Shown here: one piece after another, positions 1-64,000 of the stretch
How the letters are laid out: every line of letters starts with the position of its first letter
Position numbering within the stretch: the first letter of the stretch is position 1
IMG/VR virus record: IMGVR_UViG_3300044808_000010
Coordinates: 6,891-70,890 of that record
Strand: one strand, 5' to 3'
Length of the DNA stretch: 64,000 nt
Origin: a virus
The notes under the pieces: generated by a model
What the model was told of the DNA's origin: nothing
The model's input: the letters and a program-made list of their open reading frames with translations, nothing else
Database searches by the model: none
Program-made: the position numbers and the translations under genes

Positions 1-399
1 GCGGAGAAGCGCCGGAAGGCCGAAGAGGCTGCTAACGCCGGAAAGGCTGCGCAGGCGGCGAAACTGGCGTCACAGGCGGACAGCATCGAGGCGGCTGCGG
101 AAACGAAGGTGGCGGTGCTGGAGACGACCGCCGCCAGCATTACCGCGCCGAGTGTTGAAGCCGACGTACCAAAGTCCGAGGCGGGCGGGTTTCGTAAGAC
201 CTATGGCGCCCATGTCGAGGATTTCGAGGCGCTGGTCTGCGCGATCGCAAAAGGCATTGAGAGCGGGAGCGGGTTTCCCTCAATCACGTTGCTGAAGATC
301 GACCAGGCGAACTTGAATCGACAAGCCACGGCGCTGAAAGAACACATGAACATCCCCGGAGTGAAACTTGACGTAAAAGTGGGCGTCGTTTCGCGGTAG
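1..399 (+). CDS. 5'-truncated Ala/Glu/Lys-rich coiled-coil phage protein
   Basis: Frame is open from base 1 (AEKRRKAEEAANAGK...) to the stop at 399; C-terminus ...LNRQATALKEHMNIPGVK. Confidence 0.7.
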   Translation, partial: AEKRRKAEEAANAGKAAQAAKLASQADSIEAAAETKVAVLETTAASITAPSVEADVPKSEAGGFRKTYGAHVEDFEALVCAIAKGIESGSGFPSITLLKIDQANLNRQATALKEHMNIPGVKLDVKVGVVSR

Positions 400-428
400 T
401 TGCAACGATGAGTATTTCAACGTATAGT
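400..428 (+). promoter_or_regulatory. sigma70-type promoter TTGCAA-17-TATAGT
   Basis: -35 at 400-405, -10 at 423-428, 17-bp spacer, directly upstream of a structured leader. Confidence 0.65.
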
Positions 429-434
429 CCTTCT

Positions 435-580
435 TGCGAAGATCATGTTGCGGGGCTTTTTTGTGATTGGCCTGCATCTAACAATTTGAGCTTCGAAGGG
501 CGAATCCCTCCGATTTCCGGTCTATCACCCCGCATGATCTTCGCAGACGTGCAGGTAAGACTTGAAGCGGAGGGGTTTTG
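435..580 (+). ncRNA. cis-antisense structured leader RNA (C4/CI-like) upstream of HNH gene
   Basis: 435-455 pairs with 528-545; internal 503-512 is complementary to the RBS region 568-577; 471-476 is complementary to 550-555. Confidence 0.45.
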
Positions 581-584
581 CTTT

Positions 585-1226
585 ATGAAGTATCCACCTA
601 TTCAAATTGGTGACACCTTTGATCGTTATACAGTGATAGCGTCTGCCGGGCGTCTTCCGAATAAAACACCACTCTGGCTTTGCCGTTGCACTTGTGGCAC
701 CGAACGCGAGATCCAGGACGGCAACCTTAAACGCGGACTGGCCCGATCCTGCGGCTGCTTAAAATCGGCTTTAATTTCCGCTGCCAACAGCGCGCACGGA
801 GAGTCAACGCCACCAACGCCGGAATACGACACATGGCACGGCATGATTCGACGTTGCCGATCCACTCGCGGCAACAGTGCTGCAAATTACAAAGAGAGGG
901 GAATTCAAGTTTGTGAACGATGGTTGAGTTCCTATGAAGCCTTTTTATCCGACATGGGGCGGCGACCTTCTTCAGAACACTCCATTGACCGTATAGACAA
1001 CGACGGCAACTACGAACCAGAGAACTGTCGATGGGCGACCAGACGGGAACAGGGACGAAATCGTAGAACCAATCGGCTGATCACTATCAACGGAGAAACT
1101 CGATGTTTGACTGAGTGGTCTGAGATGTCCGGGATTGATGTCAGCACTCTCTGGCGTCGCTTGTCCTATGGATGGGCCGAGGCGCGATTGCTCGACCCGC
1201 TGGTTCGTGGCAGGAGACGCCGCTAA
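585..1226 (+). CDS. HNH homing endonuclease
   Basis: WLCRCTCG, SCGC and SIDRIDNDGNYEPENCRWAT motifs; RBS GGAGG before ATG 585. Confidence 0.85.
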   Translation: MKYPPIQIGDTFDRYTVIASAGRLPNKTPLWLCRCTCGTEREIQDGNLKRGLARSCGCLKSALISAANSAHGESTPPTPEYDTWHGMIRRCRSTRGNSAANYKERGIQVCERWLSSYEAFLSDMGRRPSSEHSIDRIDNDGNYEPENCRWATRREQGRNRRTNRLITINGETRCLTEWSEMSGIDVSTLWRRLSYGWAEARLLDPLVRGRRRR

Positions 1227-1383
1227 GTGACGCACCTTCCCTATTCGTATGTTCGCGCAATGGTCTTCCGTCCTACGGTTGGCTTCGATGGGCGCTGCGA
1301 GTGCTACGACTGCACCGGCCCGAGCGGATGGCGCAGATTTGTCAACGCGATCCTGAGCATCGTTTTCAACTGAAGGAGCCTGA

Positions 1384-1752
1384 ATGAAATCTCCTTGTTT
1401 TCTCGCGCTGGAATCTGGCGATGTAGTTATCTCAACGCGCCCGGGCGAGGCACTCGGTATTCGCTACGACCTTGGGACCGTAGGGTTGATCCGCTGCGAT
1501 AAGACTACTGACGGCGACTTGCATCGCCACGTTCAATTCACGCGCTCGTTAGTCTTGGATTTCAGTTTCTTCAACGCGCAGAACTGGGAAGTGTTAAGAC
1601 ACTGTGCTCAATGCCGCTCAGCCACGATCCTCTCTCAGTTGAAGATGTGCGATGTGTGCTGGCGCCAGGATTACTGTCCAGAGTGTTTAGGGAATCATGA
1701 CTGCCACGTGCCGGCCATCGGCGTAAGCCGTGAGCCGCGGCGCGGCGGATGA
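1384..1752 (+). CDS. hypothetical Cys-rich zinc-finger protein
   Basis: CxxC pairs (CAQC, CDVC, CPEC); RBS AAGGAG. Confidence 0.6.
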   Translation: MKSPCFLALESGDVVISTRPGEALGIRYDLGTVGLIRCDKTTDGDLHRHVQFTRSLVLDFSFFNAQNWEVLRHCAQCRSATILSQLKMCDVCWRQDYCPECLGNHDCHVPAIGVSREPRRGG

Positions 1753-1921
1753 AAGGATTTTAGTTATGAGTGAACCAAACACTTCTCCCGCCGACCGGAA
1801 TCAACCGCACACCAAAGCGCGGGACTGAAATGTCCATAAGCCCAAACCTCGTAATTGCGAGGGTGAAAGCCGAAGGCGTGACACGCTGGAGAGACAGCGA
1901 ATTTGAAATTGAGGTGAGCAA

Positions 1922-2761
1922 ATGAAACCAGAGCAGGAACTACCGGAGCGAATAGACGAGATAAGGAAGCGACGGGCGAAGGTGCCCGAGCCGCCGTGGT
2001 TCGTCTCGTTTGACGACGCAAAGGAACGCGGGCCACACCGCGATTCAGGGTTGGCGCTCGTTGATACTGGCCGCGAAAGCGATTGGCCCATTGCCCGACT
2101 TTGCGAATGGCCGCAAGCCGAGTTCATTGCTCACGCCCCTACCGACATAGATACCCTGTTCGCTGCCCTTGAAGAAGCGCAAGAAAGAATTGCCACCTTG
2201 CGAGAAACCGCAGATCGGGCAACGGCACGCGCTGACTTGGCTGCGGTAGCGCCTCGCTGCGGCGTGTCGAATCCTGGTGGAGTGCCTTGCACGAAAGAGA
2301 AAGGCCACAGCGCCAAGGGTAACGTTACCCACGATCAGGAATCATACGGCCCACTACCTCAACCTGCGGAGGGGGATGGCGAAGTGTTCTATCCCGGCAT
2401 CGTGGATCAGAAAACCCTTTCCGCGTGCTTGGAAACCGCAGAACAGATCGTCCGCAATCCACAGCCTGATCGCATCGAGCGATTCAAACGAACGAAGGCA
2501 AAGCTAGTCGCACAAATCAAAGCGCATCCATTATCGTTTGATGAATGGAACGCTGGCCGCGCTCTTACTCCACCTCTACCTACACAGTCTGCGGAGTCGG
2601 ATGATTATGTCGCGTGGTGTACTTATACCTACAACGAAGAGGGCGGAATCCAAACCATTGTGACGTGCGATTCGGACGCGAAAGGAGCATTCAAAGTCTA
2701 TCGAGCCATACCCGTATCTGAACCGTCTGCGGAGGCTCAACCAGAGGAAGGTGAGAAGTGA
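1922..2761 (+). CDS. Ead/Ea22-like phage protein
   Basis: PPW...AEFIAHAPTDIDTLFAALE motif; RBS GAGGTG. Confidence 0.6.
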   Translation: MKPEQELPERIDEIRKRRAKVPEPPWFVSFDDAKERGPHRDSGLALVDTGRESDWPIARLCEWPQAEFIAHAPTDIDTLFAALEEAQERIATLRETADRATARADLAAVAPRCGVSNPGGVPCTKEKGHSAKGNVTHDQESYGPLPQPAEGDGEVFYPGIVDQKTLSACLETAEQIVRNPQPDRIERFKRTKAKLVAQIKAHPLSFDEWNAGRALTPPLPTQSAESDDYVAWCTYTYNEEGGIQTIVTCDSDAKGAFKVYRAIPVSEPSAEAQPEEGEK

Positions 2762-3237
2762 AATCAGATTCAGGTGAGCGACCAACAATGAAAGCGGCGC
2801 GGCGTGTAGCAGAGGAACTATTCGGCAACTTAGGCATGGACGCCACGCTTGGCGATGTTCGTATTATCGCTCGAATCATCGACGAAGAGATGTCACCTCC
2901 CGATGAAGCGTTAGGAGCAGATGAAGTAGCGCGAGAGGCAGGAAGGCGAGCGGCAGCGAAGATCGCAAACGTTCTAAACATTCAACATCCCGAGATTGAT
3001 TGGCCGTTTCAAACGATCACGATAGTCGTCGCTGACGAGATCGCCCCCGCTATCCGTGAAGCAGAACAACGAACACGGGTAGAGGTACTTAATGAAGCAA
3101 TCGCCCTGGTCGAGAATTTGAGAATAGACCCGGCCTTTAGCGGCCATTGGCAGAACGGATTCCAGATGGCGAAGTCAAAAGCCGTCGCAGCGTTTAGAAG
3201 CGACCTTAAAATCAACCCCGTTAAAGAGAGGCTGTAA
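2758..3237 (+). CDS. hypothetical protein
   Basis: GTGA overlap with upstream stop; operon context. Confidence 0.6.
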   Translation: MKSDSGERPTMKAARRVAEELFGNLGMDATLGDVRIIARIIDEEMSPPDEALGADEVAREAGRRAAAKIANVLNIQHPEIDWPFQTITIVVADEIAPAIREAEQRTRVEVLNEAIALVENLRIDPAFSGHWQNGFQMAKSKAVAAFRSDLKINPVKERL

Positions 3238-3260
3238 CCAATCAGCCAGAAAGGTAAAGT

Positions 3261-3866
3261 ATGCCGAGAGCAGAAGTTCAGATTTCACCCTTAGTCACCA
3301 TCGTTATCGACGCGCCGGAGGGCTCCAGCGGCGCTGAAACCCAGAAGACGCTTATCGAAGGAATTGCCTTCTGGCAAAGCCTTCCCACGGCCTGCCCAAT
3401 GCCCGGATGCGGCGCGCCGCTCCATTTCACCGCGCGCCATCCGCAGAACTTTCATTACTACGGTCTGCGCTGTGAAGGGCCAAAACCACACGAAGCAAAC
3501 TTAGGAGAGCGCAAAGACGGAACCAGCCTCTATGCCAAGGATGATGGCTGGAAAGACGCCTATGGCGGCGACCAGGAAGGCGGCGGTTCCGCGCCGGCGC
3601 AGGCTACGCAGTCCGCCCCCGCGCAAAATTCCCCCAGTGGGGGACAAGCGCCGCAAGGTGGCATCGCGCCGCCGACGATTGCGACCATCATGCGCACCGC
3701 CGCTGGCAAGACGCCGCCGATGTCCGATGCTAATGCAGTGCTGGCGTTTATCCGCGAGTGCGCCAAGCAGGATCCGGCACTGTCCGGCGCAGCGAACGTG
3801 CAGGAGATTAAACAACTGACCGAGGCGCAGGGCCAGGCGGTCATTACGAACCTGAGCTATTTGTAA
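3261..3866 (+). CDS. hypothetical protein with Cys/His motif and low-complexity linker
   Basis: CPMPGC...YYGLRC..H; RBS AAAGGT. Confidence 0.65.
   Translation: MPRAEVQISPLVTIVIDAPEGSSGAETQKTLIEGIAFWQSLPTACPMPGCGAPLHFTARHPQNFHYYGLRCEGPKPHEANLGERKDGTSLYAKDDGWKDAYGGDQEGGGSAPAQATQSAPAQNSPSGGQAPQGGIAPPTIATIMRTAAGKTPPMSDANAVLAFIRECAKQDPALSGAANVQEIKQLTEAQGQAVITNLSYL
3630..3644. repeat. dispersed palindrome copy 1 TCCCCCAGTGGGGGA
   Basis: In CDS, encodes SPSGG. Confidence 0.95.
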
Positions 3867-3872
3867 GCCTTG

Positions 3873-3940
3873 TGGCCGTGGCGCGAAAGCGCGTGAGGGA
3901 GCCAGATTCTTTCTCCCTCGCTACCGAAAGGACGCGGCCA
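3873..3940 (+). ncRNA. compact four-way-junction RNA candidate with two GAAA tetraloops
   Basis: TGGCCGTG/CGCGGCCA closing stem; GCGC-GAAA-GCGC; GTGAGGGAG/CTCCCTCGC; CC-GAAA-GG. Confidence 0.45.
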
Positions 3941-3967
3941 TCAATTTCTCATTTTGGAGGTTCACTC

Positions 3968-4246
3968 ATGGCTCGAAACTTTAGAGATGTAATCGCACAA
4001 ATCTTACCGCTTATTCCGGTCGATACGTCGGATGAAAACGACGACTTCACCGAACTCCGCAACGATTTAATACGGATAACAAGCGACTGGTACAAAGGTG
4101 CAGAGATAGACGGCGCACCGCTCTGGATGGGCGCAGCGTCAATCCTCGAACAGTGGCTTGAAGACCCGCAGCCGGACTGGCAAGAATGGAAGTGGCAGGT
4201 GCTTTCTATCTTCACGGGCGTTCCGTTTACAGCGGGAGGCGAGTGA
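3968..4246 (+). CDS. hypothetical protein
   Basis: RBS GGAGG then ATG 3968. Confidence 0.6.
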   Translation: MARNFRDVIAQILPLIPVDTSDENDDFTELRNDLIRITSDWYKGAEIDGAPLWMGAASILEQWLEDPQPDWQEWKWQVLSIFTGVPFTAGGE

Positions 4247-4566
4247 TGCCCGACCGTCTGCCCTGTCCGCCGCAGTCGAAGTCAATCAGCCAGCGCAGGG
4301 CTGCGCAACGGCGCGAGAAAGCGCCAGAGCCGTTTCTGTTCCCGGAACGCATTCTCGCCTCGCCTGAACTGTTGGAATTTGCGGCGCGCCACGGCTACGA
4401 AGGGGAAGAGTTGAAGCATTCGATTGAGTCCATGCGTATCAAGCGCCTCAGAGACAACAAGCAATACCGGGACGAGCGAGAGTTAGCGCTGGACATCCAG
4501 TACTGGATTATGAACTGCGCGTCGAATCGAGATAAGCATGCAAATGCGAATGGAGGACAATGGTGA
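4246..4566 (+). CDS. hypothetical protein (possibly replication-associated)
   Basis: TGATG overlap; near dnaB. Confidence 0.5.
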   Translation: MPDRLPCPPQSKSISQRRAAQRREKAPEPFLFPERILASPELLEFAARHGYEGEELKHSIESMRIKRLRDNKQYRDERELALDIQYWIMNCASNRDKHANANGGQW

Positions 4567-5060
4567 GATACGCAGCCGATACATCGGTCAGCAGTGAGCG
4601 GAGTCAGGCAGAGATTAAATCTACCCTGCAACGCTACGGTGCCAGCAAGTACGCCTTCTTCGAAGAGGATTCACGGTCGGCGATTATGTTCGAACTTGAA
4701 GATCGGCGGCTGCGCTTCGACTTGCCGCTTCCGAGTCGGACGGAGGACGAGTTCATTTTTCGCTACCGCATGGGCGAGAAGACCAGCAACGTCTTTCCGA
4801 TTGACCAGCAGCACAAGAAGTGGGAGCAAGCCTGTCGCCAGCGTTGGCGCGCGCTCGCTTTGGCGATCAAGGCCAAACTTGAAGCCGTGGAAAGCGGGAT
4901 CACCACCTTCGAAGATGAGTTTCTGGCGCACATTGTCATGCCGAACGGGATGACCATCGGCCAGCACATCACGCCGCAAATTCCAGACCTTTGCGCGACC
5001 GGGCGATTGCCGCAGTTAATGCCGGGGAAGCACGTTAAGCAAAAACAACTAACGAGTTGA
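4560..5060 (+). CDS. conserved hypothetical phage protein
   Basis: YAADTSVSSERSQAEI...RQRWRALALAIKAKLEAVESGITTFEDEFLAH, a recurring phage family. Confidence 0.75.
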   Translation: MVRYAADTSVSSERSQAEIKSTLQRYGASKYAFFEEDSRSAIMFELEDRRLRFDLPLPSRTEDEFIFRYRMGEKTSNVFPIDQQHKKWEQACRQRWRALALAIKAKLEAVESGITTFEDEFLAHIVMPNGMTIGQHITPQIPDLCATGRLPQLMPGKHVKQKQLTS

Positions 5061-5095
5061 TTGTTGAGAGGCCGCTATGTTAGAAACGCGCCCCC

Positions 5096-6502
5096 ATGTC
5101 ACACGAAACCTTATTCGAGCGCCCGCTACCATCATCACCGGAAACCGAGCGGGCGATCCTTGGCGCGATCATCCTCGACAATCGACTGATTGACGAAGCT
5201 GTTTCACTGGTAAGAATCGAAGACTTTTACGTTCCATCGCACCGGAGAATCTTTATCGCAATGCTGGCCCTCCACGAACGACACATCGAAATCAACCCTA
5301 TCCTGATCGCCGAAGAGTTGCGGCGCGACCAGGCGCTTGAAGGCGTGGGCGGAGTGTCGTTCCTGACGAACCTGACCTATGGGCTCCCGCACGTCTCTGG
5401 AATTAAGAATTATGCCCGCGTGGTACGTGGTAAAGCCGACCTACGCTGGACGATCAAGGAGTGCGCCAAAATCACGAATCAGGCGCTTGAGGAAGAAGAT
5501 GAGCCGCAAGTAATCCTCGCCTCGGCCGCCGAACGCTTCTCCGCCATGCGGGAGAAGAATACGAATGGTTTCACAGGCGGGCAACTAGCAGACGTTGGGC
5601 GCCAAGTCGAAGATCACCTGTACGTGGTTCAGGCTGGCGTGAATCCAACCATCCCCACCGGAATTGAGCGCCTCGACGCTTTGACCGGCGGCGGGATTTC
5701 ACCGGGGCAGATGTGGGGAATTGGAGCTTTGAGTAGTCGCGGGAAAACTGCTTTTTTGCTTCAGATGCTTATGCACATGGCTGGGCGCAGGGAACTTGGC
5801 GTTACGCCGGGAATCGTTTTGTTCTCACTTGAGATGACGTCGCTGCTTCTCGGCCTTCGAGTTCTGGCCGGCGCGGCGAGCTTTCCGATTAACCATATCA
5901 AGGTCGGCATGCCCCAGGGTGAAGTGGATTTACTGCTGAAGAAGGCAAAAGAGGCATTCGATCTGCCGATGTGGGTGTACACGGACTGCCGCTCAGTCTC
6001 CGACATTCATGCGCGAATCAAGATGTTGAAGCGAAAGCACCCAATTCAAGTAGTGGGAGTTGATTACTACGGGCTTCTGCGCGGGCGCAATGATAATAAT
6101 CGGTACGAGAACAGAACGCAGGAATTGAAGTACATCGCGTCTTATCTGCAGCAGGAAATCGCTATTTCAGAAGAAGTCGGGTTGATTGTCCCAGCGCAAT
6201 TCAACCGATCGGGCTGGGGCGCTGCGGAGTTGGGACCAGGAAACATTGATGGCGGCGAGGCGTTCCACCAGGCATGCGACATGTTCGCAGTGCTGAATAC
6301 TGAGAAATCAAAGAAGGTTGGCGCCGTAACCGCCCCGGCAAGTTTTGCGATTCACAAGCAAAGGAATGGGCCAACCGCGACCGGGAAAGACGCGATCCTG
6401 CTGGATTTCAACAAAGACCGAATGATGTTCTTTCCGCGGCTGGAAGATTCTGGCGAAGAAGTTCCAGACGAACCGACTGAAAATATGAAGGATTACTTAT
6501 GA
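5096..6502 (+). CDS. dnaB: replicative DNA helicase, DnaB family
   Basis: N-domain PSSPETERAILGAII/DFYVPSHRRIF; Walker A-like GALSSRGKT; FSLEM; VDY; AQFNR; KQRNGPT. Confidence 0.95.
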   Translation: MSHETLFERPLPSSPETERAILGAIILDNRLIDEAVSLVRIEDFYVPSHRRIFIAMLALHERHIEINPILIAEELRRDQALEGVGGVSFLTNLTYGLPHVSGIKNYARVVRGKADLRWTIKECAKITNQALEEEDEPQVILASAAERFSAMREKNTNGFTGGQLADVGRQVEDHLYVVQAGVNPTIPTGIERLDALTGGGISPGQMWGIGALSSRGKTAFLLQMLMHMAGRRELGVTPGIVLFSLEMTSLLLGLRVLAGAASFPINHIKVGMPQGEVDLLLKKAKEAFDLPMWVYTDCRSVSDIHARIKMLKRKHPIQVVGVDYYGLLRGRNDNNRYENRTQELKYIASYLQQEIAISEEVGLIVPAQFNRSGWGAAELGPGNIDGGEAFHQACDMFAVLNTEKSKKVGAVTAPASFAIHKQRNGPTATGKDAILLDFNKDRMMFFPRLEDSGEEVPDEPTENMKDYL

Positions 6503-7392
6503 GTTTACCAAAAGTAGAAGATGCGTTTGAAGTGTGGGTTTCACGGGAAGAAGCGCGGTTCGGTCGCGTTGCGATAAAGCCAATGTGGGATTGGTTAAGC
6601 AAAGCCTTTCTTGCTGGCGCAGAGTACGGCGCAGCGGCGGGCGAGCAGATGCTTTGCGATAGACCCTACGGCCACGAAGGGGAATGCGCCTCAGATCGTC
6701 CGGGGGAATCTGCAAAGGGGGGCAGAGCAGATTCTCCCGTGGAGTGCGGCCAGCGCTGGAATTTCTCTGGTATCGGGTGCCGTTTTGAGGCGGGACATAA
6801 AGGCGGGCATTCGTGGGAGCCGCCGGAGTGCGGCATTCGAGGTTGCGTGTTCGCCTTCGGGCATCGGGGCGAATGCTCGCCCGATCTCCAGCCCCCAACC
6901 TCCCCCGTGGGGGACAGATCGCCCGTCTGCGCAGTCATCTCGGTTCCCGGCGGGCTTCCCTGTACGTTTGCACGGCATCACGCCAGCGCGCATTCGTGGG
7001 CGATGAGCCGCGACTACAAAGTGTCGGCGACAGGCGCAAAGAGTATTCCATCACTTGAGGCGGGAACTTGGGACAATACGCGCTCAAATCCCGACATGGC
7101 GCATTCGGCAGAAGGCTTCGCGCCGCCTTGCGTCACGTCTGACACCGTAGTTCTAACCGACAAAGGCTGGAGTGCCGTCAAAAACATTTGCAAACCGCCG
7201 CTCGGCGTCGTTCCGCAACACATCTGGCGCGAAGCGCGCGCGCGCGACCTCGCCAGAGCGATCCACGAGTATTGCGAGAGCGGAGCAAGGATTCAGCGCC
7301 CGTCGGTGCCACCTGCCACGGCATCACCGAGCAATGTTTACCCGGTTGGCGACTGGATTCGCGAGTTAGGAGAACTATGGGAGACGCTGTGA
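6499..7392 (+). CDS. protein with four Cys/His zinc-knuckle-like repeats and an intein block-A-like segment
   Basis: CDRPYGHEGEC, CRFEAGHKGGH, CVFAFGHRGEC, CTFARHHASAH; CVTSDTVVLTDKGW. Confidence 0.65.
   Translation: MSLPKVEDAFEVWVSREEARFGRVAIKPMWDWLSKAFLAGAEYGAAAGEQMLCDRPYGHEGECASDRPGESAKGGRADSPVECGQRWNFSGIGCRFEAGHKGGHSWEPPECGIRGCVFAFGHRGECSPDLQPPTSPVGDRSPVCAVISVPGGLPCTFARHHASAHSWAMSRDYKVSATGAKSIPSLEAGTWDNTRSNPDMAHSAEGFAPPCVTSDTVVLTDKGWSAVKNICKPPLGVVPQHIWREARARDLARAIHEYCESGARIQRPSVPPATASPSNVYPVGDWIRELGELWETL
6901..6914. repeat. dispersed palindrome copy 2 TCCCCCGTGGGGGA
   Basis: In CDS, SPVGD. Confidence 0.95.
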
Positions 7393-7847
7393 AACCATCG
7401 CCGGGGACAGAAATGGATGATACTGCCGCTGCGCCACACTTGAGGCAGGCTGAGCGAGACGACCCCCAGCAAGGGCATGGGAACACCCCCGCCTCTAGCG
7501 GCGCGTCTCAGGGCGATTTTAGCCCAAACTCAGATTCCGCCAGTTCGCATCTCGCCACAGAAGGCGATCTCGACGCCCTCGCGCCCGAAAATTCCCCCAT
7601 GGGGGACTCCGATGGCATGTCGTGCGACAAGTGTAGCAACCCGGCTGAATTATTGCTCTTGCTCGACGACCTGCCGCCTCGCTGCTTCAACTGCTGCCTA
7701 ATCGCCGCGATGAAGCGTCCCTGCTCGATCTGCGGCCAGCACATCACCGAGGCGATAACCCGCGCCTTGGACCAACAAGGTAAACCCAATACCATAGGCG
7801 TCTGCGCACAGTGCTTTATGAAAGCTGTGGCGGCGCAGAGGAATTGA
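7389..7847 (+). CDS. hypothetical Cys-rich protein
   Basis: Four CxxC pairs in the C-terminal half; GTGA overlap start (start uncertain). Confidence 0.55.
   Translation: MKPSPGTEMDDTAAAPHLRQAERDDPQQGHGNTPASSGASQGDFSPNSDSASSHLATEGDLDALAPENSPMGDSDGMSCDKCSNPAELLLLLDDLPPRCFNCCLIAAMKRPCSICGQHITEAITRALDQQGKPNTIGVCAQCFMKAVAAQRN
7593..7606. repeat. dispersed palindrome copy 3 TCCCCCATGGGGGA
   Basis: In CDS, SPMGD. Confidence 0.95.
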
Positions 7848-7848
7848 A

Positions 7849-8049
7849 ATGGATAATCCGTTTTGCTGTCGATGCAAGGAAGACTTTGACGTAGCCACGG
7901 AACCCGCTTCGTGGCGCATGGGCATGATGCGGCTGCTGAGTAAAGCCCCAAAGCGCATCCGGGATCGCTTTCGCGAGTGGCTGGATCACGCCACGGGAAA
8001 GTATCTCTGCGGAAACTGCTACTTTGACTTAACTGACGATGAATACTGA
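7849..8049 (+). CDS. small zinc-finger protein
   Basis: CCRC...LCGNC. Confidence 0.55.
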   Translation: MDNPFCCRCKEDFDVATEPASWRMGMMRLLSKAPKRIRDRFREWLDHATGKYLCGNCYFDLTDDEY

Positions 8050-8266
8050 CGCTCTCACCCGCATGGAAGACTGGCTGGGCAAGGCGCACCGCGCTGTCAT
8101 CACCAGGTATCCAACTGTCTACTTTGGGACCGAGACAGAAGAAAAATACGCCGCCGGGGAGAAACTTGACGCCGCGCTGTACGCCCACTTCTATGAGGGA
8201 AGCATTTCACTTGAAGAGTTGTTGGTGGTTTGGAGAGTTTATTATCGCAGCGCGATACCGTTCTAA
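8039..8266 (+). CDS. hypothetical protein
   Basis: Tightly packed in operon. Confidence 0.55.
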   Translation: MNTDALTRMEDWLGKAHRAVITRYPTVYFGTETEEKYAAGEKLDAALYAHFYEGSISLEELLVVWRVYYRSAIPF

Positions 8267-8277
8267 AGGAGGTTCTG

Positions 8278-8556
8278 ATGGGCGCATTTTGTCGAGGCTG
8301 TCATTGTCCGATCATCTGGGCGCGGCACATCAAAACGGAGAAACCAGCGCCGCTCGTTTACGCGAAGGATGACGAGGTTGCCAACATCTTCGCGGCACCC
8401 GTTCCGCCAGATATGAGCGAGTGGAAGTATCGGATCGCCACCGCCGAAGACCTTGAGGGCGGAATCAAGCCGCTGTTTCTCAATCACTTCAGCAATTGTC
8501 CTGCGCGTCAGAAATTCAAAACCGAGAAAGCAGAGAAAGCCGGAGCGCCAGTATGA
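8278..8556 (+). CDS. hypothetical phage protein (CxxCxxPIIW...NHFxxCP family)
   Basis: RBS AAGGAGG; CRGCHCPIIW and NHFSNCP. Confidence 0.7.
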   Translation: MGAFCRGCHCPIIWARHIKTEKPAPLVYAKDDEVANIFAAPVPPDMSEWKYRIATAEDLEGGIKPLFLNHFSNCPARQKFKTEKAEKAGAPV

Positions 8557-8759
8557 GCACACAAATCGAATACGATGACGACATATTCGATGACGAAGAA
8601 GATGGGCACTCTTGTCCGTCATGCGGCGGTGATGGCATCGTTGAATACTTGGACGCGCCCGACAGTTGGGGCGAAGACTGCCCGAGCGAAGAAAATCATC
8701 TCGTAACCTGCCCCAACTGCAAAGGATCGGGATTGAGGAAGGATTGCGATTCGCAATGA
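8553..8759 (+). CDS. DnaJ-type CxxCxGxG zinc-finger microprotein
   Basis: CPSCGGDG and CPNCKGSG. Confidence 0.7.
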   Translation: MSTQIEYDDDIFDDEEDGHSCPSCGGDGIVEYLDAPDSWGEDCPSEENHLVTCPNCKGSGLRKDCDSQ

Positions 8760-9013
8760 ACCTAACCACCAAAATCTTAACCAGTGTTTCCAGCGTAGAG
8801 CCTTGCACTTTTTCTGAGATGTTGCAGGGCATGGGCGCTGACGCCCCGGAGCGTGACGACAAGGCGGCGTGGCGCGAACTTTTTCAAGCCCTTGAGTCGC
8901 TGGAAAAGATGGAACTCGTCACCATTGAGCGCGCTAACGGGCGGATCGATACCCTGATGCTCACGTCGGTCGGTGCCGAACTCGCCCGCGAGGCGCTGAA
9001 GGAGAATAGATAA
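8756..9013 (+). CDS. small winged-helix-like protein
   Basis: ATGA overlap; helix plus wing pattern ending LTSVG. Confidence 0.55.
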   Translation: MNLTTKILTSVSSVEPCTFSEMLQGMGADAPERDDKAAWRELFQALESLEKMELVTIERANGRIDTLMLTSVGAELAREALKENR

Positions 9014-9390
9014 TGGGTATCATGCCTGACGACGCGTATCTGCGAGACTTGCGCGATCCGTTTCATCCGCTACACCTGAAACGTAACGGCAGTGGGAGTT
9101 GCACAACGCGATATGACTGCTGCGAGCTTTTCGGTTGCGTCTTTGGTCACACGGAAGGCTGCTACGATCATCGCAACCAAGAAACCATGAACTATGGGGC
9201 TGCGATCTTTCGCTCCAAGCAAGGGCAACCGAACGCTCCAACAGTAATGAAACTCGAGTGCTTCAACAAAGAAGAGGCGGCCAAGGCGGAGGCGTACATG
9301 AAAAGAAAACATCCAGACGTGCCATTTTTTGCAACGTGGCTTACATGGCCGCATTTGTCCCCCATGGGGGAGAAAGGAGCGCCTGCATGA
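9013..9390 (+). CDS. hypothetical protein
   Basis: TAATG overlap; ends over palindrome copy 4. Confidence 0.55.
   Translation: MGIMPDDAYLRDLRDPFHPLHLKRNGSGSCTTRYDCCELFGCVFGHTEGCYDHRNQETMNYGAAIFRSKQGQPNAPTVMKLECFNKEEAAKAEAYMKRKHPDVPFFATWLTWPHLSPMGEKGAPA
9358..9371. repeat. dispersed palindrome copy 4 TCCCCCATGGGGGA
   Basis: SPMGE; abuts the RBS of the 9387 gene. Confidence 0.95.
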
Positions 9391-10361
9391 CGCCTGAAGC
9401 CTTAACTGATACCGCGCTCTCAATGGACGAACAAAGCGAACTCGCTGATTGTGAGGCTCGCGTTGAACGCGGGCTTGAAACGGCGCTAGACTGCGTTGAG
9501 GCACTTCGCACAATTCATAAGAAGCGCCTCTTCCGGCAAACTCACGCCACCTTTGAACTCTACTTCGAAGAACGCTGGGGACGAAAAAAGAGCCAGATGT
9601 ATCGCCTGCTCGCCGCCGCCGACGTGCGTGAGAACGTTCCTCAAATTGAAACTGAACGACAGGCGCGAGAGTTGGTTGGCCTCGCTCCGGAGATCCAGCA
9701 GGCCGCCTACACTATCGCGGAACTCGTGGCCCCAAAAGACGCCGAAGATAAGCCAATCATCACGGCATCGCTTTTGAAGAACTGCGTAGAAGGCGTGCAG
9801 GAAGAAGTGCGCGACGTGCTCCAGGGACACATGACGGACGAACACGGCGATCCCCGGCCTTTGTCTCAATTAACACCGCTGATGCAATCCAATGTAGTCG
9901 AGCGCCTGCGAGAGAAAACGCTGCGCCAGGCTGAGAAAATCCGCACCAGCATGGATCAAAGAGCCGCCCGGGCGCACGCCGCCGGCCAGCAAAAGGATGT
10001 CCCCGCCCAGCCCGCGTCAATCTTCTTGATGTACCTGATCCGCGAACTGACGCGCGCGATCGAGTACGTCAAAGAAGAAAAGGGGAGTCTGCATCCGCGC
10101 TACTTCGCGCCCTACCATCTGGCAAAGAGCGCAATTGGTGAAGCGCTGGAAGGTAGCGAGGTGTCGTTACTGCCGGACAAGGTAAGCATTGAAGGGGAAT
10201 GCGAAAGGTGCGGCCACGGCGAGACGGTGCGCGATACCGTGCTGACCGCGCAGCATGAGGGCCACGTCAAGAGTTTACGGATTAAGCTCTGCGACTTCTG
10301 CGTTTCGATCTACGAAAAAGTAATAGACCTTACGCCGAATGGAGAGGTGGTGGCGCGGTGA
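9387..10361 (+). CDS. putative DNA-binding protein (ELADCEARVERGL...RLFRQTHATFELYFEERWG family)
   Basis: RBS AAAGGAG; HTH-like TFELYFEERWGRKKSQMYRLLAAA; C-terminal CxxC pairs. Confidence 0.7.
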   Translation: MTPEALTDTALSMDEQSELADCEARVERGLETALDCVEALRTIHKKRLFRQTHATFELYFEERWGRKKSQMYRLLAAADVRENVPQIETERQARELVGLAPEIQQAAYTIAELVAPKDAEDKPIITASLLKNCVEGVQEEVRDVLQGHMTDEHGDPRPLSQLTPLMQSNVVERLREKTLRQAEKIRTSMDQRAARAHAAGQQKDVPAQPASIFLMYLIRELTRAIEYVKEEKGSLHPRYFAPYHLAKSAIGEALEGSEVSLLPDKVSIEGECERCGHGETVRDTVLTAQHEGHVKSLRIKLCDFCVSIYEKVIDLTPNGEVVAR

Positions 10362-10603
10362 AGACAGTTTTCAGCGAGTGGAAAGGCTACCGCCAGCAGG
10401 TGATGCCGCCAGCCTGCTCGCCCGTACAGGAGCAGGAAACCAAGCGAGCCTTCTACGCTGGCGCGGCCTGCATGTTCTATCTCATTACTGGCATTCCTCT
10501 GAGCGATGGCGACGAGGTGGCTGACGCGGACATAGCGGCGATGGCTCGTGTGAAATCTGAAATTGACGACTACTATCAACGAATGAAAGAAGGGAAAGAA
10601 TAG
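10358..10603 (+). CDS. hypothetical phage protein (QxxETxRAFYAGA family)
   Basis: Recurring phage motif; GTGA overlap. Confidence 0.7.
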   Translation: MKTVFSEWKGYRQQVMPPACSPVQEQETKRAFYAGAACMFYLITGIPLSDGDEVADADIAAMARVKSEIDDYYQRMKEGKE

Positions 10604-10605
10604 CC

Positions 10606-10956
10606 ATGCAAAACGAACAAGCAACCACTGAAAACTTTGCGCTCACGCCCAGACAGCGACCGCTACCGAGCCGCTGGTTTCGCCGCGCTCTCTATTGGCT
10701 GTTTCCGCCGAACTATGATAAGTGGCCCGATACAATGGAAGGACGTCACGTTGTCTCGATAACTACTGACATCTTTCTTGGGTGGCGGGATCGCCTGCGA
10801 ATTCTATGCGGCGGAGTGCTGCGCCTTGATACGATCACACGCTCCACAGGCGAGTCAACGGAAGCCCAACCTTACGGCCCGATGGACAGCACGTCGGCAA
10901 TAGAAATCCGACCGCCGTTCATTACTAAACGTCCCCCAGTGGGGGAGGTGCGATGA
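10606..10956 (+). CDS. hypothetical protein
   Basis: Operon context. Confidence 0.6.
   Translation: MQNEQATTENFALTPRQRPLPSRWFRRALYWLFPPNYDKWPDTMEGRHVVSITTDIFLGWRDRLRILCGGVLRLDTITRSTGESTEAQPYGPMDSTSAIEIRPPFITKRPPVGEVR
10932..10946. repeat. dispersed palindrome copy 5 TCCCCCAGTGGGGGA
   Basis: PPVGE at gene end. Confidence 0.95.
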
Positions 10957-11159
10957 AACCCATAGAAATCTACAGCGGCCTCGACCGCCTCCCCGCCGAG
11001 TATCTGGCGCGCAATCAATCCGAGCCTGAGCGCATCGCTAAGATCAAAGCCGAAGCGCAGGCCCGTCGCGCAGCCAAGAACGCGCGCCGCGCCCAGCGAA
11101 TGCTCGGTAAACCATTCCAAGTGGATTTACGAAAGGTGAAAGCCGATGGAGAAGTTTAG
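10953..11159 (+). CDS. small basic protein
   Basis: ATGA overlap; its RBS GGAGG overlaps palindrome copy 5. Confidence 0.55.
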   Translation: MKPIEIYSGLDRLPAEYLARNQSEPERIAKIKAEAQARRAAKNARRAQRMLGKPFQVDLRKVKADGEV

Positions 11160-11325
11160 GTATTATGTCGTCGTGGAACATGGCGGAACGTTTCACGGCA
11201 AAGCGGTCACGCTCGACTGTGAACTGGATACCCATGAACTCATTCTGGCGGTCGCCGAACAGATCAAGACCAAGGAACTGTGGGACGGGAAAGTCACCGT
11301 CATTAGCTGGAGGTTGATATCGTGA
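11146..11325 (+). CDS. 59-aa hypothetical protein (not in ORF track)
   Basis: MEKFRYYVVVEHGG...VISWRLIS; fills the gap and overlaps both neighbours. Confidence 0.5.
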   Translation: MEKFRYYVVVEHGGTFHGKAVTLDCELDTHELILAVAEQIKTKELWDGKVTVISWRLIS

Positions 11326-11771
11326 TTATTCTGGGCATCGACCCAGGCGCGAGCGGTGCGATTGCCTCTTTCCAGCCCGGCGAGCCACAACCCGTCGAGA
11401 CAATTAAACTGACCGCCACAGAACGCGACATTGCTGACTTCCTTGGGATACGAGTCTTCGCCCACGCTTTTGCTTACCTTGAGCGCGTCCACGCCTTCCC
11501 GAAACAGGGAGTCTCGGGTGTTTTCACCTTCGGGCAATCCTATGGATTCCTGCGTGGGCTTCTGGTGGGCCTCGAATTACCGTTTGAAGAGGTTACGCCG
11601 CAGCGCTGGCAGAAGGCCATGGGCTGCATGAGTAAAGGCGACAAAAACGTCACCAAGGCACGCGCACAGCAACTTTTCCCTGAGATCAAAATCACTCACG
11701 CCATTGCTGATGCAATCCTGATAGCTGAGTACGGCAGACGCCTCCGCGCTGGCGAACTCCACAAAAACTAA
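11322..11771 (+). CDS. RuvC-like Holliday junction resolvase
   Basis: ILGIDPGASGA, AYLERV, FTFGQSYG, VTPQRWQKAM, ADAILIA. Confidence 0.9.
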   Translation: MIILGIDPGASGAIASFQPGEPQPVETIKLTATERDIADFLGIRVFAHAFAYLERVHAFPKQGVSGVFTFGQSYGFLRGLLVGLELPFEEVTPQRWQKAMGCMSKGDKNVTKARAQQLFPEIKITHAIADAILIAEYGRRLRAGELHKN

Positions 11772-11803
11772 AAAGGCGCTACAGCCCATAAGCCGTAGCG
11801 CCC
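11770..11803 (-). terminator. intrinsic terminator at the convergence of the two main operons
   Basis: Minus strand GGCGCTACGGC-TTATGG-GCTGTAGCGCC-TTTTT. Confidence 0.75.
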
Positions 11804-11828
11804 ACCACGCCATCCGTGGATTTCAGGA

Positions 11829-12131
11829 TTAGAAAGTCTCTACCTCAAGATAAATCTTGTCCGCAGCGCCTACCGCGAAGATTCGCAACTGCCCTAAATC
11901 AACATTCCGAAACGTGGCGTTCTCGCCCTGCGTCAATTGCTTGCCCTGCGCTAACCCTGTCAGCGCTGTAGGGCGCACTGCAATTGCAATTGGTCCCGCC
12001 GTCTCGCACCTTACTTCGACGCGGCGCCCGTTCGGGAAGAAGCCAGCGGCAGACGCCAGCGATGCAGCCGTCTGGTCGCCGTCCGCCAGATCGTAGACTT
12101 GCCCTAAATGGCTGGTGTTTGAAAGTGCCAT
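11829..12131 (-). CDS. small virion structural protein
   Basis: Beta-rich; end of late operon. Confidence 0.6.
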   Translation of the reverse strand: MALSNTSHLGQVYDLADGDQTAASLASAAGFFPNGRRVEVRCETAGPIAIAVRPTALTGLAQGKQLTQGENATFRNVDLGQLRIFAVGAADKIYLEVETF

Positions 12132-12136
12132 AAGGT

Positions 12137-12724
12137 TTACTGCGCGGCCGGTTGAATCATCTGAAAGTTAGTGCCGTCGTAAATCGCCAGTACTACGCTT
12201 CCCGCCTTAATGAAGTTATCGCCGGGGTCGGTGGACACGCCTCGCTTGAGCGCCTTCGCGCCAAGCCCATTCACGTTAATCGAGCAAGCGCCTGTGTTCG
12301 CGGTAGCGGCAGTGAACGCGATGTACATTCCGGTTGTGTAGGCCGCTGGCGCTGGTGCCAGCGTGATGACGTAGGTATCGTTGCTTCCCGCATCGGCGGC
12401 AAAGTTAAGCGCGCCCTGCACTGTCGCATTGCCTGTCACCAGCGCGGTACTCGAAAAAGTCGAAGCGCCCGTGGTCGCCAGCGTTCCCGCGATGGTAGTG
12501 TTTCCACTCGCCTCGGTAACGATGACCTTGTTAGTGCCGATTGTCGTCGAGGTGCCGTCAGAGCAGATGACGGTGGTGGAGATCGCGCCGGAGCCGCTGG
12601 ACTTCGGGACGCAGTTGGCCGTCACCGAGCCCCGAACCCCGCCAGCATAAGTATTCTGCGCAACCGAAGTGCCGGCCGCGAAGGCCAGCACCAGGAGCGC
12701 CATCAAGAAGTGAAGTCGTTTCAT
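12137..12724 (-). CDS. tail-fibre-like protein with signal-peptide-like N-terminus
   Basis: MKRLHFLMALLVLAFAAGTSVAQ; DAGSNDTY...ANTGACSINVNGLG domain shared with 13937-15334. Confidence 0.7.
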   Translation of the reverse strand: MKRLHFLMALLVLAFAAGTSVAQNTYAGGVRGSVTANCVPKSSGSGAISTTVICSDGTSTTIGTNKVIVTEASGNTTIAGTLATTGASTFSSTALVTGNATVQGALNFAADAGSNDTYVITLAPAPAAYTTGMYIAFTAATANTGACSINVNGLGAKALKRGVSTDPGDNFIKAGSVVLAIYDGTNFQMIQPAAQ

Positions 12725-12742
12725 TGAGTCTCCCAAAAACTG

Positions 12743-12756
12743 TCCCCCATGGGGGA
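12743..12756. repeat. dispersed palindrome copy 6 TCCCCCATGGGGGA
   Basis: Intergenic. Confidence 0.95.
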
Positions 12757-12761
12757 GAAAA

Positions 12762-13268
12762 TTAGAGGCCGGTCGCGTGAACCGCGTACATGATCTTAAA
12801 CCGCAGAGGCGATCCTGTGCCGCCGTATTCACCGTCGCCGGTGTTATGCAGCACCAAAGCCTTGTTCGCGGTCAGTAGCGCATCCTTGATTGGAACGCAC
12901 TGGATCATCTTGTCGGCGGTGGCGTCTAGGAACCCCGTCGCCTCGATGGTGTCGGAGACAGCCGCGCCGGATCCGTTCTCCACTTTGACGGCCATGTTGT
13001 CAGCCGACTCGGTGTAGGCCGCTGCATAGTCGTAAATCAGCACCATACCGAGAAACTGCAGCACCTTGCCCGCGCCGGGGGCTGGAACGAGTTCCTTGGG
13101 CGTAGCGCGCAGGGCCAGCATCTCCGTGATCGAGATCGATCCTTCGATGCTCGCGTAGGGCGAATCCTCAATGTCGGTTGATCCGACCGAGGCAAACCGT
13201 GGATTGCGCCCTCGCGTAACCGTTCCGGCGTTAATACCGCCGCTCATTGTTCTTGTAACTTCAGCCAT
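12762..13268 (-). CDS. structural protein (LxATPxELVPAPGAGK family)
   Basis: RBS GGAGG; late operon. Confidence 0.65.
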   Translation of the reverse strand: MAEVTRTMSGGINAGTVTRGRNPRFASVGSTDIEDSPYASIEGSISITEMLALRATPKELVPAPGAGKVLQFLGMVLIYDYAAAYTESADNMAVKVENGSGAAVSDTIEATGFLDATADKMIQCVPIKDALLTANKALVLHNTGDGEYGGTGSPLRFKIMYAVHATGL

Positions 13269-13342
13269 TTAGTGTGTCCTCCAGACCCGTCAAGATATAC
13301 AGGAAGTTTTCAGCAATGCAACCTTTTTGCGGAAGCGCGAAC

Positions 13343-13822
13343 TTATTTCGGTTCGGGATCGTGCTCTGCGCTTTCGGGCTCCAGCGACTTTTCTTGTTGG
13401 ATAGCCACCATCTTTACATCGTCAGGAGGCCGCGAATTAGCCGCTTCCGCCTCCGCTTTCCGCATGACAAAGGCCATGCCGCCTGCCGTCTCCCGTTCCG
13501 CTGCTCCTACCTTTGGATTCGGATCAACCATCCGGGCTTCCATGAGTTCCAGTAATTGCGTCCGTTCCGCTGGCGTCAGCGTTTCATCTACCAGTTTGGC
13601 GAGCAGGTCGTCGGCTATGTGAAATTCCGCGCTGGGGTGGGTCAGGTCTTTCGCCATCTTAGCCTGGACCACCGCCCAAAATGGCTCTATTTTCGTCTCC
13701 GTCTTGGCCGCGCTGTCCTCCAGCTTTCTCACTCGCCCATATAACGCAACAACACCCGCCAGTAGTGCGCTAGCGAATACTGTGAGCAGGGAGATGAGAA
13801 TGGTTTTGATGGTCGGGTTCAT
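13343..13822 (-). CDS. membrane-anchored protein
   Basis: Single N-terminal hydrophobic helix followed by a coiled coil. Confidence 0.65.
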   Translation of the reverse strand: MNPTIKTILISLLTVFASALLAGVVALYGRVRKLEDSAAKTETKIEPFWAVVQAKMAKDLTHPSAEFHIADDLLAKLVDETLTPAERTQLLELMEARMVDPNPKVGAAERETAGGMAFVMRKAEAEAANSRPPDDVKMVAIQQEKSLEPESAEHDPEPK

Positions 13823-13936
13823 GCACCATTCTCACGCTTTCAATTCAGTTGCGCCTTGCGCGGGTTCCACGGATTGCCGAAGATGATGGCTATCCAGATA
13901 CCAGCGAGGATGTAGGCGAGGGGTTTGCACATCTCG

Positions 13937-15334
13937 TCACCTTGCGCGACGGGCGGAGATAGTCCCGTAAGCTGTCATCGTGCTGATCGCGAAGGATGCT
14001 TTACCAACTAGATAGATCGTGGTCGTGGCTGCGAGTGAAATACGCTGGTAAGGGATGTTCTCAGCAAGTAGTGAACCGAGCACTGTACCAGAAAGATTAC
14101 CACCGCTAGATGACGTGAACGTGCCCTCACCACCAAGTGTATTGTCTGTCGAGCTTGCGCCTTGCTGTACGAAAGACGTAGTGGTTGTGGCAGCGGGGAT
14201 ATAATCTACGATGCCGTAAACATCCCAATCTCCAGCAGTAAGACTAACGCTCGTGATGGTCTTGGCAGTTCCCGTGCTGAGACTTGTGGCGCTGCCGCTG
14301 GCGAGCGAGGCCGTGAGAAACTCTCCGATGAACCCGGCGGGAGCGTTGCTGTTGGTGGCTGTCCCGGCTAATATCGCCCCCTCACTAGAGTCTATGGATA
14401 TTCCGCCGTTAAGAATTATCTTGATTCCATCAATGATGCCCTCAGGCAGAAACATTATGTCGCCGCCTAAAACGCTTATATGATCACCCGACCAATCGAT
14501 CGCCGCCGTTCCCGGCCCTCCCGCGCCGTCATCTAACATCAGTTGGCGCGTGTTGAAATTTGCTGATTGAAGATCGCCGTTGTCGCGGATGATCACTTCC
14601 GAGTTGTCTGAAATATGACTAGCAACTAAATTAGTCCCATCACTCTTAGGAACTACATTTGCCCCTGCGGAGTTGGTAATCCCCGACGCTGGCGCATTCC
14701 CCAGCGTGCTCTGAATCTGAAAATTCGATCCCGTCGCAATCACACCATCAACCCACTGCCCGGCGCGAATATCATTGTCGGCAAGCGCGGTAGTGATCCC
14801 ACCCGCTACTTTTACAATCGTCAGCGCGCCCAGCGTATTGAAGTTCACCGTCGCCGCGCCCGTATTTGCCGTGTTGGCTCTGAAGCGCAGATGCGTGCCG
14901 ACCACGTAAGCAGCGGGTACAGGAGCCAAGTTGCAAGCGTAGGTATCATTCGCTCCGGCGTCAGAGCAGAACAGCGGCGTGCTCATGTCTGTTGCGGTTG
15001 CGGCGCGCGGCACTCCAGTTGTCGTGGTATTCGCTAACGGCCCTGTCGGCAATGTTCCCAGCGCAAACTCATTTGAGAGGCCGCTATTGGCTGTTTCAGT
15101 GATGTAGGTGGCGTCTGTCGCGCCGCTGGCCGCCGAGGCGTCTATCTGCGTGCAAGTGCTGGTGGCGCTGCCCTGGTAGACCTTATGCGTGGTGGCGTTG
15201 CTGTAAAGTTTCCCCGGCGCACAGACCGTTGGTGGATTTGCGGAAGTGAAAATGATCCTTTGGCTCTGCGTCCCCTGCCCGAACGTCGAGGCGGCAGAGA
15301 GTAAGAAAGCGAGAATTGTGATAATGCGTTTCAT
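13937..15334 (-). CDS. tail-fibre-like protein with signal-peptide-like N-terminus
   Basis: MKRIITILAFLLSAASTFGQ; G/A/T/S-rich; C-terminal ITSVSLTAGDWDV...ISARRAR fibre-tip-like domain. Confidence 0.75.
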   Translation of the reverse strand: MKRIITILAFLLSAASTFGQGTQSQRIIFTSANPPTVCAPGKLYSNATTHKVYQGSATSTCTQIDASAASGATDATYITETANSGLSNEFALGTLPTGPLANTTTTGVPRAATATDMSTPLFCSDAGANDTYACNLAPVPAAYVVGTHLRFRANTANTGAATVNFNTLGALTIVKVAGGITTALADNDIRAGQWVDGVIATGSNFQIQSTLGNAPASGITNSAGANVVPKSDGTNLVASHISDNSEVIIRDNGDLQSANFNTRQLMLDDGAGGPGTAAIDWSGDHISVLGGDIMFLPEGIIDGIKIILNGGISIDSSEGAILAGTATNSNAPAGFIGEFLTASLASGSATSLSTGTAKTITSVSLTAGDWDVYGIVDYIPAATTTTSFVQQGASSTDNTLGGEGTFTSSSGGNLSGTVLGSLLAENIPYQRISLAATTTIYLVGKASFAISTMTAYGTISARRAR

Positions 15335-15344
15335 GGTTTACCTC

Positions 15345-17597
15345 TTATGGAGCGCTACGACTGATTTCCACCCAAATGCCCTCTTGTTCAAGAAGCGTAA
15401 TGCTCTTGCGGTTGGCCGACGTGAATGTTCCAGTTAGCGCAAAGTGGCCACCGTTGTTGATTGTCATATTGGCGTCGCCACAGAGAATTGTAAGCAACTG
15501 CCCTAATACCCCATTGGTTAAATTCGTGATGGTTGTAGGCACTGCAAAGTTTGCGGAGACAAAGGCACGGCCCTTCACGGAAGGTGTTGCGCTATCTGCC
15601 AATTCTGCTAAATAAGTAAGGGACACAGAACTTGTAGTTCGAACGCCCCCAATCGTATCCCCATAGAGAGGGGTGTTATCCAGTTCTCCCGCGTTGTTCA
15701 TGGTCGGCCCCTGACCAGCGACATTTAGGACTACGGGGCCATTGAAAACATCGCCGTTGAACGAGACGTAAGGGTCAACGGCAACGAGCGGGGGGACTGG
15801 CGTAGTATTGTAGATACCAAGAATCGTCGCAGAGATGTTGTTTCCGCTTAGATAAACGTAGGTGTTGGCGGTGCCAGCAATAGCAATCCCGTACTTATAG
15901 TTAATTGCTGCCTGCGTTTTCTGAACGATGTTATGTGAAATATAGAGGTGGTTTGGCTGATCTTCGCCGGGATAGTAGGAAAGGAACGTGCCAAGTCCTG
16001 TCCCGCTGTCGATGCCGGAAGCGTAATTCCCCTGAACGGACGCTGTGCCCAATACCCGAATACACGTTACGTTATTTCCCGCAACGCTGTTGACAAAAAC
16101 ATTATTAGCGATGAGGACGCCAAAGTCTTGGGTGTTGTCGGCGTAGAGAAAATTCCTGGTTATAACATCCACGCCATAAGCTCCGGATGCGGTTGATCCG
16201 TAACCGAGTTGAGTAAATACATTGTTCGCCACCACCGCAGACGAAATACTGTGAGTGGCGTCGTAATTAGATTCCCCTAATCCGATCCCTTTGTAGGCTA
16301 TTCGCTTAAAAGAATTATTCACTACACGAATATTGTCGCCCAACACTGCGATGGCGAAATTGACATCTTCAAAACTACAGCCATCAATGAGTGTCCCGTC
16401 TCCGTCATAGGTATTGGTGTCAAAGCACCCCGTGGCGTTTGCGCTCAGCACGTTCTTGAAATTGCTATTGAGCACTCGCATGTTTTTGTATGCGCCGAGC
16501 ACCATAACAGTCTCGCCTGTTGAACCATTGAACTCCACACGTTCAATGGTGAAATTGTCATTTCGAGTGATGATCATGGAGCGGTTACAGGTCAGTCCGC
16601 CAAAGGTACAGGTGCCCATCGTGGTCGTACCCGTAATGGTCAGGTCGCGAATGGAGTTATTGCTATCCGTAGTCACGTTGGAAGCAGACCGAAATGAAAC
16701 GGTTCCACCGACACCCACCCATCCACCATTAGCCTGCCGAGCAGCGTCAGTCATCACCGTGCCATCAATAATTGTTTTCCCGATACCCGCGCCGCGCAAC
16801 TCCACGTTGCTTCTACCGTAGACGCCAACATTGCTGCTTAGCTTGTAGGTTCCCGGCGGGAAAAAAATTACCTTGTTTCCGGCTATCGAATTTATAGCCG
16901 CCTGAATTGCGGGGGCGTCGTCAGCAACCCCGTCTCCCACTGCGCCGTAAGCGGGATCTTTTACATTCAGAACTCCAAGCGGCGAGTTGATACGCGGATC
17001 ATTGTCTCCCACCGCAATCGGATTCACACTTGATGCTGGCGCAACGCTTAGTTTTGCTTTTCCTTTAAATACATCTGAGGCGTCTGCCACTGGCAGGACT
17101 TGATTGATGAGCGTCTGGACTTGCACCGTGTCAGGGAAGCCGGGGCGCGGCGGGGCGGGAGCCGTAGTGTTCCACGTCACCAACTGCGCAATCGTCATCG
17201 TCGCGCCATAGGCTGTAGGCCAGACGATGTTCCCTGCGTTCACGCCGGACAAAAGCGTGTCCCGCTTAGTTGCGCCGGAATAGAAAATGAAGATGTAGCG
17301 GCTGGTGTTCGGGCGTCCGTCGATGTTTGAAGGCAGCGTGAAGCTCGGAACCGTGAGCGTTGTTCCGTTCAACGTACAGGTGATTGACTTGTAGAAATTA
17401 GCGCCACCAACCGGACTCGCGGCAACCCAAACGCCTGTGGAATCCAGAAAACCTTGGGTCACATAAACGCGCAGCGTAACAGTCCCAGTGTAGCGCCAAG
17501 CGAACTGCGGCTGGAAACTGGAAAGCGTAACGTCCGTCGCCCACGCTGGCGCGCAGAGCATCAAGAGAAAGACAATTGAGAGAAGAATCCGCTTCAA
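15345..17597 (-). CDS. tailspike/depolymerase (pectate-lyase-3-type beta-helix) with signal-peptide-like N-terminus
   Basis: NVKD.YGAVGDGVADDAPAIQAAI, FFPPGTY, beta-helix repeats; TTG start with RBS GGAGG. Confidence 0.85.
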   Translation of the reverse strand: MKRILLSIVFLLMLCAPAWATDVTLSSFQPQFAWRYTGTVTLRVYVTQGFLDSTGVWVAASPVGGANFYKSITCTLNGTTLTVPSFTLPSNIDGRPNTSRYIFIFYSGATKRDTLLSGVNAGNIVWPTAYGATMTIAQLVTWNTTAPAPPRPGFPDTVQVQTLINQVLPVADASDVFKGKAKLSVAPASSVNPIAVGDNDPRINSPLGVLNVKDPAYGAVGDGVADDAPAIQAAINSIAGNKVIFFPPGTYKLSSNVGVYGRSNVELRGAGIGKTIIDGTVMTDAARQANGGWVGVGGTVSFRSASNVTTDSNNSIRDLTITGTTTMGTCTFGGLTCNRSMIITRNDNFTIERVEFNGSTGETVMVLGAYKNMRVLNSNFKNVLSANATGCFDTNTYDGDGTLIDGCSFEDVNFAIAVLGDNIRVVNNSFKRIAYKGIGLGESNYDATHSISSAVVANNVFTQLGYGSTASGAYGVDVITRNFLYADNTQDFGVLIANNVFVNSVAGNNVTCIRVLGTASVQGNYASGIDSGTGLGTFLSYYPGEDQPNHLYISHNIVQKTQAAINYKYGIAIAGTANTYVYLSGNNISATILGIYNTTPVPPLVAVDPYVSFNGDVFNGPVVLNVAGQGPTMNNAGELDNTPLYGDTIGGVRTTSSVSLTYLAELADSATPSVKGRAFVSANFAVPTTITNLTNGVLGQLLTILCGDANMTINNGGHFALTGTFTSANRKSITLLEQEGIWVEISRSAP

Positions 17598-18217
17598 GGT
17601 TTTTTACCTCCACCCATCATTGCGCCGAACGCCGGGCCGCCAAGGAACGCACCACCCGCCGCCATTCCACCGCTGATTAGCGCTGGCAAGATTGTCTCTG
17701 TCCACGGCTTCGGCGTGGTAGATATTCGAGCCCCTGTACTGTACTGGGAAGCGTTTTGGGAACTTCCCAACAACGTAGATTTTCGCGCCCAGTCCGCCTG
17801 CATCAATCCCATCGAGTTTCCTGTCCGCTGGTACAAGTCCTCACCGGACAGCGCGCCCTGGTACGCATTCGCATCGTTCTCCGCATTCACGTTCCCAAGG
17901 TAATCTCGCGTCATTGCCAACGCAGTAGGACTCGCATACGCCGCGCCCAGTCCCGCCGCTCCGGTCGGCACCGCAGTCTGCTCCATCGCCCTGCGCCGCT
18001 GCGCTTCCGGCCCGTAGTTGATTCCAATGAGTCCCGGCGGTGGAGCGCGATAGTCGCCAGCCTCTTTCCAGTCAAAATAGGCTTTGCGCTCTTTTTCAAG
18101 CTGCGACTCAGCCGCAGACGGAACTTCCGCCTTCGCCGCGGCGGCTTCATACCGCGCACGATCCGCAGCGTCGCGTTCCTTCATTTGTTGCGCCAGAGCG
18201 CGATTTCCCTTCGCCAA
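17594..18217 (-). CDS. putative DNA-ejection (pilot) protein
   Basis: Ala/Gln-rich with Gly-rich hydrophobic C-terminus. Confidence 0.55.
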   Translation of the reverse strand: MAKGNRALAQQMKERDAADRARYEAAAAKAEVPSAAESQLEKERKAYFDWKEAGDYRAPPPGLIGINYGPEAQRRRAMEQTAVPTGAAGLGAAYASPTALAMTRDYLGNVNAENDANAYQGALSGEDLYQRTGNSMGLMQADWARKSTLLGSSQNASQYSTGARISTTPKPWTETILPALISGGMAAGGAFLGGPAFGAMMGGGKKP

Positions 18218-18257
18218 TGCTTTTTACCTTTCAGACTGCGGATATCTTTAGTAAACT

Positions 18258-18848
18258 ATGCCAATGAACCCTATCTGTGGTAATTGCGACAACCCCAAAC
18301 GCAAAGTCGGACGCGGCTTCCGCTGCGACACCTGCGCCGCGCCTCCCGCTCCGCCTGACTTTAGCCAAGAGGCCATTCGGCGGTTCTGGTCGAAGGTTGA
18401 CAAGACACCCGGCCAAGGCCCGCAGGGGGAGTGTTGGGAGTGGGCGGCGGGCCGTGACAGAGATGGCTACGGACAGTTTGCAGGCAAGAAGTGGGCGTTG
18501 CGTGCGCATCGCTATTCTTGGCTGCTTGCCCATCCCGGAGAAGTTCTCACCACCGCAGACCACGCCGCGCATACTTGCGATAATCCGCCTTGCGTGCGCT
18601 CGGATCATCTGTTCAAAACGACCACACAGGGTAATAATCAAGACAAAATGGAAAAGGGACGCCATCGCGGAGAGAGCCCTGGCGAGGATCATCATAACGC
18701 TAAGATCACCGAAGACGACGTAAGGGAGATTCGCCGTCGCTACGCCGCCGGAGGCGTAAGCCAGTCGGCTCTCGGTGCTGAATACGGGCTGTGTCAGTCT
18801 CATATTAAAGATATCGTGAACTTCCAACGCTGGAAGCATGTCGCCTAG
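18258..18848 (+). CDS. HNH homing endonuclease inserted antisense in the tail operon
   Basis: RFWSKVDK, CWEW, GYG, RAHRYSW, HTCDNPPCVRSDHL, C-terminal HTH. Confidence 0.9.
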   Translation: MPMNPICGNCDNPKRKVGRGFRCDTCAAPPAPPDFSQEAIRRFWSKVDKTPGQGPQGECWEWAAGRDRDGYGQFAGKKWALRAHRYSWLLAHPGEVLTTADHAAHTCDNPPCVRSDHLFKTTTQGNNQDKMEKGRHRGESPGEDHHNAKITEDDVREIRRRYAAGGVSQSALGAEYGLCQSHIKDIVNFQRWKHVA

Positions 18849-20605
18849 ACCTGGCTCTCTACTTGTTTCTCATTGTGAGAAAGTGGCGTCACGCGCCCCA
18901 TTCCAGCGAAGTAATTGTACTCAGGCTTGCGCATTTGAATCTTTATGACAGCCGATCTCTGCGTCACGAGTCGAATTGATACAATCTTATCCAGCCGTAG
19001 CGCAATCTTTTTCTCGCCGCCATGCTCCGCAACTACCACCGGATCGCCTATCTTTAACCGCGAAACAGGAGTCCCAATCGGGTCGCCAAAGTACGTTAAG
19101 AGCCGGTGCGTTTCAGTGCATTTCAGCGTACCGCCAAGTTCCGTCCTGACACGATAAATCTTGTCAACATGCCCTTCCTTGATGTTTTCAATCTCGCCAA
19201 TGACCAGAAGATCGCCTTGAACCGACAACAATCTATGCTTTCCAGCGATCAGTTCTTGCGCCATGACGGAGAAGATTCGCAGATTCTCGTCAACGCAATA
19301 CACCGGCATCCTCGCGGCTACACAGCGCTCGCCACCTTCACCCGGATTCGGCGGTTCAAATCCACTGCCGCCAGTCCCCGCACCGCCTTGCGATGAGCCT
19401 GCTGGCGCGGCGTCCTGCACCTGGGCGCCTTTATCGTCGTCGGCATGATGCGCGTAACTTCCCGCCGTCGGTGAGAGGCTTACGAGGTCAATCAGCATGC
19501 CGTGCGCGGCATCTGTACCAGTCAGCGCGGCGTCCCATCCAATCCTGAGCCACTGCTTGTCTGTAGTATTTCCCTGAATGTACGTCGGTGGGATTTGAAT
19601 CGTCAGCGTGTACTGACGCCACGCCGCGTCCACGCCGTCAATCGGGAAAGAGTCGAGTTCACCTTGCTGCGAATACGTGATTGCCTTCTGCTGCGTGGCG
19701 TCAGTGTCAGGGTAGTTACCGACCGTTTCTTGAATGTCGCCTTGGTCAAAATACTGCGTTACCGTGCTCTGCCGCGACAGCAGGACGTAGACGCCGCCTT
19801 TCTTTCGATAAATATCTGATTGAATAAAACCGGCAAAGCGCGGCCACGTCAGTCGCACGTACACCGAACCCGAAACAAAGCTGGCATTGCTGGGCGCGTT
19901 CGCCACCGTGACGACGGCGCTTTTGACCGTCTTCCCGTAATCGCTGGTCATCACGACCAGATACTCAGTCGAAGTAGTGGCGGCCGGCAGTCCTACCACT
20001 TCGGCCGTTACGGTGAATCCGTTTCCGTTGAGGAAGTCTCGTTGACCAAGAGTGTTGTCCCAAATTCCGGCATACAGCCGCCCGGGCACAACGACATTCG
20101 CTGAACGCTTGGCCGCAATCAATCCAACAGAAAAGATGCGCCCAGGAAAGGCGACGTTGAATGGAAGCGGGAAGTCCAGCGTTCGCGTCGAGCCCATCAT
20201 GGCGTAACCAATTGAGCGCTTCCAGTAGGGATCCATCGTTGGCGTATCTGAGCGCGCGGCGTCTGGTAACGCAGTCGAGGCCGCCACCAACGCGCCGGAG
20301 TAAACCGAGTCTTCCAGAAGCTGCTGGCCGACTGAAGGCGCAGGGTGTGTGTAGACTTGATAGCATTCATATCGAGCGTCATCCGCAACCGTGATGGCGC
20401 GCATGAAGTTATTCCACGAATAGCTGAAGTCGCCATCGCGAACGTAGTTATGAATGGCTGGCGCGCCGACGCCGGGAATGTTTTTGACAGTGCGATCGAG
20501 AAGGGTTTGCTGCGCCTGTAGCGTCGCAATCAGCGTCGCTTGCTGATTAACCAACACGCGTAGTCCGCGCACGCTGTCTTGAAGTGTGTCGAGATTGACA
20601 GTCAC
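18845..20605 (-). CDS. tail protein with C-terminal Hint (intein-like) domain
   Basis: After a Gly-rich linker: CVAARMPV...LKCTETHRLL...LKIGD...NYFAG...SHN. Confidence 0.8.
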   Translation of the reverse strand: MTVNLDTLQDSVRGLRVLVNQQATLIATLQAQQTLLDRTVKNIPGVGAPAIHNYVRDGDFSYSWNNFMRAITVADDARYECYQVYTHPAPSVGQQLLEDSVYSGALVAASTALPDAARSDTPTMDPYWKRSIGYAMMGSTRTLDFPLPFNVAFPGRIFSVGLIAAKRSANVVVPGRLYAGIWDNTLGQRDFLNGNGFTVTAEVVGLPAATTSTEYLVVMTSDYGKTVKSAVVTVANAPSNASFVSGSVYVRLTWPRFAGFIQSDIYRKKGGVYVLLSRQSTVTQYFDQGDIQETVGNYPDTDATQQKAITYSQQGELDSFPIDGVDAAWRQYTLTIQIPPTYIQGNTTDKQWLRIGWDAALTGTDAAHGMLIDLVSLSPTAGSYAHHADDDKGAQVQDAAPAGSSQGGAGTGGSGFEPPNPGEGGERCVAARMPVYCVDENLRIFSVMAQELIAGKHRLLSVQGDLLVIGEIENIKEGHVDKIYRVRTELGGTLKCTETHRLLTYFGDPIGTPVSRLKIGDPVVVAEHGGEKKIALRLDKIVSIRLVTQRSAVIKIQMRKPEYNYFAGMGRVTPLSHNEKQVESQV

Positions 20606-23382
20606 GAGGTAATTCCTGAAGAAACGCCATCTACGGTGCCCATGATGGTTGCGCCCAGCGATTGCACGTTTCCAGTAGTGGTCGGAATCGTTACGCCCAG
20701 CGCGTACGCATACGCCTCGCGCACTCGCACCCGCTTTGGCCGGGCAACATTTGACTTCGCGTACCGCGGGCTCCGCAGATAAATTCTCTTGGCAATCAAA
20801 AAGAACGCTTCAGAAACCGTCGTCGAGGCATTCAGGGCCGCCGCGCTCGCCAAAGGAACAGTCGGATCGGGATTGCAAAGCGTCACGCTCGTTGCAGTCG
20901 GCACGGTCTTAATCCTCGCCAGCAACGGCACGCCCGCCGCACCGGCGCCCATGATCAGTACATACGATCCGATGTCCGCCTGGGTAAAGAATCCCGCCGT
21001 GGATGTTGAAAGCGTGTTGGCGGCACTCGTTATCGCGCCATGATCGTCTTTCACGGGCCGGAAGTTGCGGTGAATCGACACATAGGCAATCCCGGACGCC
21101 GAGTCATACTGAATGTTATCCGCCACTTCCCAAATTGTCTTGGTGCGCCCTGTAACCGGCCCTTTCATCCAGTGCGAAATCGCCGTCGTGTTCGACCCGC
21201 TCCCGACATTGAAACTGTAAAGCGTGTGCGCGCCACTCCCATTCAGCGTGATCTTCATCTGCTTCTGCGACTGCACCGCCGACAAGGCCGCTCCTGCCGC
21301 GAAGTCAGAGTAAGGAATCACTGGCGACCAGCCGCCCTGCTTGAAACAGAATCCATAGCCCTGCGAACCATTCGAAACTGTCAATTGATTCGTGTTTGGA
21401 TGGAATTCCAAAACCGTATCGTCAGGCTCCCAATCCTTGATGGATTCTGCAATCGGCGCGGCAAACGTGCTGTCCGGCTGACCCAGTGCATTCAAGGTAA
21501 CGAGTTCGCCGCGAGCCGACATCAGGAACAAGACGCCATACGCCATGCACCAGGCGTGCGGATGCGCAATTCCAATGTCCGGCCACAGCGTTGTCAGAAT
21601 GCACGCTGGGCCTTCCGAGCCGCCAACATATTGAACCTGATGAATGCTGTCCCGACAGCCAACGTACAGGTAAGAGTCCGATTGGCGCCCTAACAATCCA
21701 ACAATCGGTTCCGGCAGATACAGAAGGTCAGTGGGCCGAAACGACTCAGGAAAGTTCTGCAGCGATTGCGCGATGCATGTACCTGGCCCCGAACTTGTCG
21801 GATCTGCCGTGGCGTCGGCGTAACACCCGCCCACCAAAGTCACGTTATTCAGCGCCGCGCAATGCGTTCCCGCCGGCGGCGGATAGTCGTCAATCCAAGC
21901 ATACTCTGAGGTCAGATCGCCATCCTGCCATTCAATTTCAATAGCTCTGAGCGTTCCAGTAACGTCGGTGATCGTCACCGTCGTCGCCGTATTGGCCGCC
22001 ACCGTCGCGCTCATTACAACGTCCGTGGCGTTCGTCACTGTAGCGATGGTGCGCGTCTGATAAGCCAGTGGGCCCGAACCGCCAGACAAGACAATCTGCT
22101 TCCCAACGTCTGCCTGCGTCCATGCCGCTGTGGCAGAGGTCAGCAACGTGGTTCCGTTCGTCACGCCATCCGCAATTGTTCGAGCATTCGTCAGCGGCAC
22201 CATGGCGTTGACTACCGCGGTGTTCCCAGAAGACGACCATGTGGCCGGGGCGGTCATCGTGACTTCGGTGGCGCTCACATACGCCTGAATCGTCGTTGTC
22301 AGCGATCCACCGCCGGAGAGCACGATCTGCTTCCCTATGTCCGAGGCGGTGAAGACCGCCGTGGCGGAGGTCAATGTCCGGGTGGAGTTCGTTACGGCGT
22401 CGGTGACGGTGCGCGTGAAATAGGTTTCCGGAACTTGCAGTGCGCCGGCGACGGGGCCGCGCTGGTATGGCCCAATCCCGCCAAAGCCCTTCTGAGTCAT
22501 AAAGAAGACCCAGTGCGAGCCGCCTGACTGCATTGTCGGCACCACTACTACAACAGTCTGTCCTGAAGCCGAGAAGACGTCAGAACTCGGAGACGCTATT
22601 GACTTCGCGCCCGTGGTTGCTCTGATTGCAGCAATCTTGATTGCCAGCGCTGGCGAGTTCAATAGGCCGGAGAAGCCTGGGCTGGGCGTAGTCTTGACGA
22701 ATACCTGCGGCGCGCTGGGTTGCGTCAGTCCGGCAGCGTATGGGCCAGAACCGGATGCGGTGTAGCTGCCATTTCGCGACAGCAGAATCTTCATCGTCGA
22801 AGACGCTATCGCGCCAGTTATCTTTGAGCCGTTGTAGAGGACTTGCCCTGCGCCGATATAGAACAGCGTGGACGCGATCGAGCCGAAGATGGAGCCCGCG
22901 CCATTCACCCGCGTGCCAAAAACATAGGCGAGATTTCCGGTGAAGGTTGCGCCGGAGTTCATGGGCTGCGTAAAGCCGGAATTGAGCCAGAGCGTCCCGC
23001 TTCCCGCGCTCACATATTTGAAGAAACCTATCTGGTCGATACCATTGACGCTCGACCCGATAAGTTGGATTGACTTCCCGTCATCGCTAGGCGCGAAAGG
23101 ATTTCCTGCATCGGTAAGAGTGTTTGCCGCGGCGGTGATTGAGCCGACCGTGCGCGAGGTGCCGGAAACGTAGTCAAGGAGCGCACCATAGCTGTTCTTG
23201 ACCTGCATCATCACCCTGCCGCCTTGGGCGAGAAAGGTTAATCCCTTGAACCCTTTTTTCTGGCTTCCGAGACAGAGGATGTTGCGTGATCCGAAGGCGA
23301 GGGCGTCAGACGGGCCAAGCCCATCCGGCGTGTCGATGTAGTCTGCCGTGAGGCTGACGTCGGCTAGAGTTTGAAGGTCCAT
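20602..23382 (-). CDS. large tail (nozzle-like) protein with four TLTSATAxFTxxDIGK repeats
   Basis: 926 aa, Thr/Ser/Gly-rich, internal repeats; position in tail operon. Confidence 0.7.
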   Translation of the reverse strand: MDLQTLADVSLTADYIDTPDGLGPSDALAFGSRNILCLGSQKKGFKGLTFLAQGGRVMMQVKNSYGALLDYVSGTSRTVGSITAAANTLTDAGNPFAPSDDGKSIQLIGSSVNGIDQIGFFKYVSAGSGTLWLNSGFTQPMNSGATFTGNLAYVFGTRVNGAGSIFGSIASTLFYIGAGQVLYNGSKITGAIASSTMKILLSRNGSYTASGSGPYAAGLTQPSAPQVFVKTTPSPGFSGLLNSPALAIKIAAIRATTGAKSIASPSSDVFSASGQTVVVVVPTMQSGGSHWVFFMTQKGFGGIGPYQRGPVAGALQVPETYFTRTVTDAVTNSTRTLTSATAVFTASDIGKQIVLSGGGSLTTTIQAYVSATEVTMTAPATWSSSGNTAVVNAMVPLTNARTIADGVTNGTTLLTSATAAWTQADVGKQIVLSGGSGPLAYQTRTIATVTNATDVVMSATVAANTATTVTITDVTGTLRAIEIEWQDGDLTSEYAWIDDYPPPAGTHCAALNNVTLVGGCYADATADPTSSGPGTCIAQSLQNFPESFRPTDLLYLPEPIVGLLGRQSDSYLYVGCRDSIHQVQYVGGSEGPACILTTLWPDIGIAHPHAWCMAYGVLFLMSARGELVTLNALGQPDSTFAAPIAESIKDWEPDDTVLEFHPNTNQLTVSNGSQGYGFCFKQGGWSPVIPYSDFAAGAALSAVQSQKQMKITLNGSGAHTLYSFNVGSGSNTTAISHWMKGPVTGRTKTIWEVADNIQYDSASGIAYVSIHRNFRPVKDDHGAITSAANTLSTSTAGFFTQADIGSYVLIMGAGAAGVPLLARIKTVPTATSVTLCNPDPTVPLASAAALNASTTVSEAFFLIAKRIYLRSPRYAKSNVARPKRVRVREAYAYALGVTIPTTTGNVQSLGATIMGTVDGVSSGITS

Positions 23383-23385
23383 GTC

Positions 23386-24108
23386 TCACGTTTGTAGTAC
23401 GCGCTGGGCGGTCAGTCCCACAGACTTTAGTGCCGCCACGGCGTCTTCTGGTGACTTCCCACGCACGATTTCGTCAGCCTGAAGGCGCGCTTGATGACGC
23501 CGCAGCGTTTGACCGTCAAGGGGCCGCGCGTTCATTGCGCCACAGTTCGAACAAACCAAAACGCTCATAATCCTGCCGTGCTTCTTAGACCAGACCGAAC
23601 GATGAATTCTCTCTGTTGTCACCAGATTAGGATTCGCCTCGATCGCTCGTTCGCACTTTGCGCCGCATCGAGCATCATCGTCGCGCCAAACCGCTTGGTG
23701 AAGCGCTTTGTATTCCTTTTTCAGCGCAGTCTCGCTTTTAGGCAATACGGTTAGCGCCTGTTCAAACTCACCCATAGTCGCCAGCGCTTCGGCCAGCAGC
23801 TTTGCGTAGTGATCGAACATGCGCCTTAATTCTTTGCGCTCTTCCTTCGTGTGCTGTTGATGTAATTCAAGCTCTACCGCCTTCAATCCTTCAAGCCAAT
23901 CCACCGCGACGCGGCGCGCCTGGGCGACCTGCGCCAAGTGAACGTCGAGTTGAATGTGAGGTGAGGACTCGGCCAAGCGCGCTTGCTCGCGAATGGACTC
24001 TTCAACTTTCTCAGGGGTTAGCTCAAGGTGGCGTCCGGCATCACCGATCTGAAACTCACTTCCATCGACCGCCTTGAATTTGAAGGTTTTTGGCTTTTCG
24101 TCTTTCAT
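23386..24108 (-). CDS. hypothetical protein
   Basis: Operon context; CSNCG motif. Confidence 0.65.
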   Translation of the reverse strand: MKDEKPKTFKFKAVDGSEFQIGDAGRHLELTPEKVEESIREQARLAESSPHIQLDVHLAQVAQARRVAVDWLEGLKAVELELHQQHTKEERKELRRMFDHYAKLLAEALATMGEFEQALTVLPKSETALKKEYKALHQAVWRDDDARCGAKCERAIEANPNLVTTERIHRSVWSKKHGRIMSVLVCSNCGAMNARPLDGQTLRRHQARLQADEIVRGKSPEDAVAALKSVGLTAQRVLQT

Positions 24109-25085
24109 GCCATCCTCATAATGAAGGCCAAGGAATAAAATACAGGCTCGTTATTTGCCGTGCTGTGCGCTGAGATCGCATGGTCATTCGGCTGCGTTAC
24201 CGCGTGACTCAGAACCGCCGAGGGACCGCCGCTCGTTACGGCATTATTCGTAACGCCGTGAGCATCTACCGAGCCGCCGCTGGCTGTGGGGACTCCGGCG
24301 GGCCATGCGACTGAACCTTGATTGGAAACTGTGTGAGACAGCGTTGCGCTGGGATTACCGCTTGTTACTGCGGGATTGTTGACAGTATGAGTCAGCGCTG
24401 CGCCCGGCCCGGCAGTTGTTCCTGAAGCTACCCCGCTCGTATTGTTGGCCGTCGATCCACTGAACGTCCCCGCTAACGTATTTGTTGCACCTGTCGTGCC
24501 CGCCATTGAAGCGCTTGTCGCCGTAGATCCAGCACTTGCTCGCGTTGGAATTGTGGAGGCCAACGTGCCCGCTGGATGGACGTGATTAGGAACATCTGTG
24601 TAGGTATGCGTGTGGCTTGCGTGGTTATCGACTGAGACGTTGGTAGTAACGCTATGCGTATGCGCGGCGTGATCGGATACAGCGATCCCGGAGATCGTGG
24701 GAACACCCGCAGGCCATGCAATTGTCGGCTGATTGAACGAGTGATTCGCTACCACGACATTCGATGTAACGCTGTGCGTATGTGAAGCGTGATCGGCGAC
24801 AGCCGCGCCAACATGAACCAAATTGGAGTGATTATCATGGGTATGCGTGGCGCTCCCGCCTGTCACGCCTGGGTCAATTCCCGCCGCTGCGCCTTTCGGA
24901 AACTTACTGCGAAGGTCTGGCGTGCCATTTGTGCCGTCACACAATTGCCAGTTGCTAGGAATGTTTACCAGCAACCCGCTAAACATGATGATCCCGCCGA
25001 TAGGAATAGCGCCCGGCCACGCCTCGATATTGACGTGCTCTTTGCCGGTCGCGGTTTCGACTAAAACTGTACGGGGACTCGTCAT
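24105..25085 (-). CDS. tail fibre with tail-collar domain
   Basis: IPIGGIIMFSG...WQLCDGTNGTPDLR; HTH/HxH repeats; NEP.FYSLAFIMR end. Confidence 0.85.
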   Translation of the reverse strand: MTSPRTVLVETATGKEHVNIEAWPGAIPIGGIIMFSGLLVNIPSNWQLCDGTNGTPDLRSKFPKGAAAGIDPGVTGGSATHTHDNHSNLVHVGAAVADHASHTHSVTSNVVVANHSFNQPTIAWPAGVPTISGIAVSDHAAHTHSVTTNVSVDNHASHTHTYTDVPNHVHPAGTLASTIPTRASAGSTATSASMAGTTGATNTLAGTFSGSTANNTSGVASGTTAGPGAALTHTVNNPAVTSGNPSATLSHTVSNQGSVAWPAGVPTASGGSVDAHGVTNNAVTSGGPSAVLSHAVTQPNDHAISAHSTANNEPVFYSLAFIMRMA

Positions 25086-25663
25086 CGTTTTGTCTGTGGG
25101 CGCATCCGCAGAAGATACTGACTGCCGAATGCCTGGAATTGACCTTCAAGTGATAGCGGGAGCGTCGTGTCAGCGCTATCCTCGCCAATCACCGGAACAA
25201 ATGGCCCGCTGAAAAGTATCGCCCCAATGTCGGCGTCCAGCGCGCCGTCCACGTTGCGAGTGTGCAAAACTGAGCCACTGAGTGCCCCGCAAATGAACAT
25301 GCCATCAGTGGGGCGACTCATCCTGAGTTGACCGATTTCACTCAGCAGATGAAACGGAGTGCCAAGATCGTCCGGGTCTTTTCGGAACTCGGTAACATGG
25401 AAGAAATCTCGCAGCCATCTATCCGGCGCGGCTTCATTTGCGGCGAGGTCGGCAGTTCCCGCCGTAACCGTGGCGCTGAAGAACGTAGTGGGCTTCAGCA
25501 GATCGCGCCGCAGCGGATCGTTGGCTATCGTCCGGGCAAACTCTTCGCAGATGGTCGGAATGTGCCCGGCAATATCAGGAATGGAGAAGCCGACCGCAGC
25601 CTCAGAGGCAGAGGTCAAAAGATCTCTGATCCCCTGGGCTGCGCCTGCCAATGACAAGGCCAC
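25082..25663 (-). CDS. putative head-tail adaptor
   Basis: Size and position; function inferred. Confidence 0.5.
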   Translation of the reverse strand: MALSLAGAAQGIRDLLTSASEAAVGFSIPDIAGHIPTICEEFARTIANDPLRRDLLKPTTFFSATVTAGTADLAANEAAPDRWLRDFFHVTEFRKDPDDLGTPFHLLSEIGQLRMSRPTDGMFICGALSGSVLHTRNVDGALDADIGAILFSGPFVPVIGEDSADTTLPLSLEGQFQAFGSQYLLRMRPQTKR

Positions 25664-25666
25664 GGG

Positions 25667-26083
25667 TTAGTCCTCTTCTCGGCGCGCCGTGATCGGGCTC
25701 CACGTACCTTCAATTGCTCCGATGTTCAAGTCGAAGTTCGTGCGGTTGCGCGCCAATAGACCGACAAAGGTTTCATCCTTCGCCATCCCGTCGCCAACTA
25801 CCTGAACGTCGCTCTGGAGTTCCAGAAAGCGATTGGAGCCCGCCAACTGAACCAGCGTGCCCTTCACGAGTCTGCGGCCGGCCGGGACAGATGCCAGTTC
25901 AGCGTCAGACATTGGCGCTTCCGTCTCCGTGGTTTGTACGCCTGCGTCGCCAACAGGGAGCGTGCCCGTCTCATCCCCATTCACAACGCTTTTGTCCCCC
26001 ATGGGGGAACTTTTCGGTGCCGCCTTTTTCGCGGTTTTCTTGGCGGCCTTTTTCGGCGCGGCCTTCTTTGCTGATTTCTTCAT
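25667..26083 (-). CDS. protein with Lys/Ala-rich histone-H1-like N-terminus
   Basis: MKKSAKKAAPKKAAKKTAKKAAPK; RBS GGAGG. Confidence 0.65.
   Translation of the reverse strand: MKKSAKKAAPKKAAKKTAKKAAPKSSPMGDKSVVNGDETGTLPVGDAGVQTTETEAPMSDAELASVPAGRRLVKGTLVQLAGSNRFLELQSDVQVVGDGMAKDETFVGLLARNRTNFDLNIGAIEGTWSPITARREED
25995..26008. repeat. dispersed palindrome copy 7 TCCCCCATGGGGGA
   Basis: SPMGD. Confidence 0.95.
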
Positions 26084-26084
26084 T

Positions 26085-26759
26085 TTAGCCTCCCTGTCGA
26101 ACAAACGTGTCTTGCGGTGGAATAACAGCTTCGAGGTTTTTGATGCCCATCAAATCCCGCTGAAACAACCCGCTGAAAGTTGTAAACAGATTCGAGTCCA
26201 GCGGGTCTTTCATCAACATCATTATCGCGCCGCGAGCGATGCGCGGTTCATCAATCGCCGGTGCCTGGCATGCAGATGTGATCGCCAAGTCGCTCGGCAC
26301 GAATATTTGCGCGGAATTCCCGGTAAAATACAAGCGCAACTCTTCATCTATGTGATAGCGCCCGCCAAAGATTGACGCTGAGCCATAGCGCCCGTCCGGG
26401 TTATCTAATAACTTGTTTATTTCGTCAATGCTCTGAACCTTAATGCCGCGACGAAAACTATCGCCAGAGGTCTTCTTGATTTCAATGAACCCGATGCGTC
26501 CAGGATGCGCTGGAATGTAGGCTCCATTTGCGACCGCCGCCACTGCGCCGTATTGCGAGCGATAACCGTCTCCAATGGTTTCCTGTCGCGTCCGAACGAC
26601 TTCAAAGTCAGCGTAAAGAATGGCGTCAGTAATGTGATCCGGGGAATACTTTTGTTGGTCGGTTAGAGTCGCCGCCACGTAGGACATGTCATCCGGCCCG
26701 GCATTCAGGATTGCCGGGATGATCTTCTGTACACGAGCTAGTGATGCGAGATTAGGCAT
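26085..26759 (-). CDS. putative head-completion/adaptor protein
   Basis: Size and position; function inferred. Confidence 0.5.
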   Translation of the reverse strand: MPNLASLARVQKIIPAILNAGPDDMSYVAATLTDQQKYSPDHITDAILYADFEVVRTRQETIGDGYRSQYGAVAAVANGAYIPAHPGRIGFIEIKKTSGDSFRRGIKVQSIDEINKLLDNPDGRYGSASIFGGRYHIDEELRLYFTGNSAQIFVPSDLAITSACQAPAIDEPRIARGAIMMLMKDPLDSNLFTTFSGLFQRDLMGIKNLEAVIPPQDTFVRQGG

Positions 26760-27482
26760 CTATCTTCGAATCCTCGGCGAACGTCGCCCACCATAGAACC
26801 TATCCATAGAGCCTTCCATCTGTGACCAGCCTTCTTCCTGCCCATGGAAGCGCCACATGTCCCATTCCTGCTCGTAGCCCTGCAAGATTTCTTGATTAAT
26901 CTTCCCGATGTTCTGCACAAGTCCAGCGGTGAAGAAGTTCGGCGCTTTAATCATCAATCGCGGCAAGGAAAGAATCACAGCGCGGCGGGGGATCATGTAC
27001 TTCAAAAGTCTAATTGGAAGTTCCAGATCGTCGTCCAACGTGCCGGGCTCATTTGAGTCCGGGTCGTGCCAGATTTTCAGGTGCGACCATGGGTCAAGTG
27101 CCGGATCCCATGACAATCGCATCGTGGGCGGCTGACCGTAGAACGCAACGGCGAGATTGCCTTCATCCGCTTCGTTATCCAAGTCCGGAATGTCAACGAT
27201 ATCAACCTTCTCCCAGTCTTCCGGATTGTCGGTAACGCGCCGCTCAACGTATAGCGCGGCGGTAAAGCCATCCTGATTGACCTGAAACTCGCGTGAGGGC
27301 ACGTCTATCTCAAAGAAACGGCCGGTAAGCAGGCGCCCCATCGCCGGGCCTGCCTGGTGCTGGTAGAAGCCCCAGCTTTCCATGCACGCCATCGTGGCCG
27401 CCTGTTCGTCAAAGAGTTCCCGAGAAGGATTTCCCAGGAACTCCAAGAGGATACCGCCCGTTTCTGAGAGTAGAGTGGTCAT
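26760..27482 (-). CDS. putative head-completion/adaptor protein
   Basis: Size and position; function inferred. Confidence 0.5.
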   Translation of the reverse strand: MTTLLSETGGILLEFLGNPSRELFDEQAATMACMESWGFYQHQAGPAMGRLLTGRFFEIDVPSREFQVNQDGFTAALYVERRVTDNPEDWEKVDIVDIPDLDNEADEGNLAVAFYGQPPTMRLSWDPALDPWSHLKIWHDPDSNEPGTLDDDLELPIRLLKYMIPRRAVILSLPRLMIKAPNFFTAGLVQNIGKINQEILQGYEQEWDMWRFHGQEEGWSQMEGSMDRFYGGRRSPRIRR

Positions 27483-28633
27483 TACGCTTCAGGCAATTTC
27501 TCCACTGGCGCAGAGTTCTTCACGCCCAGTTCTGCCAGTTTGGACTCCCAATAAGCGTCGCGCTGATCAAGCAACGCATTAAGCTCTTCCGTGGTGACGC
27601 CCTGCTTGGCTGCCGTCTGGTTCGCCGTGGCGATCTTGTCGGCAATCAGTTCGAAGCCCTTCATGTAGACTTCGTTCTGCTCGGTCAGCCTCGAGGCCGC
27701 CTCGCTCGCTGACTGCATATCAATTGGCACGCGCCCCGTGTTCGCCATCGCTACGATATCCAGCGGCAGCGTCCCGCCCGTGAACCGCTCGTCCGGCAGG
27801 TCGTAATACTGCTTGCCCGGCTTGCCATCCCGAAAGCGCCGAATCTCAGACTCCGTAGCGTTCAGGTGCGTATTGAAGAATCCCCACGCCCTGTCCGCCG
27901 CGGCGCGCATCTGCAACACCATCTCCTTCGCGCCAGCAATCTGCTCAGCCGTTGCCTGGCGCGAGCCAGCCGTCTGCACAGCGTCCATGATGCGCTGGCC
28001 GGCAGGGCCGCCCTGACGCAAATACGGTCTTAACTGGTCGAGGAACGGGCCTCTGACTGTTTGGCCGAGCACCTCGCGCTCCAAATCCCATCCCAACTCT
28101 TCGATCTGCCGCTTGTCCCAGTTGCCGCGCGCGGCGGAGAACGGCATGAAGAGTGAATACATGCGCCGCACGTCCTCACGATCCGCGCCCTTCACCTTCT
28201 CGAACAAACACATTCCCCGTGATTCGTTCTGGCGCATCAGGAGAAAAGCGCAGACTTTCGGAGGATTGATAAACCGCGTCAGCCGCGAACCAGCATTGCC
28301 TCGCAGTGCGTCCGGGGTTGACGTCGGCGCGGCGGGGATCATGTTCTCCATTCCGGCGCCAAAGCTCGGTCCCGACTGAATCATCGCGTCGCCGTGCATG
28401 ATCGTTGCCGGAACCTCATACGGCCCCAATGAACGCGCTTCCGGGATGGTCAGGAGTTGGCGCGCGGGGACAAGATCGCCCGGCCACTCGCCGACAAACC
28501 GCGAGCCACCCATCAGCGCCAGGTTAATGTCCGGCCCCATCATGCAGCCGTAACGAATCAAGTGCCGGTCATCTTCCACTTGCCGCGCGGATGCGTCCTG
28601 CAGCGGCTCTGCATAAGCTAAATTTGCTGACAT
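27482..28633 (-). CDS. hypothetical protein
   Basis: 383-aa ORF coupled to its neighbours. Confidence 0.7.
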   Translation of the reverse strand: MSANLAYAEPLQDASARQVEDDRHLIRYGCMMGPDINLALMGGSRFVGEWPGDLVPARQLLTIPEARSLGPYEVPATIMHGDAMIQSGPSFGAGMENMIPAAPTSTPDALRGNAGSRLTRFINPPKVCAFLLMRQNESRGMCLFEKVKGADREDVRRMYSLFMPFSAARGNWDKRQIEELGWDLEREVLGQTVRGPFLDQLRPYLRQGGPAGQRIMDAVQTAGSRQATAEQIAGAKEMVLQMRAAADRAWGFFNTHLNATESEIRRFRDGKPGKQYYDLPDERFTGGTLPLDIVAMANTGRVPIDMQSASEAASRLTEQNEVYMKGFELIADKIATANQTAAKQGVTTEELNALLDQRDAYWESKLAELGVKNSAPVEKLPEA

Positions 28634-29667
28634 CAGGCTATTCTCTCTTTCTTTTTCAAGTGTGGCGCTGCGTCCACGTTGTTCAAATAAGTGCGCGCTC
28701 CGCCGCCTACTCCGCCGGTCGTCCCAGCGTCAGGTGACGAGAAGCGCCATTCTTCGCCGCGCATTGCATGACGCTTTGCGTCAATCCGCTCTTCCTTGGC
28801 TTTGCGGCGCTTTTCAGAGTCTTCATAGAACTTGTCAATCCCACGCTGCTCCTGACTGACGATGTGGCGCCGGTCGCGCTCAAATCTTCCCGCCCGGGCA
28901 AACATCAAATCGCGTTCATCCGGCTCACGGTAGCACACACTGTCAACCAGTTCCCTGTGCTTTACCATTTCCTCGGTCGCTACAAACCCAATCGGCTGTG
29001 CGCCAGGATACGGTGGCGCCAACGCTCCGCCTTCCGTGTACACCGGGACCGTCATCGGATACTCGGATTCTTCAAAATAAGAGAAAGGCTGAACGACGCG
29101 CCAGATTGCGGTGTAGCGGCCTTCCCGCGGGAACGGCCCCAACACGTCACAATGGCGCACCATGCCGAGTTCCGGATCTTCCCAGTCTTCGTACCGATCG
29201 CGCTCCCACTGCTCCGGCGTCCCAAACGGCATGAATATCTCGCCATTCGGTAAATGAATCTCCGGCGCGTACCACTGCTCCATGTAAAACCACTGCTCGC
29301 CAATCCACTCGATTGACTTCAACTCTTCTTCATAGAGCCAGCCTTCAGGAACAATGTCCGACGCGCGGTCGAGAACCTGAGTGTCCCAAGTCGTCACCCG
29401 CCCTGACTCGTCAGTCAACAGCGGGCGCTTCAACACGTGCCGAGTATGTCGGATCGCGTCAATACGCTCGTCAATGTAGAGAAGTCTTTCTTTACCGCGG
29501 CGGAATTGAGTTCGCGTCTGACCCCAGACAAACCGAAGGTTCGGCTCCCCTCTGTAGTTCAGGCCGCCAATTTGGGTGAGTTCTTCAATGTAACGCGGAT
29601 TGATAGAGGGCTCGCGGGAATTTCGCCAACTCTCAGGGCGATTCGGATGGACCAGCGTGAAACTCAT
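28633..29667 (-). CDS. hypothetical protein (GGLNxxGEPNxRxVWG family)
   Basis: 344-aa ORF downstream of the capsid gene. Confidence 0.7.
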   Translation of the reverse strand: MSFTLVHPNRPESWRNSREPSINPRYIEELTQIGGLNYRGEPNLRFVWGQTRTQFRRGKERLLYIDERIDAIRHTRHVLKRPLLTDESGRVTTWDTQVLDRASDIVPEGWLYEEELKSIEWIGEQWFYMEQWYAPEIHLPNGEIFMPFGTPEQWERDRYEDWEDPELGMVRHCDVLGPFPREGRYTAIWRVVQPFSYFEESEYPMTVPVYTEGGALAPPYPGAQPIGFVATEEMVKHRELVDSVCYREPDERDLMFARAGRFERDRRHIVSQEQRGIDKFYEDSEKRRKAKEERIDAKRHAMRGEEWRFSSPDAGTTGGVGGGARTYLNNVDAAPHLKKKERIA

Positions 29668-29720
29668 GGACGCCTTCTGAGACGTGAGCGCCGCTTCAAT
29701 GAACGGCGCTCACACATGCC

Positions 29721-30029
29721 TCAATTCTTGCCGCCAATAGCGACCACGTAAAACGAGGTGCCGGCAGACAGCGAGGCAAGTACCGTAGTAAATGTTCCGC
29801 CATTGCTGCCATAGCCCGTCGTTGCGGTCGCCGTGGTGTCTACGGTGCCATCCGCCTTCAGAATGACCACCTCCTTGCAATACTGCAAAAGAGTGTCCAC
29901 TGAGCCGGATGTGTCACCGTTTAATTTCGTAACCTGAATGATCTTCGCGCGGCGGTAACGATCAACAAAGAACCCGTCACGGCCGCTGGATCGCGTTAGA
30001 ACTAATGGAATTGGAGCGCTTAACGCCAT
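29721..30029 (-). CDS. small capsid-associated protein
   Basis: RBS AAAGGA; downstream of major capsid gene. Confidence 0.6.
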   Translation of the reverse strand: MALSAPIPLVLTRSSGRDGFFVDRYRRAKIIQVTKLNGDTSGSVDTLLQYCKEVVILKADGTVDTTATATTGYGSNGGTFTTVLASLSAGTSFYVVAIGGKN

Positions 30030-30097
30030 GATGCTTTCCTTTCCCCGCGCTGCCAGGGAACTTTGTTGCTTCCGTCAGCGCGGTGAGTCTCGGAGTC

Positions 30098-30403
30098 TTA
30101 GTCCGTGGTCTTCTTTTTCTTGTCGATGGTCTTCCCATCGTCCAGGTCGTGCTGCTGCACCGTGCCGGACTTGCCAGTGTCGTTCTCGACCTGCTTGGCC
30201 TGCTCCGTCCGCTCTTCCGTCGCCGAACCCTGAATCCCGTGCGGTGGCCGCAAGTGCGGATTCAAGAGTTCATCGCTGGCGTCGCTCGTGTCGGCGCGGT
30301 TCGGGTCCTTCCCCGGATTCTTCCGGTCATCTGCCGTGTTCGTCGCCGTGTCGTTCGGCGATCCTGCCACGCCTCCCGGCGGCGCTGATCCTAATTTTGT
30401 CAT
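30098..30403 (-). CDS. hydrophilic low-complexity protein
   Basis: RBS GGAGGA then ATG 30403. Confidence 0.55.
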   Translation of the reverse strand: MTKLGSAPPGGVAGSPNDTATNTADDRKNPGKDPNRADTSDASDELLNPHLRPPHGIQGSATEERTEQAKQVENDTGKSGTVQQHDLDDGKTIDKKKKTTD

Positions 30404-30423
30404 GGTTGATTCCTCCCTGTTTT

Positions 30424-31104
30424 CTAAGCTACTAACTGCAAAAGTTTCGTCCGTTGCGACTGATGGGGGCAAATCTTGTCCGGCGTTCGCGCGCGGCCTG
30501 AATTGCAATTGTAACAGGCCAGTTGCAGATCGTCAGGAAACCCGGCGTCGGCGATTTCTTTGTATTTCAACGCGCCTGTAAGACCCCTGTTCTGCCTGCG
30601 ACGCTCCCCGCCATCGTTGTTCTTGTGGTCTATCGTCAGGAACTCCCGCGTGGTTTCACCGCAACAATAACAGGCATTACCGTAGTGCTGAAAAACCGCG
30701 TCCCGAAACGGCGCTGCCTTTAACCTCTGCCGCTCGTTCCTGATGCGCTGCGCCTCACGCGAAGCGTCTGTTTTTGGCGTAGCCAAGCGTCGTTCCTCGC
30801 GTTTCGCATCTCGGCATTTCTTGCAATGACTTTGGCGTTTGTCGGTCGCGGTGGCCGTGTAATAGAACTCTCCGACCGGCTTCACTTCCAAGCACTTTCG
30901 ACACCGTTTCACCAGCGCCGGACGTGCGATAACACTGCCTGGCGCACGCGGCTTATAGTCGTAATTCTCTTTATGCCAGTGGGCAAGATAAGCAGAGCGA
31001 CAAGTTGTGCATGTGCGTCTGAAAAACCCCTTCTTGTGCTCTTCGTATTCAGCCGGACACGCCCCACACTCTTTGCATTTTCTGTCAAGGATCTGTGTTG
31101 TCAT
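30424..31104 (-). CDS. Cys-rich HNH-type endonuclease
   Basis: CYCCGE...FLTIDHKNNDG...LQLACYNCN, plus N-terminal CxxC fingers. Confidence 0.8.
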   Translation of the reverse strand: MTTQILDRKCKECGACPAEYEEHKKGFFRRTCTTCRSAYLAHWHKENYDYKPRAPGSVIARPALVKRCRKCLEVKPVGEFYYTATATDKRQSHCKKCRDAKREERRLATPKTDASREAQRIRNERQRLKAAPFRDAVFQHYGNACYCCGETTREFLTIDHKNNDGGERRRQNRGLTGALKYKEIADAGFPDDLQLACYNCNSGRARTPDKICPHQSQRTKLLQLVA

Positions 31105-31133
31105 TTCAACCTCCGCAGTTGAGTCCGAAAGTT

Positions 31134-31193
31134 TTACGGCGGAAGACTGGTCGGAAGCCGGTCTTTTCAGGTGTACAGCCCTATCCGCCGTAA
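31134..31193 (-). ncRNA. C4-like three-way-junction leader RNA
   Basis: Minus strand TTACGGCGGA/TCCGCCGTAA closing stem; AAGACCGG-CTTCCGA-CCAGTCTT arm whose loop is complementary to TCGGA just downstream. Confidence 0.55.
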
Positions 31194-31211
31194 TTGCTAC
31201 AATAACACAGC

Positions 31212-32459
31212 TTACGCGCTATTCCCTAACGCTAAGTTGGTCGTTGTGAGCCCGTCGATACGGGTTCCCAGTCCAACGACATCTTTCACGCCGGTATTGA
31301 AGAAGCCTTCCCAGTAGACCGCACGGCCACTCGCATGAAGCTGGCCGGATGCAGCGTTAATCATGTGAAAGATCGAGTTGCCTTCCTTCACCATCTGAAT
31401 CTTCTGCATGCGATACAGGTGGATCGCCTTGGGGTCGATTTCCCACACCATGTCGCGCTGGACGTGCTTATTGAAGCGGAAGGGCACGCCGGCATAGTCG
31501 GTCTGTCCGTCGAGGAAGCCAGCGTCGAATCCGTTGCCGCTGACCTGCTTCATATCGAAGCCGATAGCGACGTAGGCAGACCACTGGGACGAGACGTACA
31601 GCTTGTTCTTGCCGCCGCGACGCTTTCCAGTCTTCAGCGCGCGCGCTGAGTGCATTTTCTCAAGGAGCCCTTGAGTCAGTACGCCGGAAGCAGTAACGGT
31701 GGTGGGGACGGTGCCGCGGTAGATCGTGCGGTCAGCGAGCCCTTGCCAAGCGCCGGAGGTCGCAACGTGATACATCAGGCCGCGAGGCGCTGCGCCGTAA
31801 GATCCGCGGAGGTAGATGCGATCATTGGTGGTGGCGTCGTTGGCGATGGAATCGACGGTAAACGTCTGGCCGGCGTAATCGACGGTCAGGATGGTGCTCC
31901 AGGCTACGCCGCCGCCTTGATGCAGGGTTCCGCCGGAAGTGCGGAATTCGATCTGCATGCCCACTTCCAACATCTGACAGCCATACAGATTGGATGTGGT
32001 GTTGCAGGTGATGGTGAGGCTGGAGACGCCGGATGCGCGGGCGCGTTCGCCGGTGCCGTCGCCCCAGAGATAGAAGTCAATGGAGTTGCGAAGGTTCTCG
32101 AGCTTGTTGTCGAGTTCGCCAGTAACGAGATCAGTGATGGTGGTGGCGGTTTGGTTTTCCGCCAGGACGTGATTCGAGAACAGGGCAGTTGCGGTGACGC
32201 CTACGAACGGGACCGTCATCTTGACCAGCGGCGACACACCCGGATTCGGGTAGTCTTGCAGTTCGGCCGTACCCCACGCCTCCGAGACGTTATTCAGCGG
32301 GCGAATGACCAGCGAGGTGCCACGGGAATTGAGTTCCTGGTAGTCCTTGCCTTCTTCGATCTCCGAATAAAAGTCATCGACGTTGTAGGTAAGGTTCTCT
32401 ACGCCGCCATCGTAATGCTCACGCACAGCCGCCTCGACGTTAGCGAGTAATACGGACAT
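31212..32459 (-). CDS. major capsid protein
   Basis: 415 aa after scaffold and portal; LRNSIDFYLWGDGTG and PRGL motifs; RBS AAGGAG. Confidence 0.8.
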   Translation of the reverse strand: MSVLLANVEAAVREHYDGGVENLTYNVDDFYSEIEEGKDYQELNSRGTSLVIRPLNNVSEAWGTAELQDYPNPGVSPLVKMTVPFVGVTATALFSNHVLAENQTATTITDLVTGELDNKLENLRNSIDFYLWGDGTGERARASGVSSLTITCNTTSNLYGCQMLEVGMQIEFRTSGGTLHQGGGVAWSTILTVDYAGQTFTVDSIANDATTNDRIYLRGSYGAAPRGLMYHVATSGAWQGLADRTIYRGTVPTTVTASGVLTQGLLEKMHSARALKTGKRRGGKNKLYVSSQWSAYVAIGFDMKQVSGNGFDAGFLDGQTDYAGVPFRFNKHVQRDMVWEIDPKAIHLYRMQKIQMVKEGNSIFHMINAASGQLHASGRAVYWEGFFNTGVKDVVGLGTRIDGLTTTNLALGNSA

Positions 32460-32488
32460 GGCTTTCTCCTTTTAGAACGGAAGAAAAC

Positions 32489-33862
32489 TCAGCGTGTCCC
32501 GGTTTTGCCTTCGACGGTGGCGAGAAATCGCTTGTTGCGCTCTTCCACGCTCAACGGCTCTTGATCCTGGGCCTGTTGAGTTGGAGTTTCGCGCTCGCGA
32601 GCAAGTGCGCCATCGGCTAGAGGTTCGGGTCGCCGAGTCTGTGCATTGTCAGCGGCAGGCTGGTTGTACGTCTTTAGGTAGGCGGTGATGAGAGGCTGCT
32701 TGCGCAGAAGTATCTCAGTGGTTTTGGCTCGCAACTTGGACGCGGCTTTCAAGACCGCCCAGTTGTAGCCATCCCCTTTATCCGTTTGATTCGAAACCAT
32801 GGCGTCAATCGACTGCATCAGCGGATCGCGCGACAAGTCGAGAGAGGCTTCCAGAATCGCTTCCTTGATGACGTTCACCTTCATTTTGGCGACGTCTTCA
32901 GGATCACCTTTGACGGGCAACAAGTTGAACCGCTTAAACACGGATTCACGAGCTTCGTTGAACTTTTGACCTAAATCTTCGACATCTGCCTTGATCTGGT
33001 CTGCTTTCTTCGAAGCCGCTGTTTCTTCCTGGGACTTGCGCAGTTCGGCAATCTCATCGTCGCGTTTCTTATCCGCGGCGGTTTGCGCCTCGCGTCGCGC
33101 TATCTCTTCAGGCGGCAGCTTTTTCGATGCCACTTCCTGAATTTCGTCCAAGTCGAGTTCCCCATCCTTAACCAGTTGCGCCACCATCTTGAGCTTTTCG
33201 CCTGACCAGTCCGGCCCCATCGCGGTCTTGATAACCGATTCGAGCAATTCCGGGTTCTCGTCAATTGCGCCATAAAACACGTTGGTATTCAGCATGCTCC
33301 GAAACTGAGGATTCGTTTTACCGATGTCCTCAAGGAACTGCTTAATCTCCGGCGCGTCCGGGCGCTGCGGCGAACTCAAAGCCACCGTGCGAAGAGTGTC
33401 GAGACGCTTTACTGCCTCTATCCCGCCCAGTTCGTCAATTGCTTCCGCGTATGGCTGAAACTTCTTTGCCACGGCGGCGGCATACGAGCGAACCCCTTTC
33501 GGGCTGTTCGGGAATTTCTTGTCCAGTTCTTCACGGCTGAGAAGTTCAAGGTCTTCGTCGTCAGCCTCAGCATCCTCTTCGGCTTTCGCGTCAGGGGCCT
33601 TGGCTTCAGGCTCGTCCTTCTTCTCGGCGTCCGGCTTTTCATCCGGCTTGGGCTCTGGCGTTTTGGATTCTGGTTCTTTGGTAGGTTCTTCGACTTTAGG
33701 CTCTGGCTCGGTTTTGCCTTCCAATATCTTCAGAAAGCCTTCGTTGCGAGCGCCTACAGGGTCAACTCCCGTGCCTCCAGCCGGCGTATCGTCCGTCTGG
33801 GCTGCGGTAGCAACGGCGGGCTCCGCTACTCCTGGTTGTCCGTCTGTGATTTCTTCTGACAT
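32489..33862 (-). CDS. scaffolding protein
   Basis: Acidic, Pro/Glu/Lys-rich coiled coil between portal and capsid genes. Confidence 0.7.
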   Translation of the reverse strand: MSEEITDGQPGVAEPAVATAAQTDDTPAGGTGVDPVGARNEGFLKILEGKTEPEPKVEEPTKEPESKTPEPKPDEKPDAEKKDEPEAKAPDAKAEEDAEADDEDLELLSREELDKKFPNSPKGVRSYAAAVAKKFQPYAEAIDELGGIEAVKRLDTLRTVALSSPQRPDAPEIKQFLEDIGKTNPQFRSMLNTNVFYGAIDENPELLESVIKTAMGPDWSGEKLKMVAQLVKDGELDLDEIQEVASKKLPPEEIARREAQTAADKKRDDEIAELRKSQEETAASKKADQIKADVEDLGQKFNEARESVFKRFNLLPVKGDPEDVAKMKVNVIKEAILEASLDLSRDPLMQSIDAMVSNQTDKGDGYNWAVLKAASKLRAKTTEILLRKQPLITAYLKTYNQPAADNAQTRRPEPLADGALARERETPTQQAQDQEPLSVEERNKRFLATVEGKTGTR

Positions 33863-34008
33863 AGTTTTCTGTTCTCGTTACGCCGCCACGCACGCGGAGA
33901 ACTTCGGATTGCGCGGCGGGAATTGATACAAGCGAGAATTGAACACAGCGCGTGTCACAATGTCAACTTAAAATTTGGCGGGGTTATCTGGCGGGTCGTT
34001 TTGGCGCG

Positions 34009-34022
34009 TCCCCCATGGGGGA
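34009..34022. repeat. dispersed palindrome copy 8 TCCCCCATGGGGGA
   Basis: Intergenic, after KTSC gene. Confidence 0.95.
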
Positions 34023-34027
34023 GATTT

Positions 34028-34261
34028 TCAGGAGATTTTCTTCGCTGGCGGGATGTCAGGATTGGTTTTGATGTAGTGGTGGTAAAAGGAGCCGACCGAG
34101 CCGCCTTCGCTGTGATTTGCGAGCATTCGGGCCGCCAGTTCGTCCGAAACGTCTGAATGCTCGTAAACATGCCCGCTCTTGAATTCGACGCGCAGAACGC
34201 CGCCTTCATGCGAAAACGCGGCGACATTCGACGACTTTGGGGTTTCAGTTCTAGGGATCAT
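34028..34261 (-). CDS. KTSC-domain protein
   Basis: SSNVAA...LRVEFKSGHVYEHSDV...SVGSFYHHYIK. Confidence 0.8.
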   Translation of the reverse strand: MIPRTETPKSSNVAAFSHEGGVLRVEFKSGHVYEHSDVSDELAARMLANHSEGGSVGSFYHHYIKTNPDIPPAKKIS

Positions 34262-36795
34262 CCCGCAAACTCCGGTATTTTACTATTCATTTCCTGTTCC
34301 GCCTGCGCCGCCAGTTTCATACGCTCCAAACGCTCCTGAAACTGCTGCTCATCCTTCTGCTTCGCCATCTGGAATTCCTGATCCGACATTTGTTTCTGCG
34401 ACTCAGCCGCCAGCGTTTTATCTTTCTCCGCCGCCTTGGCCTGAAGTTCCTTATCTTTGTCAGCCGACTGCTGCGCTTCGATTTGCGCCTTCGCCGCGCC
34501 CATCGTCTGCGCTTTCTCCATATCCGCCTGCTTCACAATATCAGAAATCATCTGAATGCGTTTCGTCAGCACGGACAGCAATAACTGGTCAGGATGCTCC
34601 TTCGAATGCTGAGCTATGATCTCATTGCTGAAAAACTGCGCGGCGTACTGAATGTTTTCACTGTTCGGCAGTAACTCAACGCCTGGCAGCGTCAAAATCT
34701 GCTCAATGACCTGCGGGTTCACTTCTGTTCCCGTCTCCGCCGTAATCACATATCCCTGACCGTTGCGCTCCATGTACTCGCAGGCGTCTTTGATCTTTCG
34801 CAGGATTTGCGTGTTGCGGCGCCGCTCGCGCTCAATGTTGTCCGGGTCGTAGTCAATCCGCGCAAACTGCGCGAACTGGACCCTGAGTTCAACCGGGATG
34901 TCAGGGTTCCACAGAATGCCGGACTGGATCGCCGCCCCGAGGCGCTCTTCCTTCTCCTGATGCGTTACCGGAATATCTGAGCCCGCCACCGTCTGATAAC
35001 TCAAATCTCGCTCAACATCGAGGTTGCGGAACGCCTCAATGTCCTGGTCTTCCCATGACTGATCGCGCTTGAACAAAACTCTGCGAATTTGCTCGTTCGA
35101 CCAGTAGCGCTGAATGAAATTCAGGTGTTGCTTGGCGAATTGAATCAGCGCCGCACCTTTCGACTTCTGCGATGGAATCAGACTCGACAATCCCCTCTGA
35201 GCAAGTAGCTGCTGGCCGCCCAGCGTCCTATTGCTAGGGTCGCCTTGCCCAACTACCGCTCGCGGCGCGCGGCCGATTTCCTCGCCACCCTGCTTAACCA
35301 GCGTCTCCCAGAGAGCAAACAGATCGCTGGAAAGCCTCGAAGGTTGCAAGTCCTCCGTGTACCACTTGATCGGATGGTTTCGCGCCGCGCCTTTCTTCGT
35401 GTATGAAATCCCGCCGGCGCGATTCTTGAAATCCTTCTTGTCCAGAATGAATGGATCGATGATTCGATGCGGGACCGAAGCGTGAGTTCCGTACTCATAG
35501 AATAGCGTAAAGAAAGCATTCGCCGCTTCCTGAATGTCGTTCAACTCCTGCTGACCTTTACCCCAGAAAGACGCGCCATTCATTAGCCAGAGGCCGGAAA
35601 CCAACACTTCGTTGTGGGATTCATTATCTACCCACAGAACCTTCTTCCCGCACATCACCAGATAGAGGCCGACAAACTTCTTCTTTCCAAACGCCTCCGC
35701 AATGGTCTGGCCCTTCTTAATTTCAAACGGGCATTTCTTCGAGACTTTGAAGTCTGCGGGAGCCTTCCAATTCGCTACGGCAGCGGGTGAAATCCACCAG
35801 ATTGACTCCTGCAGCAAGTCATCGTCATTCGCGCCTTGCTTGCCCTTTGTGGCGTCTTTGACCGTGGCGATCGAGCCGGACTCCAAAGCGTGCCACCACT
35901 TCACCGGATCCGTCCACGTCTTCCCGTCGCTCGCCTCCAAGCCCTCAACTACATCGTCGCCGTAGAGTTCTCGGAGTTCGTAGCGCCTTCCGAGGCGGTT
36001 CATGTTGACGAACCTGGCGGGACGCAAATCCCCACCGCGGCAGTTCACTTCGTCAACGCGAAACAGGAATGACGGATAGACGCCAAAGAAGTTATCGACT
36101 TCGGGAGCCTCTTTGTACTCGCCCTGAATCTCGACTTCGGTTTTGTCCCCCATGGGGGAATCGACGTAGGCGGCCATCTTTCCGCAGGCGGGACACTTTT
36201 GCTTCTGGCCGAGGTCGGCACCCTTTTCGGTGGCGAGGTTGACGGCGGGACCGGACGCCCCACACTCAGCGCATGAATACTCCGGCTCGTTTGTCTCGAT
36301 TTCGCTCTTCTGGACGGTCGGCACTTTCATGCTGGAGCGGGCTTTTCGGGCAGTGCAGCCGGACACGCCGAACCAGTTGAAAGAGCACTGGCAATAAAGC
36401 GCCATCTTGTATTCTTCCATATCTGTCCAGAGCGTGTTGTAAACCTTTTCGAAAAGGGATTGGGCGACACGATCCCCGCCCATCTTCGCCGGGTCAGATG
36501 AGTCGGAAGAGATTTCAAGTTGAACGCGGGTGGAGAGCCAGTCGTTGCAGTGCGTCCAGATGACTTGACCGATGATCGGCCACTTCATCAGACCCTCGGA
36601 GGGGACTTCCTGGTAGGAGTTTAGGGACTTATCCCAAAAGCCGTGATAGTCGTTTTGTTCGCGACGGTGAAGCGTCACGCCAAGTGCGGTGCGATACTTT
36701 TCTCCGCCTTCGATGTCCTTCTCCCAACGCTGCGTGCGCACACGAAGCATCTCATCGAATTCCAGCGGCGTCTCTTCGTTGTCTTTAATGGGCAT
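34258..36795 (-). CDS. portal protein
   Basis: 845 aa following TerL; SFWGKG...LNDIQ, RTLGGQQLL; C-terminal coiled coil. Confidence 0.8.
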   Translation of the reverse strand: MPIKDNEETPLEFDEMLRVRTQRWEKDIEGGEKYRTALGVTLHRREQNDYHGFWDKSLNSYQEVPSEGLMKWPIIGQVIWTHCNDWLSTRVQLEISSDSSDPAKMGGDRVAQSLFEKVYNTLWTDMEEYKMALYCQCSFNWFGVSGCTARKARSSMKVPTVQKSEIETNEPEYSCAECGASGPAVNLATEKGADLGQKQKCPACGKMAAYVDSPMGDKTEVEIQGEYKEAPEVDNFFGVYPSFLFRVDEVNCRGGDLRPARFVNMNRLGRRYELRELYGDDVVEGLEASDGKTWTDPVKWWHALESGSIATVKDATKGKQGANDDDLLQESIWWISPAAVANWKAPADFKVSKKCPFEIKKGQTIAEAFGKKKFVGLYLVMCGKKVLWVDNESHNEVLVSGLWLMNGASFWGKGQQELNDIQEAANAFFTLFYEYGTHASVPHRIIDPFILDKKDFKNRAGGISYTKKGAARNHPIKWYTEDLQPSRLSSDLFALWETLVKQGGEEIGRAPRAVVGQGDPSNRTLGGQQLLAQRGLSSLIPSQKSKGAALIQFAKQHLNFIQRYWSNEQIRRVLFKRDQSWEDQDIEAFRNLDVERDLSYQTVAGSDIPVTHQEKEERLGAAIQSGILWNPDIPVELRVQFAQFARIDYDPDNIERERRRNTQILRKIKDACEYMERNGQGYVITAETGTEVNPQVIEQILTLPGVELLPNSENIQYAAQFFSNEIIAQHSKEHPDQLLLSVLTKRIQMISDIVKQADMEKAQTMGAAKAQIEAQQSADKDKELQAKAAEKDKTLAAESQKQMSDQEFQMAKQKDEQQFQERLERMKLAAQAEQEMNSKIPEFAG
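36146..36159. repeat. dispersed palindrome copy 9 TCCCCCATGGGGGA
   Basis: In portal, SPMGD. Confidence 0.95.
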
Positions 36796-36946
36796 TTAGT
36801 CTTCGTACTGCGTAGCGAGAAACGACGTGTCGAACTCCATCTTCAAATTCAATCAGAATGGAATTCATTTTGCCGCGAGCCAGCACCTTGCACGGCTGGC
36901 CGTTACGCTCAGGAAGCCGACAGCGAAGCCGCCAGTAATGCGTCAA
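36785..36946 (-). CDS. 53-aa phage protein (GQxCxVLARGKMNSxLIEFEDG family; not in ORF track)
   Basis: TTG start overlapping upstream stop; recurring small phage motif. Confidence 0.55.
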   Translation of the reverse strand: MTHYWRLRCRLPERNGQPCKVLARGKMNSILIEFEDGVRHVVSRYAVRRLNAH

Positions 36947-37410
36947 CTCGCTCTCCCTTCTAAATGCGCCACGTCTGCGGGATCAAGTGAATTTACGTAG
37001 TCGCCAGTAAGCGGCTCGCTCTTTTCCGCCAAGTCCATGTTTTGCCGCTTCATCGCGATATCGTGAACCAATTTGCGCCTGCGCCCAAGTTCGCCTTCAT
37101 ACGACACGTTCAGCGGATCGCTCACTTCTCGAAGTTCCGCTTCCATCTCTTCCAGCGTTTGCTCGCGCTCTTCCGGCGTATCGCCCAGCATTTGCGCATG
37201 GAGTTTCGCGTCCTGAGTGGTCGGCAGTTCGCGCCACGTCAGCGCGCCATCGGCCAGCGCGGTCGCCATCTCTTTCCAATCAATTGCGTGCTGCTTTTCA
37301 GAATCGCGCTCTGCCGCAAGGTGTCGCAGTTCTTCGCGGCGCACGAACTTGGCGTACATCGCGATACCGCCGACGAGAAGAATGATGATGGCAAGGTAAA
37401 TGGGCGTCAT
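36943..37410 (-). CDS. membrane-anchored hypothetical protein
   Basis: N-terminal hydrophobic helix. Confidence 0.6.
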   Translation of the reverse strand: MTPIYLAIIILLVGGIAMYAKFVRREELRHLAAERDSEKQHAIDWKEMATALADGALTWRELPTTQDAKLHAQMLGDTPEEREQTLEEMEAELREVSDPLNVSYEGELGRRRKLVHDIAMKRQNMDLAEKSEPLTGDYVNSLDPADVAHLEGRAS

Positions 37411-39578
37411 AGATAACCCTGTCTCCTTAGTCGCTCCTGATAATCCAGAAGCGCGCTTCCGGTCATACCAGATTTATCCTCATTTTCCAATCGTCTTCTG
37501 GCTTGATTCATTGCCGCCATCCGCCCGCGATAGTCCCATCCTGTCAGTTTCTCGACTTCTTCCGGCGCAAATGCAGGGTTCAGCGCCTTCATTCTGTCAG
37601 CCAAATCTTCTGCTTCGGACTTCGTTCCAGTCAGCGCGCCCCAGACGATTGCCGCTGCCCGAGCGTCGTCAACGAGATCATCATCCTTCTTTTCCGGCCG
37701 CATCTGACCGACAGGCTTTCCCGCTTCTTCTGGCGGGTAGTGATAGCCCTGAATCTGACGACGCAGATTCATCATACCCATAAAATCCGTTCCGGGCTCG
37801 ACATAAGGCTCGCCGTTTTCCCTGAGCCTCAGTTCGCCCTGGCCGTCTTGAGTCACGATGATCATGCGCGTGTAGCCCATCACTCGCCGCGCCACGTTGC
37901 CATGCTGATCAAGAATTGGATCACGCAACGGATGCGGCTTGTCCTTGTGAATCACCGTGAGAAACTCGGTGATTTGAGCAATGCCGGATTCGTAGTCAGT
38001 CTTCCAGCCTTCAAATTCAAGCCCGTATTCTTCTGAGTAATTGACTCGCTCAGACTCAGCTTCATGGGAGTTCTGCCGCAGCGCCATTTTCCCGTCTTCA
38101 TCGTCCGGCGCTTCAAACATGCGAACGTTATCGACAATCAGGCGGAACGTCGCTCCAATTGGCGCAAGCCATTCACGGAAGAAAAACACACAGTCAGAGA
38201 ACCTTCGGTGATCCGGCAGTCGCCAGCACCAGAGCCATGCGTTCCTGTGCTTCGCGGTCGCGCCACGGTCATTGAAGCACGCTATCTCGCACTGGCCTTG
38301 CGGTATTCGCGGCCGCCCATCCCCGTCGTCGGGAAAGAATATCCCTTCCCTGCCCATCGCGCGCCGCAACTCCGACATCGTGATGACAGTATGAATCTCG
38401 GAATACATCGGCCACACGCGCCCAGGCTGCGAGGCTTCCGGGTCCATGTCGATTTCCTGCGCAATCAACTCCTTCGACATCTTCGGCCCGATGTAGCCGA
38501 ACGGCAGCGAGGCATACCAGCGCGCGTCTTTCCACGGATGGTCTTTCCAGTTCAGCGTGAAAACGTTCGCGCCCTCAGAGATCCAATCCTCGTAAAACTG
38601 ATTGAATTTGCCCTTGACCGACGAAATCTCAATTACCGACTTCGACGTACCGCCCGCCACCGAATCCTTCTGCGCATACCCACCATCAGGCCATGCCGCA
38701 AACTCGTCCATGATGACGACTGTAGCGCGCTGCTGGCGCCCAAAGTTCTTTACCGGCGCTTCCCCGGAAACTACAGAGCCGTTGTTCGGGTTCGCCAGCA
38801 TCATTCCTGACGAATGTTTACGCCAGTCAAAACTCTCCGGCATCATCCAGGCCGGCAGGAGCCTGAGTTGCATCCTGATCTTCTCGAATAACGTGTCAGG
38901 ATTCCTCTGTGAATCAACCAGGTCGTCTTTACGGGAAGACAGAAGCGCGGTAAAGCCGGATACCACTAACCACTTCAGCGCCGACCAGTCGCACGCAATG
39001 ACAGTTGCGCCCATGTCCCGCGACTTCGGAGCCACGCCGGAAGACCTCTGGATGAACACCATGTCTTCCAGCCACGCAATGAACTCTTTCTGGCGCTCAA
39101 ACGGAGATAGCGGGACGGTAGCGAGCCCAGAGTCGGCGCGCGGGTCGAATCCCCAGGCGTAGTATTCGAACCAGTGGATCGCGCCCTCCGCCCCGTCAGC
39201 AATCTTCTCGAGTTCGCGCTTTCGGTTCTTAATCCCGTCAAGGTATTTCAGGCGCTTCTGCGCGACATCGGCGGCGCGGTTGAGTTGCCACGCAACGAGG
39301 TCTTTCTGATACTCGCGGGCTTCGCGCTCAGTTTCGTTGCGCGCTTTTTTGATTAGCGCGGCGATCTTCTTTTGTTCAGCGGGGATTGTTTGCCGGGCGG
39401 CAATACATTGGTGGAGGGCGGTAATGAGCGGGTCGGGAGCCTTCAGGACGGACTTGAGACGCCCGCGCGCGGCCATGACGGTCGCGCGCTCAGATTCGTC
39501 CATGTGCGGCCAAAGTTCGGCGAGATCGTCGTCAGACCACGACTCGATGCCGGGGCGGTTAGGCAGGCCCACTGTCAC
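37407..39578 (-). CDS. terL: terminase large subunit
   Basis: Walker A variant KSRDMGAT, Walker B VVIMDEFA, coupling motif ISSV.G, C-terminal DDDLVDD nuclease motif. Confidence 0.9.
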   Translation of the reverse strand: MTVGLPNRPGIESWSDDDLAELWPHMDESERATVMAARGRLKSVLKAPDPLITALHQCIAARQTIPAEQKKIAALIKKARNETEREAREYQKDLVAWQLNRAADVAQKRLKYLDGIKNRKRELEKIADGAEGAIHWFEYYAWGFDPRADSGLATVPLSPFERQKEFIAWLEDMVFIQRSSGVAPKSRDMGATVIACDWSALKWLVVSGFTALLSSRKDDLVDSQRNPDTLFEKIRMQLRLLPAWMMPESFDWRKHSSGMMLANPNNGSVVSGEAPVKNFGRQQRATVVIMDEFAAWPDGGYAQKDSVAGGTSKSVIEISSVKGKFNQFYEDWISEGANVFTLNWKDHPWKDARWYASLPFGYIGPKMSKELIAQEIDMDPEASQPGRVWPMYSEIHTVITMSELRRAMGREGIFFPDDGDGRPRIPQGQCEIACFNDRGATAKHRNAWLWCWRLPDHRRFSDCVFFFREWLAPIGATFRLIVDNVRMFEAPDDEDGKMALRQNSHEAESERVNYSEEYGLEFEGWKTDYESGIAQITEFLTVIHKDKPHPLRDPILDQHGNVARRVMGYTRMIIVTQDGQGELRLRENGEPYVEPGTDFMGMMNLRRQIQGYHYPPEEAGKPVGQMRPEKKDDDLVDDARAAAIVWGALTGTKSEAEDLADRMKALNPAFAPEEVEKLTGWDYRGRMAAMNQARRRLENEDKSGMTGSALLDYQERLRRQGYL

Positions 39579-40071
39579 TCTCCGGGAGTTCTAAGATTTT
39601 GTCCCCCAGTGGGGGAGACTTTTCCGCCGCTGCCCGCTTCGCCTCAGCACGCTGAATTGCCAACAAGGCTTTATCTTCCAACTCGTTCTTCGCCGCATCG
39701 GCTTCGTCTGGATTCACTGTATCATTCGCCTTCCCTTGCATCGTTTTCTTCATGGCAAGGATTTCCTTGGCGGTCTTCGCGAGGTCAGGCAGCGAGGCTT
39801 TCGACACTTTCCGATTAATGGCGTCAAAAATCAGGAACAGCGTCTTGTCCAGCTTCTCTTCGACGTTGCCTTTCCAGATCGTAACAAGTTCGCGCGTCGC
39901 TTCGTCAAGCTCTTCGACTTTCGCGCGCTTCAGCCAGTAGCGACAGGTTCCCGGCGATATCTTTACCTCTGTCGCCGCGCGGCGCAGGTTCCCTTCATGC
40001 TTTTTGTACGCCGCGAAAAACCTATCGCGGTCAGCCTGAGAGTGCTTGGGAATGAAGTTTTGGCCGGGCAT
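39559..40071 (-). CDS. terminase small subunit
   Basis: N-terminal HTH (GNLRRAATEVKISPGTCRYW); immediately upstream of TerL. Confidence 0.7.
   Translation of the reverse strand: MPGQNFIPKHSQADRDRFFAAYKKHEGNLRRAATEVKISPGTCRYWLKRAKVEELDEATRELVTIWKGNVEEKLDKTLFLIFDAINRKVSKASLPDLAKTAKEILAMKKTMQGKANDTVNPDEADAAKNELEDKALLAIQRAEAKRAAAEKSPPLGDKILELPESDSGPA
39602..39616. repeat. dispersed palindrome copy 10 TCCCCCAGTGGGGGA
   Basis: In TerS C-terminus, SPPLGD. Confidence 0.95.
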
Positions 40072-43000
40072 TATTCGATGATCTTGTCGATGCGCTCTTT
40101 CAGGGCATCGCGCTTCTCTGCGGGGAGTTTCTTCAATCCGCGGCGCACCTTCTTCTTCAGCATCGGAATCAGTTCCTCTTTCTGCTCTGGCTTCGCCTGT
40201 TCGACCGCTTCAACCGCCGTCTCCAAGGGCAGGGGAATGAACGACGATTGCAGGGCGCTGAACTTACCCTTTTTGTGCAGTTCTTTCAAGTCGTCTTTCG
40301 CCAGTTTACCTTCTTCAATAAGACGCTCAATCTCGTCATCCTGGTCGTCTCCGGCGCGCTGGCGCTTAACGATTTCTTTCTTTAATTGCTGGCGCTCAGG
40401 ATCAGCGGCTTTGGGAAACCCATTCGGGAACTTTTCATTGTAGTAATCGCGGATGACCTCTTCGGTTGCCGTATGATATTTACCTTCCTGAAGCCCCATC
40501 GAATTCACGAAAGACTCCCACCATGCATCGTCTGTATGGCCTTTCAGGCTAATCGGCATCGGCGACTTGACGAAGCTTTTGATTTGCTCGGCGGCATCAA
40601 CCTTCTGGCCGCGATCATCGCGTCCGGTCAGCGCTGTAATGCCGGCCACAGAGACAGGCGAGAGACGGTGATAACTAAACCCGCGCGGGTCCGAAATCAA
40701 ATGCACAATATCGGCCGGGACGGTACGCACGCCGAACCAGCGCTTTTTATACATGATTCGAAACATGTTCTCCGGTTCCCAGTGATAGTCATCGTCCAGA
40801 AGTTTATTCAGGATGCGCGCTGACGTGTACTGGGTTATCGCCAAAAGCCCGAGCGCGGCCAATTGTTCGCGACCGTGATACTTCACCTGCTTGCCTTCCG
40901 GCGTTGCCAGTATCTCCGGCTTGATCGCCTGGGCGACAAATCTCGCGCGCGCCTCCAAAAAATCCGGTGCCAGCAGGAACACTCGTAGCGCGTCCTGATA
41001 CGACGGATTGCGACCCATGTACTTATAGTTCAACTCGCCAAAGGCCGCGTTGGATTGCTCGGCCGTCATCTCCGCAATCTGGTCGGGGTTCAGGGTCTTG
41101 CCGTAACGCTTCGTATTTCGTTCGTAAGCGTGCAGCGCCATCGTCATCTTCAATTCGGGAATGAAGTCCCGGAAAAGGTAATCCTGATAAGGCTGGAAAA
41201 TTCGACTGCCAAGAATGGGTATCTTGTTCGTCAGGTTTCCGCCCGTCAGCCCTTCGCTGAACTCTTCCATTCCGTCAAAGGTCGCTACTTGAAGGCCGCG
41301 CTTAATCAGCAGACTTTGCGTCGGATCGTCGAAATTCAACTTAATTCGATTCAACGGATTGACCTTGTGTCCGAGCGCGTGAATTCCTTCTTGAACCTGG
41401 TGGAATCCCGAGAGCGAAAACATAGTGCCCTTAATGGTCGTTTGGGCGGTTTTGACGCCGCGCGCAATTGTCGGCAGCGTATCCTTCCCCGAAAACCATG
41501 AGCGCCCCAACACGTTCTTCAAATGTCCATACGCTTCCGGGTGAACCAGCATGTCGCCCTTCATAAAAATAGGCGTCTTGTTCTCTCCCTTCGTGTTCAT
41601 CAACCACTTCCAGCCGCGCAAGGCAGGGTGATCGACAACGCGGTAGTCAGAAAGGTCAAGCGGTTCTTCCTGCATCGCCTTTCGGGCGACCGCCGTAGGC
41701 ATGCTGGGCTGCTTCGTATGAGGGCGAATCACATACTGTTCGGGCGGTTCTTCGCCTTCGGGCACAGCCGCGCCACTTCCGGAGATTTCTACTAATGGTC
41801 GTCCGTCGCTGGCCTTAGAACCATGCAAACTCAGAATGAATTGCCGCGAGAAGATCGCCCGGTCGAGGCTCTGATTGTAAATGGAAAGCAGCGTCCCAAT
41901 GTCCTTCGATAGCGGTTTGCGGCCTATCTGCTCGCCTTCGAAGAAACTGTCAAAGATGCGCTGCTTGGCAAACCGAAAGTTGGGCTCCAACAATCCTCTT
42001 TGTACATCTGCCATCAGATTCTTTGTAACTTCGTTCGAGCGCGACCATGCCTGGTTGACGTAGTTCTCAACGACGCCATTCAGAATCCCGGCCGCGTGCG
42101 CTTCCTGCCAGCGCGACTCGTAATACGACGAGATATTATTCGCCACCGTCTTCTCTTCGTCGGTCAATCTCTGCGCCTCTTCATATCCCATGCGAAGCCG
42201 GAGTTTTGACGCTGCCGCCCGTTGCGCTAAGACAGTGAGGTCGCCGCCAGCCTGAATGTAGTTTGTGATGGCCTCGCGCCGGAGTTTGCTCGGAATCTGC
42301 TTCTTAATCTGCTTCGCGAACTGGCGCGTTTCGTGATCGCTCCGTTGCGCCGCGTACAGGAAGTCGCCAAGGTCTTTCTTGTACTCCGTCACCTCGGGGC
42401 GGGTCAGCACGGCCTCGCCAATGGCTTTCATGCGCGCCAGACTGTTTACTACCCAGTCCTTGCCTTGTGAGGCTTTGTCGGCGGCGTCCAGCGCAGAGGC
42501 GGTCAGGTTGCGCATGCCTTTGCCCTTCGGGAGTTTTGCGATGGCCTCGGACAATTGCTCTATCGTGCTCGCAGCCGGAACGTCGCCTTTGGCCGCAGCG
42601 CCGGGACCAAAACTGAGTCTCTCCCCCATGGGGGAATTTTCGGCATTGCCCTTAAACTTGGCCTGAGCCTCGTTGGCTGTGCCTTCCTCAATGGTGTAAC
42701 CCTGCTTCTCTAATACCTGTTTGTAGCGCTCAAAAGCATGTAGTGGCACCCCGGCCATCGCCTCGCCGTGACGCTGAGTTTTGGTTATCTCTAGCAATTT
42801 AGCGGCGACCACGGCATCATCACCGAAAAACTCCATGAAGTCCCCGAGACGATAGCCTTTGATTGTTTTCTTGGCGACAGCAGCGGGAGCCTCTTCTACC
42901 GCCGGAGTTGCTGTGGCTCCCGTTTTCGCTTTTGCAGCGAAGCGAGGAATGCGTATACCGCGCTCGGTTTGCTCTGCGGCGTCAAAGTCAAATCGTTTAT

Positions 43001-46000
43001 CTAATCCCTGAATCTTTTTAAGCGCGTCAACCTGCCGTTGCGTTTTCGCGATGACTGCCTTTACCGATCCAACGTATGAAGAGTCAACACGATACTCAGT
43101 GCCGCCGCCCATCTCTTTAACGATACCAAGCATCGGCTTTTCACCTGTACGCTCAAATCCATTAACCAGTCGAGGGTCGAACTCCAGAACCACTCCGCGC
43201 CCGCCCTGTCCCAACGCAAGATCAAGGTTGTCGCTTACGTCAATGGAGTGCGAGCGTGCGTTCCATCTCTCAAGTCGGGGTATTAACTTGCGAGCATTAT
43301 CCAGAGACGTTTCGTGGTAAACCGACTCCACGTCTTCGGGCAGAATCTCTTTAAGGTTCTTTTGCCATACGGCACGCGAGCGCGTGTCGGGAATGCCACT
43401 AATCTTCTGCCCCTGCTCCCATCGTGGATCGTCAGGGCCAATCGTTTTCTCTGCTCTCAGGAAAGCATCAGCGTGCCCCTGACGAGTATGAGGCTTCTCA
43501 ATCTGGGGTGCAGGCGCACGACCGAGCGCGTCTCGTGTCGGCTCTGAAGTAGAGGGCACTACCTTCTCAGGCCGCGATGAAGCCGCTTCTTCGTTGGCGA
43601 TTCTGCTCACTTGGTCGATCAGTCTTTCGCCTATTTCATCCGCCGCGCCCATCCGATCTCCGTATCGGGTCTTATCCTCGATTCGTTGCGCCCTCAAGTC
43701 CTCAATCGTCGTCAACAACTTTGCTGCCCACGGCTCGTTAGAGTCTCTAAGCGTTGGCTCAATTTCATTCGCGATGTCGTCAGCGGTCGCAATACGATAG
43801 TTATCTGAGCCTTCATCATATTGCCGCATTACATCACGTAGATACGCGCGTTCGCCTCCATCCGCGCTCTCAAGAGGCGCGCCTTTCCCGCCTTCAAGTT
43901 CTCGTAAGAGTTTCAGTTTGTCAGGGCTGGGAGTTTCGCCTATCAGCGAGCCTTGGCGCGCGTAGTCATCTACCGTCATGCCCTTTTCGCGCAATCGAGC
44001 AAGCGTTTCCAAGGCCGCTGCCTTCTCCGGGTTCTTAGCCCGTTGGCGCGCCTGTTCTTCCTCAATCAATTTCGCGCGCTGATCTGGCTGCCTGGGCGGT
44101 GGAGCAGTTTCCTGCTCTAGCCCTTCGGAGACGAAGCCAAGTTGTTGCGCCGGGCTTTCAGAAGGACCTTGGCGAGATGGTTCCGGCGCGGATCGGGCTT
44201 GCTCTCCTTCGGCAATGATGTGGCTGACGTCTTGCTCGCTGACGCCGTACTCTTTGGCGACTTCGCGGAAGGCTGTAATGTCTGATTCATTGGCTTCTCC
44301 ATTGATTACTTTGTCGTAAGTTTTGCCTGCTTCCGGATGCTCCATCAAGGAAATCAGGTTGTCATAACTCGCCATTTCGTCGGGGAACTCTTTGCGATAT
44401 TCCGCGTCGAAATCAACGTCTTTTTCAGTTGACCATGACTTAAAAACGCCGCGATGATCGTTTTCCACGGCCTCAAGAAACTTGTTCGGGTCAACGTCAA
44501 AACTCAGCCCTCCGGTTCCTTCAGCTTTGCTGACCGTTACCCAGTCCCCGCGGTAGCCCTCTACGGCCATCTCCATTGCGAGTTGCTCGACTTTAGTGCC
44601 GGAGCGGTTGTTTACCAGCCCGGTCGTGCCAGTCTCGGTATTTGTCAGGCGCGAGAGGTTGCCTTTGTTGCCGGCGTCGCGATCCATCTTAATACCGCCC
44701 GCGGCACGAACGGCCTGAGATAGCGACATCGTTTGCGTGTCTACGGCGCGAGAGCGCGGCTTGTACGGCTTGACGGTGGTGACGACAGGCTCGCCTGCGG
44801 CTGTCGCTTTTTTGATTTCCGCATGAGTTAGAGTTTTAGGCGCGGTGGTCGTCTCAACTTCTTTAGGTGGCGTCGCAACGGCTTTTTCCTGCCCCTTGAA
44901 GCGACCTTCCAGCATTTTGACGATATAAAATTTTCCGCCAGCGACCATTTCTTCCTTGCCAGTATACTCAGCCAAGTCGCCCTTGAAATAAGTCGTCGGC
45001 TTCTGAGTAGGCGCGCCTTCCGCCTCGACTTCTTTTTCGATTTGCGCGCGTTCTCCTGGCGTTGGCTCCAGCGAAGTCGTCTCGCCTTTTCCGGCCTTAA
45101 CGGGCTTGCTCAAGCGCTCTTCGAATCTCTTCGTGAACTCGTCGTCCAACAGCCGATCAATTTCTGCGCGCGCTACCGCTTCGCCACTTGGTAGAGTTTC
45201 GGCTTGTGCTTCTTTGACGACTTGGGTTTCTTGGGCGCGTCGTTCAGCATCGCCGACATCACGTGGATGGGCAATTTCCCTTGGTTCGGGTATTCGCGCT
45301 CCCACCTCGCCGCGATCTCCGGGTGATTCGCCCACAGAAACCGCCTCTGCGCTTCGCTCTTGAACGGCATCGCTTCCCTCCGTTTTGAGTTTTTCAATCT
45401 CTGAAATTATGCTGGCTTGCGTCTCCGGCGACATGCGCTCAAATCCGGCGCTGTCACGCAACTTTTCCAGTCCGGTAACTCGCTCCGTGTTCGGGCGCTG
45501 CGCAAACTCTTCCAGCGGACGAATTACCTGCGAATGCTCCGGCGACTCGACTTCGAGTTTCCCACTCTGGATATCCTTCAAGTCCCCAATCTTCGCCTCG
45601 CGTACCGCTTCGCCTTCACGGACTCTGACCGGGCCGCCCAGCGCCGCAAAGGCTCCCATCGGAAGCGCCTGTCCCAACGCAGTTCCCGGCTTTTGTCCAG
45701 ACGCAATGCCCTGCGCGGTCGGAATTGCCGTCCAGACAAGAAACTGCCCAGCGCGACCGATCGACGCCGTGGCGCCCATGCCAAAGTGATACAGCAAACC
45801 GGTGGCTCCGCCTTTCACCAGACCGGTTACGCCTTCTTCCGGTTTCGACGATAGCGCGCCCCACAGTGGCAGATTCAGCGCGCCCAGCGCCTTGCCGCCG
45901 ATTATCAGCTTCGGAAGTTCGACGACCATCCCGCCAGCGCCGCGAAGGACGCCTTGACCAATTTCATCCACTATCCCTTCCGGCGCGCGCGAAGATTCGG

Positions 46001-47858
46001 CGATGTTCCTGTCCGTCTCGTCGGCGACAGAGCGCAAATAGCTTGACGCTTTTCCTTGCGCCTTGGGATACGCCATCTGAATTAACTGGGCAATCGGATT
46101 GGCCGGATCGCGACCTTCCAATTCCATGTAACGCGCTGCCTGGCGCAGCGTCTCGGCCAACGCCGCCGCCGTACCTTCGCCAACGGGTTGCAAGGTGTCC
46201 CGAATTGCCACTTTCCATGCAGGCATGCCCTCAATGGCCTTTTCACGCTCAAGCACGGAAGCATGGGGCGCGGCCGGAACACTGATATCAATCCCTCGCG
46301 CCTTTAGTCTCTTTTCCAGCGATGGATCGCCTGGCATCACAGTGCGATTCTTTTCTTCAGCGATGATGCGCTGTTGCTCCGCCGCGCGACGACTGGCCGA
46401 CCTGTCCACCGGGATCATTGGATTGCCGCCAAAGCCCGGCTCCGCTGGCAAATTCGCTCTCTCAGCATAAACAGGCTTCTTCACCAGCATGTCGTCGCTG
46501 ATGCCAGCGCGCTTGCGCATGATCGCCTGATAGTCCGGCGACTCGACGATCTGCTCTCCGCGCGCCTTCCGAACCTCATCGTCCGCCGCGGCGTGAACCG
46601 CCATCAGCGCAATCTGCCTTTGCTTGCTGGCCGGCAGGCTTCCTATCGCCGCTAACGTCTGCGGTCCAAAGTGCCAGGCAATGTGCGCGGCGAGTTTGTC
46701 GGGAGCGTTTTTCGCCAGCGTGGCGGTCTGTTTTTGTAGCGCGGCCTCAGCACTTCGTCTTTGCTCGGCAGCAACAAGTTGCTGTCTTTGCTGCTGGATT
46801 TTCTTTGGCAGTTTTTCGACTTCATCTGGTGAGTACGGTGCCCGCAGCATCGCGTCATGCAGGCTCTTTGGTAAAACTTTTCCTTTTGTGGCCGGGTCAT
46901 TCAAAAACTCAAGCCCGATATCTGCAATCCCTTTTGTCAAATCTTCGGGCGAGGCGTCAGGATTTTGCGCAAGAAATGTCTGAATCTTGACAAAGGTTTG
47001 CGCGTTCGCTTCATCTGCCAGCGCCGCATCAACTTTGCCGCCTTTCGTGTTTCGGCGCACAAAGTCAATGTAGGCTTGCTGCGCTTCCGGGCCTGCGTTG
47101 CCGATTTGACCGAGCGCGCCTGCCCATTCCTTATCGAAAGGCTTGATCGGCTCGTCACCTGTCTCGGCGGCCGTGAACTCGTCCGTGGCGCGTGCCGGCT
47201 TGGGCGGCGGCTGATAAGTTGGCGCGGTCGGCAACGCTACCGCAGGGATGCTCGGCGGCACGTCCGGGACAGGCACGGCGGGCGTTGGTGCCGAATCGTA
47301 GGGCTGAACGCCGTATGTCGGAGCGACCGTCCCACCTTGAGGGCTGATCGTATCGCTAGAAGGCGGAATCGTATCGCCGGGAGCCTCACTTTCCCCCATG
47401 GGGGACACGCCCAGTATTTCATCCAGCGAGTCTCGCGAGACATTAACCCTGTCAGCCGGAAGCGCCATGTGCCACGGCTCGTCACTGGGAATATGAAGCC
47501 CGCGCTCGCTCGCGAACTTATTCAACAAAGAATGGAGTTTCCCTTTGTTGGCTGGCGAGCTTGACCAGTCGATCGCTCGTGCCTGCTGATGTGGACTGAC
47601 TTTCACGTACCCGTCATTTCCTTTCGTTGGGTAGCCGTGAGTGTGAAGATAGTTCTGGCGCTCAGCCGTGCGATACCCGCTTTTGATGTAGGCGTCAGGC
47701 ACGCCATTCTCGCGAGCATAGTCCATAAACGCTCTGGCGTGAGCGCCCATGATGGGATTCCTTTCTTCGATTTCGATGAGTTTGCGGTCGGTGCTGGCCG
47801 CAGGAGTAAACTTCGGCGGACTTAGAAGTCGGTCAATTTCTTCGCGGGATTGAGACAT
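40071..47858 (-). CDS. giant polyvalent/ejection protein: M15 peptidase, ART-like and MutS-I domains
   Basis: SGYRT..RQ..L, SPHQQARAID, EPWH (M15); YHET...VSD...TEY (ART-like); YRLGDFMEFFGDDAVVAAKLL...MAGVP (MutS-I). Confidence 0.8.
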   Translation of the reverse strand: MSQSREEIDRLLSPPKFTPAASTDRKLIEIEERNPIMGAHARAFMDYARENGVPDAYIKSGYRTAERQNYLHTHGYPTKGNDGYVKVSPHQQARAIDWSSSPANKGKLHSLLNKFASERGLHIPSDEPWHMALPADRVNVSRDSLDEILGVSPMGESEAPGDTIPPSSDTISPQGGTVAPTYGVQPYDSAPTPAVPVPDVPPSIPAVALPTAPTYQPPPKPARATDEFTAAETGDEPIKPFDKEWAGALGQIGNAGPEAQQAYIDFVRRNTKGGKVDAALADEANAQTFVKIQTFLAQNPDASPEDLTKGIADIGLEFLNDPATKGKVLPKSLHDAMLRAPYSPDEVEKLPKKIQQQRQQLVAAEQRRSAEAALQKQTATLAKNAPDKLAAHIAWHFGPQTLAAIGSLPASKQRQIALMAVHAAADDEVRKARGEQIVESPDYQAIMRKRAGISDDMLVKKPVYAERANLPAEPGFGGNPMIPVDRSASRRAAEQQRIIAEEKNRTVMPGDPSLEKRLKARGIDISVPAAPHASVLEREKAIEGMPAWKVAIRDTLQPVGEGTAAALAETLRQAARYMELEGRDPANPIAQLIQMAYPKAQGKASSYLRSVADETDRNIAESSRAPEGIVDEIGQGVLRGAGGMVVELPKLIIGGKALGALNLPLWGALSSKPEEGVTGLVKGGATGLLYHFGMGATASIGRAGQFLVWTAIPTAQGIASGQKPGTALGQALPMGAFAALGGPVRVREGEAVREAKIGDLKDIQSGKLEVESPEHSQVIRPLEEFAQRPNTERVTGLEKLRDSAGFERMSPETQASIISEIEKLKTEGSDAVQERSAEAVSVGESPGDRGEVGARIPEPREIAHPRDVGDAERRAQETQVVKEAQAETLPSGEAVARAEIDRLLDDEFTKRFEERLSKPVKAGKGETTSLEPTPGERAQIEKEVEAEGAPTQKPTTYFKGDLAEYTGKEEMVAGGKFYIVKMLEGRFKGQEKAVATPPKEVETTTAPKTLTHAEIKKATAAGEPVVTTVKPYKPRSRAVDTQTMSLSQAVRAAGGIKMDRDAGNKGNLSRLTNTETGTTGLVNNRSGTKVEQLAMEMAVEGYRGDWVTVSKAEGTGGLSFDVDPNKFLEAVENDHRGVFKSWSTEKDVDFDAEYRKEFPDEMASYDNLISLMEHPEAGKTYDKVINGEANESDITAFREVAKEYGVSEQDVSHIIAEGEQARSAPEPSRQGPSESPAQQLGFVSEGLEQETAPPPRQPDQRAKLIEEEQARQRAKNPEKAAALETLARLREKGMTVDDYARQGSLIGETPSPDKLKLLRELEGGKGAPLESADGGERAYLRDVMRQYDEGSDNYRIATADDIANEIEPTLRDSNEPWAAKLLTTIEDLRAQRIEDKTRYGDRMGAADEIGERLIDQVSRIANEEAASSRPEKVVPSTSEPTRDALGRAPAPQIEKPHTRQGHADAFLRAEKTIGPDDPRWEQGQKISGIPDTRSRAVWQKNLKEILPEDVESVYHETSLDNARKLIPRLERWNARSHSIDVSDNLDLALGQGGRGVVLEFDPRLVNGFERTGEKPMLGIVKEMGGGTEYRVDSSYVGSVKAVIAKTQRQVDALKKIQGLDKRFDFDAAEQTERGIRIPRFAAKAKTGATATPAVEEAPAAVAKKTIKGYRLGDFMEFFGDDAVVAAKLLEITKTQRHGEAMAGVPLHAFERYKQVLEKQGYTIEEGTANEAQAKFKGNAENSPMGERLSFGPGAAAKGDVPAASTIEQLSEAIAKLPKGKGMRNLTASALDAADKASQGKDWVVNSLARMKAIGEAVLTRPEVTEYKKDLGDFLYAAQRSDHETRQFAKQIKKQIPSKLRREAITNYIQAGGDLTVLAQRAAASKLRLRMGYEEAQRLTDEEKTVANNISSYYESRWQEAHAAGILNGVVENYVNQAWSRSNEVTKNLMADVQRGLLEPNFRFAKQRIFDSFFEGEQIGRKPLSKDIGTLLSIYNQSLDRAIFSRQFILSLHGSKASDGRPLVEISGSGAAVPEGEEPPEQYVIRPHTKQPSMPTAVARKAMQEEPLDLSDYRVVDHPALRGWKWLMNTKGENKTPIFMKGDMLVHPEAYGHLKNVLGRSWFSGKDTLPTIARGVKTAQTTIKGTMFSLSGFHQVQEGIHALGHKVNPLNRIKLNFDDPTQSLLIKRGLQVATFDGMEEFSEGLTGGNLTNKIPILGSRIFQPYQDYLFRDFIPELKMTMALHAYERNTKRYGKTLNPDQIAEMTAEQSNAAFGELNYKYMGRNPSYQDALRVFLLAPDFLEARARFVAQAIKPEILATPEGKQVKYHGREQLAALGLLAITQYTSARILNKLLDDDYHWEPENMFRIMYKKRWFGVRTVPADIVHLISDPRGFSYHRLSPVSVAGITALTGRDDRGQKVDAAEQIKSFVKSPMPISLKGHTDDAWWESFVNSMGLQEGKYHTATEEVIRDYYNEKFPNGFPKAADPERQQLKKEIVKRQRAGDDQDDEIERLIEEGKLAKDDLKELHKKGKFSALQSSFIPLPLETAVEAVEQAKPEQKEELIPMLKKKVRRGLKKLPAEKRDALKERIDKIIE
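42622..42635. repeat. dispersed palindrome copy 11 TCCCCCATGGGGGA
   Basis: In giant gene, SPMGE. Confidence 0.95.
45173..45370 (-). CDS. overprinted small basic protein MPFKSEAQRR...
   Basis: Alternative frame inside the giant gene; RBS GGAGG; N-terminus matches a recurring standalone phage microprotein. Confidence 0.55.
   Translation of the reverse strand: MPFKSEAQRRFLWANHPEIAARWEREYPNQGKLPIHVMSAMLNDAPKKPKSSKKHKPKLYQVAKR
47392..47405. repeat. dispersed palindrome copy 12 TCCCCCATGGGGGA
   Basis: In giant gene, SPMGE. Confidence 0.95.
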
Positions 47859-47867
47859 TGCATCGTC

Positions 47868-49352
47868 TTACTTCTTGCGGCGCTTCACGGCGGCCTCGAC
47901 TTCGGCTTGGGTTGGATGCGAACCGTCAGCATTCACGGAATTGGCGTAATACGCACGAAACTCGGCGTCGGTCATCGCGCGGAGACTTCCTGCGGTGATG
48001 CCTGACTTGGCTGTCTTCCCTGTTGGCGGGGTCGGCACGCCTACATTCACGCCGCCTTGCGGCGCTTTATCGACTTCCGCGAAGAGCGCGGTGGCAGCGG
48101 ATCGCTTCTCGCGCGCTTCCTTCCTAAGTTTTTCAATATCAGCCGGATCAAGTCGCGCGCTAAATGGCTTTCCCTCTTCGGCTTTAATTGAACCTTCAAT
48201 GCCGTCAGCGACACTTTGCAACGCGTAAGCCTCCGCGCGCTTACCCTCAATCCCGGCATCATACTTCGATTTTCCAAGATTCAAGGACGCCTGCTCAACC
48301 TGTAATCGTGCGGCGTTTATCTGAGCGTTGAAAGTCTGAATCTGTTTCGAGAAGTCGAATTTCTCGCGACTGAATTCGTAATTCCGTTTGCTGCTCAGAG
48401 TTTCCCCTGTGTCCAAGTCACGCTTCTCGCCAACGCCTGTAACAGCCTTCTCGCCTTCCGGCGTTTCCACGTAAGCCCAGTTACCCTTCGGATCACGTTG
48501 CAACGTGTATTTCAAATGCCCGTCAGGGTCTTCGATTTCGACGCGAGGCTGCCCCTTACCGCGTGCGGCGTTGTAGGCGGTCGGATCAATATTCAGTCCT
48601 GCTTCCTTGGCCTGGTTCAGCAATCGAGCATGCGTGGCGTCCCCTGGATCGATGTAGCCCAGCCGATCCAACTGCGCCAGCAAAATGCGCTGTGTGCTCG
48701 TCAGCGATTTCGTCTTCGCCGCGGTCTGGCGCTCTGTCAGATTCTTATAACCAAGATCGGTCAGATTTGACCGCCGCGTGATATTCGAGGCGGTGTTCGC
48801 GTACTTTTCCGCCCGAACAACATCTTCTTCCCGCTGCTGCACGTCATACATCTTCTTGATTGCGCCGGGGAGTTTAGGGCGAATCGCGCCGGAGACGGCG
48901 CCGCCGCCAAATGCTCCAAGTTGGCGCGCGACATCTGCCCACGTGCCCCCTGCCGGAGCCTGCCCCATAGCGTAAGCGCCCATCTTGAGCGCGGCTTTGA
49001 AGCGGTTCTCCTTTTCTACGGGCGCATCCCGGGTCGCCTTCAATTGATTCAGAGCGCGGGAAAGTTCGGCTAATGCTGGATCGTCATAACCGGCTGGCTG
49101 CGGCGCTGGCGCGGAAGATCCGGCGGGCGCGACAGGCGTGTCCCCCATGGGGGAAGAAATCGGCGGACGTGGAAAGGCGCGAGGGTTTGGGGAAGCATCG
49201 CCGCCAACTGGCATGACTGCATAAGTATTACCCACAGGCACGACCGCCGTGGCCGCCACGGGCTCTTTCGGGGAAGGTAAACTCATCGCCACGTCTTGCT
49301 GACGCCGCTTTGGATCGTCTTCCCGCCTGCGTTGGACTGCGTAAACGCTCAT
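47868..49352 (-). CDS. putative DNA-ejection protein
   Basis: Pro-rich N-terminus, Gly-rich amphipathic segment, coiled coils; start uncertain (49286, 49352 or 49424). Confidence 0.6.
   Translation of the reverse strand: MSVYAVQRRREDDPKRRQQDVAMSLPSPKEPVAATAVVPVGNTYAVMPVGGDASPNPRAFPRPPISSPMGDTPVAPAGSSAPAPQPAGYDDPALAELSRALNQLKATRDAPVEKENRFKAALKMGAYAMGQAPAGGTWADVARQLGAFGGGAVSGAIRPKLPGAIKKMYDVQQREEDVVRAEKYANTASNITRRSNLTDLGYKNLTERQTAAKTKSLTSTQRILLAQLDRLGYIDPGDATHARLLNQAKEAGLNIDPTAYNAARGKGQPRVEIEDPDGHLKYTLQRDPKGNWAYVETPEGEKAVTGVGEKRDLDTGETLSSKRNYEFSREKFDFSKQIQTFNAQINAARLQVEQASLNLGKSKYDAGIEGKRAEAYALQSVADGIEGSIKAEEGKPFSARLDPADIEKLRKEAREKRSAATALFAEVDKAPQGGVNVGVPTPPTGKTAKSGITAGSLRAMTDAEFRAYYANSVNADGSHPTQAEVEAAVKRRKK
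49141..49154. repeat. dispersed palindrome copy 13 TCCCCCATGGGGGA
   Basis: SPMGD. Confidence 0.95.
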
Positions 49353-49485
49353 TGACGTGGAAACTAGCATGAGACTTGCTTGCTGGGCAATGATTACGTT
49401 ACAGTGCGCGCGATCGCAAGCCATGCGATCCTCCTTTGGTTGGTGGTTAGCGGGGACGGTCTGACACAGCCGCCCCCGCCTTTTT

Positions 49486-50100
49486 ATGAATCAAATCTGG
49501 CTTCGACACCAAAACGGCAATGGCAAAAAATTCGGAAATAACTGCGAGGTCTCAGATGACTCATTCCTCGATCGCTCAAGTTGCGTCGGCGACAACGCCG
49601 AAATCTTCAACTCCCGTGTCGTCGATGGCTCCGTCATCTCCGACAACGCCCGCGTTTCAGGTGCTCTCATATCCGGTTCTAATGTACGGGATAACGCTTG
49701 TGTCATGGGTTATCCCATCGCCGAAATCTCCGGCTGCGACCTCAGCGGCAACACCCGCGTCTGGCAATCGCCAAGACTCCAAAACGTAACCCTTCGAGAT
49801 GTCAGCGTGTTTGGCGACGCGGAACTTTATGGGCCGTGGGAGTTGAATGCGGCTGTGCGGATTCACGCCGGCGCCTGGTCGCAACCGCCGCGCTGGCGGC
49901 TAATCCAAGGCGAGAACATTCATGTCGTGATTTCAGAGTGCGTGGAAGATAGATTTCACGTTGGATGCTTTTGTGAACCGTACAGCGAGTGGGCGCGGCC
50001 GGGGTATCGTGAGCGGCTCGGCGCACGGGCGGGCTGGACGCCAGAGCAGATAGAAATCGGATTCGAGTGGTTCACGCGATGGCGCGCTAACCCTTCATAA
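49486..50100 (+). CDS. left-handed beta-helix (hexapeptide-repeat) protein
   Basis: VSDDSF/VGDNAE/ISDNAR/VRDNAC/LSGNTR/VFGDAE repeats, then a VGC..W domain. Confidence 0.75.
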   Translation: MNQIWLRHQNGNGKKFGNNCEVSDDSFLDRSSCVGDNAEIFNSRVVDGSVISDNARVSGALISGSNVRDNACVMGYPIAEISGCDLSGNTRVWQSPRLQNVTLRDVSVFGDAELYGPWELNAAVRIHAGAWSQPPRWRLIQGENIHVVISECVEDRFHVGCFCEPYSEWARPGYRERLGARAGWTPEQIEIGFEWFTRWRANPS

Positions 50101-50251
50101 GCGAGACGACGATGGGGCCGCCTATCAGCAGAAACGCCAGCAACCCCGCAAAGAAAGCGATGCGCCCCAACTCTGCGACCTTCGCGTTGCTCGATAGCGC
50201 ATACACCAAAGCGCCAATCAAACAAATCAGCAATGGAAGAAAAATAGTCAT
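50087..50251 (-). CDS. 54-aa two-TM membrane protein (not in ORF track)
   Basis: MTIFLPLLICLIGALVYALSSNAKVAELGRIAFFAGLLAFLL; RBS GGGAGG. Confidence 0.6.
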   Translation of the reverse strand: MTIFLPLLICLIGALVYALSSNAKVAELGRIAFFAGLLAFLLIGGPIVVSLMKG

Positions 50252-50325
50252 TTTCACAGCCCTCCCGTGCGCCCACTGTAATTCACTCTATCGGTGACGG
50301 CAAAGGAAATTCTTTTAACAATGTC

Positions 50326-50673
50326 CTAGTCGCCGGTCAGCCGTTTCAGATTTCCACGCTCTCGCGCTACTTCCACTTGCTGCTCCAATAGCCGAATGGT
50401 GACGTCTCGTTGCTCCAGCTTCCGCTCGACGAGAATCGTATACCGATTCATCTCTCGCAACATCTCGCCCGCTGTCATGTTCGTTTTGAGTTGCAGATCG
50501 TCCCGCTGCGCTTCTGCCAGCCCTGCCTCTGCGTCCGTTTTATGAATCTCGGATGGTAGTTTTTTCTTACTAATGTGAACGGTCAGGTAGGTTGCAATAG
50601 CAGAAAACGTTGCAGCGATGCCTGCGATGATAGCGGTGGGCCACGTCAACACTGATACTGGAGGTGATTCCAT
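50326..50673 (-). CDS. membrane-anchored coiled-coil protein (lysis-associated?)
   Basis: N-terminal TM plus coiled coil. Confidence 0.6.
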   Translation of the reverse strand: MESPPVSVLTWPTAIIAGIAATFSAIATYLTVHISKKKLPSEIHKTDAEAGLAEAQRDDLQLKTNMTAGEMLREMNRYTILVERKLEQRDVTIRLLEQQVEVARERGNLKRLTGD

Positions 50674-50676
50674 TTA

Positions 50677-51150
50677 TCATGAGGCTGCGAGTGTTTTCAT
50701 GCGACGGTGAATCTGCTCCAAGTCACCGTATTTCAGATCCTCGTGGGGTCGGCACAGTCGCTCGGTAAAGGGGCACACTACCGGGAATTCGCTCTGTCCC
50801 TGTTGCCGGTACATCTGTTCAGCGTCCGAATAGGGGAACTGGTTGCCGCCGAACACTACCTCTGCTTGGGGAAGGCTGACGTCCACCGGCCCCTTCTTGT
50901 AGAACGCCGCCGAACTACAGGCTCCGCAGATAGCTTTGGCCGTGGCTTCGTTGGTGCAAATGGATTGCAACACAAGGCGAGTGCCATCAGGTGCCACGAC
51001 GGTCGGCAGTCCGTGTGCGTGGCACCAGCGAGCAAACCGCAGATAGACTTGCCAGAACAGGAATCTCTGCCACCAGTTTAGGTGCTTCGTGTCCCTGGTC
51101 AGGTCAAAGGCTGCGTAGTTATTTTTTACCGTCTCGGCCAGTGCTGCCAT
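50677..51150 (-). CDS. hypothetical protein
   Basis: ORF in late operon; start uncertain. Confidence 0.55.
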   Translation of the reverse strand: MAALAETVKNNYAAFDLTRDTKHLNWWQRFLFWQVYLRFARWCHAHGLPTVVAPDGTRLVLQSICTNEATAKAICGACSSAAFYKKGPVDVSLPQAEVVFGGNQFPYSDAEQMYRQQGQSEFPVVCPFTERLCRPHEDLKYGDLEQIHRRMKTLAAS

Positions 51151-51298
51151 CCGTCTTGTCCTTTGAGGGCTTCTTGCCCTTGTCGTCGGGGGCGGGCTGG
51201 CTGCGTCCTGGTCCACCAACGGTAGAACCGCCGCCCGGATCGACAGGGGGATCGGGTGGCGGGTTTTGCTGGCAGAGGATGGTGCTGATGAATTTCAT
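51119..51298 (-). CDS. 59-aa Pro/Gly-rich protein (not in ORF track)
   Basis: RBS AAGGAG; MKFISTILCQQNPPPDPPVDPGGG. Confidence 0.45.
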   Translation of the reverse strand: MKFISTILCQQNPPPDPPVDPGGGSTVGGPGRSQPAPDDKGKKPSKDKTDGSTGRDGKK

Positions 51299-51560
51299 GA
51301 CGTGTTCTCCTTCTTAGGGCTTTCCATGTTCTCTTGAAATACGTTTGCGGCCGTCTCGATCCGTTCACGAATCAGGTCTGCGACTTCTTGCGCCACCATG
51401 AGCGTAACGCCCAGCCTCTCCATGATCGTATCGCGGATAATATCTGCTTCGCCTCGGCGGCCATCTTCTTCCATTCGGTTCTTTCTGCCCCGCTGTCCAG
51501 ATACTCGAAATACGTGTTTAGGCAAAACACTCCTACGATAAAGAGGATGAAGATTAGCAT

Positions 51561-51809
51561 CTACTTGGACGCCCTGTGATCGTTACCAAACGGCATAGCC
51601 TGTGAAAGCGTAACCGGCTCATACGTGGGAGCGTCAGCCTTCCCATCCAACTCCCGCACGATCTCCACCGCTTCGTCTTCGGTGAAGCCGTCCAGCCCTA
51701 TCTCGGTCGCTTGGCGCGACTCGCAGTGGACGCGCTCTACTACCGGAACGCCAGCACCTTCTCGCTGTTGCTCTACGGTTTCATACGATGTAATTGATTT
51801 AGTCGCCAT
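51561..51809 (-). CDS. hypothetical protein
   Basis: Operon context. Confidence 0.5.
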   Translation of the reverse strand: MATKSITSYETVEQQREGAGVPVVERVHCESRQATEIGLDGFTEDEAVEIVRELDGKADAPTYEPVTLSQAMPFGNDHRASK

Positions 51810-51921
51810 ACAAATACCCCGCACCGTGGCAGTTGGAACACATCGCCCACTCCCACAAGGTAGCAGTGAGCCAGTTACGGAAGCCGCCGCGTCCGTGACA
51901 GCGATGACAGAGCGTTCTCAT
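51799..51921 (-). CDS. 40-aa DnaJ-type zinc-finger microprotein (not in ORF track)
   Basis: MRTLCHRCHGRGG...CSNCHGAG; exactly fills the intergenic gap. Confidence 0.55.
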   Translation of the reverse strand: MRTLCHRCHGRGGFRNWLTATLWEWAMCSNCHGAGYLYGD

Positions 51922-51922
51922 C

Positions 51923-52129
51923 TTACGCCTCAGTTTCCGCGATCAGGGCTTCCAGCTTCGCGGCGTCAGCGGCATTCAACTCCCGCGCCGCTGCCGTCAA
52001 CTCCGCGTCCGTCATCCCCGTTTCGTTCTTGAGCGCGGCGTAGGCCCGCAGGGCGATGGGAACGATGTCGCCGCCAATCTTTATCGCGGCGTTGATGAGC
52101 GCCAGGATTGAGGTAATATTTTCGTTCAT
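51923..52129 (-). CDS. small protein downstream of lipoprotein (spanin partner?)
   Basis: Overlaps the lipoprotein stop; amphipathic. Confidence 0.55.
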   Translation of the reverse strand: MNENITSILALINAAIKIGGDIVPIALRAYAALKNETGMTDAELTAAARELNAADAAKLEALIAETEA

Positions 52130-52581
52130 TTTTTCACCCCCGCTAATGCCACTTGGATGATTGCCACGGCTGAATCAAGTGCGGAAATAGCTGAATCGAA
52201 GGCAAGCGACCCGTCCTTCGACTTAATGCCAAGCACGCCGGTCGCTTTCAACTCCTTCACCGCGTCTTCGACAACCTTTAGTTGGGCGATCAGGTCGGCT
52301 CTAACTCCCGGCGTGTCTGCCGTGGCCGCCTCTGCTTTGTCGATCAAGACTTTGTTGCCAGAGTTCACTTTCAGCAGCGCCTTGGCGATCTGGTTTGTGC
52401 GCGCCTTGTCGATTACCCCGTCATGGAACAGCGTGGTCGTGGTGTCCACTGCTGCGTCGGTGACGACCTGGATGCGATAGGCCGCTTTTCGCGCCTCGCG
52501 TATTTTGTCGCCGCCGCACGCTTGGGAAACAAGCGCGCAAAGAACGATAACGGGGATTAAGTAACGTCTGGTGTGCCTCAT
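52126..52581 (-). CDS. lipoprotein, possible spanin component
   Basis: Basic N-terminus, hydrophobic core, lipobox-like SQAC; in lysis cluster. Confidence 0.65.
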   Translation of the reverse strand: MRHTRRYLIPVIVLCALVSQACGGDKIREARKAAYRIQVVTDAAVDTTTTLFHDGVIDKARTNQIAKALLKVNSGNKVLIDKAEAATADTPGVRADLIAQLKVVEDAVKELKATGVLGIKSKDGSLAFDSAISALDSAVAIIQVALAGVKK

Positions 52582-52919
52582 GAGTTCTCCTTTGCGACTT
52601 CGGCCTTTGCCACTCTCTCAGCCACGTCGGTCTTGGTGTCCTGCGGGTGAACAGTTACGTCGGTCGCGATTACCTTGTCAAGCAACTCCTTGGAACTTCC
52701 CTGCGGCATCTTGAGTGCCAGCATGATCCGCTCCTTCACTTTGTACTTTTCAAACAGCGACCAGAACGCCATGACCACGCCGCCGATGATGGCCGCTACC
52801 GTGGACTCCCACAGATCGTTGTCAACGATCCCTTTGCGAATGAAGTAGCCACCAACGAGCGCCAGCGCTAGGCGAACAAGGGACGTGATCCAGGCATTAA
52901 CAATTGAAGTTGGGTTCAT
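52578..52919 (-). CDS. putative holin
   Basis: Two TM helices, SLVRLAL...GGYFIRKG...WSL, charged C-terminus; next to endolysin. Confidence 0.7.
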   Translation of the reverse strand: MNPTSIVNAWITSLVRLALALVGGYFIRKGIVDNDLWESTVAAIIGGVVMAFWSLFEKYKVKERIMLALKMPQGSSKELLDKVIATDVTVHPQDTKTDVAERVAKAEVAKENS

Positions 52920-52981
52920 GCGTCTTTTCCTCCACCGCGAACGATGTCAGAAAGACCCACGGGTTGCAAGTGGAATCTATC

Positions 52982-53437
52982 TTAGTAGTGGGTGGCGAAC
53001 TGAAAATGCATGGGGTCTTTGCGCGATAAAAAGTCGCCACCATAGAAGAATCCAGCCGCGCGCCAGATATTTACAATGCTCTCTGGCATGCGCTTTTTCG
53101 ATCCTAACGGATACCGCGAGGCCAGCATGTCAATGGCGATTCCCCATGAGTGACAGGATGGATGGGACGCTTGGCCGCGAATCGGTCGGCGCGCGTAAAT
53201 ACCATTAAACTCCAGAAATTGCCCAGCGAGGCCAGCCTTATGGATTTCTTCGAATGCATACACGAAGTTATCGACCAGCAACCGGTGACAGCGCGTCTTC
53301 GTCACCGGCTTGCCTTCGTACTTCAAAGGGTAGGGAAGCGCGAAACTGACAATGTTCCGCGCTTCAAACTTTGGATCGTCCAACGAGCCAAAGACTTTGA
53401 CGATCTCGTCCCGACCGATAGGGGTGGCTTTCAACAT
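52982..53437 (-). CDS. endolysin, M15 family peptidase
   Basis: R..RG...SCHSWGIAID and DPMHFQ zinc-binding motifs. Confidence 0.9.
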   Translation of the reverse strand: MLKATPIGRDEIVKVFGSLDDPKFEARNIVSFALPYPLKYEGKPVTKTRCHRLLVDNFVYAFEEIHKAGLAGQFLEFNGIYARRPIRGQASHPSCHSWGIAIDMLASRYPLGSKKRMPESIVNIWRAAGFFYGGDFLSRKDPMHFQFATHY

Positions 53438-53724
53438 TACTCGTCTTCGGTAGACTCGGGCTGGGCGAGTTCCTTGGCTTTGGCCTTCTCGGACCCGTGA
53501 TCAATCCACGCCTCGATGCCGTCGCATTTGTAGTGCTCTTTGCCCTGCGCCTTCATCGTTTTCAGAAGATGCTCTTGGGCTTGTTTCACGCGCTGCGAGG
53601 CCGCGCCGCGCTCGCTATTGGCGGCGATCAAAGCGCCAGCCGCTTCGTCGATTTCCGGTATCCCTGGGTTTTCCATCTCCGGTAATCGCGGGTTTGGTTT
53701 CTTTGTTGCTCCTGCCGTAGCCAT
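53437..53724 (-). CDS. hypothetical protein
   Basis: RBS AAAGGA; coupled to endolysin. Confidence 0.6.
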   Translation of the reverse strand: MATAGATKKPNPRLPEMENPGIPEIDEAAGALIAANSERGAASQRVKQAQEHLLKTMKAQGKEHYKCDGIEAWIDHGSEKAKAKELAQPESTEDE

Positions 53725-53797
53725 GGGTGTGTCCTTTCTGATTGTGTCTAACCATTTATCGGTGGGTTGAGTGAAATTCATTTGCGGCCATTGACGA

Positions 53798-53897
53798 CCT
53801 GACGGCCGCTATCAGGCGCTCTGCCATGAACGTGCGCCGTCACCGCACGGCCTGAGCTTCCGGCGATTTGCGCGCCGGGGCGGGATTCGAACCCGGC
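53798..53897 (-). ncRNA. circularly permuted tRNA-like element
   Basis: T-arm CGGG-TTCGAAT-CCCG and 3' acceptor strand precede the 5' acceptor strand, D stem GCTC/GAGC and anticodon-like stem CCTGA/TCAGG. Confidence 0.55.
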
Positions 53898-53908
53898 AGG
53901 CGGGCGCT

Positions 53909-54124
53909 TCATGGCTCAGGCTCGTGCTCAACGAAATGTTTTTCCGCGTGCTCCACCAGCGCCCTGATCCTGTGACGCAAAGTCCACTCTGGCTCGCTTC
54001 CGGCGCGGCCACTGGCGTCCAGTGATGCCTTTAGCATCTTCCAACCAGCGAGCGACATAGTCAGTTCCATGGTGAAATGAACGCCATCAGGATTAGTTAG
54101 CGCGAACTTAGCCGATAAACTCAC
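53909..54124 (-). CDS. hypothetical protein
   Basis: GTGA overlap with upstream stop. Confidence 0.5.
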   Translation of the reverse strand: MSLSAKFALTNPDGVHFTMELTMSLAGWKMLKASLDASGRAGSEPEWTLRHRIRALVEHAEKHFVEHEPEP

Positions 54125-54573
54125 AACCCCTCCAAATCTGGCTCCTGCGGTTTCCCGTCCTTGCTCCAAACCAGATTCATTTCCCCTGGCTTGAACTCCG
54201 GGCACGTATCCGCGTGCATTACACAGTGCTCGATCGCGGCGTCGTTCGACTTGTAAACCTTCCCGCCCAACGCTCGAATCTTTTTCACGATGTCGATGAT
54301 CTCAAATCGCATCCGAAACTGCTGCGGACGTTTCGCCGGGCCTTTTACGCGCCCTTTCCTGATTTTTGGGTCCTTGCGCCGCGCCAGAAGTTGATCAATT
54401 TGCGTCTGGCTGACCCGGCCTCTGCTGGGCTGCCGGGCAATCAACCCTTTTTTCATCAGTTGGTAAAACGTGATGTCGGTGTACTTCGTGATTTCCGACA
54501 TCTCGTCCAGCGAGTACGTTTTTTCTGGCTCACTTTCCCCCATGGGGGACTTTTCGGGTTTCGGTTGCGTCAT
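54121..54573 (-). CDS. MerR/excisionase-like HTH DNA-binding protein
   Basis: TYSLDEMSEITKYTDITFYQLMKKGLI; first gene of the late leftward block. Confidence 0.6.
   Translation of the reverse strand: MTQPKPEKSPMGESEPEKTYSLDEMSEITKYTDITFYQLMKKGLIARQPSRGRVSQTQIDQLLARRKDPKIRKGRVKGPAKRPQQFRMRFEIIDIVKKIRALGGKVYKSNDAAIEHCVMHADTCPEFKPGEMNLVWSKDGKPQEPDLEGL
54536..54549. repeat. dispersed palindrome copy 14 TCCCCCATGGGGGA
   Basis: SPMGE near the start of the HTH gene. Confidence 0.95.
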
Positions 54574-54605
54574 CGGCGCTGACGATAACAAAGCAAACCT
54601 CCCTC

Positions 54606-54634
54606 TTGCAATACGTTTTTTACCACAGTAAGAT
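54606..54634 (+). promoter_or_regulatory. sigma70-type promoter TTGCAA-17-TAAGAT
   Basis: Exact 17-bp spacer; same -35 as the promoter at 400. Confidence 0.65.
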
Positions 54635-54639
54635 GGGCG

Positions 54640-54847
54640 CGCCGCCTGTGACGCCGAGCCGTAAAAAGCTCTTTCCATCGGAGTGACGACATGGCCTGCG
54701 CTGCTTTGGGGAAACCGGCGCTGGCAAGTCTGAAGCGCGAAATCATCCGAGCAGGCGGCGTAAACGGGCAGGTATGACAGGCGCTTTGAGGTAAGCACGC
54801 TCGAAAGGGCTACAGGCTGAATTGAGTGGCTTGGAGAGCCTGCCCGT
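54640..54847 (+). ncRNA. two-domain structured RNA or leader
   Basis: CGCCGCCTG/CAGGCGGCG (54640-48/54752-60) and ACGGGCAGG/CCTGCCCGT (54764-72/54839-47). Confidence 0.5.
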
Positions 54848-54856
54848 AAAACTTCC

Positions 54857-55306
54857 ATGAAACGCTCCGCCCCAATGAAACGGACGCCCATGAAGCGAAC
54901 CCGGATGCGCTACAACGCGCCGGCCAGGGATTCGCGCCGCGATCTCGAGCGCATCTTGGACGCCCTGACGCGGAAAATCGTGCTCGCGCAGGAATTCAAG
55001 TGTTTTACCTGCGACGCCTTCGAAGGGCTCGACTGGGGACACCTCTTTACCCGGACGTGGCGCCCGACCAGGTGGGACGTGGCGCGGGACGGGAACAATC
55101 ACGCCCAATGCTGGCCCTGCAACAGTCTGCATGAGGAAGAACCCCATCACTACACTGACAAGTTCATCGAAACCTTTGGCGAGCCAGCCTACGACGCTCT
55201 GGACGCCCGCGCCCACAGCCACCACAAATTCACCATCATCGAACTTCACGACATGATCGCCGAACGCGCGGCGCTACTGGAGAGGTTGCAAAATGGCTCA
55301 AATTGA
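54857..55306 (+). CDS. NinG-like (HNH-fold) recombination endonuclease
   Basis: CFTC...LDWGHLFTR...TRWD...NNHAQCWPCN. Confidence 0.8.
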   Translation: MKRSAPMKRTPMKRTRMRYNAPARDSRRDLERILDALTRKIVLAQEFKCFTCDAFEGLDWGHLFTRTWRPTRWDVARDGNNHAQCWPCNSLHEEEPHHYTDKFIETFGEPAYDALDARAHSHHKFTIIELHDMIAERAALLERLQNGSN

Positions 55307-56822
55307 CGAATGGCTTGGCTGCTACAAAGGCGGCTGGAAGGGTTTGATCTGCGACGAAGCGTTCGCGCACCCTGCCAAATACTCACGTAAACTCATTGAA
55401 CACATCTATGAGCACGTCATCGCGGAAGGGTGGGCGCGCCCCGGCGATTCGGTCGTGGACCCGTTCGGCGGAGTTGCTTTGGGCGGGTTCGATGCCATGC
55501 GCCACGGTCTGAATTGGACAGGCTGCGAGTTGGAGGCAAAATTCGTCGGGCTCGGCAACCAAAACATAGATTTCTGGAATGAGCGATTTTCACGTCTCCC
55601 CCAGTGGGGGACTGCGCGGTTGCTTCAGGGCGATTCGCGGAATCTGGCGAGCGTGATTCGTGAGGCGCAATGCTGCGTTTCGAGTCCGCCTTACATCGAA
55701 AGCCTCAAGCCTGAAACCGAAGAACAGACCGCGGCAAAGCAGCGCCGCATTGCTGAATCGAAGTCGCGTTACGACGGGCGAAAGTTAGAGCAGCCTTCGC
55801 CAGGCAAAGCGGGATTAGGCGGCGGCTACGGAATCACTGAGGGCAATTTGGGCGCGATGCCGCCGGGCGATCTATGCGTCACCTCGCCGCCTTACGTTGG
55901 TTCACTTGCTAACGCCAAAAACTACGCGGATCCGGAGAAGGCGCAGGCCGACAGCGAGCGTGAGTTCATGCAGCATCGAAGCTCAACCTACGCCGATCTT
56001 CGCTACGGGGAAACCGAAGGAAATTTAGGCGCAATGCCTGAAGGTCAACTTGCAATCACGTCGCCGCCTTACGCCGCGATTTCACCCGAAAAATCCAGCA
56101 AGAGCGTTGACTACGAAAAGCAATACGCAACCTATCGCTCGCAAGGCGGCGGCGCATCCTTCGAGAAATTCGTCGCAACGCAGAAATTGCACTCAGGCGG
56201 CTATGGCAATAGTGAGGGGCAGCTATCGGCAATGGAAGCGGCAGGATTCGCGGCGGCGGTGAGTAGCCCGCCGTGGGAGTCTGTCGAAGGCGCGAATGCA
56301 GGAAAAAAACATAAAGACCCTGCAGCAGTAGCAAAAAAGCGGTCAGCCGAGTATGCCAGCGGAAAACTTAAAGGCCACCAAGCGAGCGAGGCCGCTATCC
56401 TGGCGCAGTTCGAACGCGAAAACGAATACAACTACGGGAATTCAGAAGGCCAACTTGGAGTTGAGCGCGGCGAAACCTTTTGGTCAGCGTCCCGCACGAT
56501 TCTCGAACAACTCTACGAAGTGCTCGCGCCCGGCTCGCACGCGGTCTTCGTCGTTAAGGCATTCGTCAGGAATAAACAAATCGTGGACTTCCCCGGACAG
56601 TGGGCGCAACTCTGTGAGGCGGTAGGATTCAAACTTCTGCACGATCATCACGCGCTTCTAACAGAGGAATACGGCGAACAGCATCGACTCGACGGCGGCT
56701 CCGACATCACCACAGTCGCTCGGAAATCTTTCTTTCGCCGCCTCGCTGAATCAAAAGGCTCTCCAAGGATCGACTTCGAAAACGTGCTCTGCTTCGAACG
56801 TCCCTTCACACCTGAAACCTAA
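55293..56822 (+). CDS. amino (N4-C/N6-A) DNA methyltransferase with four tandem SPP(Y/W) modules
   Basis: HPAK, VVDPFGG, GCELE, GDSR; SPPY x3 and SPPW. Confidence 0.85.
   Translation: MAQIDEWLGCYKGGWKGLICDEAFAHPAKYSRKLIEHIYEHVIAEGWARPGDSVVDPFGGVALGGFDAMRHGLNWTGCELEAKFVGLGNQNIDFWNERFSRLPQWGTARLLQGDSRNLASVIREAQCCVSSPPYIESLKPETEEQTAAKQRRIAESKSRYDGRKLEQPSPGKAGLGGGYGITEGNLGAMPPGDLCVTSPPYVGSLANAKNYADPEKAQADSEREFMQHRSSTYADLRYGETEGNLGAMPEGQLAITSPPYAAISPEKSSKSVDYEKQYATYRSQGGGASFEKFVATQKLHSGGYGNSEGQLSAMEAAGFAAAVSSPPWESVEGANAGKKHKDPAAVAKKRSAEYASGKLKGHQASEAAILAQFERENEYNYGNSEGQLGVERGETFWSASRTILEQLYEVLAPGSHAVFVVKAFVRNKQIVDFPGQWAQLCEAVGFKLLHDHHALLTEEYGEQHRLDGGSDITTVARKSFFRRLAESKGSPRIDFENVLCFERPFTPET
55597..55611. 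repeat. dispersed palindrome copy 15 TCCCCCAGTGGGGGA
   Basis: In methyltransferase, LPQWG. Confidence 0.95.
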
Positions 56823-57312
56823 ACCGTGGGTCTTTCAAGTCGCTGCGCTGGGCGGTAATCAGGCGCATCAACTCCTGCGCTCGCGACTCTGACCGCGGGA
56901 CCGTCTTGATCGCCTGCCGCGATAACCAGTCCGCCTGGGTGTTCTGCTCGCGCCGTATCCACTGCAACCGAACCTCTGGTATCTCTTTCACCAGTTTCAT
57001 CGCCTCACGATAATACGGCACGTACAGCCCTCTCTTCGCTTTCCAGCGCCCTGAAAGTTGCTGAATCACCAGTTTTGAGTCGCCAAAGATGATCCCTTCT
57101 CCAATCCCTTCGGCAATGAGGAACTTCATCACGGCGATACACCCACAGTATTCACCAACGTTCGAAGAAAGTTCAGGGCCAAATCCAACGTAACCTGATT
57201 GCGAGAAAAGAGTTTTTCCTTCTGACTTCACTAAAGCGCCATAGCTTGTATGGCCTCCGGGGTTTCCTGGCTCACAGGAGCCGTCGAACCAGCATTCAAC
57301 CTTGGTGATCAT
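56806..57312 (-). CDS. rnhA: ribonuclease HI-like protein
   Basis: WFDGSC..GNPG, SSNVGEY, GDSKLVIQQLSGRW, WIRREQNTQADWLS. Confidence 0.9.
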   Translation of the reverse strand: MITKVECWFDGSCEPGNPGGHTSYGALVKSEGKTLFSQSGYVGFGPELSSNVGEYCGCIAVMKFLIAEGIGEGIIFGDSKLVIQQLSGRWKAKRGLYVPYYREAMKLVKEIPEVRLQWIRREQNTQADWLSRQAIKTVPRSESRAQELMRLITAQRSDLKDPRFRFQV

Positions 57313-57829
57313 TCAAGCCTCCTGAGCAACGATTGGGTGGTGAGCGGAAGCGAAAGGCAGACCTTCCCCATTAGGGTTGGTTGCTGCCTCAAGCGTCTTA
57401 CACAGCGTTTACAACGACAGGTCTGGAGCCGCGTTATGCTTCAAGGCGCGGGTTCTGCTTGGAGGGGTCGCCGCTCTTCAGGCACATTGAGCGACGGGGC
57501 TGCAAATCGTTTAACGTCCTATCCAAGCACGCCGGCCACATAAAAGCGTCATGGCCGCCTCTGCCGAGGATTTACCGCAAGCGCTTCCGTTCGGACGGGA
57601 TACTCTCAAATTTGATTTGAAAATGATTATTCATCATCTGCATTCCTAAGATATCCAACTGGCATTATGCACAACCTTTTCAGTGGCGCAACCTTTTGTT
57701 TTATGGTAGGCTTTTTAGGTCGCGCAGACACCGGTTTCCGACCCGCCAGAGTCATCTCTGCTAAGGTATCCAACGGAACCCAACATCACGCCTCGGCCCC
57801 AAAGCCGGGGCGTTGGTGTGTCCAGACAC

Positions 57830-57860
57830 AAAAAGAGCGCGGGAAAGCGCCCGCGCCCCT
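57830..57860 (-). terminator. intrinsic terminator
   Basis: Minus strand GGGCGCGGG-CGCTTT-CCCGCGCTC-TTTTT downstream of the 57979 gene. Confidence 0.6.
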
Positions 57861-57978
57861 CTTGTATCAGATTGCCTTTTTCGTTTTTGTTAAGCCGTCC
57901 CGAGGTATTCCTTTCTCGTAACAAGATGGTAAAGCAGGGCGATTATGGATCGGCCTCGGCGGCGATGCAAGCGCCTAT

Positions 57979-58929
57979 TTAGCGCAGCGGACGGTCGGGC
58001 TTGGTCGCCGCCAGGACCTTCCTCACGCCATCCCAGAAGTCGGTGATCTTATGGCTCGGCCAGGTCGCCATCTCGGCAACGCTGATTTGAACCTCAATGT
58101 TGAACCGCAGGAATCCGTCGATCGACACGATGCTCGCTCGCGGGATTTCCATTGGCGGCGTCGGTTTCTCCCCCACGGGGGACACCGAATCGGGTGCTGG
58201 AATAATATTCCGGGAATTATCCGTGGCTTCCTCCTTCTTGTAAAAACCGCATTGATAGTGATGCCCGATGGTCGGCGGATCACAATTTCGCATACAGAAG
58301 GCGTCGCGCTCAAATTCCGGCGCAATCTCCGCCATAACCGCGGCGTCGGCTTCCAGGATCGCTTCTTCTACCACTTCCGGCGCGGTGCCCAGCATCTCTT
58401 GGACTTTCGCAATGGTTTCGGCGGACGTGCGGGCGATTTTCTTTTCCCCGGGCTTGTTGTACGGTTCGCCAGCGTTCATCCGAACGTACCAGCACCGGCC
58501 GCCATGCCGCCGAGGGCGCCCACAGCCGCATACCTCCGAAGTAATAGCTTTTGAAGTATCAGGTTCCGCGGTAACAGTTTTTGAAGTATCTGAGTGCCCG
58601 TTCTGATCGGTCTTTCGTTTCAACTCAGCGCGCGCCTGATAGCAGGCTCGACAATACTGCGCTGAACCCGGAGAGCGCGGCTTGCCGCAATCCAGACACT
58701 TCGGCTGATAATCTTCGTCAATGTGCCCCAATTTCTCACCTGCTCTCACGGAAAACCGGTCAAACCCATCTGCCGTTTCCCGCTTGTCGATCTCTAGCCA
58801 CTCGAACTGCAGCCGATGCAAAACTATGTCTAGGCGCCCGTAATCCAACCCCGTCTCACGGTGAAGCCCCGGCCGCGAGTCTACCCCGCGCCGAATCGCT
58901 GATAACACAATGTCCGTTTCTTCCTGCAC
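57979..58929 (-). CDS. winged-helix plus Cys/His-motif protein
   Basis: N-terminal wHTH-like; CLDCG..CRAC, CGCGRP..HGGRC. Confidence 0.6.
   Translation of the reverse strand: MQEETDIVLSAIRRGVDSRPGLHRETGLDYGRLDIVLHRLQFEWLEIDKRETADGFDRFSVRAGEKLGHIDEDYQPKCLDCGKPRSPGSAQYCRACYQARAELKRKTDQNGHSDTSKTVTAEPDTSKAITSEVCGCGRPRRHGGRCWYVRMNAGEPYNKPGEKKIARTSAETIAKVQEMLGTAPEVVEEAILEADAAVMAEIAPEFERDAFCMRNCDPPTIGHHYQCGFYKKEEATDNSRNIIPAPDSVSPVGEKPTPPMEIPRASIVSIDGFLRFNIEVQISVAEMATWPSHKITDFWDGVRKVLAATKPDRPLR
58169..58182. repeat. dispersed palindrome copy 16 TCCCCCACGGGGGA
   Basis: SPVGE. Confidence 0.95.
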
Positions 58930-58932
58930 ACG

Positions 58933-59286
58933 TTACGCCTTGGCGTTTTTCTCGTTCTTCTTCAAGCTGCCAACGACGCCCCGCTTGGCCCGCGCCGCCT
59001 GGAACCCCATCATGGCCGGATCCAAAAATGGCGCATTTACCTTCTCTCGCGCGGATGCCAGCGCCACCAACTGCTCGCCCCGGGGAACGCCCTCCAATGC
59101 CGCTACCAACGACCGCGCCAGCCTGTCCCGCCCGCCATACAGGTTCTCCAGCCCAGGCCCAGCGCCGGCAAACTCGCCGCTATCCATCCAACTTCGCGCC
59201 ACCCCTAAAGCGCTGCGCTGGTCGTACTGATTTACGCCAGCGCCTTCTACCAATGCGATAATCTCAACCGTTTTTGCCTTACTCAT
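58933..59286 (-). CDS. hypothetical protein
   Basis: ATGA overlap. Confidence 0.55.
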   Translation of the reverse strand: MSKAKTVEIIALVEGAGVNQYDQRSALGVARSWMDSGEFAGAGPGLENLYGGRDRLARSLVAALEGVPRGEQLVALASAREKVNAPFLDPAMMGFQAARAKRGVVGSLKKNEKNAKA

Positions 59287-59822
59287 GCAGGTCCATCCCT
59301 TCCAATACATTCGTCGCAGCCGTGCGGATCCGTCTGATGCCCAGCCGCCTCACAATCAGAGCACCGGGTCGCGTATCTCGCCCCCGCAAATTTCTTCCCA
59401 CAATGCTTACAATCCGCATTCTTCGGCAAATTCGACACGCCAACCTGAATTCCCACCACCTCTACAGGTTCTCCAAAGGTACCCGGCTCCGGCGAGGACG
59501 TTGACTCCACAGCGCCGCCAGCCGCTATACATCCCGCCTGCGCCACCCCCAGTACCCGCAGAACCGCTCGCTTCAATGCCTCCCCCGGCTCGCATTCCCA
59601 TAAAACACCTAATTCTTCAGCAGCGCGTTGCGTTTCAGGGTCCTGCGCTCCACCGGTCGGCATTTCGCCAGCAGCCCGCATCCCATCATAAACCGCAACG
59701 GCCTGCTCAAGCACCTCAGTCTCCGTTACCCGCCGCCCATCCTTACTGTCTTCTTTTGCCCACCACCGAATAACCCGGAGCGTCTCTTCGGATAAGCGTC
59801 GATTGAATTGTTCCTTTGCCAT
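59283..59822 (-). CDS. ribbon-helix-helix-like regulator with C-terminal zinc finger
   Basis: KEQFNRRLSEETLRVI...TETEVLEQAV; CKHCG..CSDC. Confidence 0.6.
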   Translation of the reverse strand: MAKEQFNRRLSEETLRVIRWWAKEDSKDGRRVTETEVLEQAVAVYDGMRAAGEMPTGGAQDPETQRAAEELGVLWECEPGEALKRAVLRVLGVAQAGCIAAGGAVESTSSPEPGTFGEPVEVVGIQVGVSNLPKNADCKHCGKKFAGARYATRCSDCEAAGHQTDPHGCDECIGRDGPA

Positions 59823-59920
59823 AAGACCTCTTTCTCTCAAAAGGACCGGATGGCGCGGCGCTGACCTACTCACGCGTTTCAGTCTGGCTATCCACTGAAC
59901 CACCCGATCCGTCTGGCACT

Positions 59921-59996
59921 GTATAGCAGGGCGTATAGCCGGTCAAGCGGAATCGTATAGCTAACTCCCGCTCCCCGTATATCAGCCGCGCTATAC
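59921..59996. promoter_or_regulatory. GTATAGC repeat cluster (putative operator)
   Basis: GTATAGC at 59921, 59933, 59955; GTATATC at 59977; inverted GCTATAC at 59990. Confidence 0.55.
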
Positions 59997-60673
59997 ACTC
60001 CGCATCATCCCGCCCAAAATAAATCCTATATTTTTCAGCGCCCCTATGGGTCCCCTTTCCGTTTGTTCGCGCAGACGGAGAGGCGGCGGGGGTTATGATA
60101 GTGGCAGCCGAGGAAACGGGACTCCGGCGCGATCCTCAGCACGGCGACTGCCGAGCCCATAATCACATAATGGCTATTATCAGACCCAAGCCAACGAGTA
60201 AACACAACAACTTACAGCCTTAGCCCTTCGATAGCGCAGACCAGGCACAAGATATAGGGGCTAACGCACTGGACAAGGCGGCGTCTGAGCCGTTGCGCTC
60301 AGGAGAACGGGCGCGCCCGCCTTGGTCTGGCGCGACGCACAACGCGCCGCCGCCGCTCCACGTGGGAAGGGCGCAGAGGCGCAGTATGAGGGGTTAAGGG
60401 TAGGTAGTAAGTGGTGGGCGCAGGATGGATTGGTAAGGCTGGAAAGGTGGAAGAACTGGGCGCAAAGACGCAGGCGGGGATTTGCGCTGGGGTAGGGAAT
60501 CTGGTCGAAGTGTGGCGCAAAAAGCAACAGTCAGTGTGGCGCGCGCACAACAGAGACAAGGGAGCGCGGTCTAAAGAAACATCGGAAAAACACCTCGGCG
60601 TGACAGCTTTGACACAAATGGGGAGTAGTCTGCGCTCGCAGTCGAGAACGAAACACTATATGGAGGTCAGGAC

Positions 60674-60856
60674 ATGAAGGCAGAAATAGACAGCAAAACG
60701 AACGAGTTGGTTATCAGGATACCGATGGGAGCGCCGCGGCCTAGTGCGTCGGGTAAGACGTTGGTAGTTGCGTCCTCGGGCGGGAACAAACAGACTGAGG
60801 CGCAGATCAATGGGAAGCCGATTGTTGTGGGCGTGAACGCGTACATTTATCGCTGA
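60674..60856 (+). CDS. conserved small early protein (SASGKTLVVASSGGN family)
   Basis: RBS GGAGG; recurring phage motif. Confidence 0.75.
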   Translation: MKAEIDSKTNELVIRIPMGAPRPSASGKTLVVASSGGNKQTEAQINGKPIVVGVNAYIYR

Positions 60857-60918
60857 TTGGTATCCGGCTGCATTCGCTGAATGTAGCCGCGTACTTCTAA
60901 TCAGAGAGCGCGAGAAAG
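60853..60918 (+). repeat. early-region hairpin repeat A
   Basis: CTGA..ATCCGGCTG-CATTC-GCT-GAATG-TAGCCGCGT..CGAGAAAG. Confidence 0.7.
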
Positions 60919-60927
60919 GTTGGGATT

Positions 60928-61299
60928 ATGGAAAGATTAAACACACCTTGGGGAGTTGCCGATCAGGTTGACAGGATAGGCGACAAGGGCATTTTGCACG
61001 TTTCGACGCCTTCGCATGGCGGTCTATTCGTTCCCGCTGAATTGCTGGAGCGGATGCCGGCGGCGTTGCGGGGCTCGAATAGCTATTCAGGTTGCGGAAA
61101 CTGGTTTGAAGAAGATGTCGAGTGGGCGATCCCGGTCCTCGCCTTCCCGGATGAGTTCCCGCCCGCCACCTGTCAGGCGGCTATCAGCACGGTAGCCAGT
61201 TATCGAGACGCTGCGCCAGGTAAATACTTTTCCAGCGTTGTCGCGTGGTTCAATACATCGGCCGCCTTGCCGGTGAAGCTACGGGGCGAACTATCTTGA
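60928..61299 (+). CDS. early protein (TPWG..STPSHGG..WFEED family, DUF7007-like)
   Basis: Motif recognition. Confidence 0.7.
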   Translation: MERLNTPWGVADQVDRIGDKGILHVSTPSHGGLFVPAELLERMPAALRGSNSYSGCGNWFEEDVEWAIPVLAFPDEFPPATCQAAISTVASYRDAAPGKYFSSVVAWFNTSAALPVKLRGELS

Positions 61300-61302
61300 C
61301 GC

Positions 61303-61364
61303 CTGATAGCGATCCGGCAGCGCGTCCGTGTAATGCGTTGCCGCGTCCCTATTGGACGAGAAAG
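61303..61364 (+). repeat. early-region hairpin repeat B
   Basis: CTGA..ATCCGGCAG-CGCGT-loop-ATGCG-TTGCCGCGT..CGAGAAAG. Confidence 0.7.
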
Positions 61365-61377
61365 CGAGTTTTGATTT

Positions 61378-61656
61378 ATGGCTTATCAACCTAAGACCGG
61401 AGCGCCTTGCGGCTGCAAACGCGGTATTCAGCGCGATAACTGCCCGAACTGTGAGGGCACAGGCCAGGTAATAGACTTCGCGGCAATTCGCGCGCGCACC
61501 CAAGCAAGCCGCATCAAGGGCGACCTTATGCGGCAAGGCGTCAACGTTTCGACTGACTGCATCCTTACCGCGTTAAGGCGTGGCGATTCGGAAAGCGAGA
61601 TCAAGGCCAGCATGAGCGCAATATGGAGCGACATTCTCGAGCGTGAAAGCGCGTAA
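61378..61656 (+). CDS. small zinc-finger early protein
   Basis: CGC..G..RDNCPNCEGTG. Confidence 0.65.
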   Translation: MAYQPKTGAPCGCKRGIQRDNCPNCEGTGQVIDFAAIRARTQASRIKGDLMRQGVNVSTDCILTALRRGDSESEIKASMSAIWSDILERESA

Positions 61657-61662
61657 CGCCGC

Positions 61663-61721
61663 CTGACCGCATCCGGCAGTCTCGCTTGCGAGTTTGCCGC
61701 GTGTCGTTTGACGCGAGAAAG
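61663..61721 (+). repeat. early-region hairpin repeat C
   Basis: CTGA..ATCCGGCAG-TCTCG-CTTG-CGAGT-TTGCCGCGT..CGAGAAAG. Confidence 0.7.
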
Positions 61722-61733
61722 CAGAGGAACTTT

Positions 61734-62006
61734 ATGAGCGGACAGAAACAGGACAACATACTGGTATCCCGAAGTTGGGTTGAGCAAGCGCAGGTAAGGG
61801 TTAATGCCCATGATGCACTTGTCCGAGCGTTGCGTCAGTTGAACCATATGGGCGGTGATGATCGGGGCGGCTACTGCATTTGTCCGCGTCAGGATGGTAG
61901 CGCGGCTGACGATCAGCACTCTTCGGGATGCGCTGACGCCCGCGCCGCGCTCAACCTCGCAGAAGGCGAAAAGTCCCCCACTGGGGGAGAAAGTCGGTCA
62001 AAATGA
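61734..62006 (+). CDS. hypothetical early protein
   Basis: RBS GAGGA; VNAHDALVRAL...ARAAL..AEG phage motif. Confidence 0.6.
   Translation: MSGQKQDNILVSRSWVEQAQVRVNAHDALVRALRQLNHMGGDDRGGYCICPRQDGSAADDQHSSGCADARAALNLAEGEKSPTGGESRSK
61974..61988. repeat. dispersed palindrome copy 17 TCCCCCACTGGGGGA
   Basis: SPTGG at gene end. Confidence 0.95.
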
Positions 62007-62221
62007 GTTTGCAAGAATCAATCACGGACACTTGGATGCGCGTGTCTCGTCCCGATCAGCGATCCCTCTCAAACTGGCTGGGCTTCTATCGAAAGATGCT
62101 GCACAACCGAGGGGCCAAGGGCATTCACGAAGCCCGCCGCACTGAGGGCGGGACGTGTCTCGAATGCGGCGAAGATGGCCGCTGTCCCGGCTACCACTAT
62201 CAAGGAGAGTTTGAGCAATGA
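62003..62221 (+). CDS. small Cys-motif early protein
   Basis: CLECGE..RCPGYH; ATGA overlap. Confidence 0.55.
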   Translation: MSLQESITDTWMRVSRPDQRSLSNWLGFYRKMLHNRGAKGIHEARRTEGGTCLECGEDGRCPGYHYQGEFEQ

Positions 62222-62315
62222 GACTACGCAAAGCACACAACAATCTGAAGCGCCAGCAATGGCAGGCCATGAAGCTGCGGCTATTGGCTGCGCTGAAACA
62301 ATGGGAGGCAGGGCG

Positions 62316-62609
62316 ATGACTGACCTTAATCGCAGAGTAGCCAGGTTGACCACGGCGCGGCGCCATGAGAAGTCCAAAACCCGAGCCGTGGTACTAAGTC
62401 TCGAACCGCCGGCCTCTATTGGCGTTCGATTGGCTGGAACTCGTCAAACTTTCAGGCTTGAGGCTGAGTCAGTTTATGAGTTGGCCGTGCGCTCACATAC
62501 GCAGCGCATCGAGCGCAGAGCCAAGGCAATAGCCAAGTCTGAGGGCTTAAAGATGCGCTCCGCGCTGGTGAAGGCGCGGAAAGAATTAAGCGCGGATCTT
62601 AAGCCGTGA
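62316..62609 (+). CDS. basic hypothetical protein
   Basis: RBS GGGAGG; ATG 62316. Confidence 0.6.
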   Translation: MTDLNRRVARLTTARRHEKSKTRAVVLSLEPPASIGVRLAGTRQTFRLEAESVYELAVRSHTQRIERRAKAIAKSEGLKMRSALVKARKELSADLKP

Positions 62610-62701
62610 GCAAATAAAATTGGTTTCGACATACTTTCGTGAAATTTGAGGTTTAGGATGTGCGACAGATTAGAAACCCCCCAAAGGAGCACAATTCAAA
62701 A

Positions 62702-64000
62702 ATGGAATACACCGGAACTTATTCGCCAGAGGACAACAAGCTTCGGCTTTATGCTGTCTCGCGGCTACCAAAAGACCTGTACGATCGCGCCAAGGCTGCG
62801 GGCTTCAAGTGGGCACCAAAGCAGGAGCTATTTGTTGCTCCAATGTGGACGCCTGAGCGCGAGGACTTTTTACTTGAACTCTGCGAAGAAATTGACGACG
62901 AGGACAAGAGTCTTGTGGATCGCGCCGAAGAGAGATCCGAACGCTTCGAGGACTATAGCGAGAACCGCAAAGAGGATGCAGAACAGGCGCACAAGGCCGT
63001 GAGCGCGATTGCGGACGGTATTCCCTTCGGTCAGCCGACCCTGGTCGGCCATCACTCGGAACGCCATGCCCGCCGTGATGCCAAGCGCATCGAGAACGGT
63101 ATGCGCCGCGCTGTCAAAATGTGGGAGCAGTCAGAGTATTGGATCGAACGGGCAAAGGGCGCGATCCGTCACGCGAAATATAAAGAACTGCCAGCGGTAA
63201 GAGCGCGACGAATTAAGGGGATCGAGGCCGATAAGCGCAAGCAGGAAAAGAATGTTGCTCAATTTGAACGGCAGCTTAAAGCGTGGGAGTCTATTGAGAC
63301 AATCGAACAGGGGCGGCTATTCGCTGGCAGGATGGAGGGCGGGAGTTTTACTTGTGCGCGGGGCGAAGGCGGGCAGCGATGGTCAGCCTATGACGTTTTG
63401 AGGCCGGAAGGCGAACGCTACAACGCTTGCCCGGGAATGACGCTGGAAGAGGTCAAGGAATGCGCGCGCCGGGCTTATCCTCGGGGCATTGCTCGAATGC
63501 AGCGATGGATCGAGCACTACGCAAACCGTCTAGCTTACGAACGTGCGATGCTCGCGGAATCAGGCGGCATTGCCACAGACAAGAAAGGCCCGGAGAAGGG
63601 TGGCGCGGTCAAGTGCTGGTGTACGCCTGGTTATGGGCGCGGCTGGTCTTACATTCAAAAAGTCAACAAGGTTTCGGTGACGGTTTGGGATAATTGGGGC
63701 AACCCGGCAGACCTTGAAGGCGGTCGCAATTTCACCCGCAACATACCATTCGACAAACTTAAGGCGGTTATGACCGCGGAAGAGGTTCAAGCGGCGCGTG
63801 ACGCTGGCGAACTCAACGAACTGCCAAGCAAGATCGGGTTCTATCTCAGTCAGCCAGTAGAAACACATGACGAAGCCAGTATGCGGGTGCATTTTGAGGC
63901 CGTGACCGCCGCTGGCGGATCTTGTGGGTGCAAAGAACATGCCGCCGCAGCCGCTAAGACACCAGAGCCGGAAGCCTACAAGCCAACGGGCAAAGACTTT
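62702..64000 (+). CDS. DUF3560-domain protein, 3'-truncated (not in ORF track)
   Basis: MEYTGTYSPEDNKLRLY...GFKWAPKQELFVAPMWTP...GIPFGQPTLVGHHSERHARRD; frame open to window end; RBS AAGGAG. Confidence 0.85.
   Translation, partial: MEYTGTYSPEDNKLRLYAVSRLPKDLYDRAKAAGFKWAPKQELFVAPMWTPEREDFLLELCEEIDDEDKSLVDRAEERSERFEDYSENRKEDAEQAHKAVSAIADGIPFGQPTLVGHHSERHARRDAKRIENGMRRAVKMWEQSEYWIERAKGAIRHAKYKELPAVRARRIKGIEADKRKQEKNVAQFERQLKAWESIETIEQGRLFAGRMEGGSFTCARGEGGQRWSAYDVLRPEGERYNACPGMTLEEVKECARRAYPRGIARMQRWIEHYANRLAYERAMLAESGGIATDKKGPEKGGAVKCWCTPGYGRGWSYIQKVNKVSVTVWDNWGNPADLEGGRNFTRNIPFDKLKAVMTAEEVQAARDAGELNELPSKIGFYLSQPVETHDEASMRVHFEAVTAAGGSCGCKEHAAAAAKTPEPEAYKPTGKDF

What the first reader, a model, noticed from the sequence alone, without database searches (positions are those of the whole stretch)
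3630..61988. Genome-wide palindrome TCCCCC-N2/3-GGGGGA, 17 copies, mostly written into protein-coding genes
Seen: copies start at 3630, 6901, 7593, 9358, 10932, 12743, 25995, 34009, 36146, 39602, 42622, 47392, 49141, 54536, 55597, 58169 and 61974. The spacer is AT (10 copies), GT/AC (2) or AGT/ACT (5), and many copies have an A/T tract on one flank. Fifteen lie in unrelated genes on both strands (portal, TerS, ejection proteins, methyltransferase, early genes), usually in linkers or near gene ends, and two are intergenic. They are read in all three codon phases (SPMG/SPSGG, PPVGE/PPLGD, LPQWG), so the constraint is on DNA, not protein. A rough estimate for 12 fixed bases at an eyeballed GC of about 57% gives well under 0.1 expected copies. 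Inference: these are binding sites for a phage-encoded dimeric protein that coats the genome. Possible roles are parS-like positioning or condensation, roadblock repression like mycobacteriophage stoperators (which, unlike these, are asymmetric), or tight hairpins used in packaging or ejection.
Basis: partly seen in the sequence, partly recalled or inferred. Interest (0 to 1): 0.92.

Follow-up and report, generated by a model that had tools for sequence, protein, structure and literature searches.

The report
Phage-wide palindromic protein docking sites
An uncultured phage carries about twenty perfect copies of one short DNA palindrome, written even into its genes, and they are most likely docking sites for one of the phage's own DNA-binding proteins, whose job is still unknown.

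Summary
All 17 copies are at the stated coordinates (0.01 expected), and the whole 70.9-kb phage record has 20. Shuffling synonymous codons leaves 0.16 copies inside ORFs against 18 observed, so the constraint is on DNA.

A syntenic relative, G1 (TerL 68% identical), has none of these copies. It has 23-24 copies of a shifted word, TC(T/G)CCC-N2/3-GGG(A/C)GA. At least 8 of them sit at orthologous positions, down to the same codons and once in a different reading phase. The two arms of most G1 copies are not complementary, which argues against a hairpin.

The best candidate reader is the 324-aa protein at 9387-10361:
- A copy sits on the gene's leader in both phages.
- Its N-terminal domain looks like the ParB/Noc DNA-binding domain and belongs to a very large family with no Pfam match.
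- In 56 of 74 relatives, the loop after the reading helix is encoded by a perfect palindrome of the same design.
- The half-site co-varies with that helix (partial r 0.44; 0 of 2000 permutations).

Binding and function are untested. This scan has noted similar arrays on other phage DNA. The closest cases in print are the Cluster O mycobacteriophage repeats and KorB-OB.

The parts
3630..3644 (.). motif copy, spacer AGT. Inside ORF 3261-3866(+), phase 0, peptide SPSGG in a P/Q/G-rich linker
6901..6914 (.). motif copy, spacer GT. Inside ORF 6499-7392(+), phase 0, SPVGD. Not at the aligned position in G1
7593..7606 (.). motif copy, spacer AT. Overlapping ORFs 7508-8188(-) and 7188-7847(+), so the gene assignment is uncertain
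9358..9371 (.). motif copy, spacer AT, 15 nt upstream of ATG 9387 of the candidate reader gene and abutting its AAGGAG. Also in the last codons of ORF 9013-9390. An orthologous copy lies 8 nt upstream of the G1 orthologue's ATG
9387..10361 (+). candidate reader P0016 (324 aa). N-terminal ParB/Noc-DBD-like helix-turn-helix domain (aa ~10-115; reading helix KKSQMYRL), then long helices, then a C-terminal beta domain with CxxC...CxxC
10932..10946 (.). motif copy, spacer AGT. In the last 8 codons of ORF 10606-10956(+), phase 2, and 6 nt before ATG 10953. Its G-rich arm forms GGAGG
12743..12756 (.). motif copy, spacer AT. Intergenic between minus-strand genes (stop at 12762; next ATG at 12724). Orthologous copy in G1 at 24998
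25995..26008 (.). motif copy, spacer AT. Inside ORF 25667-26104(-), phase 0, SPMGD. No G1 copy nearby
34009..34022 (.). motif copy, spacer AT. In the small ORF 33955-34227(-), phase 1, between the 457-aa and 845-aa genes. Orthologous copy in G1 at 4467
36146..36159 (.). motif copy, spacer AT. Codons 213-217 (SPMGD) of the 845-aa protein between TerL and the major head protein (called portal from position only). Same codons in G1 (SPTGD). SPxGD is kept in homologues of at least 57% identity and replaced at equal length (for example EQDGE) in more distant ones
39602..39616 (.). motif copy, spacer AGT. In the TerS-like 170-aa ORF 39559-40071(-), phase 2 (SPPLGD), 24 nt upstream of the TerL start. 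Orthologous copy in G1 (SLPLGD): there the changed motif base changes Pro to Leu
42622..42635 (.). motif copy, spacer AT. At aa 1742 of the 2595-aa protein, phase 0, SPMGE. Absent at the aligned G1 position
47392..47405 (.). motif copy, spacer AT. At aa 152 of the 2595-aa protein, SPMGE. Same codons in G1 (SPTGE)
49141..49154 (.). motif copy, spacer AT. At aa 91 of the 518-aa ORF 47868-49424(-), SPMGD, in a P-rich segment that is a gap in G1
54536..54549 (.). motif copy, spacer AT. In ORF 54121-54891(-), phase 0, SPMGE in a K/E/P linker. It lies near the 5' end if the gene starts at 54573. Weak PHROG hit to 'excisionase and transcriptional regulator'
55597..55611 (.). motif copy, spacer AGT. 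At aa 102 of the DNA methyltransferase ORF 55293-56822(+), phase 1, LPQWG. This gene has no G1 orthologue
58169..58182 (.). motif copy, spacer AC. In ORF 57979-58929(-), phase 0, SPVGE in a P-rich linker
61974..61988 (.). motif copy, spacer ACT. Intergenic, 14 nt upstream of ATG 62003

Best explanation
The palindrome is the double-stranded-DNA docking site of the phage's own 324-aa helix-turn-helix protein, P0016 (window 9387-10361). Two copies of its ParB/Noc-like DNA-binding domain would each read one TCCCCC arm.

Shown:
- The word is held by selection at the DNA level.
- It sits where it costs the proteins least: disordered linkers, gene ends and short intergenic gaps.
- Sites are kept at the same places in a diverged relative, while the spelling of all of them has changed together.
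- Sites are also gained and lost by point substitutions.
- P0016's gene carries a copy on its leader in both phages.
- P0016 belongs to a very large family with no Pfam match, in which most members carry a perfect palindrome of this design inside their own gene, and the half-site changes with the reading helix.

Inferred:
- P0016 binds the sites as a dimer.
- The copy on its leader gives negative autoregulation.
- The array of ~20 over-dispersed sites marks and organises the phage chromosome. I think the long helical and zinc-ribbon-like C-terminal part may bridge or anchor sites, and bound protein may act as local roadblocks. I do not think the sites act as promoters, terminators or a partition centromere.

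Rough odds within this reading: chromosome organisation or anchoring 0.35; transcription or replication roadblock or regulator 0.25; something else 0.4.
For: Non-randomness and DNA-level constraint:
- 17 copies against 0.01 expected.
- 18 in-ORF copies against 0.16 after a synonymous-codon shuffle.
- All three phases are used, plus intergenic copies.

A lineage-specific reader:
- The exact 14-mer occurs in only 59 stretches of IMG/VR, one copy per stretch.
- G1 (syntenic, 40-79% amino-acid identity) has 0 exact copies but 23-24 copies of TC(T/G)CCC-N2/3-GGG(A/C)GA. After the synonymous shuffle ~1 G1 copy is expected inside ORFs, against 19 observed.
- 8 of the 20 G0 sites have a G1 site at the orthologous place: 7 within 50 nt by interpolation and 1 by alignment.
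- 5 were checked at codon level. One pair is read in different phases (FPHGGQ against SPTGRH). In another, the motif change forces Pro to Leu.

Against a nucleic-acid structure:
- 21 of 24 G1 sites have non-complementary arms at arm position 3.
- Of four G1 sites folded, the two heterotypic ones give -3.8 and -5.9 kcal/mol; four G0 sites give -7.9 to -10.5.

- A site lies 15 nt (G0) and 8 nt (G1) upstream of its ATG.
- There is a single family member per genome.
- The N-terminal domain model has pLDDT 93. Its best Foldseek rows are Spo0J-parS (prob 0.95), Noc-NBS (prob 0.97, TM 0.55/0.62), Spo0J, Noc, ParB and KorB. VIA gives Spo0J Z 7.2, rmsd 3.0, 105 residues aligned.
- The family has 6602 representatives at E<=0.001.
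- In 56 of 74 non-identical IMG/VR loci, the loop after the reading helix is encoded by a perfect palindrome with arms of at least 7 bp, against 2 and 0 of 74 in control windows 110 nt away. Some are near-identical to the G0 and G1 words, for example L092 and L103.
- Half-site distance correlates with reading-helix distance given the rest of the domain: partial r 0.44, 0 of 2000 permutations. The correlation with the rest of the domain given the helix is -0.02 (n = 40 members with spacer 0 and arms >=7).
- 4 of the 59 IMG/VR occurrences of the exact 14-mer lie in this loop of family genes.
- The members most like P0016 in the helix (L092 QKSHSYRL, L059 EKSHVYRL) carry TCCCCC half-sites, yet rank 59th and 52nd of 78 by identity over the rest of the domain.
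- The G1 orthologue's helix differs (GASHAYRL), in step with the changed arm.
Against: - There is no binding datum for any member of this family.
- No fold match reaches E<=0.001, and a VIA Z of 7.2 is in the range this tool calls middling for helical domains.
- Pfam HTH_ParB and DUF3102 each hit only 1 of 60 members, weakly.
- P0016 and its G1 orthologue lack the in-gene loop palindrome that marks the family. The link therefore rests on the leader copy and the helix-to-site correlation.
- Within one genome the spacer is 2 nt at 14 sites and 3 nt at 6. That moves the half-sites by one base pair, which is awkward for a rigid dimer.
- G1 sites prefer one T arm and one G arm (18 of 24). A simple homodimer model does not predict this.
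- In G0, 11 of 20 sites have a T-run after the motif on the antisense strand, against a 17% background. This hints at a directional component I cannot explain.
- None of the 56 relatives with a strong in-gene palindrome shows extra copies within +-10 kb. The family does not usually use arrays.
- DNA was available for only two genomes of this lineage.
- The covariation test controls for relatedness only through the rest of the domain.
Confidence: 0.58

Rival explanations
1. The sites are docking sites on duplex DNA, but for a different phage or host protein. Candidates are the 150-aa Xis/MerR-like product of 54121-54573, the TerS-like 170-aa protein, or an unrecognised factor. P0016 would then be only one of the genes that happens to have a copy nearby.
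For: - The concerted change of spelling between G0 and G1 demands a co-evolving reader but does not name it.
- The 54121-54891 ORF has a weak PHROG hit to 'excisionase and transcriptional regulator' (E 2.4e-4) and a copy near its 5' end.
- The TerS-like ORF holds a conserved copy.
- Most proteins of this phage have no family hit, so a reader could be hidden among them.
Against: - The copy in the Xis-like gene is not at the orthologous place in G1; the nearest G1 sites are 449 nt away or more.
- The TerS-like ORF matches no family.
- Neither candidate has a family-wide link to palindromes of this design. The P0016 family does, and the link is tied specifically to its reading helix.
Confidence: 0.2
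2. The element works as a nucleic-acid structure: a hairpin in RNA or single-stranded DNA, or a cruciform. In G0 it could be a one-way intrinsic terminator that stops antisense transcription, or an mRNA stabiliser or processing site next to ribosome-binding sites.
For: - G0 copies fold as 5-6-bp G:C stems of -7.9 to -10.5 kcal/mol (4 folded).
- 11 of 20 G0 sites have at least 4 T in the 9 nt after the stem on the antisense strand (background 17%), and only 1 of 20 on the sense strand.
- About 6 G0 copies lie within 25 nt upstream of a start codon.
- Family in-gene palindromes are perfect over 7-13 bp, longer than a dimer needs.
Against: - In G1, 21 of 24 sites have non-complementary arms, with no compensatory changes.
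- The two heterotypic G1 sites folded give only -3.8 and -5.9 kcal/mol, and one of them adopts a different fold.
- T-runs are absent in G1: 2 of 24 sites on either strand.
- For 3 of the 4 G0 hairpins folded, 28-71 of 200 shuffles of the same 26 nt fold at least as well.
- The window has no Rfam family match.
- Many copies lie deep inside long genes, where a sense-strand structure has no obvious role.
- The A-rich sense flanks can come from Lys/Glu/Asn-rich linkers and the purine-rich stretches ahead of start codons.
Confidence: 0.1
3. The sites are promoters, or promoter-proximal elements, for a phage-specific transcription machinery. The model would be the ~17 co-evolving promoters of T7-like phages or the hairpin promoters of N4.
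For: - The copy number (~20), the positional conservation and the concerted change of spelling between relatives resemble T7/T3 promoter sets (recalled knowledge).
- Several copies lie just upstream of genes.
Against: - The core is symmetric in G0.
- In G1, where the arms differ, orientation relative to the gene strand is 13 to 8.
- Many copies lie in the middle of long genes.
- The single-subunit RNA polymerase family PF00940 found nothing in G0 or G1, but its control genomes did not ring either, so that result is inconclusive.
- The 2595-aa protein matches only MutS domain I.
Confidence: 0.04
4. The repeated unit is really a peptide motif (S-P-x-G-D/E), or the target of the phage's DNA methyltransferase or a restriction system.
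For: - 11 of 18 in-ORF copies are read in phase 0 as S-P-x-G-D/E/G.
- AT-spacer copies contain CCATGG.
- The phage encodes an N6/N4 methyltransferase.
Against: - A synonymous shuffle that keeps every peptide regenerates 0.16 in-ORF copies, against 18 observed.
- Seven in-ORF copies use other phases, and some copies are intergenic.
- One orthologous pair is read in different phases.
- The methyltransferase gene has no orthologue in G1, which still has an array.
- Restriction targets are normally avoided in phage genomes, not enriched (established knowledge).
Confidence: 0.03

Closest known systems
17-bp dyad repeats of Cluster O mycobacteriophages (Corndog TGTTCGG-NNN-CCGAACA, 34 copies; PMC4351075, sections 8 and 13 and found passages read)
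   Same: - An invariant inverted repeat with a short variable spacer.
- Tens of copies spread over a ~70-kb phage genome.
- Copies are intergenic, at gene ends and inside genes.
- Copies are mostly at the same places in relatives, and are lost by single base changes.
- No integrase or parAB.
- The authors predict dimeric DNA-binding proteins, think promoter regulation unlikely, and list a ParB-like domain protein among the candidates.
   Different: - The phage, the host group and the word are unrelated.
- The Cluster O paper names no reader and reports no change of spelling between relatives.
- Here a relative shows a concerted change of spelling at orthologous codons, and a specific candidate reader is supported by family-wide covariation.
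- There are fewer copies here (20 against 34).
KorB and its OB operators on IncP plasmid RK2; more broadly ParB-parS and Noc-NBS (PMC11790492: abstract and the 'Main' section read; Noc and parS details recalled)
   Same: - A ParB-family-type helix-turn-helix domain reading a ~16-bp palindrome.
- Sites are dispersed over a replicon, some next to promoters and some far from them.
- The best structural look-alikes of P0016's N-terminal domain are Spo0J-parS, Noc-NBS, ParB and KorB.
   Different: - KorB, ParB and Noc are CTP-dependent clamps with an N-terminal CTPase domain, and KorB works with KorA.
- P0016 has only ~50 residues before the HTH and no Pfam ParB family hit.
- No ParA-type gene was found.
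- The fold matches are weak (E>0.1).
- Membership of the ParB family is therefore not established.
Stoperators of Cluster A mycobacteriophages (as described in PMC4351075 section 13; otherwise recalled)
   Same: Many copies of one short word across the genome, including inside genes, bound by one phage protein.
   Different: - Stoperators are asymmetric and oriented with transcription, and serve a lysogenic repressor.
- Here the core is symmetric and orientation is not kept (13 to 8 in G1).
- No integrase was found.
Initiator or organiser proteins whose binding site lies inside their own gene (lambda O with ori-lambda, SPP1 G38P with oriL, the parS site inside B. subtilis spo0J).
   Same: - In 56 of 74 relatives of P0016 the palindrome lies inside the protein's own gene, just after the DNA-binding domain.
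- The gene sits in replication and recombination modules.
   Different: - In G0 and G1 the site is on the leader, not in the gene, and there are ~20 more copies.
- No A/T-rich unwinding element or iteron array was seen.
- I saw no sequence similarity to those proteins: Pfam gave no hit.

Membership tests
ParB/KorB/Noc family (CTP-dependent clamps with palindromic sites) | ParB-type helix-turn-helix DNA-binding domain fold | tested here: inconclusive
   The domain model has pLDDT 93. Top Foldseek rows are Spo0J-parS, Noc-NBS, Spo0J, Noc, ParB and KorB, with prob up to 0.97 and TM 0.45-0.62, but every E-value is >=0.26. VIA gives Spo0J Z 7.2, rmsd 3.0, 105 aligned. Pfam HTH_ParB hits 1 of 60 family members at E 0.0025.
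ParB/KorB/Noc family (CTP-dependent clamps with palindromic sites) | N-terminal ParB/Srx-like CTPase domain | tested here: not met
   Only ~50 residues (two helices) precede the HTH. P0016 matches no Pfam family at E<=0.01.
ParB/KorB/Noc family (CTP-dependent clamps with palindromic sites) | A ParA-type partner (for partition systems) | tested here: not met
   PF13614 (AAA_31) found nothing in G0 or G1, while all 14 control genomes rang. Other ParA-type families were not searched.
ParB/KorB/Noc family (CTP-dependent clamps with palindromic sites) | The protein binds the palindrome | not testable with these tools
   Only indirect evidence is available: the leader copy in both phages and the helix-to-half-site covariation.
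Genome-wide dyad repeats of the Cluster O mycobacteriophage type | Tens of invariant inverted repeats with a short variable spacer, both between and inside genes | tested here: met
   20 perfect copies and no one-mismatch copies. Positions are described.
Genome-wide dyad repeats of the Cluster O mycobacteriophage type | Sites at the same places in related phages, with occasional gain or loss by point changes | tested here: met
   8 of 20 sites are orthologous with G1. Lineage-specific sites arise by substitutions at equal length.
Genome-wide dyad repeats of the Cluster O mycobacteriophage type | The word is absent from the host genome | not testable with these tools
   The host is unknown.
Stoperators (Cluster A mycobacteriophages) | An asymmetric site oriented with transcription | tested here: not met
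   The G0 core is symmetric. Arm orientation in G1 relative to gene strand is 13 to 8.
Intrinsic terminator or structured RNA element | Stem kept by compensatory changes, followed by a U-tract | tested here: not met
   21 of 24 G1 sites have non-complementary arms. A T-run follows 11 of 20 G0 sites (antisense strand only) but only 2 of 24 G1 sites. No Rfam family match.
Promoter set of a phage-encoded single-subunit RNA polymerase | An RNA polymerase gene in the genome | tested here: inconclusive
   PF00940 found nothing in G0 or G1, but nothing rang in the control genomes either.
P0016-type HTH family with no Pfam match (a palindrome in its own gene) | N-terminal domain homologous to the family | tested here: met
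   phmmer finds 6602 representatives at E<=0.001 and 663 at E<=1e-10, aligned over residues ~8-115.
P0016-type HTH family with no Pfam match (a palindrome in its own gene) | A perfect palindrome encoded in the loop just after the reading helix | tested here: not met
   Present in 56 of 74 relatives. P0016 and its G1 orthologue have a short loop with no palindrome; their copy is on the leader instead.

The most novel reading that the evidence does not exclude
A very large phage HTH family with no Pfam match (thousands of representative sequences) is 'self-addressed'. Each member would carry its own binding palindrome inside its own coding sequence, read through a simple helix-to-half-site code. 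In the G0/G1 lineage the site has left the gene and colonised the whole chromosome as an over-dispersed array. The protein would use the array to organise or silence phage DNA without any ParB-type CTPase. If true, this gives predicted DNA targets for thousands of uncharacterised phage proteins and a new way for a lytic phage to mark its chromosome.
Probability: 0.35. Interest if true: 0.8.

Novelty: new variant of a known kind. Interest (0 to 1): 0.6.

Why it matters
Genome-wide dyad repeats have been described in a few phages, but their reader and purpose are unexplained (Cluster O, PMC4351075).

This pair of phages is a natural experiment. The sites stay at the same places, even the same codons, while the spelling changes in all of them together with the reading helix of one candidate protein.

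The family-level result, a palindrome in the protein's own gene that co-varies with the reading helix, would predict binding sites for a very large group of uncharacterised phage proteins. It also shows how strongly a DNA-level signal can dictate protein sequence: linker peptides such as SPMGD exist here because of the DNA word.

My four literature searches found no description of this family or of its in-gene palindrome.

Tried and rejected
- Near-identity search of window 30000-50000 against 50,697 phage records: no match.
- Fetching DNA of further relatives failed. The portal-like protein alone in metagenome contigs found none. So the six closer homologues that keep SPxGD could be seen only as proteins.
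- G2 (TerL 41% identical) shares only TerL and one other protein with G0 and has no copy of the motif, so it says little about this array.
- G003, the only IMG/VR contig with two exact copies, has them inside a longer duplicated sequence and is unrelated.
- Pfam and PHROGs gave nothing for most proteins. P0016 has no sequence hit in the PDB, and the profile A3 gave only chance-level rows.
- The whole-protein Foldseek search was uninformative.
- Complex prediction on two copies of P0016 returned 'no answer': scores 0.22 and 0.26 against a mark of 0.42. This is not evidence either way.
- An integrase was sought and not found, and likewise a ParA-type ATPase. The search for T7-type RNA polymerase was inconclusive.
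- The idea that the family generally comes with arrays is rejected. None of the 56 members with strong in-gene palindromes has a further copy outside the gene within +-10 kb.
- The idea that the copies were inserted as 15-nt units is rejected. Distant homologues of the portal-like protein have a different peptide of the same length, and lineage-specific sites align without gaps in 4 of 7 cases.
- Even spacing is significant in G1 (CV 0.54; 0 of 5000 random sets as even) but not in G0 (CV 0.79; p 0.22).
- The host-repeat test is not decisive. The scan stopped at 120 stretches, each with one copy.
- No family member was found in G3, and only a distant DUF3102-like ORF in G2.

Full report
**Observation.** Dinucleotide-preserving shuffles give 0.01 on average and never more than one. 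These copies hold 17 of the 33 CCCCC runs and 17 of the 31 GGGGG runs in the window. The window is bases 6891-70890 of a 70,890-bp IMG/VR virus record rated 97% complete. The whole record has 20 copies. There are no one-mismatch copies; the rows listed are shifted readings of perfect copies.

**The genome.** It looks like a tailed-phage genome with few recognisable proteins:
- large terminase (PHROG) and major head protein;
- DnaB-type helicase and an SNF2-type helicase;
- exonuclease-like and polymerase-exonuclease-like proteins;
- a DNA methyltransferase and a NinG-like protein;
- a 2595-aa protein whose only match is MutS domain I.

I found no tyrosine integrase and no ParA-type ATPase. I found no T7-type RNA polymerase either, but that search's controls did not ring.

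**The constraint is on DNA.** On a crude map of longest ORFs, 18 of the 20 copies lie inside ORFs.
- Permuting codons within genes leaves 0.005 in-ORF copies. Permuting only synonymous codons, which keeps every protein and the codon usage, leaves 0.16 (200 shuffles each).
- Eleven of the 18 are read in phase 0 as S-P-x-G-D/E/G, five in phase 1 and two in phase 2.
- The surrounding peptides are typically P/E/K/S-rich linkers or gene ends.
- About six copies lie within 25 nt upstream of a start codon.
- In the 845-aa protein between terminase and head protein (portal by position only), SPMGD sits in a loop. Homologues of at least 57% identity keep SPxGD there. More distant ones have an unrelated peptide of the same length. 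The word was therefore written in by substitution, not inserted.

**Relatives.**
- The exact 14-mer with the AT spacer occurs in only 59 stretches of IMG/VR, one copy each.
- A terminase search found G1, a complete 72.8-kb genome with terminal repeats and 68% TerL identity, and the much more distant G2.
- G1 is syntenic with G0 at 40-79% protein identity. It has no copy of the G0 word.
- Instead it has 23 copies (24 with one variant) of TC(T/G)CCC-N2/3-GGG(A/C)GA, usually flanked TG...CA. After the synonymous shuffle about 1 copy is expected inside ORFs, against 19 observed.
- Eight of the 20 G0 sites have a G1 site at the orthologous place.
- Codon-level alignments show the same five codons in the SNF2 helicase (SPMGE/SPSGG), the portal-like protein (SPMGD/SPTGD), the giant protein (SPMGE/SPTGE) and the TerS-like ORF (SPPLGD/SLPLGD). 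In the last, the changed motif base forces Pro to Leu.
- In the exonuclease-like gene the two phages read the site in different phases (FPHGGQ against SPTGRH).
- Other sites are private to one phage. They arise by substitutions in alignable sequence or lie in variable segments.
- Many sites have thus been kept in place while their spelling changed together. That calls for a co-evolving trans-acting reader.

**Structure or protein?**
- In G1, 18 of 24 sites pair one T arm with one G arm, and 21 of 24 are non-complementary at that position. This is the opposite of compensatory change.
- The two heterotypic G1 sites I folded give -3.8 and -5.9 kcal/mol as RNA. Four G0 sites give -7.9 to -10.5. 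For three of those four, 28-71 of 200 shuffles of the same 26 nt fold at least as well.
- Arm orientation relative to gene strand in G1 is 13 to 8, so this is not a directional signal like a stoperator or a promoter.
- No Rfam family matches the window.
- One feature points the other way. In G0, 11 of 20 sites have at least 4 T in the 9 nt after the motif on the antisense strand (background 17%), often as TTTTCG. G1 lacks this (2 of 24). It may reflect Lys/Glu/Asn-rich linkers and purine-rich leaders. I leave it unexplained.

**The candidate reader.**
- A copy lies 15 nt before its ATG in G0 and 8 nt before the ATG of its G1 orthologue.
- The protein (P0016, 324 aa) has no Pfam or PHROG match.
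- An exhaustive HMMER search found 6602 representative proteins at E<=0.001 that share its N-terminal ~110 residues.
- The domain model (pLDDT 93) resembles the DNA-binding domains of Spo0J, Noc, ParB and KorB more than anything else. The scores are weak: Foldseek prob up to 0.97 and TM 0.45-0.62, but E>=0.26. VIA gives Z 7.2 to Spo0J.
- Only ~50 residues precede the HTH, so there is no CTPase domain.
- The rest of the protein is long helices and a beta domain with two CxxC pairs.

**Family-wide test.** I fetched 80 IMG/VR loci that encode family members.
- In 56 of 74 non-identical loci, the loop right after the reading helix is encoded by a perfect palindrome with arms of 7-13 bp. Control windows 110 nt to either side give 2 and 0 of 74.
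- The palindromes differ between members but share the design of the G0 and G1 words. Some are near-identical to them, for example L092 and L103.
- Among the 40 members with spacer 0 and arms >=7, half-site distance correlates with reading-helix distance after controlling for the rest of the domain: partial r 0.44, with 0 of 2000 permutations as high. The correlation with the rest of the domain given the helix is -0.02.
- Four of the 59 IMG/VR occurrences of the exact G0 14-mer lie in this loop of family genes.
- The members whose helix is most like P0016's KKSQMYRL (L092, L059) carry TCCCCC half-sites, yet rank 59th and 52nd of 78 by identity elsewhere in the domain.
- The G1 orthologue's helix is GASHAYRL, in step with its changed arm.
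- None of the 56 members shows extra copies outside its gene within +-10 kb. The array is therefore an expansion particular to this lineage. P0016 itself has lost the in-gene copy.
- Family genes sit among replication and recombination genes: DnaD-like, AAA_24, DUF669, PAPS reductase and HNH. Six of 60 are fused to a Dam methyltransferase.

**What the array does is not shown.**
- Sites avoid each other. The smallest gap is 692 bp in G0 (p 0.014) and 984 bp in G1, and G1 spacing is far more even than random (0 of 5000).
- With no CTPase domain, no ParA and no integrase, partition, sliding-clamp silencing and lysogenic repression are all unlikely.
- I commit to site-specific docking of P0016 dimers, negative autoregulation through the leader copy, and a chromosome-marking or organising role. 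Roadblock regulation is the main alternative within this reading.

**Comparison with what is known.**
- The Cluster O mycobacteriophages carry more than 30 copies of a 17-bp dyad repeat with the same distribution and the same open question (PMC4351075).
- KorB-OB on RK2 is the best-understood case of a ParB-family protein using dispersed palindromes (PMC11790492: abstract and 'Main' section).
- This scan's earlier notes describe similar arrays and ParB-like readers on other phage DNA. Those notes are unchecked AI leads. Here I tested the family claim myself, with a relatedness-controlled test.
- Four literature searches found no description of the family or of its in-gene palindrome.

Noticed in passing
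G2 = IMGVR record behind L066 (L076-L079), sites at 2070, 10258, 20335, 33344, 35612, 49457, 59224, 68047: This distant relative (TerL 41% identical, 61.7% GC) has 8 copies of an AT-rich near-palindrome, GCAAA(A/T)TTTGC, against 0.01 expected. It may be an unrelated array. Only a distant DUF3102-like ORF was found (63464-64423), with no copy inside it.
   Followed up: partly
window 40071-47858 (-): The 2595-aa protein upstream of the terminase genes carries a MutS mismatch-recognition domain I at aa 1663-1734 (Pfam E 1.8e-11; PDB MutS E 1e-6). Nothing else in it is recognisable. The G1 orthologue is 2374 aa.
   Followed up: partly
G1 (L073) sites at 28441 and 44346: In G1 the motif arm GGGAGA lies 8 nt before the ATG of two genes: the P0016 orthologue and the polymerase-exonuclease-like gene. 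It probably doubles as their Shine-Dalgarno sequence.
   Followed up: no
window sites 3630, 7593, 25995, 34009, 39602, 42622, 54536, 61974 and genome 1073, 5823: About half of the G0 copies are preceded on the sense strand by cgaaaa(t/g), which reads as TTTTCG after the motif on the antisense strand. This occurs in all phases and in intergenic copies. G1 lacks it.
   Followed up: partly
G1, all 24 sites: 18 of 24 sites combine one TCTCCC arm with one TCGCCC arm, and only 3 are perfect palindromes. The preference for mixed arms is unexplained.
   Followed up: partly
window 55293-56822 (+): The DNA methyltransferase gene, which itself holds a motif copy, has no orthologue in G1.
   Followed up: no
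window 62660-64000 (+): An ORF runs off the end of the record (at least 446 aa) and carries DUF3560 (E 2.6e-34). The record may be cut inside this gene.
   Followed up: no
family members in alignment A3: 6 of 60 members of the P0016-type HTH family are fused to a Dam-type DNA adenine methyltransferase.
   Followed up: no
L144 and L155 (IMG/VR loci): Two family genes carry two or three tandem copies of their palindrome inside an enlarged post-HTH loop.
   Followed up: no
genome 4917 (G0) against G1 41010, SNF2 helicase: At this orthologous site the spacer is 2 nt in G0 and 3 nt in G1. The reading frame is restored by one base fewer right after the motif (SPMGEE against SPSGGE), a compensated indel within about 10 nt.
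   Followed up: no

What the first reader, a model, noticed from the sequence alone, without database searches (positions are those of the whole stretch)
9358..10361. Candidate cognate binding protein: a palindrome copy sits on the leader of an HTH-like gene
Seen: copy 4 (9358-9371) abuts the RBS AAAGGAG, 15 bp before ATG 9387. The gene encodes a 324-aa protein with ELADCEARVERGL...ALRTIHKKRLFRQTHATFELYFEERWGRKKSQMYRLLAAA...TERQAREL. Unverified recollection: phage proteins of this family often contain palindrome-encoded peptides such as SPIGD, STMVD or LPIGN just after this helix pair, implying the family co-occurs with genome-specific palindromes. Inference: protein plus dispersed sites form an autoregulated two-part system that I do not know to have been characterised.
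Basis: inference. Interest (0 to 1): 0.8.

Follow-up and report, generated by a model that had tools for sequence, protein, structure and literature searches.

The report
Phage protein with twenty palindromic sites
A soil phage carries twenty copies of one 14-15-letter mirror-symmetric DNA word, and the gene beside one copy encodes a DNA-binding protein whose relatives each keep their own such word inside their own gene, so this protein very probably docks on all twenty sites.

Summary
TCCCCCATGGGGGA occurs 10 times exactly in the window and 12 times in the 70.9-kb phage record. With centre variants there are 20 sites; chance expects about 0.3. One site ends 15 nt before ATG 9387 of a 324-aa gene (P0001).

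In 48 of 80 distinct relatives' genes the loop after the helix pair is a perfect 14-28-bp palindrome, against 2.1% of control windows. It is always single copy there.

The palindrome's half-site co-varies with the 14 residues after the conserved Trp (r=0.50; no permutation reached it). It does not co-vary with equally close neighbouring segments. The coupled positions (W+4, 5, 8, 9) lie on one helix face.

P0001 has lost the loop. It shares [K/Q]-S-x-[V/I/M]-Y-R with the only two relatives whose loops hold this same palindrome, and those two are otherwise among its most distant relatives. A homodimer is predicted.

Best reading: P0001 binds all 20 sites as a dimer, in the manner of KorB or Noc. 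Autoregulation and the biological role are inferred, not shown. No binding data exist.

This scan has noted gene-embedded sites and phage palindrome lattices before, on other DNA. This phage joins the two.

The parts
9387..10361 (+). Gene for P0001 (324 aa): N-terminal helical DNA-binding domain, long helices, C-terminal Cys4 zinc-ribbon domain
   Evidence: ORF and translation. Family HMM E=1e-35 and the only hit in the genome. AlphaFold model pLDDT 85.6.
9414..9731 (+). N-terminal domain (residues ~10-115), a widespread family unnamed in Pfam
   Evidence: 6602 representative clusters at E<=1e-3. No Pfam or NCBIfam hit. Domain model pLDDT 90.3.
9579..9620 (+). Putative recognition helix region GRKKSQMYRLLAAA (residues 65-78, W+1..W+14)
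   Evidence: This segment alone co-varies with the half-site in relatives. It shares the K-S-x-M-Y-R signature with L058 and L021.
9999..10358 (+). C-terminal domain (residues 205-324) with invariant C272, C275, C302, C305; predicted dimer interface
   Evidence: Alignment A3. It occurs alone as P0008 and P0051. Interface residues 206-249.
9358..9371 (.). Site (14 bp, exact), 'copy 4': abuts the RBS of P0001, inside the 3' end of ORF 9013-9390 (SPMGE)
3630..3644 (.). Site, 15-bp variant TCCCCCAGTGGGGGA, in ORF 3261-3866
6901..6914 (.). Site, centre variant TCCCCCGTGGGGGA (SPVGD in ORF 6499-7392)
7593..7606 (.). Site, exact, in ORF 7377-7847 (SPMGD)
10932..10946 (.). Site, 15-bp variant, last codons of ORF 10606-10956, 6 nt before ATG 10953
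12743..12756 (.). Site, exact, intergenic between two minus-strand genes
25995..26008 (.). Site, exact, in minus-strand ORF 25667-26083 (SPMGD)
34009..34022 (.). Site, exact, intergenic, 5 nt after the stop of ORF 34028-34261(-)
36146..36159 (.). Site, exact, in the 845-aa protein (SPMGD); relatives have SPTGD or SPLGD at the same column
39602..39616 (.). Site, 15-bp variant, near the 3' end of ORF 39559-40071(-)
42622..42635 (.). Site, exact, in the 2595-aa protein (SPMGE)
47392..47405 (.). Site, exact, in the 2595-aa protein (SPMGE)
49141..49154 (.). Site, exact, in ORF 47868-49424(-) (SPMGD)
54536..54549 (.). Site, exact, in ORF 54121-54591(-) (SPMGE)
55597..55611 (.). Site, 15-bp variant, inside the N6_N4 methyltransferase gene 55293-56822
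58169..58182 (.). Site, centre variant TCCCCCACGGGGGA (SPVGE on the minus strand)
61974..61988 (.). Site, 15-bp variant TCCCCCACTGGGGGA, near the 3' end of ORF 61734-62006

Best explanation
P0001 is a dimeric, sequence-specific DNA-binding protein. Its helix-turn-helix (helices 56-64 and 68-83) reads the half-site TCCCCCA. It occupies all 20 copies of TCCCCCA(S)TGGGGGA spread through the phage genome, including the copy that abuts its own ribosome-binding site.

It belongs to a large, uncharacterised phage family. In most members the cognate palindrome is written inside the gene, in the loop just after the recognition helix. There it probably acts as an intragenic operator, blocking elongation as C.Kpn2I does. 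In this phage lineage the loop was lost from the gene and the site was multiplied across the genome by point substitutions in tolerant protein loops. That turns a self-addressed regulator into a genome-wide binder that works like KorB or Noc.

Shown: the sites, the family palindromes, the covariation and the signature match. Inferred: binding itself, the dimer, and any effect on transcription. My guess for the role is a global roadblock or organiser of the phage genome, with feedback on its own operon.
For: (1) The genome has 20 sites with invariant arms. Only 2 TCCCCC and 8 GGGGGA hexamers lie outside them, against a crude composition expectation of 31 and 23.

(2) 48 of 80 distinct family genes (46 of 77 without the loci that were fetched by the palindrome) hold a perfect palindrome with arms of 7 or more in the loop window. 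Control windows give 78 of 3744. Most lie 56-62 nt after the Trp codon. The same DNA is kept in different reading frames, for example SPIGD and SNWTQ, or GTMVP and GNHGSQ.

(3) Half-site similarity tracks the 14 residues after the Trp, r=0.50. None of 2000 permutations or 1000 permutations reached this. The partial r given the rest of the domain is 0.52. The upstream 14 residues give r=-0.03, the downstream 14 give -0.07 and the N-terminal 30 give -0.07. The correlation holds in every stratum of overall identity (0.48-0.58). The strongest couplings are W+8 with base -7 (z 13.1), W+9 with -4 (13.4), W+5 with -6 (9.8) and W+4 with -8 (8.3), which is one helix face.

(4) P0001 reads K-S-Q-M-Y-R at W+4..W+9. 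Of the 80 genes, only L058 and L021 have [K/Q]-S-x-[V/I/M]-Y-R. Both carry TCCCCCATGGGGGA in their loop, yet they rank 61st and 80th of 80 in identity to P0001 outside the helix.

(5) 4 of the 59 IMG/VR stretches that hold this 14-mer have it in a family gene's loop.

(6) P0001 is the only family member in the genome.

(7) Homodimer prediction: ipSAE 0.48, best of 3 controls 0.00. This mark was reached by 20 of 30 solved homo-pairs and by 1 of 23 proteins solved as single chains. The runs share at least 59% of their contacts, and the partner's pLDDT is at least 64.

(8) The site in the 845-aa protein is kept as SP[T/L]GD in 6 relatives of 58-82% overall identity, and it arose without an indel.
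Against: No binding experiment exists for any family member.

Fold searches give no significant HTH or ParB match. The best PDB hit is the Raf1 alpha-domain at E about 1, and P1 ParB has probability 0.1. HTH_ParB is sub-threshold in 1 of 8 relatives.

The nearest-helix prediction for P0001 is mixed: TTCCAC, TGTCTC, TTCCAC, TTCCCCC.

L021 and L058 were fetched because they hold the palindrome, so they are not a blind sample.

Relatives have one site only (6 of 6 records). Family membership therefore does not predict a lattice.

The site before P0001 is missing from the two relatives of the upstream ORF.

Six sites have an extra central base, which a rigid dimer would tolerate poorly.

Sixteen or 17 of the 20 sites lie in coding DNA with no promoter nearby, so the regulatory role is a guess.
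Confidence: 0.68

Rival explanations
1. The palindromes act as RNA hairpins that set mRNA stability, processing or termination. P0001's position beside one of them is chance.
For: The hairpin is stable, -7.2 kcal/mol for the 14-mer and -9.7 for the 15-mer. Six of 20 sites lie within 40 nt of a stop codon, against a random mean of 2.0 (P=0.012). The extra central base would simply sit in the hairpin loop. The copy at 12743 is followed by a T run on the coding strand.
Against: The arms are identical in 20 of 20 copies with no compensatory variants, and the centre itself is self-complementary. Most copies lie deep inside genes and lack T runs. In the family, the palindrome co-varies with specific protein residues, which an RNA role does not predict.
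Confidence: 0.1
2. Another factor reads the sites: a different phage or host protein, a methyltransferase or restriction system, or a host-type iterated palindrome like HIP1 copied by the phage.
For: The phage encodes an N6_N4 methyltransferase and a large methyltransferase-like protein at the ends of the record. About 10% of family members (12 of 123) are fused to Dam or N6_N4 methyltransferases. The centre contains CATG and CCATGG. The host is unknown.
Against: Fourteen specified bases is far beyond usual methyltransferase targets. The first 120 genome stretches that hold the word each have only one copy, although that scan was cut off. No other IMG/VR contig is enriched. P0001's helix signature matches the two relatives whose loops hold this word.
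Confidence: 0.12
3. The palindromes are small mobile or recombination-generated inserts that spread in-frame and have no binding function.
For: Relative to two homologues, the upstream ORF has 4 extra residues exactly at the site. Ten of 11 (or 11 of 12) in-gene 14-mers are in one reading phase, with A-rich flanks.
Against: In the 845-aa protein the site replaces residues with no change in length, and it is kept in relatives. The flanks share no extended repeat beyond A-richness. The phase bias is expected if only the SPMG[D/E] reading is tolerated.
Confidence: 0.06

Closest known systems
KorB and its OB operators on IncP plasmid RK2 (ParB family)
   Same: A dimeric HTH protein reads one palindrome repeated about a dozen times over a 60-70-kb mobile genome. 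I recall, from no call, that the site tolerates a central S base and that there are 12 copies. It silences genes globally (abstract of PMC11790492).
   Different: KorB has the ParB CTPase N-domain and slides as a clamp. P0001 has no such domain: Pfam finds no ParB_N. Most of the sites here are inside coding DNA. No KorA-like partner was identified.
C.Kpn2I controller protein (XRE HTH) with its site inside its own coding region
   Same: [quoted passage not shown] The authors suggest that this arrangement is widespread (PMC6237814, abstract and passages). This is the likely mechanism for the gene-embedded palindromes of P0001's relatives.
   Different: It is a different fold family. [quoted passage not shown] In P0001 itself the site has left the gene.
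17-bp palindromes of Cluster O mycobacteriophages (TGTTCGGNNNCCGAACA, 34 copies in Corndog)
   Same: These are phages of about 70 kb with more than 30 dispersed sites of invariant dyad symmetry. About a third of the sites are in coding regions, few are at promoters, and they are predicted to bind a dimeric protein. Their function is unknown (PMC4351075, passages read).
   Different: They have a 3-bp spacer and more of them are intergenic. No binder has been proposed from covariation. I did not test whether those phages have a P0001-type gene.
Stoperators of Cluster A mycobacteriophages (L5 repressor gp71)
   Same: A single phage protein binds about 25-30 dispersed sites to silence the genome by blocking elongation (partly recalled; described in the Cluster O paper's discussion).
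   Different: Stoperators are asymmetric and oriented with transcription. The sites here are symmetric, and the central C/G of the 15-mers shows no orientation bias, 3 against 3.
ParB-parS and Noc-NBS
   Same: Palindromic 14-16-bp sites are read by an HTH. I recall that Noc sites are scattered over a chromosome and that some parS sites lie inside parB genes. The Atlas structure search gives TM 0.59 to ParB HTH_ParB clusters.
   Different: There is no ParB N-domain, no ParA partner was seen, and the HTH_ParB match is sub-threshold.

Membership tests
Unnamed phage N-terminal DNA-binding domain family (this report's HMM; PHROGs 4571 and 1733 are weak matches) | Conserved domain ...RLYR..TFE.YC.ERWG.S...AYRLI.AA.V...ERQAR.L | tested here: met
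   hmmsearch E=1.1e-35 for P0001. phmmer found 6602 representative clusters.
Unnamed phage N-terminal DNA-binding domain family | Perfect palindrome of 14 bp or more encoded in the loop after the recognition helix | tested here: not met
   P0001, P0002, P0003, P0009 and P0010 lack the loop. It is present in 48 of 80 relatives.
ParB/KorB/Noc family | ParB N-terminal CTPase/Srx domain (PF02195) | tested here: not met
   P0001 has no Pfam hit at E<=1, and none of 123 relatives has one at E<=0.001.
ParB/KorB/Noc family | HTH_ParB DNA-binding domain (PF17762) | tested here: inconclusive
   One of 8 relatives hits at E=0.072, 13.7 bits against a cut-off of 22.6. Atlas structure TM is 0.59. Foldseek gives P1 ParB a probability of 0.1.
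ParB/KorB/Noc family | Palindromic cognate sites read by a dimer | tested here: met
   Sites. Predicted homodimer. Binding itself is not testable with these tools.
Pfam DUF3102 (PF11300) | Match to the Pfam model above the gathering score | tested here: not met
   P0001 has no hit, and 0 of 18 further relatives scanned at E<=1 have one. The only link is Atlas neighbour clusters in which 10-23% of members carry DUF3102.
R-M controller (C) proteins, XRE HTH | XRE/HTH_3-type domain next to R-M genes | tested here: not met
   P0001 has no HTH_3 or XRE hit. One of 123 relatives hits HTH_26.

The most novel reading that the evidence does not exclude
This family is a naturally reprogrammable HTH with a readable recognition code: residues W+4, 5, 8 and 9 set bases -8, -6, -7 and -4. 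Its operator normally travels inside the gene. P0001 shows the next step. The operator is expelled from the gene and sown through the genome, giving a CTPase-less, KorB/Noc-like lattice that marks or silences the phage's own DNA. The same family may be the unidentified binder behind other phage palindrome lattices.
Probability: 0.35. Interest if true: 0.85.

Novelty: new variant of a known kind. Interest (0 to 1): 0.72.

Why it matters
Dispersed palindromes in phage genomes, such as those of Cluster O mycobacteriophages, have lacked a binder and a function. This report offers a concrete candidate protein, a family of thousands of members, and a residue-to-base code. All of it can be tested with oligonucleotides and purified protein.

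If the code holds, the cognate site of any family member can be read from its own gene. That would give a large set of orthogonal DNA-binding parts. It would also show how a self-addressed regulator can evolve into a genome-wide organiser.

Tried and rejected
Pfam, NCBIfam and PHROGs on P0001 gave nothing usable.

PDB sequence and profile searches found only chance hits to Fap1.

Foldseek against the PDB, with the whole model and with the N-terminal domain, found nothing at E<=0.001. BFVD returned only uncharacterised proteins.

GenBank phages, searched by tblastn with P0001's N-terminal part and with P0058, gave no match.

Close relatives' DNA was not found. IMG/VR was searched with P0001 and with the capsid protein and JGI metagenomes with alignment A4. 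P0073 and P0041 gave 2 and 0 loci.

The host search by pattern in genome contigs was cut off at 120 single-copy stretches and says nothing about the host.

The 20 sites are spaced no differently from random (cv 0.79 against 0.93). Enrichment near starts is not significant, 4 against 2.1, P=0.15. Intergenic enrichment is not significant, 3 of 20, P=0.19.

For sequencing runs, only the probable source soil metagenome was listed, and no RNA holder was listed.

None described this family, although these searches are limited. An earlier scan note cites a 2014 paper on a protein that binds a palindrome in its own gene. I could not identify that paper. I did not ask for supplementary files.

My gene map is a home-made codon-usage caller. 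The counts of coding against intergenic sites depend on it.
Full report
WHAT IS THERE

The window is bases 6891-70890 of a 70,890-bp IMG/VR virus record that is 97% complete by CheckV. The only sequencing run listed as holding it is a soil metagenome, which is probably its source.

TCCCCCATGGGGGA sits at 9358-9371. GAAAGGAG follows directly, and ATG 9387 opens a 324-aa ORF, P0001.

The word occurs 10 times exactly in the window. With up to 2 mismatches there are 13 matches. Shuffles gave a mean of 0.28 and a maximum of 2, and 0 of 100 reached 13. The whole record has 12 exact copies, and the reversed control has none. All 12 CCCATGGG octamers of the genome lie inside the full 14-mer.

Allowing 2-3 central bases gives 20 sites: 12 with CATG, 6 with the 15-bp centre CA[C/G]TG, and one each with CGTG and CACG. 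The arms TCCCCC and GGGGGA never vary. Outside the sites only 2 TCCCCC and 8 GGGGGA remain, against a crude composition expectation of 31 and 23.

WHERE THE SITES LIE

I used my own codon-usage gene map, which gives 93 genes and 92.5% coding. On that map, 16 of the 20 sites are inside genes and 4 are intergenic. If ORF 6499-7392 is accepted, the split is 17 and 3.

Ten of the 11 in-gene 14-mers are in the phase that reads S-P-M/V-G-D/E. With the ORF 6499-7392 copy this becomes 11 of 12, binomial P=5e-5. The flanks are A-rich on the coding strand.

Copy 4 is therefore not in a leader. It encodes ...SPMGE... at the C-terminus of ORF 9013-9390, whose stop overlaps ATG 9387. Genes 7377-11771 are packed with no gaps.

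The spacing of sites is indistinguishable from random. Six sites lie within 40 nt of a stop codon (P=0.012) and four within 40 nt of a start (P=0.15).

THE PROTEIN

P0001 has no Pfam or NCBIfam match, and only a weak PHROG match, 4571 at E=0.056.

Full-length relatives are few: P0002 at about 50% identity, P0003 and P0009 at about 41%, and P0010-P0012 at about 36%. The first ~100 residues, by contrast, hit 6602 representative clusters.

The AlphaFold models are confident, pLDDT 85.6 for the whole protein and 90.3 for the domain. They show a helical N-domain with a helix-turn-helix-like pair (56-64 and 68-83), long helices, and a C-terminal beta/zinc-ribbon domain with four invariant Cys.

Fold searches were weak. 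The best PDB match is the Raf1 alpha-domain (probability 0.85-0.9, E about 1), and P1 ParB has probability 0.1. BFVD returned uncharacterised phage proteins. Leads towards a ParB-type HTH are an Atlas structural TM of 0.59 to HTH_ParB clusters, with DUF3102 on 10-23% of the members of neighbouring clusters, and one sub-threshold HTH_ParB hit among 8 relatives. DUF3102 itself was never matched: not by P0001 and by 0 of 18 further relatives scanned at E<=1.

Twelve of 123 relatives are fused to Dam or N6_N4 methyltransferases. L207 is fused to MT-A70.

A homodimer is predicted with ipSAE 0.48, best of 3 controls 0.00. This mark was reached by 20 of 30 solved homo-pairs and by 1 of 23 proteins solved as single chains. 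The runs share at least 59% of contacts, and the partner's pLDDT is at least 64. The interface runs through residues 9-51 and 206-249.

THE FAMILY CARRIES ITS SITE IN THE GENE

Aligning 96 relatives showed loop peptides such as SPMGD, SPIGD, LPIGN, GPIGP, EPMGS, RPMGL, CPIGH and STMVD. In each, the first and last residues have reverse-complementary codons.

I then fetched DNA for 101 IMG/VR loci. A family HMM found a gene in 100 of them, and these gave 80 distinct domain sequences.

In 48 of the 80, the window from the conserved Trp to just past the ERQ motif holds a perfect palindrome with arms of 7-14 bases. Equal-sized control windows in the same loci gave 78 of 3744, or 2.1%. Three of the 80 come from loci that I had fetched because they hold the window's palindrome. 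Without them the count is 46 of 77.

Most palindromes start 56-62 nt after the Trp codon. They fit the pattern TG-N4-C[A/C]AT[T/G]G-N4-CA. The same DNA appears in different reading frames.

Each is single copy in its locus, 48 of 48. It is also single copy in 6 of 6 whole records of 30-71 kb, even allowing 2 mismatches.

Four of the 59 IMG/VR stretches that contain TCCCCCATGGGGGA have it in such a loop.

COVARIATION

This analysis used the 48 genes with palindromes. Similarity of the outer six half-site bases correlates with similarity of the 14 residues after the Trp, r=0.50. It does not correlate with the rest of the domain, r=-0.03. The partial r is 0.52, and 0 of 2000 permutations reached it.

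Segments equally close on the DNA show nothing. The 14 residues upstream give r=-0.03, the 14 downstream give -0.07, and the N-terminal 30 give -0.07. Leave-one-out prediction from the nearest helix gives 0.77 identity, against 0.45 at random.

The correlation persists in every stratum of overall identity, 0.48-0.58. Mutual information peaks at W+8 with base -7 (z 13.1), W+9 with -4 (13.4), W+5 with -6 (9.8) and W+4 with -8 (8.3). That spacing of i, i+1, i+4, i+5 is what one face of a recognition helix would give.

It is still correlation, not binding.

LINKING P0001 TO THE WINDOW'S PALINDROME

P0001 and its four closest relatives lack the loop. P0001 is the only family member in the genome.

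Its helix is GRKKSQMYRLLAAA. Of the 80 genes, only L058 and L021 share [K/Q]-S-x-[V/I/M]-Y-R at W+4..W+9, and both carry TCCCCCATGGGGGA in their loop. Outside the helix they rank 61st and 80th of 80 in identity to P0001, so the match is not common descent.

A plain BLOSUM ranking of helices is less clean. Its top hits are TTCCAC, TGTCTC, TTCCAC and TTCCCCC.

HOW THE SITES AROSE AND HOW OLD THEY ARE

At the protein level, the 845-aa protein's SPMGD is SPTGD or SPLGD in six relatives of 58-82% overall identity. It is DE..GE in more distant relatives, with no length change. So it arose by substitution, not insertion, and it is conserved.

By contrast, two relatives of the ORF upstream of P0001 (59-61% identity) are 4 residues shorter exactly at the site.

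CONTEXT IN RELATIVES

In 9 of the 80 loci a Mu-like transposase lies next to the family gene. In 8 of these it lies directly downstream, and a MuB-like gene follows. In 8 loci an integrase lies nearby. Other neighbours are Erf, SSB, a ParB-like protein and large terminases. This is an early or regulatory setting in mostly temperate phages.

In the window, P0001 lies among a DnaB-like helicase (5096-6502), exonucleases and a RuvC-like ORF.

READING

The best-supported account is that P0001 binds the 20 sites as a dimer.

For the relatives, the in-print precedent is C.Kpn2I. Its site lies inside its own gene and blocks elongating polymerase (PMC6237814, abstract and passages).

For the lattice, the nearest systems are KorB-OB (PMC11790492, abstract only) and the unexplained 17-bp palindromes of Cluster O mycobacteriophages (PMC4351075, passages). 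Details of RK2's 12 OB sites, of Noc-NBS, of L5 stoperators beyond that paper's discussion, of the lambda ori inside gene O, and of N15 are recalled, not taken from calls. PMC7205306 was seen only in a search listing. PMC13229309, read as an abstract, proved not to bear on this.

Whether P0001 represses, organises the genome or recruits the phage's methyltransferases remains open.

EARLIER NOTES OF THIS SCAN

Other agents noted, on other DNA, phage-wide palindrome lattices with a supposed ParB-like binder (e1-6097083, e1-3438255, e1-6044497). They also noted genes that carry their own site (e1-154920, e1-5536228, e1-1098793). I read these after my own tests. They are unchecked AI notes and add no independent evidence.

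What this window adds is a helix-specific covariation test and a case that joins the two phenomena.

Noticed in passing
window 55293-56822 (+) and 54857-55306 (+): The 509-aa protein matches only the C-terminal part of N6_N4_Mtase (E=1.6e-7, residues 24-85). The gene just upstream is NinG-like. One 15-bp palindrome lies inside the methyltransferase gene.
   Followed up: partly
L281:6-497 (record start) and window 62702-64000 (record end): Both ends of the record are open reading frames. The left piece matches the C-terminal parts of very large phage methyltransferase-like PHROGs. The contig therefore probably breaks one big gene of a circularly permuted genome.
   Followed up: partly
G000 about 2628-2790 (outside the window, in L281): A GCTGCT-rich imperfect repeat, TGCTGCTTATGC seven times, lies inside the 248-aa ORF 2173-2919. 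It would encode an Ala-rich low-complexity stretch.
   Followed up: no
L262:2809-3498, L210, L276: Some family genes have two loop palindromes in tandem, for example SPIGDKMSPMGDK. This suggests duplication, or a site switch in progress.
   Followed up: no
L225, L234, L240, L254, L258, L262, L278, L023: In eight loci the family gene sits directly upstream of a Mu-like transposase (phrog_310), with a MuB-like protein (phrog_296) further downstream. This is the place that ner holds in phage Mu (the Mu gene order is recalled). In a ninth locus, L264, the transposase lies upstream instead.
   Followed up: partly
window 34258-36795 (-): The 845-aa protein has relatives of 44-82% overall identity on contigs of up to 75.8 kb in Logan and ENA assemblies. 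One 63,199-bp contig length is shared by P0170 and the P0001 homologue P0010, so the phage group exists elsewhere. It has a CxxC...CPxC motif just before the palindrome site.
   Followed up: partly
whole genome: Isolated half-sites are scarce, 2 TCCCCC and 8 GGGGGA outside the 20 palindromes, as if stray half-sites were selected against. The expectation is only a mononucleotide estimate.
   Followed up: partly
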